Shown here in pieces: positions 1-64,000 of a stretch of 64,000 nucleotides of DNA (positions are counted from its first letter, which is position 1; every line of letters starts with the position of its first letter). The notes under the pieces are model-generated. The model saw only the letters and a program-made list of their open reading frames with translations, was not told the origin of the DNA and ran no database searches. A program made the translations under genes and the position numbers. This stretch comes from Eledone cirrhosa. Lineage: Eukaryota. The stretch is taken from positions 199,826,001 through 199,890,000 of the forward strand of contig OZ024741.1 of assembly GCA_964016885.1 (NCBI GenBank). Direction: 5' to 3'.

Positions 1-794
1 ATGGTCTGGTTTTTAAATTCTCAAGAATAGAGATAATTTTGATATTTGAAATGTTTTAAGTGTCAATTACAGTATAGTTTTTGTTTTACAATTCCATTAA
101 AAATGATTTTTTACCAATTCCCAACCATTTTGAAGGCCATATTCATTCAAAACATATCAAAACAATAGAAAATAATAATTTCCTGACAAAAGTGAAACCG
201 GTGTAATATTCACTTTTAAAGTGAAAATGTTGTAATATTTACCACCAAAACGAAAATATTTTAGCACCTTGTTTATATAGAAGTCGGGGAAAAATCTGAC
301 AAATTTTTACATCAAATATAAGCTGAACCCCGCTTTTACTATCGAGTTTTGGGCACATATTTCTCAGCTTATACATGAGTATACATAGTATACTCATGTA
401 TAAATAAGTACTACAAAAGATGGGGTTAACCCTATGATGGACTGACACCCAGTCTTTGTGGAGCCTTGTAAGCTCAGTCACTTAACACTGATGAAATTGG
501 GGTAAGCACCGTCCTGATGCACTTCTGGGCTTGGGGAAAAAGAAAAAGTTACTGTCCAATAGTATTTGGTTAAAATCTTGCATTCAGAGTTAAAATCTAC
601 AACTGATAAATACTAAAAGTTAAGAGTGCAAGGAGCAAACAATAGCTAAAAATATGCTCTTTGAGGAAACAGTTATGAATGACCCAAATCTTGATTTATT
701 TATTCAATTCAAGGTAAAGAATTTTGAGTAAAATTTTCTATTCATTGTTAAATTAACTAAGACAAAAAGAATTTATCTATAATAAACAGCAATA

Positions 795-3700
795 ACACTA
801 ACCATGTTAGGGCTGCGCACAGTAGTGGGGTGGCTGGTGTGGTCATGTGCAAGAACCCCCCGACCATCATCAAGCAATCGCACAACAACAACAGGAATAT
901 GAAGGCGTCAAATCTCAGAGTTGCCACACTTAATGTTGGCACTCTAACAGGTAGTTCTGGTGAGATAGTGGAGATGCTAGAGAGAAAACATGTGGATGTG
1001 TGCTGCGTGCAAGAGGTGAGATGGAGAGGTGCCTCTGCAAGACTAATCTTAGTGATAAGCTTTTCTGGGTAGGTAATGATGATGGGTTAGGTGGGAGAGA
1101 CATTTTACTGGCTGAGAGATGGATCAATAAGACAATAGAGCTAGTTAGAGTCAGTAATAGAATAATTAAGATTAGATTAGTTGTAGGCAAGAGACTGCTC
1201 ACAATGATCTCTACCTATGTCCCCGGCAGGCCTGGGTAAAGAAGAGAAAGACTGCTTTTACGAGCAACTTTTAGAAACAGCCACAATGACAGAGGACAGA
1301 GACATCGTTATGCTAGCAGGAGACTTCAATGGTCATGTTGGACAGCTCCAGGATGGATACACTGGGGTACATGATGGGCACGGTTATGGCTCAAGAAACG
1401 AAGAAGGAGTGAGGCTTCTTGAATTTTGTGCTGCACTAACCATTTGCAACACCAACTTCCAGAAACCTGCCAACCACCTAATAACCTACAAATCAGGCGA
1501 GCACATAAACCAGATTGACTTCTTGCTAGTTAGGTAGCGAGACAGACAGATGGTATCAAATACTAAGGCATACCCCAGAGAAGAACGTACACTACAGCAT
1601 AGGTTAGTCGTTAGTGACATCTCAATAAGCAAGAGACAAAATGAGACATACAGGAAGGTGTGGAAAAGGAAGGTCTGGAAGCTAAAGGACCTTTCACTAT
1701 AATATAAATTTAGGAAAGATGTGTATGACGAGAAAGAAGACGATTTAGAATCATATGACATACATGATAACTGGAATTTCTTATGACAACTTACTGCAGG
1801 CTACTGAAGGAACTTGTGGCTGGAGCAGAGCTCTGACCAGACAGAGAGTGACCTGGTGGTGGACCAGCACGGTAGATAGGGCCATTAGAGACAAAATGTC
1901 CTGCGACGAGAAGATCAGAGACATGTGGTGTTCCGCATTGCAAGGCAGTGTGTTAGTGTAAATCAGGATATTGTTGGAGATAAATGTGACCGAAATGAAG
2001 CTGGTGTACTTAGTGTCACTAATGATCAGAAAAAGGAGGCCTGGAAATGTCATTACCAGAGACTGATGAATGTGGAGAACGAATGGGAGAGAGAGAAACT
2101 ACCCCCATTAGACCTGACAGAGGGACCAGCTATTGAAATTGACGAATATAGGATCCAAGAGGTAATTAAGGAAATGGAAAATGGTAAGGACACTGAACAG
2201 TTGGGGATAGTTGCTGAGATGCTGAAGGCGTCAGAAGTAGGTACTAAACTGGTTGCATGCATCGTCAATCAAACAATATATGGCAGAGTCACACCCAAAG
2301 ACTGGTGCAGCAGTATTCTCATAAACTGCTACAAAGGTAAAGGGGATACTCTGGAGAGGAGCAGTTATAGAGGCATAAAACTGATGGATCAAGTTATGAA
2401 AGTGGCAGAAAGAATATTTGCACAACTAATTAGAGAAAGGGTCAAACTAGATGAGATGCAGTTTGGTTTTGTGCCTGGCAAAAGTACAACAGATGTCATC
2501 TTAGTGAGATAACTACAAGAGAGGTTCTTAGAGAAGAATAAGCCACTATACTTAGCTTTTGTTGACCTAGAGGCCTTTGATAGGGTACCCCAATCTGTCA
2601 TCTGGTGGTCCCTAAGGAAGCTGGGTGTTGAGGAATGGCTTGTGAGGACGATGCAAGCTATGTACACATGTGCTGTCAGTAAAGTGAGTGTAGGCATGGA
2701 GTTTAGTGAGGAATTCCAGATACAAGTAGGAGTACATCAGGGTCAGGCCTCAGCCCGTTCTTATTCATTATAGTCCTCCAAGCCATAACAGAGGAGTTTA
2801 AGACTGGCTGTCCATGGGAACTGCTCTATACTGGCGATCTGGTACTTATAGCAGAATCAGTAGAGGAGCTAGAGAATAAATTCTGGCTATGGAAACAGCA
2901 GTTGGAATCAAGAGGACTGAGTGAACCTAGCTAAGACATAAGTTGATGAGTAGAAAAGAGGACAAAACTCTGATTCCATCAGGGAAATGGCCATGTTTGA
3001 TATGTAGAAAAGGAGCTGGCATAAATTCTATAAAATGTACACAATGCAGATCTTGGGTACACAAGAGATGTAGTGGGATAGCAGGCAAAATAACAGGTAG
3101 GGAAAACTATGTATGCAGTAGATGTACAGGGAAATTTGACAGTAGAAGTCGCATTGATAGACACATTTTTCAAATGCAGGTAGGTTCTATAGAAGTGGTT
3201 GATAGTTTCCAGTACCTAGGTGATCAGATTAGCTTTGGAGAGGGATGTTCCGAGTCCATAGTATCTAAAATAATGACGGGTTGGAAGAAGTTTAGGGAGC
3301 TGCTTCCTCTGTTGACAAAGAAGGGTTTCTCCCTGCATACGAAAGGCCAGTTATATGATGCCTGTGTGAGATGCGCGATGCTGCATGGTAGTGAGACATG
3401 GACAGCAACTGCAGAGGATATGCAACGGCTGGAGAGAAATGAAGCAAGCATGTTCCGTTGGATGTGCAATGTCAATGTGCGTGAACGACCGAGCATAGAC
3501 GAGTTGAGAAAGAAACTGGGTATAAGAGGGATAAGTTATGGTGTGCAGGAGAGAAGACTAAGATGGTATGGACATGTGATGCACATGGAGGATGACCGCT
3601 AGGTAAAGAAGTGGCAAGAAATCCCAGTAGAAGGAAGACACAGTAGAAGAAGACCGCAAAAGACATGGGTGGAGGTGGTGAGAGCGGACCTCACATCGCT

Positions 3701-3810
3701 GAAGCTCACGGAGGAGATAATGAAGGACCGTGACAAGTGGAGATATGCTGAATAGGACCCGTCCCACCCTTGCAAGCAGGGAAAAGTGGACGTAAAATGA
3801 TGATGATGAT
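795..3810 (+). mobile_element. RTE-clade LINE, near full length, decayed (APE endonuclease, RT, internal PHD-like Zn finger, (TGA)n tail)
   Basis: ORF fragments LRVATLNVGTL, VCCVQEVRW, AGDFNGHVG, QIDFLL, YRGIKLMDQVMKV, MQFGFVPGKST, WPCLICRKG...CSRC, AMLHGSETW, RRLRWYGHV. Many frameshifts and stops; ends ...gtaaaatgatgatgatgat. Confidence 0.93.
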
Positions 3811-3825
3811 AAACAATATTCATAC

Positions 3826-3901
3826 CTGTGAAATATAATCCTTCAGGTGTAAAAGTACCTTCATCAGATTCCATCACTAAACTGTAATTTCTGATGTTAC
3901 T
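3826..3901 (-). CDS. CPQ: Carboxypeptidase Q coding exon (76 nt, phase 0-1); last exon visible in the window
   Basis: ttttatag|AGT...ACAG|gtatga. SNIRNYSLVMESDEGTFTPEGLYFT(G); NYSLVMESDxGTFxPxGL motif. The remaining C-terminal exons were not found in 1-3825. Confidence 0.95.
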
Positions 3902-4890
3902 CTATAAAAGGCACACAGTAATAACTCAGTAGTGTTATAAATATGACACATATACCCACCAGCCCACACACAAATCAAATATATTTGGAAAAAACAATTT
4001 GAAAATAAAAAATTAGAATTTATTAAAAATCAGTAACATTTTGAAAAAAATTTAACCATAATAATAGGCTACATGTGTGTATGTGTGTGTGTGTATATAT
4101 ATGTCAGCAACTCTAAAATTTACACATGCAAATATATAATGCATTTCCTATATCAGTTAGGTTGCCACAATACAAAGTTCAATTTCCAATCACAATGTGC
4201 TGGATTCCAATCCTACATTTGTCCTTGTAAATAGTTATTTCCTCAAAGTTACACATACATTTAATCCTATACACCATTTGTACATACATACTGAAATGTT
4301 ATGTTATTATATCCTAGAAATAAATTTATATTATCCTTATCTTTAATCACTTCCATGTATCAACATAAACTATGTGGTTTCTCTTATACAAGCCATTAAT
4401 TTATCAAAACACAAATTTCCCATTTGCATGATTGTTCATATATCTACTATTGCTGTCATTATTGATGGCACTAGTTCACTAATAAATCATAAGAAATGTG
4501 TGAACTATGTTTGCTAGTATTTTTTAGTGCGTGTGTATGTGTATGTGCATGCATATATACATGCATGTGTGTGTGCCAGGCTTGGTAACATGATTTTTAT
4601 TATGCAAAAGACTATCCAATGTATAATTGGTCTTTGAAAAGCATGGCCAATCTTTTTATATAAATGCTCTTAGCTGAGAAAGTCAGTATTCTTGCAATTA
4701 ACCATTTATTTATTTTATGAATGAATCTCAAGTGCAAATTGTAAAAGATATTTATCTCATCTGCTTGTGTTTCTGTTATTGTTGATGCATGTTCTTAATA
4801 ACACTTAATGGCAGTATTTGTGCAGTAATATTTCTATCTGACTTGAAGCAGTAAGTGAAAACTTAGAATTACTATCATACACCCACTCAT

Positions 4891-5196
4891 CTATATATAT
4901 GAAACTGAGGATGTCTGTCTGTGTGTGGGTGTGTGAGTTCGAATCCCTAAAACTTGAGAACCACCCAACCAACTATTTTCAAACTTTACACATGTAATAC
5001 TTATGTTTCAGGGAGTATTCTGAGCAAAAGAAATTTCCAATTTTCTATGCCCCAGGGACCACATTAGGCGATTTAGCGATCTCGCTCTATAATTCTTAGT
5101 CTTTCTCTTTTTAGATAGATACATACTTATAACGTCACGCCCTTATGATATCTGTCTGTATGTCTGACTGTCTGCATTAGGTCACTTCCTTGAGGA

Positions 5197-5240
<44 letters not shown>

Positions 5241-5640
5241 TGTGTTTGAATCCTTAAAACTCGAGAAGTACCCAACCGTTTTTTTTCAAACTTTAAATGT
5301 GTATTACTTGTTTCAGGGAGTGTTATGCACATAAAAAAATTCAACTTTTTGTATCTCCTAGGGCCCACATTAGGTGATAAACTGCATTGTTTAACATTTT
5401 TAGGTGTTTTTTGAGGCGTTATGTCAGACCGATTTCCTTGAAATTGTAACTATGTATTAGTCAGTCTCTTCTTCATACCGTAAGCAAAGAAAATCCAACT
5501 TTCTTATGGCCTAGGGCCCGCATTAGGTGAAAAACTTCATTTTTTCAGCTTCTTAGGGCTTTTTGGAGGCGTTACGTCTAGCCGATTTTCCCGAAATTTC
5601 AAGGGATACAGAATAAAAAAAAAAAAAGGACTGTGCATAC
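4891..5640 (+). mobile_element. Non-autonomous Helitron-like repeat (5' part)
   Basis: Starts a|TCtatatatatgaaactgagg...tgtctgtctg. Internal repeated gggaccacattagg/gggcccgcattagg motifs are shared with 23300-25745. 3' end not located. Confidence 0.55.
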
Positions 5641-5869
5641 TTTTAAGCGATCAAGAAAGTGATTCATGTATTCTTCATATTTCAAATATAAAAAAAGAAA
5701 CTGTTTATATTTCTCATTCATTTCTTTACACATGAACACCTACACTCATACAAGGATAACAGAAGATGGTCTGCAGAGAATTAAAAGATGTTTTTACCAA
5801 ATTAATTCAAAGCATAAGATGATCCAACATACATACAATCAGTCCAGAAGAAATTGTTTCACAACATAC

Positions 5870-5914
5870 CTTGTGCCTCTCAAAATACTGGCTTGAGCCG
5901 AACATACCTTCCTC
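5870..5914 (-). CDS. CPQ: Carboxypeptidase Q coding micro-exon (45 nt, phase 0-0)
   Basis: atttag|GAG...AAG|gtatgt. EEGMFGSSQYFERHK; completes WTGEEEG and aligns with CPQ EEQGGVGAFQYYQLHK. Confidence 0.92.
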
Positions 5915-6240
5915 CTAAATTAAATATTAAAATTCAAGATAGAACAAAATGGTTTTGTAAATATTGTTCAATGTACCTCAGACAATAATTGAAATAGCAT
6001 TTAATACTTACAGCAATAGATTTGGTATATATGGGCAATTTTTTCCATGAATTGTCTTATTTTACATATACATACCCAATTTTCTCAGCTATTATTTGTA
6101 GCAGTCAATTGTATTTACAGTTATTTTCTACATTTTCTATGAAATTCATTGCTTTGAAAGTCCAATACTTTGCATTCAAAGTTGTTTACATTCAAAAGAT
6201 GTTCAATTTAGCTTTCTAATGTACATGAGGATATTTGTCA

Positions 6241-6320
6241 GGGGCCATTTAGCTCACTAGTTAGAGCAGTCAGCTAATATCTGAAAGATATGTATTTTGA
6301 TTCCTTGTAGTGGTTGCTGG
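6241..6320 (+). repeat. Degenerate tRNA-derived head between two diverged ~85-bp direct repeats (about 6072-6155 and 6348-6432)
   Basis: ggggccatttagctcactagttagagca is an A-box-like tRNA 5' half with a damaged B box. Both repeats start atacccaattttct. Confidence 0.5.
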
Positions 6321-7063
6321 CCACTTTTTTTCTGTCTATAGGGTATTATACCCAATTTTCTAAGTTATTATTTATAGCAACTAACTGTATTTAAAATGAT
6401 TTTCTGCATCTGAGTTTCTATGAACTTAATAACTTCTCATCACCTCTAAAGTTCTATATTTTATCATCATCATCATCCTGATCATTGTTTGTCTGCTTTC
6501 CATGCTAGTGGGGGTTGGATGGGTCTACATAGATCAAGTCAGTACTGAAGGGGGCTACTGTTGGTGATCAACATTATAAATGCACCCAATACCTTTGTAA
6601 AGTGGTTGGTGATATAAAAGGCATCCATTCATAGAAAATCTGCCAGCTTCCCTAGTGCTAGTGCCATGATAAAATGCACTTGATGCACTCTGTACAGTAT
6701 GGGCACATATGTAAGGGAGACGCGGGCCCCCAGTCTGTCTGAGATGTCAATAGCTCCAATTCAGTAATGACTTAGTTGGCGATAATGCATCCAACCCTTG
6801 CAAGCAGGGAAAACAGATGTTAAACTGTGTGTATCTTGGTTTCAAGAATAGACACACTATATCCCTGCATATCATAAGAGACGACTAATAAAGGTTGGCA
6901 TCATGAAGGGCATCCAGTTATAAAACATTATCTCAAACCATCCCACTTATGCCAGCATAGGTAAGTGGTCATAAAAAAGAGGATGATGAATATATATATA
7001 TATATATATCTCCTTATATATATATATATAAATATATATATATAAGGAGATACATGATGATGA

Positions 7064-7280
7064 TTAACTCTTTAGCATTTAAACTGGCCGTATGTGGCCA
7101 GAATTCTCTCACCACTTCCTGTTAAAACTGGCTGTAACTAGCTGTTCATACTCATGTTAAGGTATTGTTCTCAAAAAAAATAATATCAAAATCTCATGGA
7201 TTCGATATTATGTGAGATAGAGAGTTTACCATGAAAATACAATATAAATACAATATAAATATAGAGTAATGTAAATAAAG
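7064..7280. mobile_element. TTAA-flanked MITE copy (family of 40049-40268), 3' end decayed
   Basis: Same internal sequence (aaactggcc...ccagaattctc...tattgttctcaaaa...tgtgagata) as 7723-7945 and 40049-40268. Confidence 0.7.
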
Positions 7281-7415
7281 CATGTAAAAATGATAATTTT
7301 TCCTGAGCTTGGTACATAAAACTAAATAGTATTATAGCTATTATACTCTAATTAATATAACAATATAGTTTGTTATTTTTGGTATAAGTGAAAACAATTA
7401 AATTAATCTACCTAC

Positions 7416-7487
7416 CTCACCTGTCCATAAGACAGCTCGAACAGTTCTTTTAGGTCGAAGATTCAACTCATGGAGAATAGTTAGAGC
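7416..7487 (-). CDS. CPQ: Carboxypeptidase Q coding exon (72 nt, phase 0-0)
   Basis: ctttctag|GCT...GAG|gtaggt. ALTILHELNLRPKRTVRAVLWTGE; ends on the first Glu of the catalytic EE pair. Confidence 0.95.
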
Positions 7488-7722
7488 CTAGAAAGTAATA
7501 TATAAACCATAATAATATAACGTGTGTGTGTGTGTGTGTGTGTGTTTTGAATTTGTAAGTTAGAAACATCAATGTTGTTTGATTATGAAAAATAATTTAA
7601 GTTGGGCACAAAACAAACCTTGGAGATGGAAAAAATATGTACAACATCGCTCAGGGTTTGTATGCATAACTTATACTATTTTACATAGTCAAACAATGTT
7701 GATGCATCTAACTTTCAAATTT

Positions 7723-7945
7723 TAATCCTATAGCATTTAAACCGGCCATATCCAGCCAGAACTCTCTCCCCTCTTTCTGTTCAAACTGGGTATATTTGGC
7801 TGCTCATAGCTACATTAAAGTATTGTTCTCAAAATAAATAATATCAAAATTTCGTAGATTCAATATCATGTGAGATAATTATGTAAGATAATTACTATGA
7901 AAATACAATACTAAATATAGAATAATGTAAATGCTAAAGAGTTAA
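7723..7945. mobile_element. TTAA-flanked MITE copy
   Basis: ttaatcctatagcattta...taaatgctaaagagttaa terminal inverted repeats. Confidence 0.75.
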
Positions 7946-8370
7946 ACTTCCTATTGCTCAATGGTTCTAAAAATAGATTATTTATATACATACACACACA
8001 CATATATTCCCCCATTTTCTATTTTTTTTATTTTCTAGCCTATTTATTTCTACTCTCTTGACAAAGGAGTAACATCCGATACATTGGACTTCTTTTCTTT
8101 CTTTCATCCAAAACGGAACCTTATAACACTAATTGTTTTTGTAACTCTGTGTTTGTCATTATTTTATATTATATAAATATATAACTATCTATATATTACT
8201 AAAACTCTGTGATTGCTTGCTTGCTTGTCTGTAATGTAATACAGCCAAAAGAGCACATGATGGGAAAATACTTTGAAAGGAAGTTGACCCTGAAATGGGA
8301 ATACAAATGGAATAAAACAAGTTTCGTGTATATCCCGAGATATGGGGTTTATCTGGGTACCTTCATAAAT

Positions 8371-8373
<3 letters not shown>

Positions 8374-8448
<75 letters not shown>
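8374..8448. repeat. (GA)n microsatellite
   Basis: Long near-perfect GA run. Confidence 0.97.
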
Positions 8449-8452
<4 letters not shown>

Positions 8453-8550
8453 GAGATAGTGGTTGTGAGAGAGTAGATTGAAAGAGAGAGAGGAGACAGA
8501 GAAAGAGAATGGAAGAGAGAGCTGGTGGTGTTGTTGTGTATATATAAATG

Positions 8551-8592
8551 TGAGTGTGTGTCTATGACCAGTGTATATAGATCACAGACACC

Positions 8593-8632
<40 letters not shown>

Positions 8633-8674
8633 GGTGTCTGTGATCTATATACACTGGTCATAGACACACACTCA
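8551..8674. repeat. Perfect 46-bp inverted repeat around a (TA)n spacer
   Basis: 8551-8596 is the exact reverse complement of 8629-8674. Confidence 0.95.
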
Positions 8675-9090
8675 TATATATATATGTATACACACACACA
8701 CACATTTATATATATACACATACGTATATGTATGGGCCTTCCAGTGTCATTTCACATTATATACATGTCTGTGTATGTTTTAATTATTCAAAAATTATTT
8801 TGAAGTGAACGTGACCCAACAGGTCAGGGGTGGTCTAGTATCTATATAAATATACATATCTATATCTATAAGTATATGTATCATATTTAATAAAGAAATG
8901 GCTTCAACAGGACTAAAGCTGTTTCATGAAATCATCAGGAATATCAGGTGGCACAGTAAGTCAAGTTTCCTAATGGTTGGGGGATGATAGTAGTGAAGAG
9001 GGCTTATTTTAGGGAGCAGATATCAAGTAGTGGATTCGAGGATGTAGGGAGGAGTTGTGGTAAAAGTGGATAATTTCAAAAGATAGGATT

Positions 9091-9167
<77 letters not shown>

Positions 9168-9301
9168 GAGGTTATATTTAATTTGTTGGGATTCAACAAG
9201 CTTAAACATTTTTTTTATAACTGATATAAAGCACTCAACAGTTTAGTCGAGTAAATATACAATATATTAACAATTGGAAACTATATTTATAAAACCATAT
9301 T

Positions 9302-9367
9302 TATTCTATTATACATATTTCAAGGGACACCAAGGCAAATTATGGTGTGCTTTCATCAGATAAAATA
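9302..9367 (-). ncRNA. Type I hammerhead ribozyme motif, sense to the CPQ pre-mRNA
   Basis: Minus strand: tattttat CTGATGA aagcacacca-taatttgcct-tggtgtccctt GAAA tatgta TA atagaata. 8-bp stem I (one G.U), bulged stem II, very short stem III, intact core. Confidence 0.75.
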
Positions 9368-9549
9368 TAATACAGATTAGTTTTATAAATAAATATTGAC
9401 ATACCCTGAAAAAAAGACAACCTTAATGGTTGGAGCTTCCTGGATAGTATATATATATATATATGTATGTGTATATATATATATATGAGTGTGTGTGAGT
9501 CCCAGACTCAATCAGGATTAACCAGAGTAAGTAAGGTACTCAATACATT

Positions 9550-9720
9550 TGTAGAGGGTATACAACAACATTTAGTATAGAAATGGCTTCTACAGGACTA
9601 GAACTGTTTCATTCAATGAAATCATTAGGAAAAGTAACTTTTCCTGATGATTTTGTTTGAATGAAACAGTTCTAGTCTTGTAGAAGCCATTTCTATATTA
9701 AATTTTGTTATATCTATACA
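9550..9720. repeat. Fold-back inverted repeat (~80-bp arms) whose arms carry a minimal hammerhead-like motif
   Basis: tatagaaatggcttctacaggactagaactgtttcattcaa...aggaaaagt / acttttcct...gaatgaaacagttctagtcttgtagaagccatttctata. A further copy of the arm lies at about 8894-8942. Confidence 0.85.
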
Positions 9721-9979
9721 TATAAAACTGTTGTTGTCTGTGTGTGTGTCCTCATTTTTGCAAAGTCTATACAAATCCACATTTCTACTCCGATTGACTT
9801 CAAACTTGCATTTATATATTCCTTGCGGTCTAAAGATACTAACTGCAGCTTTTTCTGTTGTTAAAGGGGTGTTAGGCGCCGGTTATCGATCTCCGTCGAG
9901 CCCTTATAATATCTGTCTGTATGTCTAGCTGTCTGCATAACGACATTCTGACGAACACATCATTGCTGACGTATTATCT

Positions 9980-10008
9980 TCGCTACATTCACACACACAC
10001 ACACACAC

Positions 10009-10039
<31 letters not shown>

Positions 10040-10192
10040 CATATATACATACACATATACATATATATATATATGTACATATACAAACACATATACACAT
10101 ATATAGATATACACATATATAAATATACACATAAAAATATATGTATATATATACACACACATACACACACATATATATATATATATATACAT

Positions 10193-10224
<32 letters not shown>

Positions 10225-10257
10225 GCATAAATACACACACACATATATATATATGTA

Positions 10258-10299
<42 letters not shown>

Positions 10300-10300
10300 T
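9980..10300. repeat. Compound (CA)n/(TA)n microsatellite
   Basis: Direct reading; source of several spurious YI/CV-rich ORFs. Confidence 0.97.
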
Positions 10301-10590
10301 ACATTGTAGGTTGCTTTAACCCATCTTATTATTAAAAAAACTTCTTGCCAATAAACATTAACCCTTTGTGCGCCATTCATCTAACTGTAGACCAACAAAT
10401 ACCAAGTAAATGGAGCGTTGACAAGAACGATGGCAAATGAATCTTCGAGGTAAGCAGTTTCCTCCCGAGCTGTTAGTTCACGCAGGATTCTCTGCTACAC
10501 CTTTTCGTAATAATACCGAACAACGTACTGCTGGTCACTCCTTCCTCCAAAAGCCGTACAAAGCATCTCTCTCTGTCTATATATATATAT

Positions 10591-11335
10591 AGTTATTTTT
10601 CCTAAATCTTTCGTTAACTACTTTTCCCATCTTGACGTTATAGTCGCATATATGTTATAGAATGCCGTTAGCTTCTTGCTAAAACAATCTCTATACCTCT
10701 CATTTATATTTATACTCGGATTCTTTTCCTAGAGTGCTTAAACTATCTGTGACTAATCCCGGTTTTTTTCATAAAAACTGTGATAATTATTGCTATTTTG
10801 CTGAACTCCTTTGTAGAGTTTTTTTCAGAATGTATTTGACTGCTATTTCTTGTAAATAAACATTCACTTCCATCCTGACGTCACTAGCCCCGTTTTTTCC
10901 TCATGTGCTTTTTCATAAATACACATGAAGGCGAACTAACCAGTTTTAGAACTCCCTTTTTCGGATTATATTACTGTGAGAGCCCTGGTTTCTGTTGAGC
11001 TCTGCTGATGAATGAAATCCAACCGTGACCATCTCCACTGAAAGTTTTCATGAAATAGTCTTTTAAGACTATACAGAGCATTTGATGTTATTCCAAATTG
11101 AAGGATAAGTGTTTCAAACTTTATTTTATCATGAGTTAGGTCTATAGATTTTTCCCTGGATTTTACTAAATTCTGTGGATGAATTTATATCCTGATTCTC
11201 TTTTGAGATGAGTTTGAGTTATTTTTCCTAAATCTTTCGTTAACTACTTTTCCCATCTTGACGTTATAGTCGCATATATGTTATAGAATGCCGTTAGCTT
11301 CTTGCTAAAACAATCTCTACACCTCTCATTTATAT
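10591..11335 (+). mobile_element. Retrozyme-like non-coding element: 626-nt unit plus 119-bp terminal direct repeat, inserted in (TA)n
   Basis: 10591-10709 equals 11217-11335 with one mismatch. No ORF of 60 aa or more in the track. Internal hammerhead; TA runs on both sides. Confidence 0.8.
10999..11079 (+). ncRNA. Type I hammerhead ribozyme (intact core)
   Basis: gctctg CTGATGA atgaaa-[28 nt]-tttcat GAAA tagtct-ttta-agacta TA cagagc. Three perfect 6-bp stems; predicted cleavage after A11073. Confidence 0.9.
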
Positions 11336-12391
11336 ATATATATATATATTTGTTATAAGAATATATTAAAGTTTAAGCAAAGAATCGCTGCTTTCAACAT
11401 TAACGGGATCTTCTGAAACTAAAAAATTCAATCTGTGACCGCAGAAGTAAATATTTCGAGAAACGTTGCAATCGAAGGAAAACAGGAAGACAATATTTTG
11501 GTTCGTGAAGACGTTCCCTAGTAATGAACGGAAAAAAAAGCGAGGATAATACGTCGTTATGTGGACTGAGAAGAACAATTTCATGCAAAGACAAGACCAA
11601 GTTTATGGTATAAATGGAGTCGTTAGACTAATATTCTATTTAAAATAACCGAATGATTTCCAGCCCCGGAGTTTAAGAATGATGTAAATAAAATTGAAAA
11701 CGAAAATGACAGAGGTTATTAAAATAGTAAAAGTAAATAGTGAAGATTTAGGCCAGTACATACGTATGGCCCGACGGACATACACATACAAATACATACA
11801 CACACACAAACACACACACAGACACACACACACACACACACACACGTGTGTGTGTGTGTAAACCTTATGCATTTCTACAGTATTTTCACCAAACTTAAGA
11901 CATAGGTTACATATGTACTCCGGATGGTCATGGGCACTTTCATTTTTCCAGATATTGATAATAGCCCCCCCCCCCCCCCCCCCCCGGCAGATAACCCCTT
12001 TAACCACTTTAACCACTTCTTTGGAGTCGACTGAAGCACTGCAGTGCATTGCAACAAAACGTCATAACTTCTAGAGTTCGCAACCGATTTTCACAAAACC
12101 TGACATATGGGCTACATTTGTTCTATAGATGAATGTGAACTCTCAGAATTGGCACATATTGAGTAGGGGACCCTTGGGGGCAGGAACCCCCTTTTGGAAA
12201 AAGCCGATGATTTTGTAAAAGTATAGTTTTCGAAGCAGCACTGAAGTATTGACATAAATGGTATACACAACTGCTATTTAATACCCGAACAACGCCGGGT
12301 ACCTCTGCTAGTATATATATATATATATATACATGATGTCTCACCCTTGCAAGCAGCGAAAAGCGAACGTAAAATGATGATGATGATGATG

Positions 12392-13785
12392 GACTCTCCC
12401 GTCGATTCGACGTATGAGGGTTCAACAGTTTTTTCAGTTTATTGTTTTATGTTTATGTCTCAAATGGCACTTCAATCCAGCTGCTGATTTACACATCAAT
12501 CTGCATTTGGTACAGGTGACAGGATCTTGAATAGAGCAGGCTCGAATGCCTGACTGGACTCTGGTGTCAGATCTTATCTCACAGAGATGGGCTAAACGAA
12601 ATTTCACAAAGTTCTTCATACCTTCGTGGCAGACGGTCCTCCATCTTTTACGGTTGGCGGCATATAGCTTCAAACGAAGAAGGAGGTATGCTGACAGACT
12701 TAAGATTGTACTTCAGTTTGTCCTTATATTGGAGTAGTGGTCTACCCATACTATACACTCCATCCTGGAGCTGACTGTACCACAGTACCTTAGACACCCG
12801 TAGGACATGACCATCCCATCTGAGTTGGGATTGCACCAGAAATGACTTAATCTCACCAATGTTGCACCTTGTGACAGTTTTGCATTGGAAACTCTGTCAG
12901 AAAGTGCATATCCACAAACAGAACAAAGACGGTGTGTTTGTGGAATACATCAAGCTTATGTATGTGAGTGCGGTAAAGTGTCCATGACTCTGAGCCATAT
13001 AAGAGTGTTGTCAGTATCACTGGGATATACCTTTGGCACTCCATATGCAGTGATGTAGTTTGCCAAAAGCATCAGCTGCCTTGGAGATGCAATTAACAAT
13101 CTCATCATCCAGGGATGCAGAGTGATTCACCTTGCTGTCAAAGTAAGTAAAGGAGCTCACATATTTCAGATCCTTGCCATCAATAGTGATGGGTGCAAGA
13201 GGATGCCCTTGATCTGGCCACATCTGTTTAACACCTCCTGCATACCTGGGGATGGCTTTGTTTGATGTACCACCTCAGTCTTCTTGATGCTGATTATTAG
13301 ACCAAAAGCTTTACAGGCAAGCGAAAAGCAGTTCATCAATTCTTGTGCCTCTTTGAGGGATGTTGCAATAAGTGCAGCATCATCAGCAAAGAGTAAATCG
13401 TGTGAGTATTTTAGCCAAAGCGCTGATGGTTAAATAGCCCACCTGATGTACAGAACTTAAATCTGACACCAGTGTCAAAATCGCCAAATACACGCTGGAG
13501 CATTACAGAAAAGAACAAAGCAAAGAAGACAGGAGCTATGACACAACCCTGCTTCGTACCATTTGTAACAGCAAAGGGTTCAGAGCATTCACCATCTGAC
13601 ATAATTGATGCTTCCATGCCCTCTTTGAAGGATATGATGATATTTAGCATATTATCAGGTATGCCAAGCTTTTTCAGGATTTTCCAAAAAGCTTTGCAAT
13701 TGACAGTGCCGAAGGCTTTAGTCAGGTCAACAAAAACCATAAACAGGTCTTGGTTCCTTTCACAAACCTTCTCTGTGACCTGTTG
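12392..13785 (-). mobile_element. RTE-clade (BovB-like) LINE, 5'-truncated and decayed
   Basis: FVDLTKAF, GTKQGCVIAPVFF, LLYGSESW, QLRWDGHV, C-terminal CTKCRLMCKSAAGLKCHLRHKH zinc finger. Confidence 0.88.
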
Positions 13786-14194
13786 AAGGCCATAATATCT
13801 ACCCAGCAATTCTTTCCTGAGACATTCTAACCACATGACCATAGTATCAGAGTAGTGATCTTTCAATTCAGAGAAGTAGGGACTCTCTGATCTCAGAGCT
13901 ACACACTCTATCAAGTAATGTTACTCCAAAGACCCTTAATTCTTTTTAAGGAAAACGTTGCTGTTATATTAAAAAATCTTTTAAAAACGGTAAAATATAC
14001 TATTAATCCTATTTAAATTATCATACATTATAGTTCGATAAATAGATAAAAATTAGAGAGTGAATTAATAAAACAATTAATTTACAGTGACATAAATATG
14101 TAAATGTTTTTAAAAAAATACAGCATAAGTTTTTATAAACACATGAGTTCTGTTTGATGTTGGTTTTAATTAATCTGGACTGAAGGCAATTATT

Positions 14195-14305
14195 ATATAT
14201 ATATATATATACAGATAGATAAATATAAATATATATATACATATATATATACATATAAATATATACATACATATATATAGACACACATACACACACACAC
14301 AGACG

Positions 14306-14355
<50 letters not shown>

Positions 14356-14356
14356 A

Positions 14357-14403
<47 letters not shown>

Positions 14404-14435
14404 CAAATATATATACACATATATATATATATACA
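14195..14435. repeat. Compound (TA)n/(CA)n microsatellite
   Basis: Direct reading. Confidence 0.95.
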
Positions 14436-15094
14436 GATATTAGGAATAAGAGGGATCAGATGTTGTTTACTCGAGAGAAGACTACATTGGTACGGTCACG
14501 TGCTGCGCATGAAAGACGGCAGGTGTATAAAAAAGTGCAGGGCAATAAAAATAGACAGTAGCCATGGAGTAGGCAGACCCAGAAAAACCTGGGACGACTT
14601 GATAAATTCCAACCTCACACACTTACACCTCTCCAAGACAATGTCACTGGACCGAGATCTTTGGCACTACACAGTAATACAGAAGACCCGCCTTGCCTAA
14701 GTACAAAGCGACACCTACTACAGTCAGTAGGCACCTCTAACAAAATACACCCCCGTCCCACTACCCCCACCCCATCCACACCACCCCTTTCGATGTAAAG
14801 TTATGTTGGTACCACAACATCCAGTCCGAAATAAATGAGGTTGTGTAGGTGTCACGACAAAAAACACACAGTCCACGCTGTTATGTGGCCGTGTAGGTAA
14901 CACGATAAAAACCTCCCAGTCCACACTGTAAACGTGGTTGGTGTTAGGAAGGGCATCCAGCCATAGAAAACCCGCCAGACAGTCCTATACGAGCAAGACA
15001 ACCAATCTTGCCTCAAGCGGGAAAATTCCCGCCCAAACCCATGCAAGCGTGGAAGATGGACGTTAAACGATGATGATGATGATGATGATGATGA
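14436..15094 (+). mobile_element. RTE LINE 3' end with long 3'UTR and (GAT)n tail
   Basis: [14 protein letters not shown]...GRPRKTW; 3'UTR ggaagggcatccagcc...gttaaacgatgatgat. Nearly identical copy at 25833-26372. Confidence 0.88.
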
Positions 15095-15689
15095 TAGAAA
15101 TATACATACATAAGTGTCCATTTTTCCATGTTTGCATGGGTTAGATGTGTCGTCCATGCCAAGAGGCAAATCTGGCCTGAGTTGGCCATGTCGCACCTTG
15201 CTCTGGTGAGGACTGTAAATTTGGCAGGGTTTTTTACAGCGGGATGCCCTTCCTAACACTAACCACATTTACAGTGTGGAACTGGATGGCTCTGTTGTGA
15301 GGAGGGACAGGCCAGTTGACCGCACCGAACCCATTTCACAATGGAACCAAAGTTTTGGAGCCCAGTACTGGATAGCACTGATATGAGGAGCCTAACCCAT
15401 CTCACAGCATAACCACAGTTGGCCTCGCTATGTAGAGGGACAGGTAGTTGGCTGCGCCAAACCCTTCTCACAGTGGCATCCCAGTTTCAGAGCCAGGCAA
15501 TCTCCATGCGACATACTCGTCTCAATACAAAACCACATGAGAGCCTAGGACTGGATGACACTACGATTGGAGGGAGAGGCCAGTTGGCCAAACCAAACCC
15601 TTCACACAGCGGACCCTCAGTTCAGCTGTTGGAATGCCACGTGACTCACCTGCTCACACCAGAACCCCAGTTTCGGAACTGGTGACTCT

Positions 15690-16390
15690 TCACTTGTCGA
15701 ATCCTTCTCAATACAAAATCACATTTTACTTCTGGATGACTGCGATGAATACCTGTGACCTTCATGACCTGGTCAACTAACTTAATGCCTCTATAGTTTT
15801 CTCTATCTAGAGTGTCACCTTCGCTCTTGTAGCAGTTAACGATGATGCTGCTACACCAGTCATTTGGTATGACCCTATTCTGTATTACTTGGTTTACTAT
15901 ACAGATGACTATGATATGACCTATCATCTCAGATGCTTTCAACATCTCAGCAACTATCCCTGAAGGTCCAGCTGCCTTGCCTGTCTTCATATCTTTGATT
16001 GGCTTACTTACTATACTACTACTAACTTCGCACAGCTGGTCCCTCTGTTGGATCAACTTGGGGAAAACTATCTTTATCCCATTCATTCTCCTCATTTAAT
16101 AATCTTTCATAGTGGAACTTCCATGCTGCCTTCTTATCAATATCAGTGAGGGGAAGTATACCATTATCATTACGGACACACTTCTCCCCAACAATATCAC
16201 AATTTTCCTTGACACATTGCCTCACAATCCTGAACACCTCACGTTTATGGTCCTCGCGTTGTAGAACATACTTGAACCTTCTATTCTCTGCTTCCCTTCT
16301 TGCAAAGTACACCTGTTGCCTAGCTTTTCTCCTACCTACCTGATAGTGTTCTCTACTTTTCCCATCCCGCCATTCTTTCCAAGCCCACCA
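15690..16390 (-). mobile_element. RTE LINE internal fragment
   Basis: AWKEW...DIVGEKCVRND...MKTGKAAGPSGIVAEMLKAS...NYRGIKLVDQVMKV; same family as 795-3810 and 60480-63790. Confidence 0.88.
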
Positions 16391-16391
16391 G

Positions 16392-16424
<33 letters not shown>

Positions 16425-16487
16425 TACATATGTGTATATATATCAAAGTTATAGTAAGAGAAAATACAACCAAAGTACTTGAAAAAG

Positions 16488-16612
16488 TGTTTGTTTGTTT
16501 ACAAATTGTTTCGAAGGATATGATCACAATACTATAAATATTTGAATCAATAGGTTTGCGTGTTATTAAGAGCAAATCATAACCCTAACCTCTTCTTCGG
16601 AACATACAAACA
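16488..16612 (-). ncRNA. Variant/degenerate type I hammerhead-like motif with long stem II insertion
   Basis: tgtttgtatgtt CCGAAGA agagg...atccttc GAAA caatttg TA aacaaacaaaca. 12-bp stem I with one mismatch; core has U4>C. Confidence 0.4.
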
Positions 16613-17621
16613 AATTTCAAAATATATGTCACTTAGGGACGAATTAAAACAAGCAGTTTTTATCAGAAAAAAACCCCCCAGAAAGGTTTGTTTTCTGATG
16701 ACACAGGTTCCAGATCTCTGGTGTTATGCAGCATAAGACCCGCCTCTCCATGTGCACAGGTTGAAGCATGAATCTTGCATGTACTGCCTTCCCATCCCCT
16801 CTCCATACACCCCCACCCTTCATTCATGTCTCTCCCTCTCTCCTATTCCATGAACCTGTCATGTCCTAATACTTCACCCACACCCTAACATTCCACCCTT
16901 TATCCAAGTTCCTACACCCCCAACTTTCATCAGATAAATATCCCACTCTAGATCTACCTCACCAATCCCCATGAACCTCCTACCCCTACCCCTACCCCAC
17001 ACTCTAAAGTGGTTGTGTAGGTGTTACAATAAAAAGCACCCAATACACACTGAAAATATGGTTGGCATTAAGAAGGGCATCCAGCCATAGAAACCAAGCC
17101 AGAAGCAGTTCTGTGTGTGTGAGACATGGTCATCTGATTTGGCTTATCTCACAACAGGACAACTCGTCTAACCCATGCTAGTGTGGAAAAATGGATGTTA
17201 CATAGTGATGGCGGTGATGATGATGAGGATAAAGGGTTTAATCAGAAACCTCAGTTCCTTTCTTCTGAAATAATCTGATTTTGCTATTTGTCATTTTGCC
17301 ACTCTCTTATGTATCTTGGGTAAATTGATCCAGAAAATATGGGTCCCAACTGAGTTGACAACTTTACAGATCATTAAGTTTGATACAGAACTTGGAGTTA
17401 TCTGAGTATTAACTTGATGATTCAAATTAACCTGATGATGTTAACAATGAATCAAAACAAATGTATATACAGTGACAAAAATGTGAAACACACATACACA
17501 CACACAGGCATGTACGTGCATACACACACACACACAAATAAAGCATTTAGTTAAACTTACTGTTTATTAAAAATTAATTGTTAAAAAATAAATTGAAGCA
17601 TAAAAGTTTTGAGAGAAATAC

Positions 17622-17708
17622 CTGCCATGAAATAAAAGCACCCCCTCCATCATCCATGGCTCCTTGTCCAACATCCCAGCTGTCAATATGGCCACTGACT
17701 AAAACAAT
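17622..17708 (-). CDS. CPQ: Carboxypeptidase Q coding exon (87 nt, phase 0-0), zinc-ligand His and Asp
   Basis: ctaaatag|ATT...CAG|gtattt. [29 protein letters not shown]; M28 HxDS and DDxxG motifs. Confidence 0.97.
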
Positions 17709-17747
17709 CTATTTAGAAATACATAACATTATATTATTATTGAAGTG

Positions 17748-17940
17748 GGCGGTGGATTGGCAGTATCGGTAGAGGGTCGGACGCCATGCTTTGACGCATA
17801 GAGTTACGGCCCTTGTCATTCTGAGTTCAAATCCCGCCGAGGTTAACTTTGCCTTTCCTCCTTACGGGGTCGATAAAATAAAGTACCAGTAATACACTGG
17901 GTAATTGCTGGCCTTTTGCCAAAAGTAGAAACAATTATAT
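17748..17940 (+). mobile_element. tRNA-derived SINE
   Basis: Head ggattggcagtatcggtagag..., B-box-like gagttcaaatccc, conserved core gaggttaactttgcctttc.tccttacggggtcgataaaataaagtaccag, tail gtagaaacaattat. Confidence 0.88.
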
Positions 17941-18014
17941 TATTATTGAAATGGAATTAGGGATAAACTAAATATGTAGAAACAATTAAATAAACCAGAA
18001 CAGGGCTTATCAAT

Positions 18015-18232
18015 AATGGTTTCTGATTTAGGCACAAGGCCAACACATTTGGGGAGGGGAAAGTTGATTAAATCGACCCCAGTGTATTACTGGTACTATA
18101 TTTTATCGACCCCGTAAGGATGAAAGACAAAGCTAACCTCAGTGGGATTTGAACTTAGAATCTAAAGTGTAATATCTACATGCCACAAAGCATGCTGTCT
18201 GACTTTCTACCAATACTGCCAATCCACTGCCG
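18015..18232 (-). mobile_element. Same SINE family, inverted relative to 17748-17940
   Basis: ctggtactatattttatcgaccccgtaaggatgaaag...ggatttgaac is the reverse complement of the core. Confidence 0.85.
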
Positions 18233-19111
18233 TTGAAAACATGTTGAAAAAATAATGAAAGGACTTCCATATAATAATGTCTTTTGTACTTCCTTGCAAT
18301 AATAACAAGAATAATTGCATGAATTAATACCAATTCTTTTTTTATTTATCCTACATTAGATTAACATGATACAACTACATAGAGAAAAAAAACTAACATA
18401 CATGTTGTATCCAATATTAGTTACAGGCAAAGTAAGTTCAAGAGATATAAGCATGTTTATATGTGATGAAAAAGTGTGTTGGACCAAATTATAAATAGCT
18501 TAATAAAGCATAATTCTTTATATTAACGACATATAAATTTTAGTGCCTGAAAGAATATATTTAATGGAAATATTGATGGGAAAAAGCTTGCAAAATACAA
18601 TTCTGACCAGCATGGAACCAGGAGAAAGGATTATATTTCTTCTCATTGAATTGAGCCTTAACTCTCCTTTTATACTTATTCTAATACATGGACATACAGT
18701 TATTACAGAGTGAGAGATCAAGAGAAAGATGAGACCACTTACTTAATGTGGCCATAGGTAGAATGAATCAACTCAACACTATCAATAATCTAGAACAATG
18801 ATTCTCAAACAGGAATCACTTGGCTCCTAGGGGAGGAATATTTTAGTCAAGGGAGAAACTGGGGAGGAATCAAACTTGCAAAGAAGAGTGTACATCATGT
18901 ATATATGTATGGACTTGTAACTTCTGAAGGAGTCATGGGGGCATTGTAGTGACATACAGTGTATTTGGGGTACTTTAAACCTAGGGTAACTTATCTCTCT
19001 CCAGATCTGAACACAGCCGATTTCTTCCTAAGAAGGAGAGGAAATGGAAAAAAGAGATATAAAGGAAGAATCGACCGAGACACTGAAATTTATAATTGTA
19101 GTTAGATTTAC

Positions 19112-19215
19112 CTGTTCAGGGTACTTATGGCCTACAACTTCTGCAACGATATTCCTCGAGTCAGTAGAGTTATATGTTTTGGCAGACATCTTCAAGACAA
19201 TAATAATTTTACTTC
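19112..19215 (-). CDS. CPQ: Carboxypeptidase Q coding exon (104 nt, phase 1-0)
   Basis: tttctttcag|GA...CAG|gtaaat. (G)SKIIIVLKMSAKTYNSTDSRNIVAEVVGHKYPEQ. Confidence 0.95.
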
Positions 19216-20689
19216 CTGAAAGAAACAAAAGTATATACGACAATAATAACAACAACAATAATTAGGCAATAGGCCAGCAATTCGGGGGTAAAGATAATGG
19301 CTAGAAAATTCCTTGTCAAGTAGTCAATGTAGTGCACAGGAACAGCAATTCCAAAACCTGCAAATACCTGGACCACAGGACGTCATCCAGTTATCTATTC
19401 TTTTTCAGCCTATACTTACACAACTCTGCAATATCCCCATAACAATTCAGACAACTTCATATTTAAATGGCATTACATTCACATCCTTTCACCATTCTCC
19501 AGATATTATTGCAAAATTACTCCAACTTGGTTTAAATCACTTAGAAACCTGGCTGCAAAATAACACACTTAAAGGAGCATCTACCAAAATCCACTGTCAC
19601 TTCTTACTAGCAATACCAAGCATCCTCAAACACAACCAAGCCTTATGAAGAACAATATAAACATACCACATACTAGAAGTTACACACAACTTCTCCACAA
19701 AGTTCACTTAGAAGATATGATGCACAAATATACTTAGAGCAATCCCAAGTATCACATTTGGTCAACAGAAAGAAACAATAACAATGGTGTATAGACAACA
19801 CATTAGATGTGTAGCGCTCTCTAGACAAGGGAAGTAGCTAGAGTTACTTCCTGTTGAATTTCTAAAATATTCCTTAAACTTCCGTTCCAGGGATTATAAA
19901 AGATAGAGCAAAAAAGCGATCTTCTTTTGGCGGCAAGCTCTCAAACTGACCACATCGAGCACAAATATGTTAAGCTTTTTCTAATCCTATCTTGTATTCC
20001 AGGATTACACCATATCATGTCACGAGGTACGTTTTGTTACCACATTTGTAATACATGGACTACAATAAATGCAAGTTATTTTGATACTCGTTTTGAGAAG
20101 CTCTTCATGCCTCAGTTATTACTTCGAATGTAGAGAGAGATAATTCTCACAAAAAAAGAAATTGTATGAAAGTTCTTTCTATTAAAATTAGTAGTTGGGA
20201 TCTGGTGGTACTTACTGGAATAAGTAACCCTGGGACCAACTCCCTAAAGATGTATTGTGGACTATGTCAGTCCTATTTAGGTCCTAAATATCTCCAAAGC
20301 AAACCAGAGTAAACTATAAAGAACACATGACAGCAACAATGCATCATATCAGGTTGTACACCTTCACAGATTACCCACACAACCAAACAAAACATAAAAA
20401 AACCTGATCATTTTAATGTTCCAGCAAGCTTCAACTATCCTGTTACTCCATTAAAAACCATGTCCAAACACACAGACACATATATAACACTCCAGAACAC
20501 TACTACAATAACTCCTACAAACATTATATTCCCCATTCAGCCAAGGAAATATAAGGTACATATCGATCGATGTGATCGACAAAATTCCAGACCTCATTTG
20601 CTTACTGAGTTGGGTGGAACTTGTCAAATCAGACCAAGGAAACAATATTATCATTGGTCTTTCCATTACTGATACTATCTAGTGGTCAC

Positions 20690-20822
20690 AACTCCTGGTA
20701 AAAGGAGCAACAAGAAATAACATGTCTTGCTCAAGGACATAACACATTGCCCAGTTCAGGAATGAAACTCAGAACCTCATGATTGCGAATCCAATTCCCT
20801 GACTACTAAGCCATGCGACTTC
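20690..20822 (-). mobile_element. Second SINE family fragment
   Basis: tgtcttgctcaaggacataacac...aactcagaacctcatgattgcgaatcc...actaagccatgcg; related pieces at about 30300-30362 and 48490-48585. Confidence 0.6.
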
Positions 20823-22010
20823 ACATGGAGCATATACACCTAGTTATAGTTCAGAATGTTATGCTGTACTCCATATGATTTATCAATACATGTTAAAATA
20901 TGCAGTATTTCTATCAGTTGAACAAAGATATGATATAATAGTGAAGATAGTTCTGCAGAACTGTTTGATCAGAGACCATCTGGGACTACACAACATTAAC
21001 ATTATGCACAATCCAAAGGATAACCATATTAGATACAGTCCATATCTTATGCTAAGTGTTTTCAATTCAATAGCACAGCTTAAACAGGACACTTCTTGCA
21101 GACAGCACATACCCCATACAATATCTGCCAAACAAAATAGCACAATATATACAACACATGTTCAACAGAATCACCACTAAACAACATAACACATACAACA
21201 CATACTCTATAAAATCACAGCACATTAAAATAACATAAAATATACCATTATACCATTACATCATTACCAACTCCTATTCTACACAGTTGCTACCTAACAC
21301 ATACGCATACGTTATACAATATCCACTTTGCAACTGAGGTCTTAAGTAGAATCTTTATTAATTCTTTAATGTGTATAAAAATATAATTATATAATTCATT
21401 GAACAATAATGATAAAGGAAAGAAAAAAGAGAGGTGGGTGGGGGTGGGTGGGGGGCAATTCACCATCAAGTGCAACAATCGGCCACACCTCACACCTTAG
21501 GGGTTGACTACAGACTTTGAGGCAAACCAATACACTCGCAGCATTACCATGGCTGATGGCGAGGCTAAGGCACTAAAATAACCAGGCACCCTCATGGGCA
21601 TCACCTGACACCTCAGTAAGGTGATTACATGATTACAATATTAACATTGACAACTTCTAATCCACACAATCACTACCTAACAATATAAACAATACATACT
21701 CTATACAATCAATATCCTACACCAAACCACACAGTGAAGAAATCTAGTGAAATCTCAAATAGAAACTCCATTAACTCTTTTGTTACCATATTTCTAACAA
21801 AATACACTGCTATACGTACCAATAAATTTAGAAAAGTTGGAGGAATTTAATAAAATAATTAACCTTTTCATTAGCAAGCGGGAGGTTTCAATATATGTAT
21901 AAACATTTTAAAATAAATAGTTATGCATCATATAACTAGAGCAGTTTCAGGCAGGGTGGTATCAATAGGGCTAAAAGAGGATTGTAAAGTGTTTTGAAAT
22001 AAGTACAAAC

Positions 22011-22095
22011 CTCGTTTGGACATGCGATCTATCATTTCAGCATCCTCAAGAGTTATACAGGCTGTAGGTATTTTATGGACACCTTCACTATAAGA
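22011..22095 (-). CDS. CPQ: Carboxypeptidase Q coding exon (85 nt, phase 0-1)
   Basis: tacttag|TCT...CGAG|gtttgt. SYSEGVHKIPTACITLEDAEMIDRMSKR(G); KIPTACITxEDAEM motif. Confidence 0.95.
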
Positions 22096-22299
22096 CTAAG
22101 TATAACAAAATTATTAAGAATAACAGTAAAGTATCTATAGTATCCACAAATTAAATTTTGTTTGTATTAACACTTTTATTACCATATTTTCATTGAAATA
22201 TACTGCCTAGGTTTACAAGTTAATTTTGAAAATAATCAACAATTTGCATTTGGCGTTTAGTAAAATAAGTAATTTTGATATTATTTGAAACATAGCTAA

Positions 22300-22920
22300 T
22301 CATCATCATTGTTTTTACATCTGTTTTTCCTCACTTGCATGAGTTAGATAGGTCCTATTCAGCACAGTATCTCTCCACTCACTGCATTCCTTTGGTATCT
22401 CCTCTGTGAGTCTCAGTGATTTAAGATAAGCTCTCACCACCTTTGCTCAGGTCGTCCTTGGTCTACCTCTACTGTGGTTTCCTTTCTCTGGGATTTCCTG
22501 GCACTTCTTCACCCACCAATCATCATCAATGTGCATCGCATGTCTGTTACCAATGCTGTCATGCACACCACTTTGGATTCCTCTTAGACCCAGTTTCTCC
22601 TTCAGTTCATCCAAGCTCTGCCTTTCTTTCAATTTACATTGCACATCCAATGAAGAAGGGTTGCTTCATTTCCCTCCAGCCTACGCATGTCCTCTGCAGT
22701 CATAGCCCATGTTTCACTACCATGCAGCATTGCACTTCACACACAGGCATCATAGTCATCCTTTTGTACACAGGGAGAAACCTTTTGTTGTCAACAGTGG
22801 GAGTAGCTCTCTAAACTTCTTTCATCCTATCTTTATTCTAACTATTATACTCTTGGAGTACTCTCCTCCACTGCTAATTAGGTCACCTAAATAGCAGAAG
22901 CTATCAATGACTTGTATGGA
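22300..22920 (-). mobile_element. RTE LINE 3' fragment
   Basis: Homologous to 3190-3810; (CAT)n tail at the left end. Confidence 0.85.
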
Positions 22921-23021
22921 ATCAAAATTAATACTGCAAGGTATTCTGTTCAATGATTTAATGAGTTTTAATAGTACAAATCCACTGTAAGGTAGATGAT
23001 TTCCAATTGCATCAATCTATA

Positions 23022-25745
23022 TCTACTTATATATATAACCAGCAATTTCTCTGTCTGTCCGACAGTGGAAACACGTGCATAGAGAGAGAGTGAGAGTGAA
23101 AGAAAGAGACTGACTACGAGAGGGGGATAGCGGGAGGGAGAGAGGGAGAGAGAGAGAGTGAATAGACGCTAAAACACGTGCTACAGAAACATTACCTTCC
23201 CCTCTCCACTGACTTTGGTCACTGAGGCCGAGGTAATCGCGCTGAGCGCATCATAATGACGTAATGCAGACAGCCAGACATACAGACAGATATTATAAGG
23301 GCGCAACGTTATATCTATGTATCTATCTAAAAAGAAAGACTAAGAATTATATAGAGAGAACGCTAAATCGCCTAATGCGGTCCCTAGGGCATTGAAAATT
23401 TGAAATAGTTTTTGCTCAAAACACTCACAGGACCATAAGTATTACATGTCTAAAGTTTGAAAACAATCGGTTGGATGGTTCTCAAGTTTTAGTGAGCTGA
23501 CAGACAGACAGACATTCTCTGTTTTAGATATATAGACTAGCAGAAAACCGCCCCCCGAGTGGTTTTCTGCTAGTCTACTTATATATATAACCAGCAATTT
23601 CTCTGTCTGTCTGTCCGACAGTGGAAACACGTGCGTAGAGAGAGAGTGAGAGTGAAAGAAAGAGACCGACTACGAGAGGGGGATAGCGGGAGGGAGAGAG
23701 GGAGAGAGAGAGAGTGAATAGCCGCTAAAACACGTGCTACAGAAACATTACCTTCCCCTCTCCACTGACTTTGGTCACTGAGGCCGAGGGAATTGCTGGT
23801 TGCTATAGAGACACCTTGCACAAGCCAGAAGTAACCAGTTCGAGGCGGTTCTGACTTGACACCATGAGAATAAGGTTGCCATTGAATTTGTGGTTTGAAG
23901 AAGGTTGCCATTGAATTTATGGTTGTTGCTGCTGATAATAAGGACCATTTGAAGAAGGTTGCTGCTGATGGGGTAATTTATTAATCAGATTGCGCAGTTC
24001 CATAACCTACATTTGATTTGTTCAATTTTTTCTTCAATTTTTTTGTTGTTTTTTTTTTAATTTCTTATTGAAAAAATATAAATAATAAAATAAGGTTAGA
24101 AATTTAAATAAAATTAAATACGATTTAATTTCCATTTCCAGCAGCCAATGTCCAGTGTTCAATTTCATGAAAAAATTGGAAATAATTCAAAAAATTGAAG
24201 TTTAACTTTTGAACATTTGTTTTGACAATAAAAAAATATTTCCTTATTCACACCTAATGGTATGATTAAAATTTCGTAGGAATATTTTTTTCTAACCGCC
24301 AGTTATTTAAATATTATTAAAAATAAATTTTTTTTTTAAAAGAATGGAAGATTTTGTGGATTTTTTTTACCACCTTCCAAGACTTAAACACTAATTCTCG
24401 CGAATTTGTGTTTTGTAATGACCCTCAGGATGCTGCTATTGTTGATTCCAATAGTGCCTGGTATTCGAATATGTTAGTATTCAATTTTTTGAATAAAATT
24501 AAGGCGCAATTATAGCTGCCAAACAAAATTTTTTTCGGCTTCAGCCCATATTATATATATAATGGGGATGATGATGATGATATACATAGTTACATATGTA
24601 TATGTAATCTCCTTATAATATATAACCAGCAATTTCTCTGTCTGTCTGTCTGACAGTGGAAACACGTGCGCGCGTGCGAATGTTTTTTGCGCACGCATAG
24701 AGAGAGAGTGAGAGTGAGAGAAAGAGACAGACTACGAGAGGGGGATAGCGGGAGAGAGAGAGGGAGAGAGAGTGAATAGACGCTAAAACACGTGCGCGTG
24801 TGTGAATGTTTTTTGCGCACGCGTAGATAGAGAGTGAGAGTGAAAGAAAGAGACAGACTACAAGAGGGGGATAGCGGGAGGGAGAGGGGGAATTGAGGAG
24901 TGCTACAGAAACATATATACATTTCTGTGTGTGTGTAATATATATATACACACACAGAAATATATATACATTTCTGTGTGTGTAATATATATATATATAC
25001 ACACAGAAATATATATACATTTCTGTGTGTGTAATATATATATATATACACACAGAAATATATATACATTTCTGTGTGTGTAATATATATATATATATAC
25101 ACACAGAAATATATATACATTTCTGTGTGTGTAATATATATATATATACACACAGAAATATATATACATTTCTGTGTGTGTAATATATATATATACTAGC
25201 AGAAAACCACCCGGTGGGTGGTTTTCTGCTAGTCTATATATCTAAAACAGAGTATGTCTGTCTGACGCCCTAAAACTCGAGAACCGCCCAACCAATTTGT
25301 TTAAAACTTTACACATGTAATACTTATGGTCGTGTGGGTGTTTTGAGCAAACAATATTTCAAATTTTCAATGCCCTAGGGACCGCATTAGGCAAAAAAAA
25401 CGCATATTTTTGGTTTTAAAGGCTTTTTTTGAGGCATAACGGAACAATAATCCAGGCGATTTCTTCAAAATTTGCATTATGTCATTTAAAGTGTTTTGAA
25501 CAAAAAAGATTTTCTCATTTTTGCCCCAGGGACCGCATTAGGCGAAAAACCGATTTTTTAAAGCATTTTGGTTGCGTTAGTATTTTGGTTGCGTTAGGGC
25601 CTGTAACTCGAGAAGTACCCAACCGAATTTTTTAAAACTTTGCATATGCATTACTTATGTTCACAAATTTTCTTGACTGAAAAAGATTTCAAATGTTTGC
25701 CCAGGGACCGCATTGTTTAGCATTTTGGTTGCGTTAGGGCCTGTA
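23022..25745. mobile_element. Cluster of non-autonomous Helitron-like units in both orientations
   Basis: Repeated 5' ends TCtacttatatatataaccagcaatttctctgtctgtc (23022, 23574, about 24615) and TCtatatatctaaaacagag (25233; minus at 23536), joined by CTAG-ended hairpins. Confidence 0.7.
24905..25194. repeat. Minisatellite, about six copies of a ~44-48-bp self-complementary unit
   Basis: Unit cacacagaaatatatatacatttctgtgtgtgtaa(ta)n. Confidence 0.92.
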
Positions 25746-25832
25746 AAAGTATTCAACTAAATTCCTTCATGCTCTCCACCACTGCAGTCCCACATGCTTA
25801 CTGCACTATAACTATTGCTTTCATTGTACCGC

Positions 25833-26372
25833 TGTATAAAAAAGTGCAGGGCGATCCACGGAGTAGGTAGACCCAGAAAAAACTGGGACGACTTGATAAA
25901 TTCTGACCTCACACACTTACACCTCTCCAAGACAATGTCACTGGACCAAGATCTTTGGCGCTACGCAGTAATACAGAAGACTCGCCTTGCCTAAGTGCAA
26001 AGCGAAACCTACAGTCAGTAGGCACCTCTTACCAAAATACACCCCCGTCCCACTAATCCCACCCCATCCACACCACCCCCTTTCGATGTAAAGTTATGTT
26101 GGTACCACAACATCCAGTCCTAAATAAATGAGGTCGTGTAGGTGTCACGACAAAAAACACTCAGTCCACGCTGTTATGTGGCCGTGTAGGTAACACGGTA
26201 AAAACCTCCCAGTCCACACTGTAAACGTGGTTGGTGTTAGGAAGGGCATCCAGCCGTAGAAAACCCGCCGGACAGTCCCGAGCAAGACAATCAATCTTGC
26301 CTCAAGTGCGACAATTCCCGTCCAGACCCATGCTAGCGTGGAAGATGGACGTTAAACGATGATGATGATGAT
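25833..26372 (+). mobile_element. RTE LINE 3' end (copy of 14520-15094)
   Basis: Near-identical sequence and (GAT)n tail. Confidence 0.88.
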
Positions 26373-26644
26373 GTACCATAGCACAACAAATACATGTTCG
26401 GTTTGTCAAATGCCTTTTTATTTAATCCTTTCTTAATGGCTTTCGTGGGTTGAACATTTTATTCTCAGGCACCCAATTAAGTTAAACCCCTGGTAATCAA
26501 CAACACATTTTTTTTATAAGCACAAAATGTAGACACCATCCCCAGGCCGAGGTATTCCGTACTTCTCTGTACTGTTTCAGAAAGGAGGGATAAACATGCC
26601 AAACTATGTTTAGAATCCCGAGCAATGCCAGGCCATTCTGCTAG

Positions 26645-27279
26645 TATTATATAAAAGAAAGATGTCTATTGGTTGGTTGGTTGGTTGAATTACACGAAAA
26701 CTACGCACACACACACACATCTAAAAAGAGAGAAACACAGAGAGAGATAGGCCATTATACAGAGAGAGATACAATGAAAGTGTTAGATATTCAGAGAGAG
26801 AGAGTGACGTCCCTCAAAAGTATCAATTGAAGGTTTAACAATATTGCGTTAGCTTTTATAAAGTCGTTTTACAGTCTTTGATTTTACAGAACAAAATTGA
26901 TACTATTTGAAATTAATCTACCCTCCAGCTTTTATCCATATACTACTTACTGACAGTACTAATGAAACTAAACACTTCCAAAGGGCGTCATCTGAAACAC
27001 AGCAGCGTTTCAGATGACGTCCTTTGGAGCTGAAAAAGAGCATACTGACTATGGTTATTTCACAACATTTAAAATCCAAGGCCAATGTTACAATTTAATT
27101 GGCAGTTTACCCTGCCAGCCTAATAAGGAAGTTTTATGATTGTTTTTTAATGTCTCTCTCACACACATTACAGTCTCACTTCATACTGTAAACCAGACAA
27201 CACATCCAATATAGTTGTTTTCTCTTTTATCCGTCTTCTCTTAACTATTCTCCTGGGCGAAGCCGGGTACCTCAGCTAG
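26645..27279 (+). mobile_element. Non-autonomous Helitron-like element with internal 22-bp palindrome
   Basis: 3' end cctgggcgaagccggg...agCTAG|t; another hairpin-plus-CTAG end at 26617-26644 lies immediately upstream. Confidence 0.6.
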
Positions 27280-27479
27280 TATACATCTAATTTTAAACTA
27301 AGCAAATAATGCAAATTCTAATGAGAGCTTATGAAAAGTATATTATATAAAGAAATAATCGAATTTCTATCTTCACACTTGTGTTATAGAGTGTAAAGTA
27401 AATAATTATTTTTGAAATTAGTTAACTTTCTTAAATCACATAAGCTTGAAGTAAAACTTTCAAAGATTACATTACTTAC

Positions 27480-27644
27480 TTGCTGTCCAGTGTGAGGACT
27501 ATATATTGAAAAAGGTGTAACACTTCTGATAAGACAAGCTAATGCTCCAACTCTGGCTGCTTCAGTTGCTCCTTGAGTCCGATATTTAACTGTCTTACTA
27601 TAACCCTTCCAGTTTTGGTTGAATACAACAATTTTACCTTCAGC
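27480..27644 (-). CDS. CPQ: Carboxypeptidase Q coding exon (165 nt, phase 0-0)
   Basis: tttatag|GCT...CAA|gtaagt. AEGKIVVFNQNWKGYSKTVKYRTQGATEAARVGALACLIRSVTPFSIYSPHTGQQ. Confidence 0.96.
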
Positions 27645-29399
27645 CTATAAAGTATAAAACTGACTAAAAAGGATTAATATTTCGAGATCATACAATTGAA
27701 ATAGTTGCATGAAGATATTGTGAATTAATGGTTTTTGACAAACAAAAATTGAATTAATAAATTGCAACAATGAAAAATAATTTCACATCATAAAAAATCA
27801 TTGTTTACAAACATTTCAATGATTTTTCTGCGTAGTTTTTCTGTACTTTATAAAATCCTTAATGCTACAATGTTGCATCAGCAGAGGATGCTGGAATAGG
27901 TGAAATTGATATATTCCGCCCTACCATATTCACATTTTAGGGAATTAGCAGTGTAAAAGGTCACTTCAGCTGCATAGCCTTTCATAGGTTGACTACTCTG
28001 TAAGGTTAGTTTAGAAAAAAAAACATTCCTTTTGTCATCATCATCATTTTACATCCGCTTTTCCCTGCTTGCAAGAGTGGGATGGGTGTCCTATTCAACA
28101 CAGTATCTCTCCATTTGTCACGGTCCTTCATTATAAATGTATGTGTAATTCAGTTGACTGAATATACATTCTTAGTATTAATCAATGAATTATAAAAAAT
28201 AATACATATCTAACAGTTGATAGTCTCCAGTTGTGTCAGAGACATCACAGCCTCTCTGGTGCCATGATAAAATGCACTTGGTAGAACACTGAATCGTATG
28301 TAAGTGAGAAGTTGAGAACCTCCAGCCTGTCTGGGAAGTCAGTGGCCCCATTTCAATCTGTAAAAACCCATCCAACCTTTGCAAGAAGAGAAAGAGGACG
28401 TTAAATGATATGATGAGTGGTTTTCTTCCTATCATTATTGTTTAGCCCCAGGTCAGCCTTGACTAAGCAGACCTATGATCTAAGTGTTTCAGTAATAATC
28501 ATTCCATTTTATTTTCAGACAATGTACACAAGACGAGAGTTTTCTTTCTTAAGATTTTAAGGGTAATGTGACTGCTATATTCTAGCAGATTGAGCAGCCA
28601 TGTAAAGGTTTTCTAGTGGTTTTTTCACATAAAGTGATCATCTGTTGTTTTTTAATAACTCTCTTCATTCTAGATTCAATATTCTTACAGTATAGAGTTA
28701 GTTGATCAGAAAATTACATGTTCAGCAATTTTATATGCTATGCCTTATTCTTGTAACAGACTGAATTTCACATAGTATCATGTAGCATTTTATTGTCTGG
28801 AAGTTTGGGCATGTTTCATTCTGTTTTTAGTTCAGCCTATTCTTATGCCTTTAAATTTGGGCAATGACTGCAGCTGAATTAGGTAAAGAGATTGTCCCAG
28901 TTCTTCAATATTTATACTATTTGTTTGGAATTGGAAACTACTATGAGTTAGATAAAAGAGAGGTTGTTCAAACCATGTAATAGTAGTAGTTGTTGTTGTA
29001 TAGTCACAGGTGAGCCATGATCAAAGACAATTCAAATATGACCATCCTGTTTTCTATATATTATGTAGAACATTATGCAGTGTGTCCTTTCTGAGGGTGA
29101 TTTGACAGCAGTTTCTAGCATTTCTAGTGACCATGTAGAGTCGCATTCGGTTGTTCTTTATCCCCAAATAAGTCCTGATTGAGTATCTCTATGACTAAAA
29201 GCATTCCTACCATGACCATCTTAACCTTTTCTCAGACGTAGTGTATCTAGGGCTACATTTTACAATGAATCGTTCCTGTTTTAAGATGGTAGTGAGATGT
29301 GAATTTAAGATATGGCTTTTAATTATCACAAGTTGAGTGCACATAGAATATTCCAGATTAATTAGTAGTAGCACTAATATAGAGTGATACATAATAAAG

Positions 29400-30440
29400 G
29401 TATATATGGAGTCATATATGATATATTTGTGTATAATAAACATATATAAGTCTTGCTATGAATGTTTTAAGCAGTTATGCATAATAGAGGTATATATGAT
29501 ATGATATATTTGTTTATAATAAACATATATAAGACACGCTATGAATGCTTTAAGCTATGATCATGTCACAGTAGCCCTTTGAGAACATCAGGAACTAGTA
29601 TTTCAAGATTTTTACCCATCATCTGTGACATTTACTCACTTGGTATTTAGACATGAATAAGCTATAGCTTATATACTTTTTTCATATAAAACATCTGCTG
29701 GAGATGCATTACATATAATGAGAGCTTCCCTGGCTAGAATTAATTAGCAGTAGCATTAATATATAATTGTTTCTACTTTTGGCACAAGGCCAGCAATTAC
29801 CCAGTGCATTACTGGTACTTTATTTTATCGACCTCGGAAGGATGAGAGGCAAAGTTAACCTCAGCGGGATTTGAACTCAGATCATACAGGGAGGTAACTC
29901 TATGCTTCAAAGCATGGCATCCGACCCTCTACCGGTACTGCCAATCCACCGCATAATGATTCATAGATGTATATGGCAGCATATGTTTAAGTACAAATTT
30001 ATAGCTTATTTTAGTCTCAGTACCAAATGAAAAAAATCCTGAAACACTAGTGTCTGGTGTTCTCACACAGCTACTGAGATAGCTATGACATGATCACAGC
30101 TTAAAACACATAGCAAGACTTATTTATCATCATCATCATTTTACGTCCGCTTTTCCCTGCTTGCAAGGGTGGGACGGGAACTGATTCTGGCTTGATTTCT
30201 ACAGCTGGATGCCCTTTCTAACACCAACCTCATTTACAGTGAGTGCTGGGTGCTTTTTTGCTGTGGCACCTACACGACTACTTTGCAGTGGAATGATAGG
30301 GACCCCAGAATTGAACTCACAACCTTTCGATTGCAAGGCCAATGCTCTAACCATGTGCCTCCATTATGTTTATTATAAATAAACATAGCTTATTCATGTC
30401 TAATTACCAAGTGAGTAAATGTCACTGATGATGGATAAAG
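29400..30440. repeat. Short repeat family in opposite orientations carrying damaged hammerhead pieces, interrupted by SINE/RTE-tail insertions
   Basis: 29500-29668 is reverse-complementary to 30001-30125 plus 30365-30440; local ~85-bp tandem duplication at 29398-29556. Confidence 0.7.
29763..29952 (-). mobile_element. tRNA-derived SINE (family of 17748-17940)
   Basis: Reverse complement of head, core and tail. Confidence 0.88.
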
Positions 30441-30625
30441 GACAGTGAATTGGTAGTATTTGTAGAAGGTTGGACACCATGCTTTGCAGCATAGAGTTAC
30501 GCCCCTTTACAGTCTGAGTTCAAATACCATCGAGGTTAACTTTGCCTTTCATCTTTACAGGGTCAATAAAATAAATCACCAGTAATGCACTGGGATAATT
30601 GCTGGCCTTGTGTAGAAACAATTAT
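30440..30625 (+). mobile_element. tRNA-derived SINE (family of 17748-17940)
   Basis: gagttcaaatacc...gaggttaactttgcctttcatc...gtagaaacaattat. Confidence 0.85.
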
Positions 30626-30807
30626 ATATAAACATATCATATATACCTCCATATGCACAACTATTCCTGAGTAGTGTTTGTGTTTAGTGTGAAAATGTTG
30701 AAGTATTTATAGTTATTTGGTTTGGAATAGTGCCTTTCATTTGATTAAGCAGTTGTAAAATTTTAATCTTAATTTTTTTTTTCACAAAGAAAAGCCTAAA
30801 TATGTAC

Positions 30808-30975
30808 CTCTTTTGCTTTCTGTCTTAATTCTTTAAAGCTGTTGACAACAAGAACTTCAGCTTTGATACCATCCATAGGAGTTGATACACTACTACCCAA
30901 TCCCAAAATGGCCATTTCATGATACTGTGGCTCCAACATGGTAGCAGATTCCTGACCACGCACCCAATGAGGTAC
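30808..30975 (-). CDS. CPQ: Carboxypeptidase Q coding exon (168 nt, phase 0-0), start of PA-like domain
   Basis: ttttag|GTA...GAG|gtacat. [56 protein letters not shown]; PHWxRG and ILGLGSS are CPQ motifs. Confidence 0.96.
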
Positions 30976-31319
30976 CTAAAATTACAATGGATAAATAAAT
31001 AAATTAATAAATACATACATACCAAATATAAATAAAAATAAATAGGTTAAAATTTTACACACAGATATATATATATATGTACACACAGATATACAAGCAC
31101 ACACACACACACACACACACAGATATATATGGACATACATACACATATATATGCACACACAGAGATATATAAGCACACACACAGATATATATGCACATAC
31201 ATACACATATATATGCACACACATACACAGATATGTATGCACATATATATGCACACACACACACACGTAGATATATATGCAGACACACTCACAGATATAT
31301 ATATGTACACACACACCCT

Positions 31320-33622
31320 TCAGCCGAAATCGACTCAACAATTGATCTCCACGTGGCTCTGTTGTTCATTGCTGTTGCTGGATTTCAATATCAGAATCTC
31401 TGGAGATGACATGGGATAGGAGAGCTTGTGCCCCGTTATTAGTGACTGCTTGTGGTTTCCAAAGCACTAATGGGGACACAGCCTCATAAGTGGCACGATG
31501 GCAGTGGTCAGCAAATATTACTCTCCTTTTATGTACAACAACAAATATGCGTGGGAGGCCAGCATATATCTCTCTCAAAGTCAGATGTTGTCAGCTTATG
31601 TTCTGAATGCGTTGAAGCAGGCGAGTCTAAGTGCCATCAAGGTGTTTTTTGTTGTTTGGATGAAAGCGTCGATGTTTCACTTCCATATAGCAAGATTGGT
31701 TGAATTGTTACTTGGAAGAGTCTGATCTTGGCGCGGTTGGAAAGATTTGAGCACCAAACTCGATCCATCTTGTTGCAAGCTGACCATGCTTGGGCCTTTC
31801 TGGTGGCGAAATCCTTCTCAGAGTCCATGATCCAGGACCCAAGATACTTGAAATCCTCGACTTGCTTGATATCACTGCCATTGATTGCTTTGATGTTGTT
31901 GCCTGTACAATTTGATATGTACTCTGTTTTATCCTCATTGAGATGAAGGCCAACGAGGGCGGCTGCTTCCTGGAGAGATGTCAAAAGTGGTTGCGCATTT
32001 TCTAGGCAATCTGCAAGAAGTGCAATGTCATCCGCAAAGTCAAGGTCAGTGAGATGTTTAGAGGGATGCCTAGATCTCATGCAGGGTTTGATGGTTATAC
32101 CTTTGTTATTGATTTTGTCAATTGAGAGTCTCAGGGCGTAGTCTAGTGCAATGATAAAGAGGAATGGGGCAAGAGTGTCACCCTGCAGCACTCCTGCTGA
32201 GATGTCAAAGAACTCTGTTGGGTCATCAGGAGTGATGATAGTGGCACTTGTGTTGAGATACAGAGCCTTAATTGCTTCTACAAGTCTTGCTGGGATGCCA
32301 TACAAAGGTAGAATTTCAAACAGAATGTCTCTGTTTATGCTGTCAAAAGCTTTTCTAAAGTCAGAAAAAACAGAGCCATTTGTCTGTTGGAGTTTCTCAT
32401 CTCTTCCACTACTCTTCTCAAAATCTGTGCAAGTGTAGATCTACCACGCCTAAAACTGTTTTGGTTGAGGTGAAGGATTGGATCAACATACAGAATTATA
32501 CAGTTTAGGATTAGCTTGTTGTAGATCTTGGCAGCAATAGGCATATGTGATATTCCTCGGTAGTTTTGGGGGGATGAGAGGTCGCCTTTTTTGGGGACAG
32601 GAACTTCTTCTCCAACTCCTTGGTGAATTTGAACTCTTCTCATCTACAAATAGCTTCATGAAAAAGCAATCCAAGCTCTGGTCATTCACCCTAATGGTAG
32701 TAGAGCTCAATTGGATTATATCCTATTTCGGAAAAAATGGCGAAACATTGTACAAGACTCTGAAACCTATTCTGCCTTCTCCAATATGGCATCTGATCAC
32801 AGGATTATCTCTTCCAAAGTTACTCTTAGCCTTCGCGCTCCTAAGAAAGTTCCCACTGAACCGATGGAACAAATTGACTGGAGGTTAGTGTCATCAAATA
32901 AGGAGCTCTCCAGCCAGTATGCAATTAGTGTCTACAATAGGGTCTCTGAACTACCCTTTACTGATGATTGCATTGAGACTAAATACTCCAACCTAATTGC
33001 TTCAAATGAGGAAGTTGCTCTTTTCAGCTTACCCCCAAAAACCAAAAGGAAGCTCACGAAATATCCTCAGCGCGTAAACAACTGCAAAGTCTTTCTTCTC
33101 AGTATAACTCAAATCCAACTAGTTTACTGAAAAGTGAAATGACCCAATGCAAAAAAGACCTTGATGAGGCATACACAACTGCTCTTGCTGAGTATGTAGA
33201 AGGAAAAATAAACAAACTTAAGACCCTTCATATATACAAACAGCACGCAGTCGCATGGGCTTTAATCAATGAAATAACTGGTAGAAAAGAAAACCCTTCC
33301 CCCATCATCAAAGGAGGCTCTCAAGAAGCTTGGAAAAAGAGCTGGACTGACCACTTCAAGGGTCTACTGGGAGAACCCTCCCCTGTAGAAGGCGATCGCC
33401 CAAAGTCTATGGTATCACCTGAACTCGACATCTCCACTGGACTTTTCACCTTGAGTTTGATCAACCAGGTGATCAAAACACTTGAAAACAAAAAATCACC
33501 CAGTCTCAACAACATACCCAGTATAATTTGGAAAGACCCAAACCTTACTTCAGTTCTATTATCAATCTGCAACGACACCTTAAGCAACAAATTTCCCCCA
33601 ACAAGTTGGCTAAAAGCAGGCA
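31320..33622. mobile_element. RTE-superfamily LINE with inverted 5' segment (RT on minus 31320-32605; endonuclease end and linker on plus 32610-33622)
   Basis: Minus: PVPKKGDLS..NYRGIS, GVLQGDTLAPFLF, LDFADDIALL, FKYLGSW, LLYGSET. Plus: LDYILFRKKWRN, SDHRII, ...KSPSLNNIP...SWLKAG. Confidence 0.88.
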
Positions 33623-33730
33623 CTCAGATATATATGCACACAGAGATATATATGTACATAAACACTCACACATAGATATATATGCACACAACCATACAGA
33701 TATATATATATATATATATGCACACACACA

Positions 33731-33841
33731 CATGTATGCAGGGCCCGCCTTCGGAAGTTCAGGGCCCAGTTGGCTATTAATGCACACACAAACATGTATG
33801 CAGGGCCTGCCTTCGGAAGTTCAGGGCCCAGTTGGCTATTA
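33731..33841. repeat. Tandem duplication of a ~62-bp GC-rich unit
   Basis: catgtatgcagggccYgccttcggaagttcagggcccagttggctatta occurs twice. Confidence 0.85.
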
Positions 33842-34706
33842 CATATATATTTCAATAAGCTATTGTGTGTAGTTGATGAGTCAAGAGCAGATTACTCTTA
33901 CACATGACCTCTTAAGTGCAGGGCCCAATAAGGAGCAGTTGGCCCATCTGGGTTAAGTTCAGCCCTTTATGTATGTGTGTTGGAACTCTATTGATTCTGA
34001 CAATGATTGTTCCAGTTGTTTGATCAATGCTAACAGCCTACTCATAAAATTAACATGCAAATAGTTGAACATTCCACAGATTCAACATGATACAATGTGT
34101 GACAAAGTCTTAATTAATTAATTAGTTTATTTATTTTATTTTAATCTATTTCTTATATAATAAATTTTTGGTATCGGTTATAATATTCACAGTTGTTGCA
34201 GACCTGTGGACAATGTGGGGTTGGGAGGAGATGGATGTTGCTACTATTATAGCAGCTGCTCTCTACTACAGCTACTGATAGAGAGGGGAGGGAGAAGGGC
34301 TACCAGCCATTTTCATTACTTCCTAAACTGACCAACACTTGAGTCAAAATTCTTAGTGTCATACAGGGGCTGGCTGTTGAAGAAACAACACCACACATTC
34401 GGCCGGCCCCTGTATAATGAAAAGAAATGTTTTTTCAGGGAAATTATTGGATTTTTCCAAATTTAAAGGTTTTTTAGGAACTTTCAATGTTTATTTTAGG
34501 TTTCGCTGTCTGAAGAGCTAAGGCTATCATAACCAATAATCCTCAGTGAAATATGTATAGCAGAGTTATGAATAATTTTTTGGTATCGGTTATAATATTC
34601 ACACTTGTGAATATTATAACCGATAAACAACTGAATATGGCCTCCGGTCTTTTATTAATATATATATATATATGTATATAAATAGGGAGACACAAAGCAA
34701 GCTTTG

Positions 34707-34850
34707 TGTAGAAACAGCTAGCGAATTTAAAATTTCTTTTTCCATTCAGACGGTTCTTTAAAATCCCCACTAACAGACTAATTTAATTTAGTCAAATACG
34801 GCATAAGCACATGTCACTACCTAATTTTCAAATTCGCTAGCTGTTTCTAC
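34707..34850. mobile_element. Small inverted-repeat (MITE-like) element
   Basis: gtagaaacagctagcgaattt-aaaatt ... aattttcaaattcgctagctgtttctac. Confidence 0.6.
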
Positions 34851-36100
34851 CTAATTATATACATATGTATATATTTGTTTATATTTTATCACAGCTATTG
34901 TAGCTTTCTATATTGGACAGATACCATACTTGAGATTTGTTGGCTATTTCTTCCTTTCTTTCCCCTTCTTTCATTCTTTCTCTCTTCCCTTCCTCTTACT
35001 GCTTTTTTTTTTCTTTCCGCCTCTCTTCTCCTACCTGCTGATCTTACTCATCACTTCCGCTTACTATCATCTCCACACAAAAAGCCATTGTTGTTGCCTT
35101 TTCTTACAGGAACCTGAGGCCGAGTGGATGCACTTTATTTTTCACTCTCTCTCTGACCTGTCTGTCTGTTTATCTAATCTGTTCGTTCGCCACCAAAACA
35201 TCATAAAAACAGAGTATTTACTTCTTCATGTACGAGCCATCTATCTTACGTGGTATTTTTAGTTAAATTGTTGAAACCACATGCGGTCTAAAAACTGATG
35301 AGAGTATTTAAATGTTTATGTGATCTTCCCTCCTCCATTTTTCTCCTATCACTTCTATGGACCCACGCACTTCCAGCCACTTGATCCTATGGAGGAGAGG
35401 AAGGAGAATGTGGGAGGTGAGGAAAAAGAACTCTGTGCCACTTACAGTGAGGCCATAGAGGAGGTGCTGATGGAGAAGATCAGGAGTGTGGAGAGAGCAC
35501 TTGACAGGTGTAAATGTAAAGAAAGCTGGACGATCATCAACAAGATCACTGGGAGGAAGATAGGGAGATCAAGTCAGATCCGGGGAACAGGGCCCGAGGA
35601 TAAGAAGACGAAGTGGCTGGACCATTTTAAGACTCTACTAGGAGAGACACCTTCCACAACCCAGAACATATATATATAAAGGGTTATTGTAGATTGATGA
35701 TGGTGTACTTGCCATCACTGACGCTGATAAGAAGGTAGCTTGGAAGTGTCACTACGAAAGGCTACTGTCTGTCTGTTTATCCCAATTGAAACTAATGCTA
35801 GGCGATGTGGTAACTAATGCCTTATATTGGCAGTTAAAGGGTTTTATTCCTTTTTCTTTCTCTCCTAATAATACAAACATATCTAAATTCTCCATAGCGT
35901 CTAAAATAACGGTTTTTCAATCATATACCTCATTTACATATTCATTAGCATACTCATCCTAACAATTTTAAATCCACTATCCAAGTAATACTTCAACTGA
36001 TAAGGTATGTTCCTTGGCTATGTCAACATTTATAAAACACACTTTGTATTTTACCTGATGAAAGCGTACCAAAGTTTTTGGTACCCTTCAAATATATATA

Positions 36101-37403
36101 CAGGGTGTGGACGATATTTGTTCACAATTTTCAACTGCTAATTTTATGCAAATTTTTTTTACTTCCGTTGTCACTCTTGTCTTCATAAAAACAGTGACTA
36201 TATTCCCATTATTTATTTTCAGAATAATTTATTATGAATAATTTTGAACCTCCAAATTTGTGGAAGAGACACAGAGTTCTTCTTGGAATCCGCACCAGGA
36301 GGACAAATAAGGAAATTTCAGACTTTCTCAGCATCAGCAGAAGAATGGTGGAAAAGGTCAGAAAGAAATTGGAAGATTCAGGATTCGACTACGAAGCAAC
36401 ATCACAGAGGAAAACACATGATCGACGATCTGACGCCTACAGAATGCTTGAGTTCGTCGCTGAAGTTCAGGATATCATCAACAATGAACCTAGCAAGTCG
36501 ATGCATGTCATTGCAAGGGAGAAAGGCGTGGATGAAAAGCTCATTAGGCTGGTGGTACATGAAGACATTCGCTACGTTTCATACAAGATGAGGAAAGGAC
36601 AATTTCTGTAAAAGGCGATGCAAGAAAAGCGACTGAAGCACGCAAAGAAGCTGATCAACAAGTTGAAACACCCACTGGAGCCAGACATGCTGTGGTTTTT
36701 CTCCGACGAGAAAAACTTCTGCCAAGACCAGAAGATCAACTCCCAGAACAACAGGTGGCTCGCTGTCTCATCCAAAGACGTGCCCAGAGTCATGCAGACA
36801 GTTTCCAGCGACAACATTGGTATTAGGTGTCGTCAGCAGTCAAGGTGATGTCATACCACCTCACTTCTTCCCGGAGGGCCTCAAACTGAACACCGATGGC
36901 TACATCCGCGTTCTGAGTGAGGTAGTAAATCCCTGGATCAACCAGGTAGCTGCAAGTAGGTCGTATGTGTGCCAGCAAGACTCAGACCCTGCCATACCAG
37001 CCGAAAGACCCAAGCCTGGCAGTCAGAGAACTTCGTCGACCACACTTCACCTGACATCTGGCCTCCCACCTCGCCTGACTGCAACCCCCTCCACTTCTTT
37101 GTGTGGGGTGCAGTGGAACGAGACACCAACAGATCTAGCTGCAATACAAAAGACAATCTGAAGGCCAGGATCACAAGTGCCTTTAGGGCCTAAGTCGGGG
37201 GACAGTGACGAAGGCTTGTAGCTGGTTCCGAGGCCACCTTGAGGCCGCCATCAAAGCCAATGGCGGGTTTATTGAGTGAGATCGAAAGAACAAGTCATGA
37301 AGACAAACTGACCCAAGTTTGATAAATATATCTTAAAAAATAAAACTACTGTGTTATTTTTTCCTAGACAGTAATTTTGCGAACAAATATCGTCTGCACC
37401 CTG
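36101..37403 (+). mobile_element. Tc1/mariner-superfamily DD37D (maT-type) transposon, full length, transposase pseudogenised
   Basis: TIRs cagggtgtggacgatatttgttcac / gcgaacaaatatcgtctgcaccctg with TA duplication. FFSDEKNF, QQDS, WPPTSPDCNPL(H); 37-residue spacing after frameshift repair; internal stops and frameshifts. Confidence 0.93.
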
Positions 37404-37944
37404 TAATAGAATAAATACGGTTTTATAAATATAGTTTCCAAATATTTAATATCATTGAATATTTACCCCAGAAAACTGTCAAGTGCTCTGAATCAGTTAT
37501 AAACATTTATATTTGTTGAATTACCAACAAATTGAATATCCCTTCTGCTTACACACACACACACATATATATATATATATCCCATATACACACATATATA
37601 TTTTATACATACATACACACACACACATATATACATACACACACATACATATACATACATATACACATACACACATATATATATTCTCCACACATTTTAT
37701 ATACACATACATCATCATCATCATCATCAACGTTTAACGTCCGTGTTCCACGCTTGCATGGGTTTGGACGGGGGTTTTCCCACTTGAGGCAAGAGTGATT
37801 GTCTTGCTCGCATAGGACTATCTGGCGGGTTTTCTACAGCTGGATGCCCTTCCTAACACCAACCACATTTACAGTGTGGGGCTGGGAGGTTTTTACCGTG
37901 TTGCCTACACGGCCACATTACAGCGTGGAATATACACATATATA

Positions 37945-39330
37945 TTCCATATAAACACATTTTATACCACGACTTAGGAGTTGAAGCTGTTGACTTCTGG
38001 ATTACAAAACATCCAGACTACATTTCAGAGAGATTTCCCAAAAAATTTATTTTGGAAGGACTCGTACTGGAGAATTTATTTTGGAAGGAACTAGTACTGG
38101 AGAACAACTACTTCCTTTTTGATAACAAACTATATTTACAAATAAAAAGAACGGCAATGGGGACCAAAGTGGCCCCAACATATGCAACACTCGTTATGGG
38201 CCACCTGGAGGCAAAATTACATTCCAAACTGCAGGAAACATTCAGTTGTGACTTCGCCACTACATTAATCACAACTGGAAATGCTACCTAGATGACTGCT
38301 TCATCTTCTGGAATAGAAGCCAAGAAGACCTTCAAAGATTCCATTCCATAATAAACAATCTTCACAAAGAAATAAAATTTACCATGGAATGTAATAAAAA
38401 GGAACTACCGTTTCTGGATATCCTTATCATTAAGGAAGGGGAAAATATCAAAACGGACTTGTTTTACAAACCAACAGACACACACCAATACTTGAATTTC
38501 CGCTCAGCACAACCATCACATACCAAAAGGAACATTCCTTCTAACATGGCAAGACGCATCTGCACCATAGTGACACACCACACACTACAGGAAAAAAGAT
38601 TATATGAATTAAAAGAGTTCATTAAGAGACAAGAATATCAGGTGAACCCCATCAACACAGCCATCTCCAAAGCCCAGAACATCCCAGTGACAACACTGAG
38701 AAAAACAAAGCAACAAAATAGAATGGAAAAAACAGTTATCCCTTTTGTCATCACTCACAATCCAAGGAACTTCAACATTGTAAAAGCCGCCAAACAATAT
38801 CTCCCGATTCTCCAGCAGTCCCCCAAAATGAATGCACTTATAAAAGATGCACAAATTATATATAGTAGACGCCAAGCACCCAACCTAAAGAAACTGCTTA
38901 CCAAGTCAAAATTTACGTCTAATAATGAAACAATGCAAGTTAAGAAATGTGGGGACCCTCGATGCAGAACTTGTAACTCATTGAAGAGGGTGGATAAATC
39001 TCCTTTAAAAACAACCAGTCTTTCACAGTTAATGCAAACATGAATTGCAAAACAAAAAACTTGATTTACTGTGCAACCTGCCCACAATGTAAAGAATACT
39101 ACATTGGTGAAACCGGAATGGGTCTACATGACAGAGTTTGAGTACATAAACAACAAATTAGAGACCCCTCTGTCAGAAACACCACATGCAGTGAACACTT
39201 CGCAACATGCGGAAAGGGAAATTTCACAATTTTCCCCTTCTTTAAGATATGGTCGGACAACGAACACTTCCGAAAATATAAAGAAGAATTCTTTATTAGA
39301 AAATACAAACCATTACTGAACACAAAAAGT
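37945..39330 (+). mobile_element. Penelope-like element (RT plus GIY-YIG endonuclease), 5'-truncated and frameshifted
   Basis: TAMGTKVAPTYATLVMG, YLDDCF, LPFLDI, YKPTDTHQYL, KCGDPRCRTC, LIYCATCPQCKEYYIGETG. Confidence 0.92.
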
Positions 39331-39929
39331 GATATTCCATTTTCAAGCAACGGGATTCTCCCCCTCTTTTTTCTTTAAAAAAATCTCACATTGAAAAAGA
39401 AAAATAGTTGATGACACCCGTACTCTCAAACATTCGATCACTGAAGAGAAGAAAAACCCTCAGAGGTACATTTCATTAATTTCCCCTTCCCCACACCAAT
39501 GTATATATGAACTTAAACACTTAAGTGGATGTGTGTATAGATATATGTATGTATAGATGTGTTTTTTTTATATATGTGCCTGTAGGTATACAGATATATG
39601 TGTACATGTTTATGTGTATGTGTGCATATGTGTGTGTGTATATTTATATATGTGTGTATGTATGCACGTGCGTATGTGTGAGATAGATATGTGTGTATAT
39701 ATATGTATGTGTGTGTATATATGTATGTGTGGATATGTGTATAATATATTTATATGTATATATATGTAGTATATATATGTATATGTAAACAAATATATAT
39801 ATGTAGGAGGTATTAAATGTGTTTATATGGAATATAATAGATACCAATACAAGCAATGATACCATTAATGATAGTAACAAAAATAATAGGAATAACATAA
39901 ATAGTAATCTTAGATTACATAACACATCC

Positions 39930-40570
39930 CAAACAAGTAGGTGCAATTGTAGAATTAAAGCTAACTGCCCCCTTAATGGCAATTGCTTAATTCGCAGTAT
40001 AGTATGTAAATGTAAAGTAATTACTAAGGACAATACTAATTCATTTAACCCTTTAATGTTCAAACCGGCCAAAGCCGGCCAGAATTCTCTACCTCTTTCT
40101 GTTGAAACTGGCTGTAACTGGCCACTCATACTGATGTTAAGGTATTGTTCTCAAAATAAATACTTTCAAAATCTCATAGATTGGATATTATGTGAGATAA
40201 TTATGCGAGGTAAAGCCTTTACTGTGAACATATAATAGTATATATAGAGTAATGTGAATGCTAAAGGGTTAAGAAAAAGTTCTATTCACATACCCATTTA
40301 AAAAAAAATACTAAATTAGCTAACACCACCTCACTAGCTGAAACTATTAACAATTTTAAAATGAAAAATATAGCATACAACCTAAAATGGAGTGTCCTGA
40401 AGAGAACTAACTCATATCAAGGTGAAAGAAGGGAGTGCCAATTATGTTCTCAGGAACTGTTCCAAATCGTGAAATCTAAGGATTGGATACTAAATAAAAA
40501 GCAGAAATTAATTATTTCATGTAATCATATAATCCTGAAAACTTTTAAATACTATAAACCTACCTAATAC
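39930..40570 (+). mobile_element. Second Penelope-like element, C-terminal fragment split by a MITE
   Basis: CNCRIKANCPLNGNCL..SIV ... YNLKWSVLKR...CQLCSQE: cysteine pattern typical of PLE endonuclease regions. Confidence 0.65.
40049..40268. mobile_element. piggyBac-type MITE, 220 bp, TTAA duplication
   Basis: ttaa|ccctttaatgttca ... tgaatgctaaaggg|ttaa. Confidence 0.82.
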
Positions 40571-41724
40571 TTGAAATCACTATGGTCATAACTAGTTTCT
40601 TCAACCAAGTGAGACATAACTAGAAATAATGTATTCTTACCGAAATAATCTACCTATAAAATAAATGAATGTTGGTAATTAATTAAATCAGCATTAATCG
40701 GATCCTTCAAAAGCGGATATGGCATTTCCTTATTTTAATAATACTATTGACTCCTAAACTAATCAAAATAACTTACAATCTAACTAATCAAATTGATTTA
40801 ATGAAAATCATATTCTTCTATCTAAACCATAATAAATATTCAAAAGCAATATTAGAATTTAGATACAACTTAAATTACCATGTATTAATATCACCTAACA
40901 TGAGATAATTTTAGCCTTGGAAATGTTTATATCACTCAATATTTTCTCATATTGGAATTACGAATTAACCCAAACAACCTATATAATTAGCTCAAACTTT
41001 ATTACCTATCCTAAATCAGCATTAGATTTGAAAAATTAATTTTTTTTCTTACTATATATGTATTTATGTATACACATATAACCTTGATTAAGAAACAAGG
41101 CATGCCTTCCAAATTGGGTTTTTATCAAATATTACTAATTTATTGAATATTATATTATTAAATATTACTTTCTCAAGTTAGCAATACAGTAACTTATAAA
41201 TTAATAGACTTGTATAATAACCAAGTAATTTCCCTATATCTAAATTAAAACACCCATATAAAAACAAGTTTATTTATTATCAACCGAATGCTTAACATCC
41301 CTCAATTAAGACATCTTTTCTCAGATTTATTACCCCTAGCACAAGAGACTCACAACATTTATGATCTGTTCATCTCCCTGCTGATGCTGCTTTATCCACT
41401 TACACCTCAAATGATAGTGGGGATAAGGTAAGTAGAAGTGGTGGGTGGGAGGAGGGAAGAAAAGAAGCAGTAAGAGGAAAGGAAGAGCGGGGAGGGAGAG
41501 AAAGCATGAAAGAAAGGGGAATAAAAGATGAGGGAAGAAATAGCCAACAAACCTCAGTCATGGTATTCATCCCAAATAAAAAGCTACAATAGCTGTGATA
41601 AAATATAAACAAAGTTTATCTCGAATATAGAGCCTGAAACAGGATTGTATTAGAATCCGTAGGATAATGGGAAAAACTCAATGCAAGGAAGCTGTTAAAA
41701 CAGCAAAATGCTGTCAATTACATT

Positions 41725-42155
41725 GTCGGGTTCTAACTCTAGCTACTAAACTTTCAGAGCATCCTCCTCCACTGCTGAGTTTGTCACCCAGGTAGTGGAA
41801 GGTGTCTACTATTTCTATAGAACCATCTGGGCAGTTGAAGGAGATATCATCCAGTGGGTCCTTGCTACTTACTGCACCTGAGCATCGGCAACATATAAAA
41901 TCTACATTTTTAGATAGCTTACCTCTGATCCCACTACGTTTTTTATGTACCCATAGTTTGCATTTGGAACATAGAATGTAGTTTCTGCCTATTCTCTTCT
42001 TACATACTGAGCATGGCCATTTCCCAGAGGGTACCTGTGCCCTATCCTCCTTTCTACATACTAGAACCTTAGTCTTAGATAAGTTGACTCTAAGGTCTTT
42101 TGATTCAAGGCCATGCTTCCATGTTTGGAACTTCCTCTTTAGTTCAGCCATGGAT
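41725..42155 (-). mobile_element. RTE LINE fragment covering the PHD-like finger
   Basis: LRVNLSKTKV, WPCSVCKK..CSKCKLWVHK...CCRC, FHYLGD. Confidence 0.88.
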
Positions 42156-42159
42156 TCAG

Positions 42160-42200
<41 letters not shown>

Positions 42201-42249
42201 TATATATATATATGTGTGTGTGTATATTTATATAGATATATATAATCCT

Positions 42250-43050
42250 ACCCACACCAAACTCTCCTCTACTCCAAATTCCTTGGTCTTCGTTGGCTTT
42301 GTATCTAGGACCATGATTTCGAGACCCAATCCCAACACATGGCATTCTGCTTCATGCATTGTGGATATGGATATCGCCCCACCCTGATCCAAGCTTCCCT
42401 CACCTGTGCCTGTGATACTGACCATATCACAGCCCTCTCACCCCATCACTGCCCCCCATCTCTCGCTACCTTTCCTTCTCACTCTACCTCTCCAGCAACA
42501 TATCATCCTTTGGTTCGATATCCACTCTTCTGACCCCGTCACTTCTCACTTCTTTCCAAACCAACCCATCACTACCTTCAAGAGCGCCAGTAATCTCTGC
42601 GACCTCCTGGTATATAGTTCCTTCCCTTCCTCTCCTAGACTCCACCTGGCTCCTGCCCCTGTTCTTATCCCCACTGTAACACCTATCTCTTCATTTCTAA
42701 CCTCACCATTCTCACAGGAACTAATGGCTCATTCCGTATCCACCACTCCTTCACCTGCACATCCACTCATGTAGTCTATGCCCTCCGGTGTTCTCTTTGT
42801 GGGTCCATATATATATCGATCAAACAGGCAGTTGTCTGGCAGACCATTTTGCCGAACACTTGAGGGACTTGGCATGGATACCTCCATCGTTCGCCATTTC
42901 TGTTCCTCGTGCCAATCTTTCCTACATGTCATAGTTATTGGTCTCCTTTTACATCACAGATCACAAGCCATGAACACCAGGACTTGATCAGAGTCTGATT
43001 TTCCACCATGGATCCAGTTTCCCTAATGGACTCAACTCTCCTAATGGACT
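42250..43050 (+). mobile_element. Old Penelope-like C-terminal fragment
   Basis: Frameshifted PC..PHC, FTCTSTHVVY, CSLCGSIYI(D)QTG...RFAEH remnants of a GIY-YIG domain. Confidence 0.55.
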
Positions 43051-43304
43051 TACTTCTCTAACCACTGTCCCACGCAAGCATGTACTTTCACCCCCTAGGT
43101 TCCTGTGGCTCTGTTATGATCAGAAACACACACACACTCTCTCTCTCTTATACTTACATATACACACACACCCTCTTAGCTTCATACGGATGAATAACAA
43201 ACACACACATACAGCTTTATATAAAAACATCTTTTTCCTCTTTTAAGCAAAACACGCTTGATCACCATTTTTTAAAACAAGATTATCTTACACAAAATTC
43301 CAGT

Positions 43305-43480
43305 AATAATAATTGTTTCTACGTTAGGTACAAGGCCAGCAATTACCCAGTACATTACTAGTACTTTATTTTATCGACCCCGTAAGGATGAAAGGCAAAG
43401 TCAACCTCGGCGGGATTTGAACTCAGACCATAAAGGGACGTAACTCTGCTGGAAAGCATGGCGTCCGATAGTTCTACCTT
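43305..43480 (-). mobile_element. tRNA-derived SINE (family of 17748-17940)
   Basis: ttatcgaccccgtaaggatgaaaggcaaagtcaacctcggcgggatttgaactcag. Confidence 0.87.
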
Positions 43481-43484
43481 TGAT

Positions 43485-45319
43485 AGTCAGGAACTAGCTG
43501 CTGAAATGGCAAGAGCTCAGCCATCGGGATCGCCACTCTTTATAAAAGGTGGCAGATAACATCCGACAGTTGTTGAGCAAAAGTATGAAGTCCTGGGAAA
43601 CAGAGTTAACATCAGGTGGAGAATCCCTGGGAGGCGTGAAGATCAAGAGAGGTATCTTCCAGGGAGATAGTTTGTCTCCTCTGTTGTTTGTCCTTGCCCT
43701 GATACGCCTGACCGTTATATTGCAAAAAGTGAGAGTAGGATACAAGTTGGGAAAAGGAGAGCTTGCCATCAACCACCTCCTCTTCATGGACGATCTTAAA
43801 CTCTTTGGGAAGAATGAGAAGGAGTTGGATGTACTTGTTAACACTGTCCGTATTTTCAGCAATGATATATGTATGGAATTTGGTATTAATAAGTGTGGAG
43901 TCTTAGTGATGAAGCGGGGTAAATTGAGCAGAAGTAACGGAATCCAGGTACCAACAGGTGAGATGATAAAGGAAATTGACACTGGAGAGGGATACAAATA
44001 TTTAGGTGTTCTGGAGGTAGATGACATCAAGAACAAAAAAATGAAGGAATTGATAAGATCTGAGTACATAAGGAGAGTAAGGAGCGTATTAAAATCACAT
44101 CTAAATAGTAGGAATGTCATAAGTGCAGTGAATTCCAGAGCTGTGTCTATTATTAGGTACAGTGCGGGAATTCTGAAATGGAATGTTGCTGAACAAAAAA
44201 AAATGGATAGGAAGACTAGGAAGCTATTGACTATCTACAACATGTTCCACAAGAGGAGTGATGCCGATAGACTCTACTTAAAGAGATCTGAAGGTGGAAG
44301 AGGTCTTATCAGCATAGAGGACTGTGGTCAGATGGAGAAAAACAACCTGCACAAATATATGACTGACAGTAGGGAGCCAATGCTCAAAATTGTACTGAAG
44401 GAGAAGACAATAGACCAGGGGATGTCCAAGGAGGAAATAACAACAAGGAGGAAGAGCAACCTTCATGAAAAATCCCTTCATAGTACCTTCTTTAAGAAAA
44501 CTGAATTTAGAGATCCACAGACATGGAACTGGTTAAAAAGAGGAGACCTTAAAAAAGCTACAGAAGGAATGTTAATGGCTGCGCAAGAGCAAGCCCTCAA
44601 AACGAAGTGGCTGAAACACCATATTGACAAGGAGGAGGCTAGCTCACTGTGTAGGATCTGTGGAGAGAGAGAGGAGACTGTGTTTACATTGTATCCGAGT
44701 GTAAACACCTATCCCAGACTCACTATAAAGGCTGGAGACATGATGTGATGGGCAGGGTGATCCACTGGCATCTATGCAAAGTAAACAATTTACCACATTC
44801 TGAGAAGTGGTATGAGCATAAGCCAGAGTCGGTGATAGAAAACGATCAGGTGAAGGTGCTATGGGATTTTAGGATACAGACGGACAAGAAATTAGAACAC
44901 AATAGGCCTGACCTGGTGGTTTTGGACAAGGAAAAAATATTGTGCCTGATTGTAGATGTAGCCTGCCCATTTGACACAAGAGTGCAAGAAAAGGAGAGGG
45001 AGAAAATTAACCGATACCAGGACTTAAAGTGGGAGTTAAAAAGGATTTGGAACTGCCATGAAATCAAGGTTATCCCGATTGTCATAGGCGTACTAGGTAC
45101 TATCTCAAAGAGTTTCCAAGGATGGTTAAAGAAGATTAGTCCAGCCCCGCTTTTTGGAACACTTCAAAAGGCATGCTTGCTGAGAACACCAAGAACCCTC
45201 CGATACGTTCTGAATATCTGAGGCTGCAGGTAGCGGCTTGATATTCATTTCAACAAACTTTCCAGTTAAAAAACATCAATGACTGAGCCTCAAAGAACAA
45301 TAATAATAATAATAATAAT
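43485..45319 (+). mobile_element. R4/Dong-like non-LTR retrotransposon (RT plus restriction-like endonuclease), 5'-truncated
   Basis: GIFQGDSLSPLLF, HLLFMDDLKL, YKYLG, GGRGL, CRICG..EETV, WDFRIQTD, NRPDLVV, DVACPFD; (TAA)n tail; few lesions. Confidence 0.92.
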
Positions 45320-47475
45320 CCCCATTGAACAAAAAGGGTGCCGACGAGGTTCATATGGTTGTAAAGATCAACTCTTGATTAATCGTATGATCCTTGAGAA
45401 CTGTCATAATAAACACAGAAATCTCAGTTCTACATGACTACAAAAAAGCTTTTGACAGCATACCGCACTCGTGGATTCTGAAATCACTGGACATCTTCAA
45501 AATGTGACCTGTGATTTCAAACTTCCTGAAACACAATATGTCATTGTGGAACACAATGGAGTACTAAGTTCGAAGAATATTAACATCAACTGTGGCATTT
45601 TCCAAGGTGACTCACTTTCTCCCTTACTTTTTTGCATAGCTTTAATACCTCTTACATCCGAACTTAATAGAACAAGGTACGGTTACAAAATTGAAAACAA
45701 AAAAGTAAGCCACCTATCTTATATGGATGATTTAAAGTAATATTGCAAAGACAATGACGAGCTGGAAGGCATTTTGCAGACAGTAAAAGCATTTAGTGAT
45801 GACATCAGGATGGAGTTTGTACTTGATAAGTGTGCCAAAGCCACTTTCAAGAAGAGGAAGCTTATCAACTCAAACTCAGTTGAATTAGATGCTGAAACAG
45901 TCATAAAAGAACCTGAGCAGGAACAAACCTATAAATACTTAGGGATTAATGAGGGCTCTGGCATTCAGCATGCAAGTATGAAAGAGAGGATAAGGAAGGA
46001 ATGTTACAAATGTTACAGGATAGTATGCGCAGTTCTGAAATCAGAACTAAATGCTCGTAACAAGGTGTTAGCCATACATTCCTTGACAGTTCCAGTTGTC
46101 ACTTATAGCTTCGGTGTGTTGAACTGGAACATGAATGAAATTAAAAGAATCAACACCAAAATCTGTAATAGGATGCACCACCCAAAAGCAGATGGGGATC
46201 GTCTTTATCTTCCTAGAACTCAAGGAGGCCATGGCCAATTTGAACTTACCTACAAGACCACCACTATTGGACTGGCCAAATACCTTGAAACAACAAACGA
46301 CCGTATGCTGAAACTTGTTGAAAAACATGAGAGAAGTAAGAAGCTTCATTCTATCTTGAAGGAGAGCAAAAGATATGCTACTGATCTCATGTTTGATCCC
46401 CAGGCTGGACAGATTGAGGAAACTGTTGCAATTGATGCTGCTAAGCACATAAAATTAATGACAAAAGCAAAAGGGCAAGAGCAATTAACATCAAAGTGGA
46501 AGCAGAAATCTCTGCATGGCAAATATATGGCCTGTAGCAAACAAGCAGATGTTGACCAAAAGCACACCCATCAGTGGCTACGTAGCTCAGGGCTAAAAGC
46601 AGAGGCTTCATCTTAGCTGCCCAAGATCAAAGCTTACTGATACAGAATTACCAGGCCAATGTGATGAGAAATGGAGTAAATTCAAAGTGTTGATTCTGCA
46701 ATGTTGAGGTTGAAATAGTGGACTACATAGATCCTGGATATAAAGTGTTTACCTCAGTAGAGTACAAATATAGACATGACAGAGTTGGCCAATATCTACA
46801 CTGAGTAATATGTTGGCATTATAAAATCAAAGCTGACAAATAGTACAATCATCACCCTGAGGCTGTAACTGAAGGAGAAAAAGTAACAATTCTTTGGGAC
46901 TTTCCTATATATACTGACCAGACCATAAAAGCAAATAGACCAGATATCATTGTAAAAGACCAGCATAGCAAGGTCTGTTTACTGATTGATATGAGCATCC
47001 CATGTGATCACAATATCGCGACAAAAGAATTCGACAAGCTAAGAACATATAAAGATCTGTTTATTGAAATCGAAAAAATGTGGCACCTCAAGGCTGTTAC
47101 AATACCAGTGATTGTGGGAGCACTGGGAATAATCAAGAAAGAAACAGAACAGTATTTGTGAATGATTCCTGGTTTACCCTCTCTGCAAGAGGTGCAAAAA
47201 ATTGTTTTGACTGGTACTGCACACATATTGAGAAGGCAACTATCTCTGTGAGAATGATACCCCCCCCCCCTGTGTGGTTGTGGGTGTGAGTAAAGCACTA
47301 TCTCTGTAAGAATGATATCTCTCTGTAAAAATGATAATCTGTAAATTATATTCAATGTGGTGTATTAACTGGCTTACCAATGTATACAATGAATTTATTT
47401 ACCCTAGGTCTTAGGAAGACACTCGGCATATATCAGAAACAATACTGAAGGAAAAAGAATAATAATAATAATAAT
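45320..47475 (+). mobile_element. Second R4/Dong-like element, different subfamily, more decayed
   Basis: [59 protein letters not shown]; (TAA)n tail. Confidence 0.9.
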
Positions 47476-47587
47476 AAAGAGAATAGGAATAATGTACATA
47501 CATCCAAACGTACACAAACAAACACACACACATATACTCATATAGAAAATTTATTTTCCATGCTAGCGTGGAAGATGGACCTTAAAC

Positions 47588-47630
<43 letters not shown>

Positions 47631-47657
47631 CCTAACCAATCAACTTTAATAATTTAC

Positions 47658-47719
47658 CTTTACATATTCTCCATGGACATTTTCTAATCCTTCTGACTTC
47701 ATATTGTGAAGAATATAGT
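47658..47719 (-). CDS. CPQ: Carboxypeptidase Q coding exon (62 nt, phase 1-0)
   Basis: ttttacag|AC...AAG|gtaaat. (D)YILHNMKSEGLENVHGEYVK, colinear with CPQ ...NLQQDGLEKVHLEPV. Frame continuous with both neighbours. Confidence 0.92.
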
Positions 47720-48653
47720 CTGTAAAACAATGAAATATGAAATTAATCAGATTCCAACAACAAATATATCAACTGACAGTGATTAAACAAAATGGAAACC
47801 TATGTGTAGATACAAAATGTTGTGTAGAGAAGGTGGCACTTTAAATGACACATAAATTGGCCTAATTTTGTCCTGGTCTTTCAAATAGTAACTCCATAAT
47901 TGTGATTAATTATGAACAATAACATATTTCCAACGATTAATTATAATATGCATTTTCATATCACAATACATAGTTACATTGTAGGTGGCATATTAATTAG
48001 TATCAGACTATAAGGCAAGTTCATTTAATCAGTAATCAGCCAATGTGCTTATTGGTGCATCTTTACTCTATGCAGCCACTTAACTTGTTAGAAATAATAG
48101 CTAAATCTCCATCAAATAACACCTTACTATCTCAAATAAAGAAGCACACATAGAGTGATGTTGTTCTTGATATAAAGAATGATGAGATGGTCATGATCAT
48201 AAATCTCCTCACTCATGGCTAACCTGTGGCTAAACAACAACAACTGTGTTGTGGTCTTGGTTTATCATGGGATTACCTTACTTTATTGTACTCAACATGC
48301 TGTAGGACTTCCATTGTTTCCAATGACAAATGCTTCAGTTGATTCAATCAATGGAACTGTCTGCTTGTGAAATTAATATGTGAGTGGCTGAACATTCCAA
48401 AGGCACATGCACTCATAACATAGTTCTCAGGAAGGCTCAGCATGACACAATGTGTGACAAGCTGGGCCTTTGAATTACAGCTGAAATAAGATGCTTTGCT
48501 GAAGGCCACAATATGCAGCTCACTCTGGTTATCAAACTCATGACCTTATAATTATGAGCCAAACACCCTAACCATGTACCTTCACACAGTACTAGACATA
48601 ATTCTTCCAAATTATTGTGCTTAGTCAAACATAAATGAAATAAGGAAACAGAC

Positions 48654-48785
48654 CTATTGAATTCTCAAGGTTTTTAGAACCAGCTACCCTATTTCCAAAC
48701 ATGTCTGTAAATTTGGCCAGCCGATTGTAAGATTGGTTTTGAGCAGCACCATATACAGCATATTGAATGATTTTGTTAGCAACAC
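48654..48785 (-). CDS. CPQ: Carboxypeptidase Q, most 5' securely identified coding exon (phase 1-1)
   Basis: ttcttgtag|GT...ATAG|gtctg. Translates VANKIIQYAVYGAAQNQSYNRLAKFTDMFGNRVAGSKNLENSI, matching the vertebrate CPQ segment VAKAIINLAVYGKAQNRSYERLALLVDTVGPRLSGSKNLEKAI (recalled, not searched). Confidence 0.93.
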
Positions 48786-51184
48786 CTACAAGAACAACAA
48801 ATAAAACAAGTTACTTAGGAAGACAGAAAAGAATATTTCTAACTATAATTTTCTATTCTTTTAAAGCAAATTCTATTCTTTTTTTGTTGAATAAGTCTCA
48901 TCAATGCCCTACAAATTATGCAGAAAAAGTGTTATTGAGAAGAAAAGCCAAACACCCCAGCCACATTATCTCAGATTTTATTTTTCTTGGGTGTGAAACT
49001 TTCATACTAATTTCATTCAAGCTGGTTGAGCAACCAAATAAAGGGTTCTCCTTATCTTGCTATAACTAGAGTTTAAGAATATTTAGGACTAAATATCCTC
49101 TATGGCCTAGTGGTCAGTGTGAGGAAGAGTAGCAGCTCCATGTCTGAGGAACCAGTGGTCTCAATAAAGACCAGTGGAAAAAACAATGTTAGTCAGTTAT
49201 TTGTATTAAGTCATCTTCCACTTGTCTGTCAAGAAGCTAACAGCACTCAGGTTTATAACTGAAGTAAGAAGGTTTTCATTGGGATATTTGTTACAAAACA
49301 TGGCATCCTAAATGAGCAAGTTGCCCAGCTCAAGTGGGAAAAGAATTGCCTCATCCTGTCATTGTCAATAATGAACACTGCTCCACTGTAGCTTTAATGT
49401 AGAATGCCGCCAGTTAACAAAGAGAGTGCCATGTTGCACCAGGTGCCACTATTTGGTTTCAAGGCAGTTCAGAGGCAAGTGAGATTTGATATTTTAACAG
49501 AATTGTAGTAATAATTTTTATATGTCACCATTTTAGAAGTATTTAAATGATGTTAGTTATGTTTGTAGTTTGTTGTAACAGTAAAGGTATAATTCATTGA
49601 TGAAGGTTAAGGTGAGAAAAGCTGGATTGAGCTGGCATGCCAAAACAAATGAAACAAACAAATTAAGGTTTCAGAAGGCATGGCACTGGCTGAGGTGTTA
49701 GCCAGGCCGTGGTTACATTGTTGGGTTAGATGTTGGTTAATGGTTGCAGAGAAAAAGAAAAATGCTTGTTTACTTTACCATGGTCAAGGCTGCAAGAGAA
49801 TTAGCTTATTAAAAGTCGCGGGAAAGTCTCTATTTGGGCGGAAGTTGAAAATACATATCCGTGCGCGGCTAGCAATTGGCCTAACTTAGCCAAATCACGC
49901 ACGGACAGGGTATCAATGCGCCAAAGGAAAGTAGCTTGCTACAATATTATCCAGGTTGTGTTGATTGGCTGAATTCTGGGGTGAACCCTGACAGCATGTG
50001 CCACCTGAACTTATTGTCTTGTCTAGATTAGGCCTAGTTGTCTTACAGATAACCCTCATAGACAGGTGCATCACTGGTGGTGATGAAAGAAATATAAAGC
50101 TAACAATGCCAATTCAAATATTGAGAGGAAGTTGAAGCTGCTGAGGCTCTCAGGAATTTTTACTTGTTGCCAACAAGTACCATAGAAATTACTTTGTAGA
50201 TGAATTCTATTAATGAAAGATATCACCAAAAGAATGGCACAGCAAAATGAACATTTTAGAAAAATGAAGCAATTCTTCAACAGGGAGATGGCTCACATGG
50301 GCTGGATGGATAAACATTTTGTTTTAAATATTTTCTATAATATCCTACCATACAATAGACCTACCTTTATATTTGTTAATTTCTTGTATCTCAATAGGGG
50401 ATGTAACATAACATCTTAAGGAAATTGCAATGACTGTGGAAGTAGAAAACAAGATTTTTTAATAAATAAAACAACCAGACGACAAAATAATTGAATGAAA
50501 AATTATATACAAGCATTGCATCATTTTTTCAGAAGCAGATAGAATCAAGCAAATTGAAGAATATAACTTGCTCAATGATAAAACACGAGTAATATGCTTT
50601 CAAATTGTGATATTTATACCAAAAACACTCATTCCTCAGAACATTTTGATATTTTATCTTCAAATGTTTGGTCTTCACTGAAGAATATTCTTTATTCAAC
50701 AAATTTCAATTAAATCATAAAAGGTTTGCAATAAAAAAAAATCATATAAAGAAACCAAGGAGATGGGATGATGGTGCAGCAAACTCTACACTCTAGTCTG
50801 AGTGATTTATTTATATATATATAACAACCCATGACACTTGCTGCATAAGCCATTCCACTTCAGGGAGCTCATTACTCAGGTAGGGTGTACTCCACCCAAT
50901 AATTTTGCAGAGGAAAACAGTAGTTCGGAACTGGGGGTATCAGAGGTCTCGATGTCAATCAGTATGAAAATAAAGCAGTTGGTCAAGTGTTGGTATTTGT
51001 TATGTGACCAGCACTTCAATACCTCAATTTCACCACTACTATGCTACACGACAACCAGACAATGACTATCAAAAACTAAATTATAAATCTCTGTTGTGAA
51101 GAAACATTCTTGGTTAATACAATCTTTAAAAACAATGTTGAATTCTGAATAAGTCATTTGGAGATTTTAGTTTTGTTTCATTTA

Positions 51185-52100
51185 TCTATATATATAAAAC
51201 TGAGGTTGTCTGTTTGTCTACTAAAACGGTCGGCACACATCTCCTCCTAAACCGTACGTTCAAATTTCGGTGAAATTGCTACACTTATAGATGAAGGTCC
51301 GGCGGAGACATCGGTCAAAAACATTTTCAAATCAACCCACGCCAAGTGCAAAAATCGAATTTGTAATGTATTGATTTTTCAGTTCAAATGTATAAATAGA
51401 GATGAGAGACGAGTTATTTCACTTTTATGGCGTCATTCTGTCTATCTATTTACATTACGAATAAAGGACGTATGCAAAAGTACAAAAATACACGAACAAC
51501 TTTCGGGCCAGCAAAATTTTAACCTGCAAAATTCATGAGTTCGAAGTTTCAACATTAAGCTTCCATTTTGCTTCATTTTCATTAAAAAGTCTTTTAAAAC
51601 AATATTTTTACTTGAAAACAAGCCTATTTGAATACACCGTAAAACAAGCAAATATTTTGTAAAAAAAGGATTCATCTCGAATAAAGCCTTATGAGATTTT
51701 CATTTAGAAGCAATGATTTTAAACGACAGACAGATAACGCATTTTTCTTTTTGTTTTTCATGTCCATCCAATTTCTTTTTTTCAAAATAACTGATAGTTT
51801 GGTTACGCTGATGTTTTTCTCTGAGACAAGTGTTGCAGTGTTTACATTTTCGATTTTTGTTAATAGATTATCAGTGCAGTTTTTTATCCCCAGCATCCTC
51901 TTTTGTTTTAACATTCGGGTTATGGTTATGTTTTCTTAACTTCATAAGGCATACTGTTGGTTGAGGGAATATTAATCAAAAGTACCACATGAAAGTCTAC
52001 ACTGTAGACTCTACAGTTTTTAAGTCAAGAAAGGAACTTAACATTGTAACTTTAACACAGCTACTGAGCAGCCCCGAGCAACACCGGGCTTTACTACTAG
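51185..52100 (+). mobile_element. Complete non-autonomous Helitron (916 bp)
   Basis: A|TC start, subterminal hairpin cccgagcaacaccggg, CTAG|T end, no target duplication. Confidence 0.82.
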
Positions 52101-52209
52101 TATAGAATAAAAATGTTTCCTATCTGTTTTAGAAAGTACATGTGCAAACGCCCCTGAAACATACACAGGAACTACTGAGCTTCAGGGGGCTGCAGGAGGC
52201 TATATATCT

Positions 52210-52850
52210 TCATCATCACTATTTAATGTCCATTTTTCCATGCAAGCATGAGTTAAATGAGTTGTCTCGTTGTGAGACAAGCCAGGTTGGATGACCCTGT
52301 CTTGCTCACACATAACTGATTTTGGCTAGGTTTCTATGACTGGATGCTCTTCTTAATGCCAACCCCCTTTACAGTGTGTACTGGATGCTTTATATTGTCA
52401 CACCTACATGACCACTTTACAGTGTGGGCTGGGTGCTTTTTGTTCTGTCGCCAACACAACTACCTTACAGTTTGAACTGGGTGCTTTTTGTCATGGCACC
52501 AAAAATGACCGCTTTACAGTGAGGACTGGGAGCTGGGGTGTGGGAGGTGCATGGGATTGGTGAGGTAGATCTAGGGGGGGGGGATAATGGGTGGGGTGTT
52601 AGGATGTGGGTGGAGTATTATGACATGGGAGGTGTACAGAGGTGGACTGAAGTGCATACTAGATATATGCTTCAACTTGTGCACATGGGAAAGTGAATCT
52701 TCTGTATTACTACATCTCAATCCTGTGTCATTAATTTTGAGAGGTGTAATTGTGCAAGGTCTGCTTTTATCACCTCATCTGAAGTCTCCCTACTCCATAG
52801 CTTCAATCAACTTTGAGTGCTCTGCACTATTTTATTCAGATGCCATCCTT
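52210..52850 (-). mobile_element. RTE LINE 3' end/3'UTR with internal ~40-bp tandem repeats
   Basis: (CAT)n tail, ctggatgct..tcttaatgccaacc, repeated tttacagtgtg..ctgggtgctttt. Confidence 0.75.
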
Positions 52851-53756
52851 CATACACATAACATGTCCACACCAATGCAATTTCCTCTCCTACACACTGG
52901 CCTGTGATGAGAGTACTTATAATTATTTCTAAAATACGGGTTACTTCTCGAGTCAGGTGGAAAGCATTCCACTATGATAAAAAACACCCAGTACACCAAA
53001 ATAAAAATTATCAGGATGATTAATACAGGTTTAAATCCTATGAAATAATTATAAATACTCTTGTCACAGGCAAGAGCTGCCCCATACAAAATATGTATTT
53101 GTGCAGTAACATGGTATACCAATGTGTAATCAGTATAAACAAACAGAAAATAAAATATATTGGGGTTACTTCAAATATAATGAAGAAAAGGTGGTATTTT
53201 CACACCAGTGGCGTGCAGAGCTCTGGTGATGCCTGGGACAAATCTTGATTGAATGCCCCAAAGACTCAAGTATAAGGCCTAATATACTGAGAAATATTAT
53301 GAGAAAGGAAAATATTTTGAATATATAAACACAGATGAAACATGAAATAAACGCTTTATTCAATTTTAATATAAATCAATCAAATTTATTAAGTTCTTTT
53401 CCCCAAATGATACCCACATCCAAATGATGCCCGGGGCCATCACCCCCCCCCCCCCCCCCCTGCATTCTACTGGTCCACACACATTCCTTCAAAAATCATA
53501 AATTTAGAAATTCTACAACTTTAGCCAAAGTATGGGAACTGGAGTGACACGCCTTTTCTCTCTGATTCCTGATTTTGCTTCTAAGTCTGAAAATTCTTCT
53601 CTAGTTCATCTGTAGATTCAGCTATGAGAACTAAATCATCTGCATGTAGGAGTTATCACAGGTAGCCAGTTTTAAACACCTGTGTCATGGCCTGGAAAAC
53701 TTTAATTATCATATGTATATATGTGTATGTATAAATCTGTATGTGTGTGTGTGTCT

Positions 53757-54785
53757 ACAACGTTTGTCCCAAAAGTATGGGTATTGATGTTTTATTAAAG
53801 TGTATATTAGATGTAAATGTAGTTACATGTTATCTTGGTTTCAATGTTTTTCTCCATTCATTGCAGCAGAACTGGAAGTCATTTTCAGTGAGTGTCTGTT
53901 TGTCAGTTACAATTTTTTGTACATTTTCCACAGTCCCAAAATGACGACCCTTTAACTTCAATTACAACTTAGGGAAGAGGTAGAAATCACATGGAGCCAG
54001 GCTGTAGGGAGAATGTGGAAGAGTGGGAATGTTTTTCTTCACCAGAAATTCTCTAATTGAAAGTGTTGTGTGAACAGTACCCAATCTTCTGGAATGTCCT
54101 TTCAGACTTGCTGGACTTGATTTTGAAGTTATTCCATGATATCTTTGTAGAAGGTGTGATTAACTGTCAGTCTTGGAGGTAAAAATTCTTTGTGAACAAT
54201 ACCACAGCTGTCGGTAAAACTGATAATCATCGTTTTCACCCTAGAGCTGCTTATGTGTGCTTTCTTCAATCAAGGAGAATTTTTCATATGCCACCCCTCA
54301 CTTTGTTGTTTTGTCTCTGGATCGTACTCAAACACCCATGATTCATCTCCTGTTATTACTTTATACAAAAAATTTGGCTCAGTTTCAAGTTTTTGTGGAA
54401 AATCCTGACAAATTTCCAACTGGTTCACATTTTGCTCCACTGACAAGTGTTTGGGCACTGGTTTTGCACACATTTTTAACATATTCAAATTATCTCTTAA
54501 AATTCTGTGGACTGCCTTTTTATCCAAGCCTGTTTCTTCTGCAATCACCCTAACACTTAATCGATAACTTTTCACTATCACTGCTCGTGCCACTCCAACA
54601 TGTTGATCATTTGTTGAACGAGATTTGTCTTCAACATTTTCTCAGCCCTCTTTGAAAGTGTTATGCCACTTAAAACCGTTACTTCTGAATAGAGTGGCAT
54701 ATCCACAAGTTTGTGTCAAAGAATTAAATGTTCCAGTGGCAGATTTGTTGAGTTTCACACAAAATTTAATTGTTCAATTCAATAT
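53757..54785 (-). mobile_element. mariner-family transposon remnant
   Basis: RLSVRVIAEETG, M.KMCAK.VPK.L, ITGDESWVFEYDPETKQQS; frameshifted; second TIR not seen. Confidence 0.85.
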
Positions 54786-54788
54786 TTT

Positions 54789-55660
54789 CATCATCATCAT
54801 AATCATCATCATAATCATCATCATTTAACATCTAACTTCCACGTTAGCATGGGTTAGACGGGTTTGTCCCATTTGAGGCAAGTTGGGTCAGGTGACCGTG
54901 GCTCGCTCGTATATGACTGTTTCTGGCTGGTTTTCTATGGTTGGATGCCCTTCCTAACGCCAATCACATTTATAGTGTATGCTGGGTACATTTTGTCGTC
55001 ACACCTACACAACCACTTTATAGAGTAAGGGTGATGTGGGTGGAAGTGGGAGGGAGGTGTAGGGGATGTGGGGTGTATATTGGATTACTGTATAACGCCA
55101 AAGATCTCGATCCTGTGTCATTGTCTTAGAGAGGTGCAAGATCAGCTTTTATCCCTTCGTCCCAGGTCTTTCTGGGTTACCTACTCCACAGCTTCCATCA
55201 ATTTTGATCACCCTGCACTTTTTTATACAGCTGTTGTCTTATACAGCTGTTGTCTTTCATACGCATCACATGACCATACCAACGCAATCTCGTCTCGAGT
55301 AAACAGCATCTGATCCTTCTTATGCCTAATTTCTCACTTAGTTCTTTTATGCTTTGCTGTTCATGTATATTACTATTACACATCGATTGGAGGATGCATG
55401 CTTCATTTCTTTCCAAACTGCACAGATGCTCTGCACACAATGCCCAAGTCTCACTGCCATGAAACGTTGCTGTTCATATTTAGAGAGTAACCTTTTGTGG
55501 CCAACAGCGGTATTGGCTTCCTGAAATTTTTCCATCCTGTTTTGACTCTGGCTACTGCACTTTCAGAACACCCTCCTCCACTGCTGATTTTGTCACCTAG
55601 GTAACGGAAGGTGTCCTGCGGACACTTGCTTCTTTCTGCACCTGAGCGTCGGCCACATTG
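54789..55660 (-). mobile_element. RTE LINE 3' fragment with 3'UTR
   Basis: FRYLGDKISSGGGCSES, RLRWYGHVMRMKD, (CAT)n tail. Confidence 0.87.
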
Positions 55661-55910
55661 CAAACATAACAGAGGTTATGAACATATCTGAACATAAACA
55701 GCAATAACTCACAACTGACCCAATTGATCATGTTGAAACATGCATGTACATGCAGCCAAGGTCATAACCCATACACATATTAACAAAGTGCTGCATTACC
55801 ATATCATACATAGGAAAATCAATACCCTTCCGTTTGGACAAACCCAGTTGTGTGTGTGTTTGTATGTGTATGTGAGCCTAAGGTTTAATATTGAAAAAGA
55901 TATTACTTAC

Positions 55911-56003
55911 AAATAAATATTTTCCACTGTGTATGCATTGCAAATGAAGATTCTGCACTGTACTGGAGAGTTGATTGCTTCCTTTTGAAATAGTTTCTAA
56001 TAA
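55911..56003 (-). other. Candidate upstream (5'UTR/start) exon of CPQ
   Basis: Strong acceptor (ttttttttttaatcctacag) and donor (gtaagtaa) enclose 93 nt of non-repetitive sequence containing GCAATG (MHTQWKIFI, phase 1). No recognisable homology. Confidence 0.35.
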
Positions 56004-56139
56004 CTGTAGGATTAAAAAAAAAAGAGGTTAATATTTGGCATATCATTATGACTCAACAATATTCCACCTTAGAGTATTTGATATGTCTATTATCAATTAG
56101 GCTTGTAAAAAAAAACATATTTTTGATAGTGACAACAGA

Positions 56140-56990
56140 ATTATCATTGTCATCATTGTCATTAACATAATCACTAATGCTGCAACCAGCATTAACCCAT
56201 GTCCACTCCTCCTCCTCATCCCCATCATCATCATCACCAACACCACCATCATCACTATTGCCATTATCATCACCACCATCACAATTGTCATCATCATCAC
56301 CACCACTACCATGATCATTATCGCCATCACCTTCATCATCAGTATCAACACCACAACCACCACCACTACCATCATCACCACCAACACTACCATCATCACT
56401 ATTGTCATTATCATCACCACCACCACTACCATGATCTCTATCGTCATCACCACCATCAGTATCACCATCACTACCATCATCATCACCAACACTACCATCA
56501 TCACTATCGCCATTATCACCACTACCATCACTATCGTCAACACCATCACCACCATCACCACTACCATGATCACTATCATCATCACCATCACCGCCATCAT
56601 CACCATCACCACTAACATGATCACTATCGTCATCACCATCATCACCATCACTACCATCACCACTACCATGATCACTATCGTCATCACCATCACCACCATC
56701 ACCACCACCATGATCACCATCGTCATCACCATCACCACCATCACCACTACCATGATCACTATCGTCATCACCATCACCGCCATCATCACCATCACCACTA
56801 CCATGATCACTATCGTCATCACCATCATCACCATCACCACTACCATGATCACTATCGTCATCACCATCACCATCACCACCATCACCACTACCATGATCAC
56901 TATCGTCATCACCATCATCACCATCACCACTACCATGATCACTATCGTCATCACCATCATCACCATCACCACTACCATGTATTATCATGT
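56140..56990. repeat. (CAT/CAC)-derived trinucleotide array with higher-order 33-45-bp units
   Basis: Recurrent catcaccactaccatgatcactatcgtcatcac. Confidence 0.95.
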
Positions 56991-57029
56991 AGTGATGTTT
57001 AGTCCGCAGAAGGAAAGATTAAATGTGTG

Positions 57030-58885
57030 AGATGGGAACAATACAAAGACAGGCCGGGGATTTTACATACAGTCGTGTAAAAAATATAAAAACAAACAAT
57101 TACAACAATTGAAATCCCTAATAGGGGGGAGGCGCCACAAATGCGTTGTTTAATACCCCGTCGATAGAACAACCCTCAACTTCAGGAGCGTGTTGTGCAA
57201 GTGCACCTTTCTTCCTTTTGCTCTCTTCTTCAACCTACAGGCTTATAAACAAAGAAGGCCCAATCACTCGGGCCATTTTTGCTTCATTCACCCACCTTTC
57301 AGTAAATTTGCTGGGGTGCAGTGCCTCTCTCTCCACCCTGATTCTCCTTCTAAAGTGATACTTAAACAAGGGAATCAATTGTTGTCCGGAGAGAAAGGCA
57401 TCTGTCCTCAGTCCTCTCAACCTCGTCCACCATATAACTTCTTTCACGATAGCCACCGTACAGAGGAAAACCGCCTCTCTTTCGTTTTTGAAAGAGGCTG
57501 GCGGTTTGACCCTTACTATGGACTCGGCAGTCAACTGGATTTGTCTCATACACGACAGCAGTTGTTCTACATAGTTCCACAGGTCGGGTACGCCTGGGCA
57601 GTGTACAATTGCGTGCAGGACTGTTTCAATGTCTTGCACGCATCTTGGTCACGTCCTCTTGGAAGGATCCCTGCCGGGGCGTCCGTGCCTGTAGATCTTG
57701 TCACGAACCAGCAGAGCTCCTCAGTAGCACTGCCAGGCCAGGGACCTCTGGAAGTTGTCCATAGGTCCCGGGCGAAAAGTCCTACCAAACAGACTGGTCA
57801 GCTCATCGTCTTCGACATCCAGAGTTTCTCCGACCACGTCGTCGCCCTTGTAACGTACAATCCCTCTATAGAATGTCGAAGTGGAGTCTCCACTGATTGC
57901 TGCGCCCGCTTGCCAGAGGACTGTGAGCGCCTGAGCGCATTCAATGTGCCAGGCGCCCATCGTTTTCGGTCTTTTCTTGACCCAGGACTGCAGCTCCGTC
58001 AGCGAGACGAGCTGTGGGAAAGCCTGTCTCACAAACGGTGCCCACACTGGTTGGGGGTCGGTGAGGAATACCTGGAGATACCGCAGCCTCAGCGCATGTT
58101 TACGCATCATCAGCCATGGCATTCCCAGCCCTCCGTTGGAAGAGTGCTGACAGCAGACGGATCTCCTCACCAGCGGAGCCTGCTTCTTCCACAGAAACTG
58201 GAAGAGCATGCGTTCCATCTTGGCGAGGTGTTCATGGGGACAAGGCACGACAATCAAGCAGTAGTAGATGACGGACGCTATGAAAGTGTTCGCCACCTCT
58301 GCTCAACCTTTCGAGGACAGTTTGCACTCAGCCCACTTCTGGGTGAGTGCAAACACCTTGGCCATGACCTCGATCCAGTTTTTCTCCACCTGGAGGTCTG
58401 GACCGAACCAGACCCCGAGCAATTTCACCGGTCCGTCCGTCCAGCGTCCAACGACGTTGTCGGACATCTTTGGTTTGCCTCTCCACGTACCGAGTTGCAA
58501 ACCGACAGACTTGTTTTGCTCCCGTCAGCGTTTCGTATTCTTTCAGTAAGTTGCCGATCACCCTGACTTCCGAGATGCTCGACACCATTACCGTCACCTC
58601 GTCGTCAGCATAAGCCGACGCCGCTTTGCGCAGTCCCGGTTCTAGAGGGATGCCCTGCAACAGCTCCAATTTCTGCAGTAGTGGCTCTAGAGTCAATACA
58701 TACAGAATGGAGGAGAGAGGGCACCCCTGTCTAATGGAACGCGTGATTGCGAACGGCTCCGATAGGTAGCCATTCACCTTGACCCTCGAGCAGATGCTGG
58801 TGTGCATCGCCTCAATCCATCCTCTGAACACAGGACCGAAACCAGCCACCTTGAGAACCGCTTCCAAGTATCGATGGTCGATAGA
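57030..58885 (-). mobile_element. L1/Tx1-clade LINE, 5'-truncated within RT
   Basis: IDHRYL, RSIRQGCPLSSILYVL.LEP, AYADD, VKLLGVWFG, GGLGMP, C-terminal C.QD.ETV.HA...C; GC-rich relative to flanks. Confidence 0.9.
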
Positions 58886-59703
58886 TAGGCAGATAAGTGG
58901 ATAAGGAGATGAATAGACAGACTGCATTGTTTAAAACCTCCATGCTCCCTGAAATTCGCCAACACGATACCTGATATACCCCTCCATACAAACGCACACA
59001 TGTATATCATAACTCATACACTATTCATTTTCCTGACATTTGTACATTACCCTATGTACTATACATGCGGCTTTGATGAGTTGTAATGAACCTGAGCATT
59101 GTACACAATAATTTCATTATTATTATTATTCTTTGAGTCTCAGTCATTGATGTTATTTAACTGGAAAGTTTGTTCAAATGAACATCAAGCCGCTACCTGT
59201 AGCCTCAGATATTCAGGACTTATCGGAGGGTTCTTGCTGTTCCCAGCAAGCATGCCTTTTGAAGTGTTCCAAAAAACGGGGCTTATTATTATTATTATAA
59301 TAATATATATACAGACAGATAGATATTTTGTTGATTAAGCATTTTTACACTGTATAGAAGGGTCTCAAATATGTTATCTAGTAAAGAAATCTTTGATAAC
59401 TGTATACATTAATTACACTGGCCAAAAAGGGAAGGTAAATTCTGTTGTCTTGAAAGTTAAACAAAATCTTGTGTATATTTGGAGCACTAATTTCAGATAG
59501 ACCTTCAATTTGGCTCAATCACCTCCAGTTTTGGAGTTACAATATGCATGTTTATATATTGATATATCCACTTAGGAGTTGAAATTGAGGACTTGAATAA
59601 CATCTTATATTTTGGCTTCCTAGAATTTAAATGTATTTCTGGATACATTTACACTGCTGAGTTGCCTTATCAACTCTAATTTATTGATCAGAATATTGTG
59701 GGA

Positions 59704-60195
59704 GAATTACACCACGCTGGCTATTAGACCTCTCATCACATTCCGTTCTCTCTCTCATTCATTCCGGTTTATTTTTATTGTTGTTTTTCCTAAGTCTCCT
59801 ATGATGATCATGATGATATATGCATGCTGCTCCATTAACCCATCACATCTCGTTCTCTCTCTCTCATTTACCCTGTGCTACGAAGCAAGACGCACATTTT
59901 TGATTTCTGAAAGGCTACACGGATTCCTAAATACCTTCAGATTTCTGCAGCTCATCCGTAAATATTATTCTCCTTTCTCGTAGATATTTGCCTTCCTTCT
60001 TTCTCAATTTCAAAATGTCCTGTTCACACAGATTATTTTTACTGTTATCAATTTTTCGAATTACACCACGTTGGCTATTAGACCTCTCCCTCAACCCATC
60101 ACATTCCGTTCTCTCTCTCTCATTCATTCCGGTTTATTTTTATTGTTGTTTTTCCTAAGCCCCCTATGATGATGATGATGATATATGCATGCTGC
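59704..60195. repeat. ~354-bp unit bounded by ~130-bp diverged direct repeats
   Basis: gaattacaccacg.tggctattagacctctc...atatatgcatgctgc at 59704-59830 and 60058-60195. Confidence 0.85.
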
Positions 60196-60279
60196 CTATC
60201 TCACAATTTCCCTCCCTCCCACCCCCACAGGCTATTCGACCAATAAATCTCGACCCATTATCGGCCCCAACAAACACTG

Positions 60280-60330
<51 letters not shown>

Positions 60331-60479
60331 ATACTGCCCTCCTAGCCCTTACCAGCCCCAACAAACTCTGCCATTACTACTACTGTCCTTCTAGCCCTGT
60401 ACTAAATAATAATTCCCTACTGATATCTATGGATGAGCTGAGGATAAATGGAACAACACCGAATTAATAAATGAATATG

Positions 60480-63400
60480 AATCCGCAAGCTACCAAACAC
60501 CCATGCAAAGTTTTAATCCAGAGATAGGTTGCATACACGTCCCCCGCAAAAATTCCCCCCATCCCACGAGTTATGGCAAATGTCCAAAACTCCGAGTTGG
60601 AACCATCAATGTAAGCACAATGAAAGGAAGAGCAGGAGAAATTGTAGAGATGCTAGAGCGAAAGGAAATTGATGTATGCTGTGTGCAAGAGACTAGATGG
60701 AAAGGAGAGTCTGCTAGAGTCCTTGTAGGAAAAAGTCGGTGCTACAAATTTTTCTGGGTGGGAAATGACAACGGGGTGGGAGGGGTAGGTATACTATTAG
60801 CTGACAAGTGGGTTGATAAGGTAATCTCAGTGAACAGGGTGAATGCAAGAATCATCAAACTCAGACTAGTCCTGAATAAAACAATTGCCACAATAGTATC
60901 AGCTTTCGCACCCCAATCGGGGTTGCCAGACGAACTTAAGGATAGATTTTTACGAGTCCCTAATGCACACTACTGCCCTAACAAGCGACAATGACTTCCG
61001 CATCATTGCAGGAGATTTCAATGGACAAGTTGGTAAACACCGTGACAGCTTCTATAGAGACCATGAAGGCCACGGGTTTGGCATAAGAAATGAAGACAGC
61101 TTCAGGCTTCTGGAATTCTGCGATGCCAATGACATGTCGATATGTAACACAAACTTAAAAAACCCAACATACCTCCCAACATAACTTAGTTGTCAGCGAC
61201 CTCGCTGTCAAAACTAGACGAACTTGGAAACAGAAGGCAACCTGGAGAAGAAAGATCTGGAAGCTGAAAGACCCCTCAGTCAGAAGCAGGTTTAAAGATA
61301 TTCTACTCGACACCTATGACAGTAAAGAAGATAGAGACATTCAACGTAGAAGAGCACTGGGAGTTCCTAAAAAATAACTTACTAAAGGCGACGGACGAGA
61401 TCTGTGGTTGGAGCAAGACCACAGGCAGGAGGAGAGTGACTTGGTGGTGGAACAATAAGGTAGATGAGGCAGTTAAGGCTAAGAGACAGGCATGGAAAGA
61501 ATGGAAGAATGGAGGTAACAGGGTACATTGCATAGAGACCAGGAGGGAAGCTAGGCGACAAGTATACTTAGCTAGAAGGGAAGCAGAGGATAGAAAATTT
61601 AAGCATGTTTTGCATAGTGAGGACCAAAAACAGGTGTTCAAGATTGCGAGGCAGCGTGTCAGAGAGAATTGTGATGTCATTGGAGACAAGTGTATCCGGA
61701 ATGATAATGGTGAGCTTGCCCTCACAAGTGCCGAGAAGAAAGATACGTGGAAGAGGCATTATGAAAGATTACTAAACGAGGAGAATCATCATCATCATTT
61801 TACGTCCGCTTTTCCCTGCTTGCAAGGGTTGGACGGGTCCTATTCAGCACAGCATCTCTCCACAGAGAATGCATGGGAAAAAGAAACCCTACCCAAAGCG
61901 GACACTATAGAGGGGCCAGCAGTAGAAGTCAGCAGCAGCTTAGTAAGTAAGGCAATCAAAGATATGAAGACAGGGAAGGCAACCAGTCCATCAGGTATAG
62001 CTGCCGAGATGCTGAAGGCATCTGGGTCGGTAGGTCACACCTTAACCACACGAATTGTTAACCAGGTAATACTAGAGGGTATCATACCAAAGGATTGGTG
62101 CAGCAGCATCATTATCAACTGCTACAAAGGTAGAGGTGATGCAGTAGATAGAGGAAACTATAGAGGTATAAAGCTGATGGACCAGGTCATGAAAGTAACG
62201 GAAAGAGTTATAGCACAGTTGATTAGGGACCGGGTGAAACTAGATGAGATGCAATTTGGGTTTGTACCAGGAAAAGGCACCACTGATGCCCTCTTCCTTG
62301 TGCGGCAGTTAAAGGAAAAGTACCTAGCTAAAAGTAATCCGCTCTAACAGGCATTCGTCGATCTGGAAAAAGCCTTCGACAGAGTTCCCCGTGCTATAAT
62401 CTGGTGGGCTCTTAGAAAATTAGGAGTAGATGAATGGCTTGTGAAAGCTGTACAAGCCATGTATAGAGGAGCAGTAAGCAAAGTTAGAGTTAGCAAGGAC
62501 TATAGCGAGGAATTTAGCATACAGGTCAGTGTCCACCAGCGCTCTGTTCTTAGCCCTCTCCTGTTCATTATAGTTATGCAGGCAATAACGGAGGAGTTTA
62601 AGACCGGATGCCCATGGGAATTCCTGTATGCGGATGATCTCGCACTTATAGCTGAATCCATGGTGGAAATAGAGAAGAAATTCCAAACTTGGAAGCAGGG
62701 ACTAGAAAGAAGGGGCCTCAGAGTCAACCTGACAAAGACTAAGGTTCTTGTAAGTGGATGAGAAAACAGAACCCAGATTCCCCCAGGGAAATGGCCTTGC
62801 TCAGTATGTAGGAAAGGTGTAGGTAGGAACTCCATTCTCTGCCCCAAATGCAAACAGTGGGTACACAAGAGATGTAGTGGGATCTCAGGAAGTTTAACTA
62901 AGAATGTAGGCTTCATATGTAGCAGCTGTGCTGGGACAGCGACCACAGGAAACAAACACCACCAAACTCGGGGAGGGCTCTGTAGAAACAGTAAACAGCT
63001 TCTGCTACCTAGGTGACTGAATTAGCAGCGGAGGTGGGTGTTTGGAAAGTACAATAACGGGATGGAAGAAGTTCAGGGAGCTACTGCCACTGCTAGCTGC
63101 AAAAGGCTTTTCCCTCAAAATGAAAGGCAGACTGTATGATGCGTGTATACGAACAGCAATGTTACATGGAAGTGAAACATGGGCGCTGTCTGTAGAAGAA
63201 TTGCGCAGATTAGAAAGAAACGAAGCTTGTATGCTCCGATGGATGTGTAATAGTAATATACGCGAACAGCAAAGCATAAACGAATTGAGAGAGAGACTGA
63301 GCATAAGAGGAATCAAATGCTGTGTAGAGGAGAGGTGGTTACGTTGGTATGGACATGTGATGCGTATGAAGGATGATAGCTGCATAAAAAGGTGCAGAGG

Positions 63401-63790
63401 ACTAGAAGTCGATGGAAGCCGCGGAGTGGGGAAACCCAAGAAGACCTGGGATGAGGTGATAAAGGCCGACCTTACCTAATTGCACCTCTCAAGAACAATG
63501 ACACACGACCGTGACCTCTGGCATCACGCAGTAATACAGAAGACCTGACCCCCCACAGGAACAAGCCGAAGCTGAATCATATAGACAATATGCCCCCACT
63601 GCAAAGTGGAGGTGCCACAGAAAAAAAGCACCCAGCACTCACTGTAAATGAGGTTGGTGTTAGGAAGGGCATCCAGCTGTAGAAATCAAGCCAAAATCAG
63701 CTCCTGTATGAGCAAGACAAGGTCAGCCAACTGGACACTGCTCAAAACAGGACAACCCGTTTAACACATGCTAGCGTGGAAGAAGGGACA
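60480..63790 (+). mobile_element. RTE-clade LINE, near full length, decayed (same PHD-bearing group as 795-3810)
   Basis: LRVGTINVSTM, VCCVQETRW, AGDFNG, NYRGIKLMDQ, FLYADDLAL, WPCSVCRKG, AMLHGSETW, LRWYGHV, 3'UTR and (TGA)n tail. Confidence 0.93.
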
Positions 63791-63922
63791 TAAAACAGTG
63801 ATGATGATAAATCCCGCTGAGGTTAACTTTGCCTTTCATCCTTACGGAGTCGATAAAATAAAGTACCAGTAATGCACTGAGATAATTGCTGGCCTTGTGC
63901 CAATAGTAGAAACAATTATTAT
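63790..63922 (+). mobile_element. SINE 3' half (family of 17748-17940)
   Basis: aatcccgctgaggttaactttgcctttcatccttacggagtcgataaaataaagtaccag...gtagaaacaattatt. Confidence 0.82.
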
Positions 63923-64000
63923 AGGCTATTAAAACAATCACATATTACCAAATCAGTATATTTTAGTACAAAAACTGTGTATGCACTGCATTAAAATCTA

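Follow-up and report, generated by a model that had tools for sequence, protein, structure and literature searches.

Results

Hammerhead repeats and Penelope-like remnants in the introns of an octopod gene

The host gene at this locus is the carboxypeptidase Q of an octopod, and hammerhead motifs and remnants of Penelope-like elements (PLEs) sit in two of its introns (Table 1), as the sequence-only reading had held when it placed the repeats inside the introns of one gene. Throughout, the window means the whole 64-kb stretch of DNA that was analysed. The three PLE remnants listed by that reading, at 37945-39330, 39930-40570 and 42250-43050, were all recovered, two as Neptune-like and one as Hydra-type, and a fourth (PLE4), absent from its list, was added.

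Table 1. Positions of introns, repeat units, predicted ribozymes and PLE remnants in the window
Feature	Position	Strand	Description
Intron of carboxypeptidase Q	7488..17621	-	contains D1, A1, D2/D3, B
Unit D copy 1 (D1)	8861..8941	-	core 8938; 5-6 nt deletion collapses stem II
Unit A copy 1 (A1)	9165..9447	-	~280 nt, with (TA)n on either side; homology to copy 2 spans 9165-9406
A1 hammerhead	9367-9302	-	stem I of 8 bp, stem II long, stem III a palindrome of dimer type; core intact; cleavage predicted after 9310
Unit D copies 2 and 3 (D2/D3)	9560..9713	.	154-nt head-to-head palindrome; D2 + arm (core 9644), D3 - arm (core 9628)
Unit B	10591..11335	+	ORF-less partial tandem, period 626 nt; (TA)n both sides
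B hammerhead	10999-11079	+	stems 6, 6, 7 bp; predicted cut after 11073
Another intron of carboxypeptidase Q	30976..47654	-	contains C, A2, PLE remnants 1-3
Unit C	34159..34625	+	ORF-less partial tandem, period 412 nt
C hammerhead	34506-34563	+	dimer type; predicted cut after 34559
Unit A copy 2 (A2)	36016..37548	+	pieces 36016-36100 and 37404-37548; transposon-split; 74-80% identity to A1
Tc1/mariner-type DNA transposon remnant (presumed superfamily)	36101..37403	+	terminal inverted repeats; TA insertion inside A2 stem III
PLE remnant 1 (PLE1)	37965..39324	+	5'-truncated, frameshifted RT (C-terminal half), Cx4Cx2C linker, GIY-YIG
PLE remnant 2 (PLE2)	39936..40564	+	Hydra-type endonuclease piece; CxCx5C linker, CxxC, CxH
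PLE remnant 3 (PLE3)	42250..43050	+	decayed linker + GIY-YIG, Neptune-like; endonuclease part only
PLE remnant 4 (PLE4)	53072..53541	+	Hydra-type endonuclease piece; two parts, 53072-53218 and 53476-53541

The RT and GIY-YIG regions of PLE1 match relatives bearing both Pfam domains, with 58-61% identity to the best matches. In PLE3 the stretch 42648-42818 matches the PLE profile (E 1e-6) and the remainder of 42250-43050 was assigned by eye from the translation. Both are classed as Neptune-like, an assignment that follows the Cx2-5CxxC linker motif and not a tree. PLE2, split by a TTAA-flanked MITE at 40044-40272, shows in translation the motifs that define the Hydra clade and no CCHH motif; a word-index protein search with this fragment gave nothing and a full HMMER search gave 605 matches. 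PLE2 and PLE4 retain the endonuclease part only, and their long relatives (P0145, P0276) have RT-like motifs by eye and no Pfam match. None of the five PLE fragments submitted to Pfam was recognised, and a PDB search with the PLE3 fragment returned chance antibody matches only. Every PLE in the window is decayed.

Descriptor searches found no complete hammerhead 3' of any of the four remnants; a lone CUGAAGA box at 39441, 3' of PLE1, was left out of the hammerhead count, its second box and stem I being absent. Among four loci fetched through an alignment of PLE1, two (L001 and L002) carry, by eye, a minimal hammerhead 190 and 146 nt past the stop and end at TATATA ~60 nt beyond it, the palindromic stem III of L002 being ATATAT, just as in A and C. 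The motif of L004, 763 nt from the stop, is less clear, and no hammerhead core was seen in L003.

Four sequence-distinct type I hammerheads

The sequence-only reading had claimed at least four sequence-distinct hammerhead repeats within about 30 kb and had proposed dinucleotide-shuffled DNA as the control for their density; the claim held against that control. A strict descriptor of type I, built from CUGANGA, GAAA and the three stems I to III, matched three loci in 64 kb, 9359(-) in A, 11005(+) in B and 34510(+) in C, against a mean of 0.03 in dinucleotide shuffles, none of 60 of which reached three. When the 33 real CUGANGA boxes were kept and only the downstream sequence was shuffled, the mean was 0.06 and again no shuffle (0/300) reached three. 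A relaxed descriptor in which the basal pair of stem II may be mismatched, a post hoc relaxation made after the motif had been seen, adds 9644(+) of type D, with four observed versus a mean of 0.175 (0/40 shuffles). Together with three damaged paralogues, at 36055(+), 9628(-) and 8938(-), there are seven hammerhead copies in all. Permitting one core substitution gave 12 matches versus a shuffle mean of 2.1, from which the four intact motifs and 9628 were kept; those at 17217, 17220, 31780, 50663, 48032, 33916 and 16666 were discarded as lying within other repeats or lacking an intact-core paralogue, as was 49144, from a GAA-relaxed set, on the same grounds. A motif search of the window found no type II or III hammerhead.

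Types A to D show no mutual alignment beyond AT-rich noise. The type I core order CUGANGA, GAAA, UH is present in A1, B, C and D2, while A2 and D3 have one core change each (G12 to C and G5 to A, respectively), and in all four types the hammerhead stands 30-260 nt upstream of the 3' end of the unit. Stems I, II and III measure 6, 6 and 7 bp in B; 8 bp, 3+6 bp and a palindrome in A1; 4 bp, 6 of 7 bp and a palindrome in C; and 4, 3 and 4 bp in D2, where the basal pair of stem II is U.U. Stem II shows two adjacent two-sided (compensatory) pair changes between A1 and A2, a comparison of two sequences only. The predicted minimum-energy fold of B is the hammerhead junction, in which stems I and III have mean pair probabilities of 1.0 and 0.96, respectively, and for A1, C and D2 no hammerhead-shaped monomer fold was predicted, the stem I pair probability being at most 0.06. 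Such weak monomer folding is expected for A and C and unexpected for D, with its 4-bp stem III.

Rfam gave no hammerhead match in the whole window or in three small stretches, only sub-gathering hairpin and microsatellite matches; because it also misses the control motifs of L001 and L002, which lie behind two related PLE ORFs, this negative result carries little weight. Ten motifs aligned too poorly in MAFFT for a covariance model. Judged from sequence, the presence of type I hammerhead motifs in A to D is confirmed, at a frequency far above shuffle level, with cleavage predicted only.

Dispersed units A and D, and partial tandems B and C

Only A (two copies) and D (three copies in two insertions) occur as dispersed repeats in the 64-kb window. 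The element that interrupts A2 gave weak HTH matches in a profile search, and we take it to be of the Tc1/mariner superfamily from its TA target, its terminal inverted repeats and its protein likeness.

B and C occur once each in the window, carry terminal direct repeats, have no open frame longer than 72 aa and are non-coding units with a GC content below 45% (0.34 in the 626 nt of B, 0.39 in the ~412 nt of C). The terminal direct repeat of B is 119 nt long with one mismatch. The period of C is ~360 nt without a 49-nt TA-flanked insert at 34364-34412; a 38-nt repeat stands at each end of the unit and a 20-nt inverted copy at its 3' end, and its upstream copy starts only 6-11 nt past the position of C's own predicted cleavage site. 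Neither unit is a tandem with at least two hammerheads, each insertion (1.2 units of B, 1.1 of C) having one. Since they are ORF-less partial tandems, B and C are probably non-autonomous elements; they look like undescribed short non-coding ribozyme elements, and B is young.

Association with (TA)n and relation to the local PLEs

Several of the hammerhead repeats had been said to adjoin (TA)n, and this is indeed so: (TA)n is found at four of the six insertions of units A to D, and a tract of (TA)5 or more stands no farther than 40 nt from 5 of 12 unit ends, as against 7 of 88 for other repeats (Fisher p 0.005, for homology-defined ends that are not independent and a threshold set post hoc). 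For D1 and D2/D3, the distance between the ends and a perfect (TA)5 tract is 75-228 nt. Structures of PLE type were found as partial tandems in B and C, as a tail plus inverted copy in C and as an inverted pair in D.

No terminal sequence is shared between units A to D and the 3' regions of the three PLE remnants, and no alignment beyond the core was found to PLE termini, whether those of the window or those of L001, L002 and L004. None of the units has a PLE coding remnant next to it (blastx E 0.43 at best, no profile match), and the repeat pair 34874-35021 / 41448-41613 lacks both a hammerhead and a PLE coding signal. Immediately 5' to hammerhead D1, a segment of 24 nt (8945-8968) is identical at 22 of 24 positions to GIY-YIG coding DNA of PLE1 (blastn E 3e-4, reached by 1 of 1000 shuffles); the match has no extension and came from one of 11 queries. 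A1, B and D, three of the four hammerhead types, are ~27 kb from the nearest PLE remnant and in a separate intron. The earlier proposal of PLE-mobilised ribozyme RNAs favouring TA is supported in part, by the motif excess, the (TA)n ends and the PLE-type anatomy; a partnership of the units with the neighbouring PLEs is not supported.

Comparison with known hammerhead elements

The link between hammerheads and PLEs and the idea of PLE passengers are already in print (PMC4209133, PMC7229834, PMC8557442, bioRxiv 10.64898/2026.07.22.740005), and it is established that hammerheads, PLEs and (TA)n go together, also in one Octopus family, Hydra-1_Obim of Octopus bimaculoides, which belongs to the Hydra clade and prefers (TA)n (Craig et al. 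2021, PMC8557442). The minimal hammerheads of Cervera and de la Pena 2014 (PMC4209133) are likewise of type I with a long stem II and a short stem I, have a palindromic stem III for dimer cleavage as in A and C, and form many unrelated families per genome, mostly as single motifs and with some close opposite-strand pairs like D2/D3. In contrast to their usual G10.1-C11.1 pair, which is absent from all four types here, each type has U at 11.1. The 7-bp stem III of B has been described for fungal and protist PLEs, not animal ones (PMC4209133), and, unlike the pseudo-LTR hammerheads of PLEs, the present units are not attached to a PLE ORF. The predicted monomer-competent hammerhead of B is unusual among animal PLE-type elements.

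Hydra-clade PLEs share with our units an insertion preference for (TA)n and a hammerhead that stops some tens of nt short of the 3' end (PMC8557442), and the endonuclease of PLE2 and PLE4 is of Hydra type. The 26 rows of the published Hydra table include 14 with U.U as the basal pair of stem II and 5 with an ACAG/YUGU stem III; D has both (ACAG/CUGU), whereas its loop III is 8 nt long versus 0-3 nt in the 26 rows (PMC8557442). The hammerhead and tail of Hydra-1_Obim are, by eye, unlike A to D in sequence, and six 10-12 nt motifs of the window compared with the supplement of PMC8557442 gave three matches, one within a coral Hydra hammerhead. PLE1 has its closest likeness in Neptune-like bivalve PLEs with RT and GIY-YIG (e.g. 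P0002, P0016), from which it differs in being truncated and frameshifted, with one core box kept.

Non-LTR retrozymes, which by definition have two or more tandem hammerheads and whose expressed form is circular, are proposed PLE passengers (Cervera and de la Pena 2020, PMC7229834; Li et al. 2026, 10.64898/2026.07.22.740005). Like B and C, they are ORF-less and low in GC, with type I hammerheads and insertions of more than one unit, and the periods of B and C fall in their 51-972 bp range (10.64898/2026.07.22.740005); B and C, however, have one hammerhead each instead of at least two in tandem. Of nine predicted Xenopus retrozyme dimers assayed, one cleaved. The literature searched, with most subscription journals and Repbase outside its scope, yielded no cephalopod hammerhead census.

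Discussion

We consider it probable that the units and the PLE remnants are independent PLE-type retrotransposition insertions into TA-rich octopod intron DNA, which pile up together because they share targets and not because neighbours are partners. Given hammerheads placed near the 3' end of each unit, a PLE protein would, as the literature describes, nick AT-rich DNA, and reverse transcription would start downstream of the hammerhead, so that most copies would be 5'-truncated 3' ends keeping only the ribozyme. A and D are probably such ends, from PLEs or short derivatives unrepresented in the window, a reading simpler than that of independent non-coding RNAs. B and C would have been copied from templates of more than one unit, either a tandem transcript or an RNA circle, and, these templates having no ORF, would be non-autonomous, retrozyme-like passengers of some PLE; the 38-nt repeat of C fits the 30-40 bp tail of a PLE. 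B is predicted to cleave as a monomer and A and C only as dimers, with A2, D1 and D3 presumably dead. A more specific form of this proposal seems unlikely to us, namely that B and C are undescribed octopod PLE passengers copied from ribozyme-processed RNA, with B young and monomer-competent and the 5' end of C's template as if set by self-cleavage. In vitro, the ribozyme is dispensable for insertion and no reads end at the cut site (PMC11167929).

A possible, if doubtful, alternative is that none of A to D is more than a piece of an autonomous PLE's pseudo-LTR, B and C having arisen by internal deletion or local duplication without ever moving by themselves. The form met most often is a single hammerhead linked to a truncated PLE (PMC4209133), and the single occurrences of B and C, neither with two tandem hammerheads, fit this; where two full PLE copies join, however, an ORF and a period of 2-4 kb would be expected, in place of the ORF-less 626 or 412 nt seen here, and B, between its (TA)n tracts and near-identical repeats, resembles a single recent insertion. 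We find it decidedly unlikely that, as a strong form of the sequence-only reading would have it, four actively mobilised families of hammerhead non-coding RNAs are partnered with adjacent PLE lineages. Three PLE lineages and four hammerhead types do meet in one gene, D resembles Hydra-type hammerheads where two Hydra remnants are present, and the stretch upstream of D1 recalls PLE1; yet termini are not shared, that short match has no extension and was one query's out of 11, the local PLEs are all decayed, of the seven hammerhead copies three have suffered damage, and the other intron holds three of the four types.

Movement of B and C by a LINE of RTE or CR1 type, or their amplification as satellite DNA, instead of mobilisation by a PLE, appears quite improbable: RT-coding LINE remnants of these types are plentiful in the window and LINEs have been left possible as helpers (PMC7229834), but repeats of LINE/SINE type in this DNA have (CAT)n or (GAT)n tails and seldom end at (TA)n (the 7 of 88 ends above), and B and C have no such tail, showing partial tandems and inverted short copies instead. 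To chance matches in AT-rich repeats we give hardly any credence. The lack of an Rfam match, the weak monomer folding of A, C and D and the one descriptor relaxed post hoc speak for chance, whereas no shuffle in any of the three sets reached the observed counts, A has compensatory changes, B is predicted to fold as a hammerhead, and the Rfam search fails on the control motifs as well.

The local density of about one hammerhead type per 16 kb suggests a large uncatalogued octopod set that Rfam misses. For assays of cleavage and of trans-mobilisation by PLE protein, unit B offers a clean and young candidate. If B and C were indeed copied from ribozyme-processed RNA, and if many copies were alike, they would provide genomic evidence for an in vivo role of the hammerhead in the PLE transposition cycle.

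Hammerhead motifs lie in two introns of a carboxypeptidase Q gene

The window is animal DNA with abundant microsatellites and LINE remnants, and tblastn with the Octopus protein placed 12 exon hits of a carboxypeptidase Q gene between 56.0 and 3.8 kb on the minus strand, with per-exon identities to Octopus vulgaris CPQ of 58-100% (84% with Octopus carboxypeptidase Q for exon 27480-27644 (-)). The source is thus probably a relative of octopods. The region holding hammerheads and Penelope-like elements (PLEs) covers several introns, its features being confined to two of them. For the repeats we use the labels Tc1/mariner, MITE, RTE and Helitron.

Rfam returned no hammerhead, either for the window with an E cutoff of 1 or for three short stretches with a cutoff of 10, and since it was also blind to hammerhead motifs behind two related PLE ORFs, we used a descriptor search. 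As listed in the Table, a strict type I descriptor found three loci, A1, B and C, whereas shuffled sequence averaged 0.03 (none of 60 shuffles reached three); in a null that kept all 33 real CUGANGA boxes the mean was 0.06 (0 of 300). Allowing a mismatch at the stem II base, a tolerance introduced only after the D2 motif had been seen, added D2 and gave four loci against 0.175 (0 of 40). Self-BLAST and pairwise alignment added three damaged paralogues, A2, D3 and D1, making 4 types, 7 copies and 6 insertions in the window. The sequence-only reading had claimed at least four distinct hammerhead-bearing repeats, and this count is upheld by descriptor matches far above shuffles and by the lack of any pairwise alignment among the four types.

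Three copies have the sense orientation of the minus-strand host transcript: A1, which is of the dimer type, D1, whose stem II is deleted, and D3, which carries a core change. B, C, D2 and A2 are antisense. This pattern fits selection against intron cleavage, seven copies being too few to show it.

Table. Positions of features in the window and in the outside loci
Feature	Position	Strand	Remarks
Carboxypeptidase Q gene	3824-56022	-	host gene
Intron with hammerhead/PLE features	7488-17621	-	host gene
Intron with hammerhead/PLE features	30976-47654	-	host gene
A1	9359	-	strict descriptor
A2	36055	+	damaged
B	11005	+	strict descriptor
C	34510	+	strict descriptor
D1	8938	-	damaged
D2	9644	+	relaxed descriptor
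D3	9628	-	damaged
Hammerhead-like match	33916	-	one mismatch; taken as chance
GGGCCC-rich repeat	33718-33960		62-nt tandem duplication; its hairpin gives the match at 33916
PLE1	37965-39324	+	
PLE2	39936-40564	+	
PLE3	42250-43050	+	
Fourth PLE remnant, Hydra type	53.1-53.5 kb (to 53541)		split by insert of ~250 nt
Inverted copy, 33 nt	52897-52929		upstream of fourth PLE remnant
TTAA-flanked MITE-like repeat	7064-7276, 7721-7945, 40044-40272		three copies
Imperfect palindrome	7550-7721		between the first two MITE-like copies
Inverted repeat, 146 nt	8540-8685		near-perfect, (TA)16 centre; 175 nt from D1; source of spurious Rfam microRNA matches
Tandem array	24905-25195		49-nt unit, ~6 copies, 96% alike, TA + CA tracts; adjoins short hairpin repeat
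Hairpin repeat, second copy	23499-23615		
Pyrimidine-rich inverted pair	34874-35021, 41448-41613		just past C and past PLE2; neither hammerhead nor coding signal
(CAT/CAC)n array	56225-56980		long, degenerate; open frames rich in His, Asp/Gly, Ile/Thr, probably non-coding
Non-LTR retrotransposon remnant	57154-58930	-	GC higher; dissimilar to other LINE pieces of the window
PLE ORF + 3' hammerhead-like motif	L001 1660-1960; L002 3512-3790; L004 4542		contigs filed as bacterial assemblies

Structure of the units and their (TA)n flanks

Unit A1 spans ~280 nt with a (TA)n tract on either side; in its hammerhead, stem I measures 8 bp and stem III is palindromic. A2 is a second copy of this element (74-80% identity, one core change), interrupted by a 1.3-kb TIR transposon at a TA within stem III. 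Two adjacent stem II pairs differ between A1 and A2 on both sides with pairing kept, which, with two sequences, is only suggestive of covariation. Unit D is present as a head-to-head palindrome at 9560-9713 and as a further short copy, its homology running from 3 nt upstream of the core to 30-45 nt past the predicted cut site. Changes at hammerhead G5 and G12 are inactivating.

In unit B the period is 626 nt, the terminal repeat measures 119 nt with a single mismatch, (TA)n lies at both flanks and no open frame is >72 aa. In unit C the period is 412 nt and the terminal repeat 38 nt long, and an inverted copy of 20 nt is present. The upstream repeat of C (34153-34196 against 34560-34608) starts 6-11 nt past the position of the predicted cut site, in this one case as if self-cleavage had set the 5' end of its template. 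Neither B nor C has, within the window, the tandem hammerhead units characteristic of retrozymes. Folding prediction gave no hammerhead for A1, D2 or C as monomers; for B the hammerhead junction is the predicted minimum-energy fold, and the whole unit as a circle is predicted to fold better than shuffles (z -4.5).

The unit ends were also enriched beside (TA)n, in agreement with the sequence-only reading: at a distance threshold chosen post hoc, 5 of 12 lay <=40 nt from a tract of (TA)5 or more, and among 44 other repeat intervals (merged BLAST intervals) the same held for 7 of 88 ends (p 0.005). Counted per insertion, the figures were 4/6 and 7/44 (p 0.017).

PLE remnants and their relation to the units

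PLE1 has at least 100 protein matches listed, the best 58-61% identical and many of them bivalve and annotated RT + GIY-YIG, and its linker is Neptune-like. PLE2, which is split by a MITE with two further copies in the window, shows Hydra-clade motifs and has 605 relatives with an E cutoff of 0.001, and PLE3 matches the PLE1-family profile at E 1e-6. The three remnants proposed earlier are confirmed by protein relatives or profile match, and a fourth is added. All are broken, and no complete hammerhead lies 3' of any of them in the window.

Mobilisation of ribozyme-bearing RNAs by PLE proteins, as had been proposed, is favoured by the motif density and the (TA)n insertion signature but not by shared termini. 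No unit aligned with the 3' region of any of PLE1-3, L001, L002 and L004, the last three being outside loci with PLE ORFs fetched through PLE1 alignment, and none has adjoining PLE coding sequence; A1, B and D are separated from PLE1 by ~27 kb and several exons. Only one short segment departs from this: 24 nt immediately upstream of D1 (8945-8968 (-)) have 22/24 identity to GIY-YIG coding DNA of PLE1 (39057-39080 (+)), a match that was reached in 1 of 1000 shuffles and has no extension; it may reflect a template switch or chance. Indirect support for the partnership comes from the architecture of two of the four loci fetched from genome contigs, L001 and L002, in which a PLE ORF is followed, 190 and 146 nt on, by a minimal hammerhead and then by a TATATA end (by eye). 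Also by eye, L002 shares the stem III ATATAT with A and C, and L001 the U.U base with D. The contigs of L001, L002 and L004 are probably eukaryotic contamination. The unit motifs look like PLE-type hammerheads; as pseudo-LTRs of a specific PLE, A-D are candidates only.

A proposed PLE-type retrotransposition model

The mobilisation interpretation is partly supported and was mostly anticipated in published work. PMC4209133 describes minimal hammerheads in PLE repeats. These number thousands per genome and fall into heterogeneous families; most of them occur singly and probably derive from truncated PLEs. The Hydra clade, with its hammerheads and (TA)n targeting, is defined in PMC8557442, which lists Hydra-1_Obim as well as three Naiads of Octopus and reports Chlamydomonas non-autonomous elements bearing pseudo-LTRs. 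PMC7229834 reports non-LTR retrozymes, with a mussel among the hosts and PLEs as likely helpers, and preprint 10.64898/2026.07.22.740005 ties Xenopus retrozymes to PLE pseudo-LTRs, in a phylogenetic test that left out non-vertebrates.

We consider PLE-type retrotransposition a probable account of units A-D as a whole; the motifs and repeats, the structure of the junctions and the adjacency to TA are observed directly. PLE protein nicks AT-rich DNA and initiates reverse transcription at an internal position of the RNA, past the hammerhead, and this accounts for the 30-40 bp tail (PMC11167929). A and D are probably 3' ends truncated at the 5' side. B and C probably stem from ORF-less templates more than one unit long, which would therefore need a helper, most likely a PLE. 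Cleavage is predicted for B as a monomer and for A and C as dimers, and the units would cluster through common TA-rich targets. A bolder reading, conceivable if improbable, makes B and C PLE passengers of octopods, with ends that preserve a trace of cleavage by the ribozyme in vivo.

What the first reader, a model, noticed from the sequence alone, without database searches (positions are those of the whole stretch)
9165..9447. Second hammerhead family lies in the sense strand of the CPQ pre-mRNA
Seen: an intact core with 8-bp stem I at 9302-9367 (minus), predicted cut between 9310 and 9309, inside a ~280-bp unit bracketed by (TA)n arrays. It lies in the 10-kb intron between the HxDS exon and the WTGE exon. 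Stem III (uaugua) is tiny and near-palindromic, as in dimer-dependent type I motifs (known). Inference: CPQ transcription produces this RNA, so it could cut the nascent intron or release element RNA.
Basis: partly seen in the sequence, partly recalled or inferred. Interest (0 to 1): 0.7.

Follow-up and report, generated by a model that had tools for sequence, protein, structure and literature searches.

The report
Hammerhead in truncated Hydra-Penelope retrotransposon end
The self-cutting-RNA motif in this gene's intron is real but ordinary: it is the broken-off end of a jumping gene with tens of thousands of copies in this genome, and as a lone copy it is predicted to cut the host transcript poorly or not at all.

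Summary
Observation confirmed: an intact type I hammerhead lies at 9302-9367 (minus strand, predicted cut 9310/9309), sense to a carboxypeptidase Q gene, in a 10,134-nt intron. It is not CPQ-specific. The 283-bp unit is the 5'-truncated pseudo-LTR end of a Hydra-clade Penelope-like retrotransposon: longer copies run into an RT plus GIY-YIG-type ORF with the clade's motifs. The genome holds 46,681 intact-core hammerheads of this design, one per 64 kb, so a sense copy somewhere in this gene has about a 34% chance. Across subfamilies the core is conserved (0.993 vs 0.847, position 7 free); after insertion it decays like its flanks (p=0.76, low power). Stem III is predicted not to form in a monomer, and no same-family sense partner lies in the mapped coding span, so efficient cutting of CPQ pre-mRNA is unlikely; this is untested. 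Side lead: two preferred 3' ends, each an AT word just before a small hairpin. The scan has reported Hydra-clade ends and this hairpin before, on other DNA of this genome.

The parts
9165..9447 (-). 5'-truncated pseudo-LTR end (283 bp) of a Hydra-clade Penelope-like retrotransposon; long 3'-end type
   Evidence: 93-96% identical dispersed copies; longer copies continue upstream through an AT-rich 3' UTR into an RT-linker-EN ORF, and downstream into the 5' UTR and ATG of the next unit
9302..9367 (-). Type I hammerhead ribozyme motif (stem I 8 bp, long bulged stem II, 2-bp stem III with self-complementary AUAUGUAU, triplet AUA)
9353..9359 (-). Core box CUGAUGA (C3-A9); position 7 is free across subfamilies
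   Evidence: N7 = U 29, A 7, G 5, C 5 among 46 intact copies
9310..9321 (-). GAAA box, stem III and cleavage triplet; predicted cut between 9310 and 9309
   Evidence: AUA in 46 of 46 intact copies; UAUGUA 24, UAUAUA 21, other 1
9255..9260 (-). Alternative (short) 3'-end site of the family: last unique base G9260, then TATAT that matches the (TA)n target
   Evidence: 42 of 60 sampled copies end here
9232..9253 (-). Small hairpin (ACUC...GAGU) just 3' of the short end; a second version (GCUC...GAGC) follows the long end in full elements and is absent from this copy
   Evidence: z -3.1 in the window copy, weaker in L082; paired in 16 of 18 long copies; GCTC/GAGC in 4 of 4 elements examined
9399..9405 (-). 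Conserved splice-donor-like word GGTATGT upstream of the hammerhead (function untested)
   Evidence: GGTA(T/C)GT exact in 37 of 53 copies scored
9094..9164 (.). (TA)35 target array at the element's 3' end
9448..9486 (.). (TA)19 target array at the element's 5' junction
17622..17708 (-). CPQ exon ([11 protein letters not shown]...ISWQ), upstream of the host intron
   Evidence: (PF04389, E 7e-6)
7416..7487 (-). CPQ exon (ALTILHEL...WTGE), downstream of the host intron
7488..17621 (-). 10,134-nt GT-AG host intron; predicted cut lies 8.3 kb from the donor and 1.8 kb from the acceptor

Best explanation
The 283-bp unit is a 5'-truncated pseudo-LTR end of a Hydra-clade Penelope-like retrotransposon, likely inserted recently and at random into a (TA)n tract of a CPQ intron, and its hammerhead is a passenger predicted to cut poorly or not at all as a lone copy. 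Shown: membership of a dispersed family linked to an RT plus GIY-YIG-type ORF with Hydra motifs; about 47,000 like hammerheads; core and stems conserved between subfamilies; two fixed 3' ends at AT words. Inferred: the element's endonuclease cut the (TA)n tract, the TA-ended DNA primed reverse transcription inside an uncleaved element RNA at the downstream AUAUAU site, and copying stopped after 283 nt at another short TA match. The ribozyme was kept functional in the master elements, where two copies about 3.9 kb apart could pair their palindromic stem III or be helped by the element's protein. This solo copy has no partner, so CPQ transcription makes the RNA but splicing would normally finish unaffected.
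For: Family: 2,778 candidates, 40 scored, 93-96% identity; 2,884 exact matches to a subfamily 20-mer; 45,024 to a downstream 24-mer; 46,681 intact-core motifs; reversed controls 0 each time. Link to ORF: 13 of 30 nearest copies extend upstream, leading to RT/EN ORFs. Of 12 RT-bearing regions, 11 have the unit downstream of the ORF and the twelfth has it upstream; 7 of these 12 were picked by the RT match alone. L080 holds hammerheads at 1564 and 5494 around an ATG at 1807. Motifs RWRAF, DKT, KDHK, CNCRNKSNC, CSLC..E..N..CKH match the Hydra definition and by eye the Hydra-1_Obim protein. Selection in the lineage: core 0.993 vs non-core 0.847 in 48 spanning copies; 93.3% of cells paired, 45 double changes vs 18.4 +/- 6.1 shuffled. 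Neutral decay after insertion: singletons 3 of 360 core vs 57 of 7,474 other sites, p=0.76; 14 of 60 copies lack an intact core in register. Poor monomer fold. Chance of a sense copy 0.34 for the gene, 0.076 for this intron. Literature: monomeric PLE minimal hammerheads showed no cleavage and dimers low cleavage (PMC4209133); the Poseidon PAc hammerhead did not cut without protein and uncut RNA was the insertion substrate (PMC11167929).
Against: No cleavage assay, and folding models ignore tertiary contacts. Stem I here is 8 bp and stem II long, more than many minimal motifs. PMC7761336 (passage) says most type I hammerheads of invertebrate genomes can form helix III and cleave as monomers. 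The window copy keeps every core base and all stem pairs. The neutral-decay test has only 3 core events and used copies chosen for likeness to the window copy. In one search the number of pairs with a double change (4) did not exceed shuffles (397 of 500), and copies are related, so those statistics are not independent. The 0.993 figure excludes 12 of 60 truncated or deleted copies. The first CPQ exon and the UTRs were not mapped, so a distant sense partner in the transcript is not excluded. Clade assignment rests on motifs and visual comparison, not a tree; the unit (about 3.9 kb) is longer than the usual Hydra size of under 3 kb.
Confidence: 0.88

Rival explanations
1. The solo hammerhead is conditionally active in the CPQ pre-mRNA. 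It would cut when the element's RT-EN protein binds the nearby tail hairpin, or when another family RNA supplies the palindromic stem III in trans, and so lower CPQ mRNA when the family is expressed.
For: All core bases and stems intact; the copy keeps one tail hairpin; protein-assisted cleavage is shown for PAc (PMC11167929); tens of thousands of potential partners.
Against: The stem III self-duplex is only about -2.2 kcal/mol and stem I is disfavoured in context. The acceptor is 1.8 kb downstream, so the time window is short (inference). PMC11167929 found no RNA-seq reads ending at the PAc cut site. Almost all inserted copies came from uncut RNA.
Confidence: 0.08
2. The copy has been domesticated as an intronic regulator of CPQ, like the ultraconserved amniote intronic hammerheads.
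For: Sense orientation and an intact core. Precedent cited in PMC7761336 (passage and reference list).
Against: The window copy differs from the majority of its 29 nearest copies at 7 substitutions in 283 nt, 4 of them shared with at most one other copy, so it is young. It is an ordinary truncation product, and a sense copy is expected by chance.
Confidence: 0.02
3. The unit is a stand-alone non-autonomous retrozyme monomer copied from a small circular RNA, not a truncated autonomous element.
For: Many copies are short and several begin near the same base; retrozymes are proposed PLE derivatives (bioRxiv 10.64898/2026.07.22.740005).
Against: No head-to-tail arrays of this unit among the 30 nearest copies; 5' ends vary, and 13 of 30 run on into the 3' UTR; unit ends do not coincide with the cut site, which lies mid-unit (position 138 of 283).
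Confidence: 0.04

Closest known systems
Hydra clade of C-terminal EN+ Penelope-like elements, including Hydra-1_Obim of Octopus bimaculoides (Craig et al. 2021, PMC8557442; read: passages, section 11, supplement part 2 and search passages)
   Same: RT then CxCx5C linker then GIY-YIG-type EN without CCHH; RW(K/R), DKT, CxxC and CxH motifs; (TA)n target; canonical hammerhead near the 3' end; truncated and inverted arms.
   Different: A different family: its hammerhead differs in sequence from the listed Hydra-1_Obim motif (8-bp AU-rich stem I, even palindromic stem III, A-U at 10.1-11.1). Unit about 3.9 kb with a long AT-rich 3' UTR vs under 3 kb; tail about 90 nt vs 30-40 bp; very high copy number.
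[quoted passage not shown]
   Same: Long helix II, small palindromic helix III, mostly dispersed single motifs from truncated PLEs, some in close opposite-strand pairs.
   Different: Helix I is longer (8 bp vs 4-5); the G10.1-C11.1 pair they report as highly conserved is mostly A-U here and unpaired in 9 of 45 distinct rows.
Poseidon PAc of Anolis (Frangieh et al. 2024, PMC11167929; read: parts 1-2 of 4)
   Same: Two internal reverse-transcription start sites downstream of the hammerhead define a tail; both target strands are extended; uncut RNA is the template.
   Different: PAc starts in an AC-rich stem-loop inside the ORF with no homology to the target. Here both ends lie in the 5' UTR at AT words with 2-6 nt of match to (TA)n, each just before a small hairpin.
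Conserved intronic ribozymes of vertebrates (amniote intronic hammerheads; CPEB3 HDV-like ribozyme; seen only as passages in PMC7761336 and a search listing of PMC10274809)
   Same: A ribozyme motif in the sense strand of a host intron.
   Different: Those are single, old, conserved and active as monomers (partly recalled); this is a young member of a family of tens of thousands with a dimer-type stem III.

Membership tests
Type I hammerhead ribozyme | Conserved core CUGANGA / GAAA / UH around a three-way junction, open at stem I | tested here: met
Type I hammerhead ribozyme | Stems kept by compensatory change | tested here: met
   93.3% paired, 45 double-change cells vs 18.4 shuffled, slid controls 37-53% paired; count of covarying pairs (4) not above shuffles; rows related
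Type I hammerhead ribozyme | Match to an Rfam hammerhead model | tested here: not met
   no hammerhead family at E<=1 (window) or E<=10 (unit); that these models miss minimal-stem-III motifs is my recollection
Type I hammerhead ribozyme | Self-cleavage activity | not testable with these tools
   folding predicts a poor monomer
Penelope-like element (EN+) | Single ORF with RT and C-terminal GIY-YIG-type endonuclease | tested here: met
   in longer copies (motifs IVY...YVGST; Pfam gave no hit); the ORF is absent from the window copy
Penelope-like element (EN+) | Hammerhead-bearing pLTRs in partial tandem; inverted 5' arm; optional tail | tested here: met
   L080 has two direct hammerheads 3,930 nt apart; 7 of 7 elements with both arms end at different sites
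Hydra clade | RWK motif and DKT in place of DKG | tested here: met
   RWRAF (K to R) and DKT in L080; compare
Hydra clade | CxCx5C linker; CxxC and CxH around conserved E and N; no CCHH | tested here: met
   CNCRNKSNC, CSLCVEE...N...CKH; one C only between IVY and YVG
Hydra clade | Insertion into (TA)n | tested here: met
   (27 of 30 continue with ATATA, one of them the element's own sequence)
Hydra clade | Length generally under 3 kb | tested here: not met
   period about 3.9 kb in L080; the paper gives this as a tendency, not a rule
Hydra clade | Phylogenetic placement of the RT | not tested
   no tree built; by-eye comparison with published Hydra proteins only
Non-LTR retrozyme | Head-to-tail tandem units each with a hammerhead | tested here: not met
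   single unit in the window; no tandem arrays among 30 nearest copies
Domesticated intronic ribozyme | Old, orthologously conserved single locus | not testable with these tools
   no relative genomes held; low divergence from sister copies argues against

The most novel reading that the evidence does not exclude
With about 47,000 intact dimer-type hammerheads in the genome, thousands of host introns carry a sense copy that is silent alone but is switched on in trans by the Hydra element's protein or RNA. Retrotransposon activation would then cut many nascent host transcripts, CPQ among them, and intact sense copies would be depleted from expressed introns.
Probability: 0.07. Interest if true: 0.7.

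Novelty: new member of a known kind. Interest (0 to 1): 0.17.

Why it matters
As it stands it matters little: a hammerhead in a cephalopod-type Hydra element is published (Hydra-1_Obim), and at one motif per 64 kb a sense intronic copy is expected in about a third of genes this size. Two things have some value. The family is a large natural dataset for asking whether intact sense hammerheads are selected against in expressed introns, which would measure in vivo activity of PLE hammerheads, an open question in the papers read. And its two 3' ends, each an AT word followed by a hairpin with a compensatory change, give a testable rule for where Hydra reverse transcription starts; other reports of this scan already carry that lead.

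Tried and rejected
Rfam scans gave only AT-rich miRNA-model noise and no hammerhead hit. Whole-unit folding is stable (z -3.15) but does not form the hammerhead. Pfam found nothing in four ORF pieces; 120 listed protein homologues (33-45% identity) carried no informative names. Sequencing runs: no RNA holder listed, so expression and cleavage could not be examined. DNA runs laid on the unit (4 of 7) only showed sister subfamilies with other stem II sequences. Insertion polymorphism (empty site) was not tested. Naiad/Chlamys rejected (EN is C-terminal, hammerhead canonical); Neptune and Nematis rejected on the CxCx5C linker and lack of CCHH; retrozyme rejected for want of tandem units. Pile-up of 5' ends at the cut site looked for and not found (at most L131, 1 of 60; four apparent starts near it are internal deletions). 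A possible 5'-UTR intron enclosing the hammerhead (donor-like word in 37 of 53, ATCAG|TT in 14 of 15) could not be tested without RNA. One fold (L080) used wrong coordinates and was ignored. Lunse et al. 2017 (PMC5785218) is not held; only its title was seen in a reference list. Four literature searches found no paper on this family or on a CPQ intronic hammerhead; bioRxiv supplements are closed and the library lacks most subscription papers. Scan look-ups by place (near) and by sequence returned nothing.

Full report
1. Observation. The minus strand at 9367-9302 reads as an intact type I hammerhead: 8-bp stem I, CUGAUGA, a long bulged stem II, GAAA, a 2-bp stem III closing AUGU, and triplet AUA, with the cut between 9310 and 9309. 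(TA)n arrays flank a 283-bp unit. The host gene is a carboxypeptidase Q: Pfam M28 hit, named CPQ homologues, and eleven colinear exon-like matches on the minus strand from 48780 to about 5 kb left of the window. The HIDSW and WTGE exons join in frame across a 10,134-nt GT-AG intron. The motif is therefore sense. It is not chance: 24 motifs in 464 kb against 0 in each of 10 shuffles. Rfam did not detect it.

2. What the unit is. A search of the own genome gave 2,778 candidates; the 40 scored were 93-96% identical apart from the self-match. Of the 30 loci fetched, 27 continue with ATATA at the same 3' base, 13 extend upstream beyond the window copy, and many have an adjacent inverted arm. Following the upstream extension led to reverse transcriptase and endonuclease reading frames. 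In 12 RT-bearing regions the unit lies downstream of the ORF in 11 and directly upstream of it in the twelfth; 7 of the 12 were chosen by the RT match alone. L080 has the full plan: unit, 5' UTR, ATG about 195 nt after the cut site, ORF, long AT-rich 3' UTR, unit again, with hammerheads 3,930 nt apart. The ORF carries RWRAF, DKT, KDHK, CNCRNKSNC, IVY...YVGST and CSLC..E..N..CKH with no CCHH. These are the features Craig et al. give for the Hydra clade, which targets (TA)n and carries canonical hammerheads (PMC8557442 section 11). Their supplement lists an Octopus member, Hydra-1_Obim, whose protein aligns by eye and whose hammerhead differs in sequence. No tree was built. The genome (3.0 Gb) is probably a cephalopod's; that is inference.

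3. Abundance. Exact matches: 2,884 for a subfamily 20-mer, 45,024 for a 24-mer downstream of the cut, and 46,681 for the intact-core design, each with 0 for the reversed control; two arms of one insertion count twice. That is one per 64 kb, giving about 0.34 chance of a sense copy in the 54-kb coding span and 0.076 in this intron under a uniform model.

4. Is the ribozyme under selection? I sampled 70 copies from the first 100 listed matches to the downstream 24-mer (the first 30, then 40 picked from the rest), so not by the core, and dropped 10 second arms. Of 60, 46 have an intact core; position 7, the free position of the hammerhead core, takes all four bases; stem III is UAUGUA or the perfect palindrome UAUAUA in 45 of 46. 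In the 48 copies that span the region, core columns average 0.993 conservation against 0.847 elsewhere (truncated and deleted copies excluded, rows related). On 45 distinct motifs, 93.3% of cells pair and 45 show double changes against 18.4 in shuffles, although the number of covarying pairs (4) is not above shuffles. So the master elements kept a working fold. Within the nearest subfamily, private changes hit core and flanks alike (3 of 360 vs 57 of 7,474, p=0.76; low power), as expected for neutral decay once inserted. The window copy has 7 substitutions against its sisters' majority, none in the core.

5. Would it cut CPQ pre-mRNA? Predicted monomer folding is poor: active fold -2.2 vs minimum -8.7 kcal/mol, stem III probability 0.00, stem I 0.28-0.52 in short constructs and 0.03 or less with 171-601 nt of context. 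These models omit tertiary contacts. The stem III octamer is self-complementary, the dimer design. In the mapped coding span the other family copy (35973-37551) and the other hammerheads (11005, 34510) are antisense; the nearest sense motif found upstream is over 75 kb beyond the first mapped exon, though the 5' exon was not mapped. Published PLE motifs did not cleave as monomers and cleaved weakly as dimers (PMC4209133); the PAc motif needed protein, and uncut RNA was the insertion template (PMC11167929). Against this, a review passage says most invertebrate type I motifs can cleave as monomers (PMC7761336). The genome agrees with low activity: at most 1 of 60 copies starts at the cut site, so templates were uncut or religated. 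One cut could not release a unit RNA. No RNA data bear on this locus.

6. How it likely inserted (inference). The family has two preferred 3' ends about 90 nt apart: 42 of 60 copies end at the short site and 18 at the long one. In 7 of 7 long elements with both a direct and an inverted arm, the arms use different sites, which fits priming from both cut strands. Each site is an AT word with 2-6 nt of match to (TA)n, at the head of one of two diverged 5'-UTR repeats, and is followed 8-10 nt later by a hairpin: ACUC/GAGU in 16 of 18 long copies, GCUC/GAGC in 4 of 4 full elements. I noticed the two repeats and AT words before consulting the scan's notes; the hairpin lead came from those notes and I then checked it. 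The window copy is one long-type arm, truncated after 283 nt, with no inverted partner.

7. Verdict. A real hammerhead of a known kind in a new family of a known clade; its place in CPQ is most likely incidental. Novelty: new member of a known kind. Interest 0.17. The bold reading, trans-activated cutting of many host introns, is not excluded but unlikely (0.07).

Noticed in passing
window 10590-11335 (+), hammerhead C3 at 11005: Second hammerhead with a 7-bp stem III (predicted able to fold as a monomer) between partial direct repeats at about 10590-10720 and 11218-11335; looks like another PLE pLTR, antisense to CPQ.
   Followed up: partly
window 34168-34640 (+), hammerhead C3 at 34510: Third hammerhead candidate with the same U-AUGU-A stem III, a 4-bp stem I and a short direct repeat (34168/34580); antisense to CPQ.
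   Followed up: partly
window 35973-36100 and 37404-37551 (+): An older copy of the same superfamily (core GAAA changed to CAAA) split at the TA of its cleavage triplet by a 1.3-kb insert with terminal inverted repeats and a mariner-like transposase fragment (label recalled).
   Followed up: partly
window 9399-9405 and about 9219 (-): Donor-like GGTA(T/C)GT upstream and ATCAG|TT downstream of the hammerhead are conserved across subfamilies; a 5'-UTR intron could enclose the whole ribozyme, and the words could act as cryptic splice sites in CPQ.
   Followed up: partly
window 38252-39040 (+): RT fragment resembling a Penelope-like element of another clade (YLDD, HQYL..SAQP).
   Followed up: no
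G000:C2:199626001-200090000: 24 hammerhead-like motifs of several families in 464 kb, often as close inverted pairs.
   Followed up: partly
window 8550-8675 and 9581-9694: Near-perfect inverted repeats (a fold-back around a TA array; a MITE-like element) flanking the finding.
   Followed up: no
window 56225-56979: Long CAT/CAC-rich degenerate tandem array, open in several frames.
   Followed up: no

What the first reader, a model, noticed from the sequence alone, without database searches (positions are those of the whole stretch)
10591..11335. Terminally redundant 626-nt non-coding unit with an intact hammerhead: candidate retrozyme (circular-RNA retroelement)
Seen: the first 119 bp recur exactly 626 bp later with one mismatch (T10694/C11320). 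The unit encodes no listed ORF, sits between (TA)n runs, and holds a textbook type I hammerhead (10999-11079). Known: non-autonomous retrozymes of plants and metazoans are non-coding hammerhead repeats that yield circular RNAs and are thought to be copied by retrotransposon (e.g. Penelope) RTs; reported metazoan monomers are mostly a few hundred nt. Inference: about 1.2 copies of a permuted unit is what RT running just over one lap of a 626-nt circle would leave. The near-identical repeats suggest a young insertion and a possibly large, undescribed cephalopod family.
Basis: partly seen in the sequence, partly recalled or inferred. Interest (0 to 1): 0.9.

Follow-up and report, generated by a model that had tools for sequence, protein, structure and literature searches.

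The report
Hammerhead retrozyme family targeting TA microsatellites
This 745-base insert is one of over 800 recent copies of a non-coding ~628-base repeat with a hammerhead ribozyme motif; the copies share one end running into TA microsatellites and start at variable points, the pattern expected if a Penelope-type reverse transcriptase copied them, likely by running round an RNA circle that has not yet been observed.

Summary
In detail: a 119-bp terminal repeat 626 bp apart with one mismatch, and a well-formed type I hammerhead predicted to cut at 11073/11074.

The unit belongs to a young, dispersed, non-coding family. There are 826 exact copies of its 3' end and arrays of up to about 8 laps, plus an 81%-identical sister family with the same end.

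Copies are not randomly permuted. The 3' end is fixed at a short TATAT patch running into (TA)n (88 of 94 arrays not chosen by that end), and only the 5' ends vary. Coding Neptune-like Penelope elements in this genome follow the same junction rule, so their enzyme is the likely driver. No partner was identified by homology.

Only 5 of 929 copies begin at the ribozyme cut site, which is background level. The template was therefore either a re-ligated circle (favoured) or an uncleaved linear multimer. Long arrays also grew by local duplication. No RNA data were available, and the cephalopod host is unverified.

Verdict: a new member of the known animal non-LTR retrozymes, with an unusually clear insertion footprint that makes the circle-versus-linear question testable.

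The parts
10591..11335 (+). Whole insertion: 1.19 laps of the retrozyme unit (5'-truncated second lap plus one full lap)
10578..10591 (.). Upstream (TA)n run; variable 5' junction (target microsatellite)
   Evidence: 89 of 126 arrays have a TA-like 5' flank
10591..10709 (+). First copy of the 119-nt redundancy (start of a second lap)
10705..10709 (+). Internal TATAT patch, read through here; inferred priming site, predicted single-stranded between two conserved hairpins
   Evidence: 258 exact read-through junctions; unpaired probability 0.75-0.99
10999..11079 (+). Type I hammerhead ribozyme motif with a long conserved loop II; predicted cut 11073/11074
   Evidence: 75 of 81 positions kept in the sister family versus 436 of 564 elsewhere
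11110..11225 (+). Long imperfect hairpin predicted in both subfamilies (approximate limits)
11217..11335 (+). Second copy of the redundancy, ending at the family's fixed 3' end
   Evidence: 826 exact genome-wide matches to this end plus (TA)n
11331..11349 (.). Downstream (TA)n run overlapping the TATAT patch (target DNA, inferred primer)
   Evidence: 116 of 126 arrays have a TA 3' flank

Best explanation
The insert is a 5'-truncated copy of a young, non-coding hammerhead retrozyme family with a fixed 3' end in TA microsatellites, likely copied by the enzyme of a Penelope-like element from an RNA that is likely circular. SHOWN: family size, lack of coding capacity, fixed 3' end, variable 5' ends, (TA)n targets, read-through of the predicted cut site, one haplotype per array, and the same junction rule in coding Penelope-like elements of this genome. 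INFERRED cycle: (1) an array with two or more hammerheads is transcribed; (2) the hammerheads would cut out a ~628-nt monomer, which a host ligase would close; (3) a Neptune-type GIY-YIG endonuclease would nick a (TA)n tract; (4) the freed 3' end would pair with the exposed UAUAU patch 260 nt downstream of the cut site and prime reverse transcription internally; (5) RT would run round the circle and fall off at about 0.2% per nucleotide, so most copies are under one lap, about a quarter exceed it, and this copy stopped at 1.19 laps; (6) some long arrays later grew by local unequal exchange.
For: Family: 2060 candidates, 101 matches at 95-100% in the 39 loci scored; 826 exact 3' ends and 258 read-through junctions. 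Fixed end in 88 of 94 arrays not chosen by that end. In an unbiased 30 of the 826, lengths ran from 27 to >1525 nt and 8 of 30 exceeded one lap. Only 5 of 929 cut-site contexts (0.5%) begin with (TA)n there against about 1% expected from the background fall-off rate, although the ribozyme is the best-conserved segment between subfamilies (75/81 versus 436/564, p 0.0005 for L183; p 0.02 for L103). Variants shared between arrays were in all covering laps in 131 cases, and 10 of 56 arrays of 1-2 laps carry a private substitution in both laps (two of the ten are about two full laps and could be local duplications). Penelope-like families with RT plus GIY-YIG end in (TA)n and show a short TA patch at the read-through into their ORF (D in L092, L099; C in L097, L103; A in L104). 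Family D also reads through its own hammerhead motif (0 of the first 100 of 13,706 matches start there). Inverted head-to-head copies typical of Penelope elements occur (L226, L263). One array (L226) ends at another internal TA-like patch.
Against: No RNA evidence for cleavage or a circle. In vitro, an anole Penelope-like element starts internally on unprocessed RNA, at a site not homologous to the cut DNA, and hammerhead mutants insert equally well (PMC11167929). No source-daughter pair proving excision between two hammerheads was found among 114 arrays. Long arrays show local-duplication patterns (L141, L143, L144, L214, L224; 40 variant patterns in some but not all laps), so multimers alone do not prove rolling. 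No homology to 70 Penelope loci. The low mutation rate in the ribozyme core (0.0025/site) is close to the singleton rate (0.0018) and is not independent evidence of selection. One sister-family lap (L168) has a damaged ribozyme (p 0.44). In the predicted circle, stems I and II form with only about 25% probability.
Confidence: 0.6

Rival explanations
1. Same family and same Penelope-type enzyme and target, but the template is an uncleaved linear read-through transcript of a tandem array, primed internally or at its (UA)n tail. Tandem length is maintained by local duplication and the ribozyme is slow or acts at another step.
For: Anole element uses unprocessed RNA in vitro and no RNA reads end at its cut site. 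Local duplications are common in long arrays. The ribozyme fold is a minority state in the full unit. An earlier, unchecked finding describes the same footprint for a repeat without a ribozyme.
Against: Needs many separately homogenised master arrays to explain private variants in both laps of 10 of 56 short arrays. Any appreciable cleavage should pile 5' ends at the cut site, and 5 of 929 is background. It does not explain why the ribozyme is the best-conserved segment. No two arrays sharing a 5' start shared a 5' flank in the six commonest start positions.
Confidence: 0.27
2. The unit is the terminal repeat (pseudo-LTR) of a coding Penelope-like family that was not sampled, and the copies are its truncated tails.
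For: Only 70 of 10,597 GIY-YIG candidates were compared. Xenopus retrozymes often match pseudo-LTRs (24 of 57 families matched known elements, nearly all PLEs). Family A shares the TATATTTA motif at its junction.
Against: 258 exact junctions read through into the start of the next lap. No array of 126 branches into an ORF; the 2 protein hits upstream are a host element whose (TA)n tail was the target (L142) and an opposite-strand 25% hit. Laps join directly lap to lap.
Confidence: 0.08
3. A satellite or SINE-like repeat spread at the DNA level or by a LINE, with a vestigial ribozyme.
For: Some array growth is local. LINE-type RT fragments are common in the window.
Against: Hundreds of dispersed sub-unit copies with one fixed end, (TA)n targets, inverted partners and the Penelope junction rule. 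No tRNA gene in the window.
Confidence: 0.05

Closest known systems
Animal non-LTR retrozymes (Cervera & de la Pena 2020, PMC7229834; Li, Clavereau & Pollet 2026, 10.64898/2026.07.22.740005)
   Same: Non-coding, low-GC (34%) tandem repeats with one canonical type I hammerhead per unit; predicted self-paired RNA (circular fold z -4.8); co-occur with Penelope-like elements; unit size within reported ranges.
   Different: Unit about twice the coral, mussel and axolotl monomers (about 170-400 nt); about three quarters of copies are shorter than one unit; fixed 3' end on (TA)n with a priming patch, a footprint not described in the parts of those papers I read; no pseudo-LTR homology found; circles not shown.
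Neptune-type Penelope-like elements (CX2-5CxxC linker; Craig et al. 2021, PMC8557442)
   Same: 5' truncation, partial tandems, inverted 5' copies, microsatellite targets, hammerhead 140-260 nt before the 3' end.
   Different: No ORF; full-size hammerhead rather than the minimal palindromic type seen in families A and D.
Poseidon element of Anolis, PAc (Frangieh et al. 2024, PMC11167929)
   Same: Internal start of reverse transcription downstream of a hammerhead; AT-rich targets; no ends at the cut site.
   Different: PAc starts at two sites in an AC-rich loop not homologous to the target; here one main site matches the (TA)n target over 5 nt.
Plant LTR retrozymes (as described)
   Same: Non-autonomous hammerhead elements of 600-1000 nt proposed to spread via circles.
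   Different: Type III ribozyme, LTRs, PBS/PPT and 4-bp target duplications, none of which fits variable 5' ends and direct lap-to-lap joins.

Membership tests
Animal non-LTR retrozyme | Canonical type I hammerhead motif in each unit | tested here: met
   (core intact in 178 of 183 laps covering it); Rfam gave no match
Animal non-LTR retrozyme | Head-to-tail tandem units, at least two with complete ribozymes | tested here: met
   arrays of up to about 8 laps in the family; the window copy itself has one ribozyme
Animal non-LTR retrozyme | Non-coding | tested here: met
   longest ATG ORF 31 and 36 aa in the circular consensus
Animal non-LTR retrozyme | Self-cleavage of the transcript | not testable with these tools
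   needs in vitro transcription
Animal non-LTR retrozyme | Accumulates as unit-length circular RNA | not testable with these tools
   no RNA holder listed; contigs cannot tell circle from tandem
Animal non-LTR retrozyme | Co-occurrence with autonomous Penelope-like elements | tested here: met
   10,597 GIY-YIG candidates; RT plus GIY-YIG frames up to 938 aa
Animal non-LTR retrozyme | Sequence relationship to a Penelope pseudo-LTR (Li et al. 2026; found for part of the Xenopus families) | tested here: inconclusive
   profile search of 70 loci found only 3 embedded retrozyme copies; sample is small
Autonomous Penelope-like element | RT plus GIY-YIG ORF continuous with the repeat | tested here: not met
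   none of 126 arrays
Autonomous Penelope-like element | Fixed 3' end, 5' truncation, partial tandem and inverted copies, microsatellite targets (works like one) | tested here: met
Plant-type LTR retrozyme | Type III hammerhead in two LTRs with fixed ends around an internal region | tested here: not met
   type I ribozyme, variable 5' ends, direct lap joins; PBS and PPT were not searched for separately

The most novel reading that the evidence does not exclude
Penelope enzymes in this genome copy hammerhead-made RNA circles, both their own and parasitic non-coding ones, by letting a nicked (TA)n end base-pair with a short exposed UAUA patch inside the circle. Penelope pseudo-LTRs and retrozyme arrays would then both be the record of reverse transcriptase running more than one lap, and this genome holds a whole community of such circles competing for TA microsatellites.
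Probability: 0.45. Interest if true: 0.78.

Novelty: new member of a known kind. Interest (0 to 1): 0.58.

Why it matters
How animal retrozymes get back into the genome, and whether Penelope-like elements use circular templates, has been open since 2014. The circle model was proposed in PMC4209133 and PMC7229834; the one in vitro study points to unprocessed linear RNA (PMC11167929). This family gives hundreds of nearly identical, recent insertions with a defined start site, a defined target, a measurable fall-off rate and candidate long open-frame enzymes in the same genome, so circle versus line can be decided with simple RNA and in vitro assays. A target-primed enzyme that copies a non-coding circular RNA into TA repeats from an internal site would also interest retroelement-based gene insertion work.

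Tried and rejected
RNA evidence: no RNA holder listed. Four contig sets were laid (4 of the 6 listed); their type is not on record, organism A may be the source of the assembly, and contigs cannot show ends or circles, so nothing is concluded from them.

Rfam: no hammerhead match.

Partner search: blastn of the unit against 50 GIY-YIG loci and a profile of three subfamilies against 70 found only embedded copies. A 3'-end look-alike beside a Penelope ORF (L106) proved to be a sister retrozyme family, not a partner.

Source-daughter pairs: none among 114 arrays; one candidate (L224/L226) was an indel alignment artefact.

Alternating A-B laps as proof of dimer circles: rejected, because the terminal laps break the period, as unequal crossover predicts.

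Poisson test for ribozyme-core conservation (p 0.001): rejected as pseudo-replicated.

Covariation: few double-sided changes in the consensus fold; the stem II U-A to C-G change between subfamilies was read by eye.

Host taxon: homologue searches named only mollusc-symbiont assemblies, an anemone protein and a bacterial metagenome bin.

My first hammerhead scanner had an offset error and was corrected.

Literature: 7 answered full-text searches found no cephalopod retrozyme; an Octopus vulgaris repeat paper has no occurrence of 'hammerhead' or 'ribozyme' in its main text. Repbase, Dfam, subscription papers and the supplement of PMC7229834 (unreadable) could hold it.

Full report
OBSERVATION. 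Bases 10591-10709 recur at 11217-11335 with one mismatch (T10694/C11320), and identity ends after 119 nt. Both sides are (TA)n runs. At 10999-11079 lies a type I hammerhead motif with an intact core, stems of 6, 6 and 7 bp and a predicted cut at 11073/11074. It is the local minimum-energy fold, and a looser descriptor gave 0 hits in 200 shuffled windows. Rfam does not recognise it. The unit folds better than shuffles (linear z -3.7; circular consensus z -4.8 on 25 shuffles) and encodes nothing over 36 aa.

THE FAMILY. The window lies in a 3.0-Gb genome (G000). The insert drew 2060 candidates; the 39 scored gave 101 matches at 95-100% identity, many in 628-nt tandem steps. Exact patterns count 826 copies of the 3' end followed by (TA)n and 258 junctions that read on into the next lap; both are lower bounds. 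A sister family is 81% identical, with 625-634-nt laps, 449 exact matches and the same end. The ribozyme is its best-kept segment in two of three comparisons (75/81 versus 436/564 for L183, p 0.0005; L103 p 0.02; L168, which has a deletion there, p 0.44).

ANATOMY OF INSERTIONS. The copies are not permuted at both ends. Of 94 arrays not chosen by their 3' end, 88 stop at the same point, a TATAT patch that runs into (TA)n. Over all 126 arrays (four loci and the L269 fragments were dropped as duplicates, gaps or cut by my region edges), 119 end there, 116 have a TA 3' flank and 89 a TA-like 5' flank, and 5' ends fall in all ten bins of the lap. In the first 30 of the 826 matches, lengths ran from 27 to more than 1525 nt and 8 exceeded one lap, giving a fall-off near 0.2% per nucleotide. 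The window copy is simply one that stopped at 1.19 laps. Inverted head-to-head partners occur (L226, L263). The patch is predicted single-stranded (unpaired 0.75-0.99) between hairpins kept in both subfamilies. Target duplications cannot be read inside (TA)n.

THE LIKELY DRIVER. The genome has 10,597 GIY-YIG candidates (150 scored). The 70 loci I fetched fall into several Penelope-like families with RT followed by GIY-YIG; most have the cysteine linker that PMC8557442 assigns to Neptune and Nematis (clade not tested by a tree), and their 3' ends run into (TA)n. They follow the retrozyme's junction rule: the terminal copy ends in (TA)n, while the internal copy has a short TA patch and continues towards the ORF (family D in L092 and L099, C in L097 and L103, A in L104). 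Hammerhead-like motifs lie 143 nt (D) and 157 nt (A) before the end, against 260 nt in the retrozyme. No family shares sequence with the unit, and no array of 126 joins an ORF; the two upstream protein hits are a target element and an opposite-strand remnant. So the unit works like a Penelope cargo, but its partner is unidentified.

CIRCLE OR LINE. If the template were cleaved linear RNA, copies reaching the cut site should stop there. Only 5 of 929 do so with a (TA)n flank, against about 1% expected by chance; family D behaves alike (0 of the first 100 of 13,706). The template was therefore re-ligated or never cut. For the circle: the ribozyme is conserved; arrays are internally uniform (131 cases of shared variants in all covering laps); and 10 of 56 arrays of one to two laps carry a private change in both laps (on 114 arrays at 96% identity or more). 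Against certainty: no source-daughter pair was found; longer arrays show local duplication; the ribozyme fold is a 25% state in the full circle; and the anole element works in vitro on unprocessed RNA without its ribozyme. I put the full circle model at 0.6 and the linear multimer at 0.27. Copying by a Penelope-type enzyme, common to both and to the pseudo-LTR rival, is about 0.9 or more.

RELATION TO KNOWN WORK. Tandem non-coding type I hammerhead repeats are the published animal non-LTR retrozymes; circles were shown for coral, mussel and axolotl, and mobilisation by Penelope-like elements was proposed (PMC7229834: passages, section 14 and discussion; supplement unreadable). A 2026 preprint links them to pseudo-LTRs and reports units of 51-972 bp (10.64898/2026.07.22.740005: parts 1-3 of 5; supplements closed). 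The more-than-unit circle model dates from 2014 (PMC4209133: passages). Also read: PMC8557442 (passages), PMC11167929 (parts 1-2 of 4), PMC7761336 (passages), PMC13282606 (passages). Seven searches returned no cephalopod retrozyme, and I saw no account of a fixed microsatellite-primed end for retrozymes in the parts I read; repeat databases were not available.

VERDICT. A real, young, multi-copy element and a new member of a known kind. Every sequence-level feature of a non-LTR retrozyme that I could test is met except pseudo-LTR homology, which is inconclusive; cleavage and circular RNA are untested. Its value is the clean insertion footprint, which ties retrozyme spread to Penelope-type priming on (TA)n and sets up a direct test of a decade-old question. 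Interest 0.58.

Noticed in passing
G000; L161-L190, L103: Sister retrozyme family at 81% identity (laps 625-634 nt, 449 exact 3'-region matches) with the same fixed end; 7 of 28 copies start at one internal TA-like patch. An intermediate 86% lineage lies in L103.
   Followed up: yes
L092, L093, L096, L099 (Penelope family D): Hammerhead-like motif with UUGAAAA in place of CUGANGA (a possible U3-A8 variant, read by eye) and a palindromic stem III, 143 nt before the 3' end; 13,706 pattern matches, many in head-to-head pairs.
   Followed up: partly
window 9271-9380 (- strand) and 34496-34580 (+ strand); L110, L118, L119, L121, L127: Several other short hammerhead-bearing elements that end in (TA)n; apparently further Penelope tails or retrozyme families.
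   Followed up: no
L101:7818-9901: Tandem of about 490-510 nt units, each with a minimal hammerhead-like motif and separated by (TA)n runs, downstream of a Penelope ORF.
   Followed up: no
L235, L148, L157 5' junctions: Short repeated pieces of the element at the 5' junction (in L235 and L148 its 3' end, in L235 about 9 nt several times between (TA)n runs), like repeated abortive priming.
   Followed up: no
window 11351-11450: Very abundant repeat (about 150 times the unit's depth in run X1) sharing the same (TA)n run; also seen beside other copies.
   Followed up: no
L009, L010 flanks: The 5' and 3' flanks are inverted repeats of each other (about 20-28 nt) around the (TA)n target.
   Followed up: no
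window 2931-3602, 13411-13920, 31637-32440, 43546-44748, 60437-62761: PHD-finger, endonuclease and RT fragments, probably LINE remnants.
   Followed up: partly
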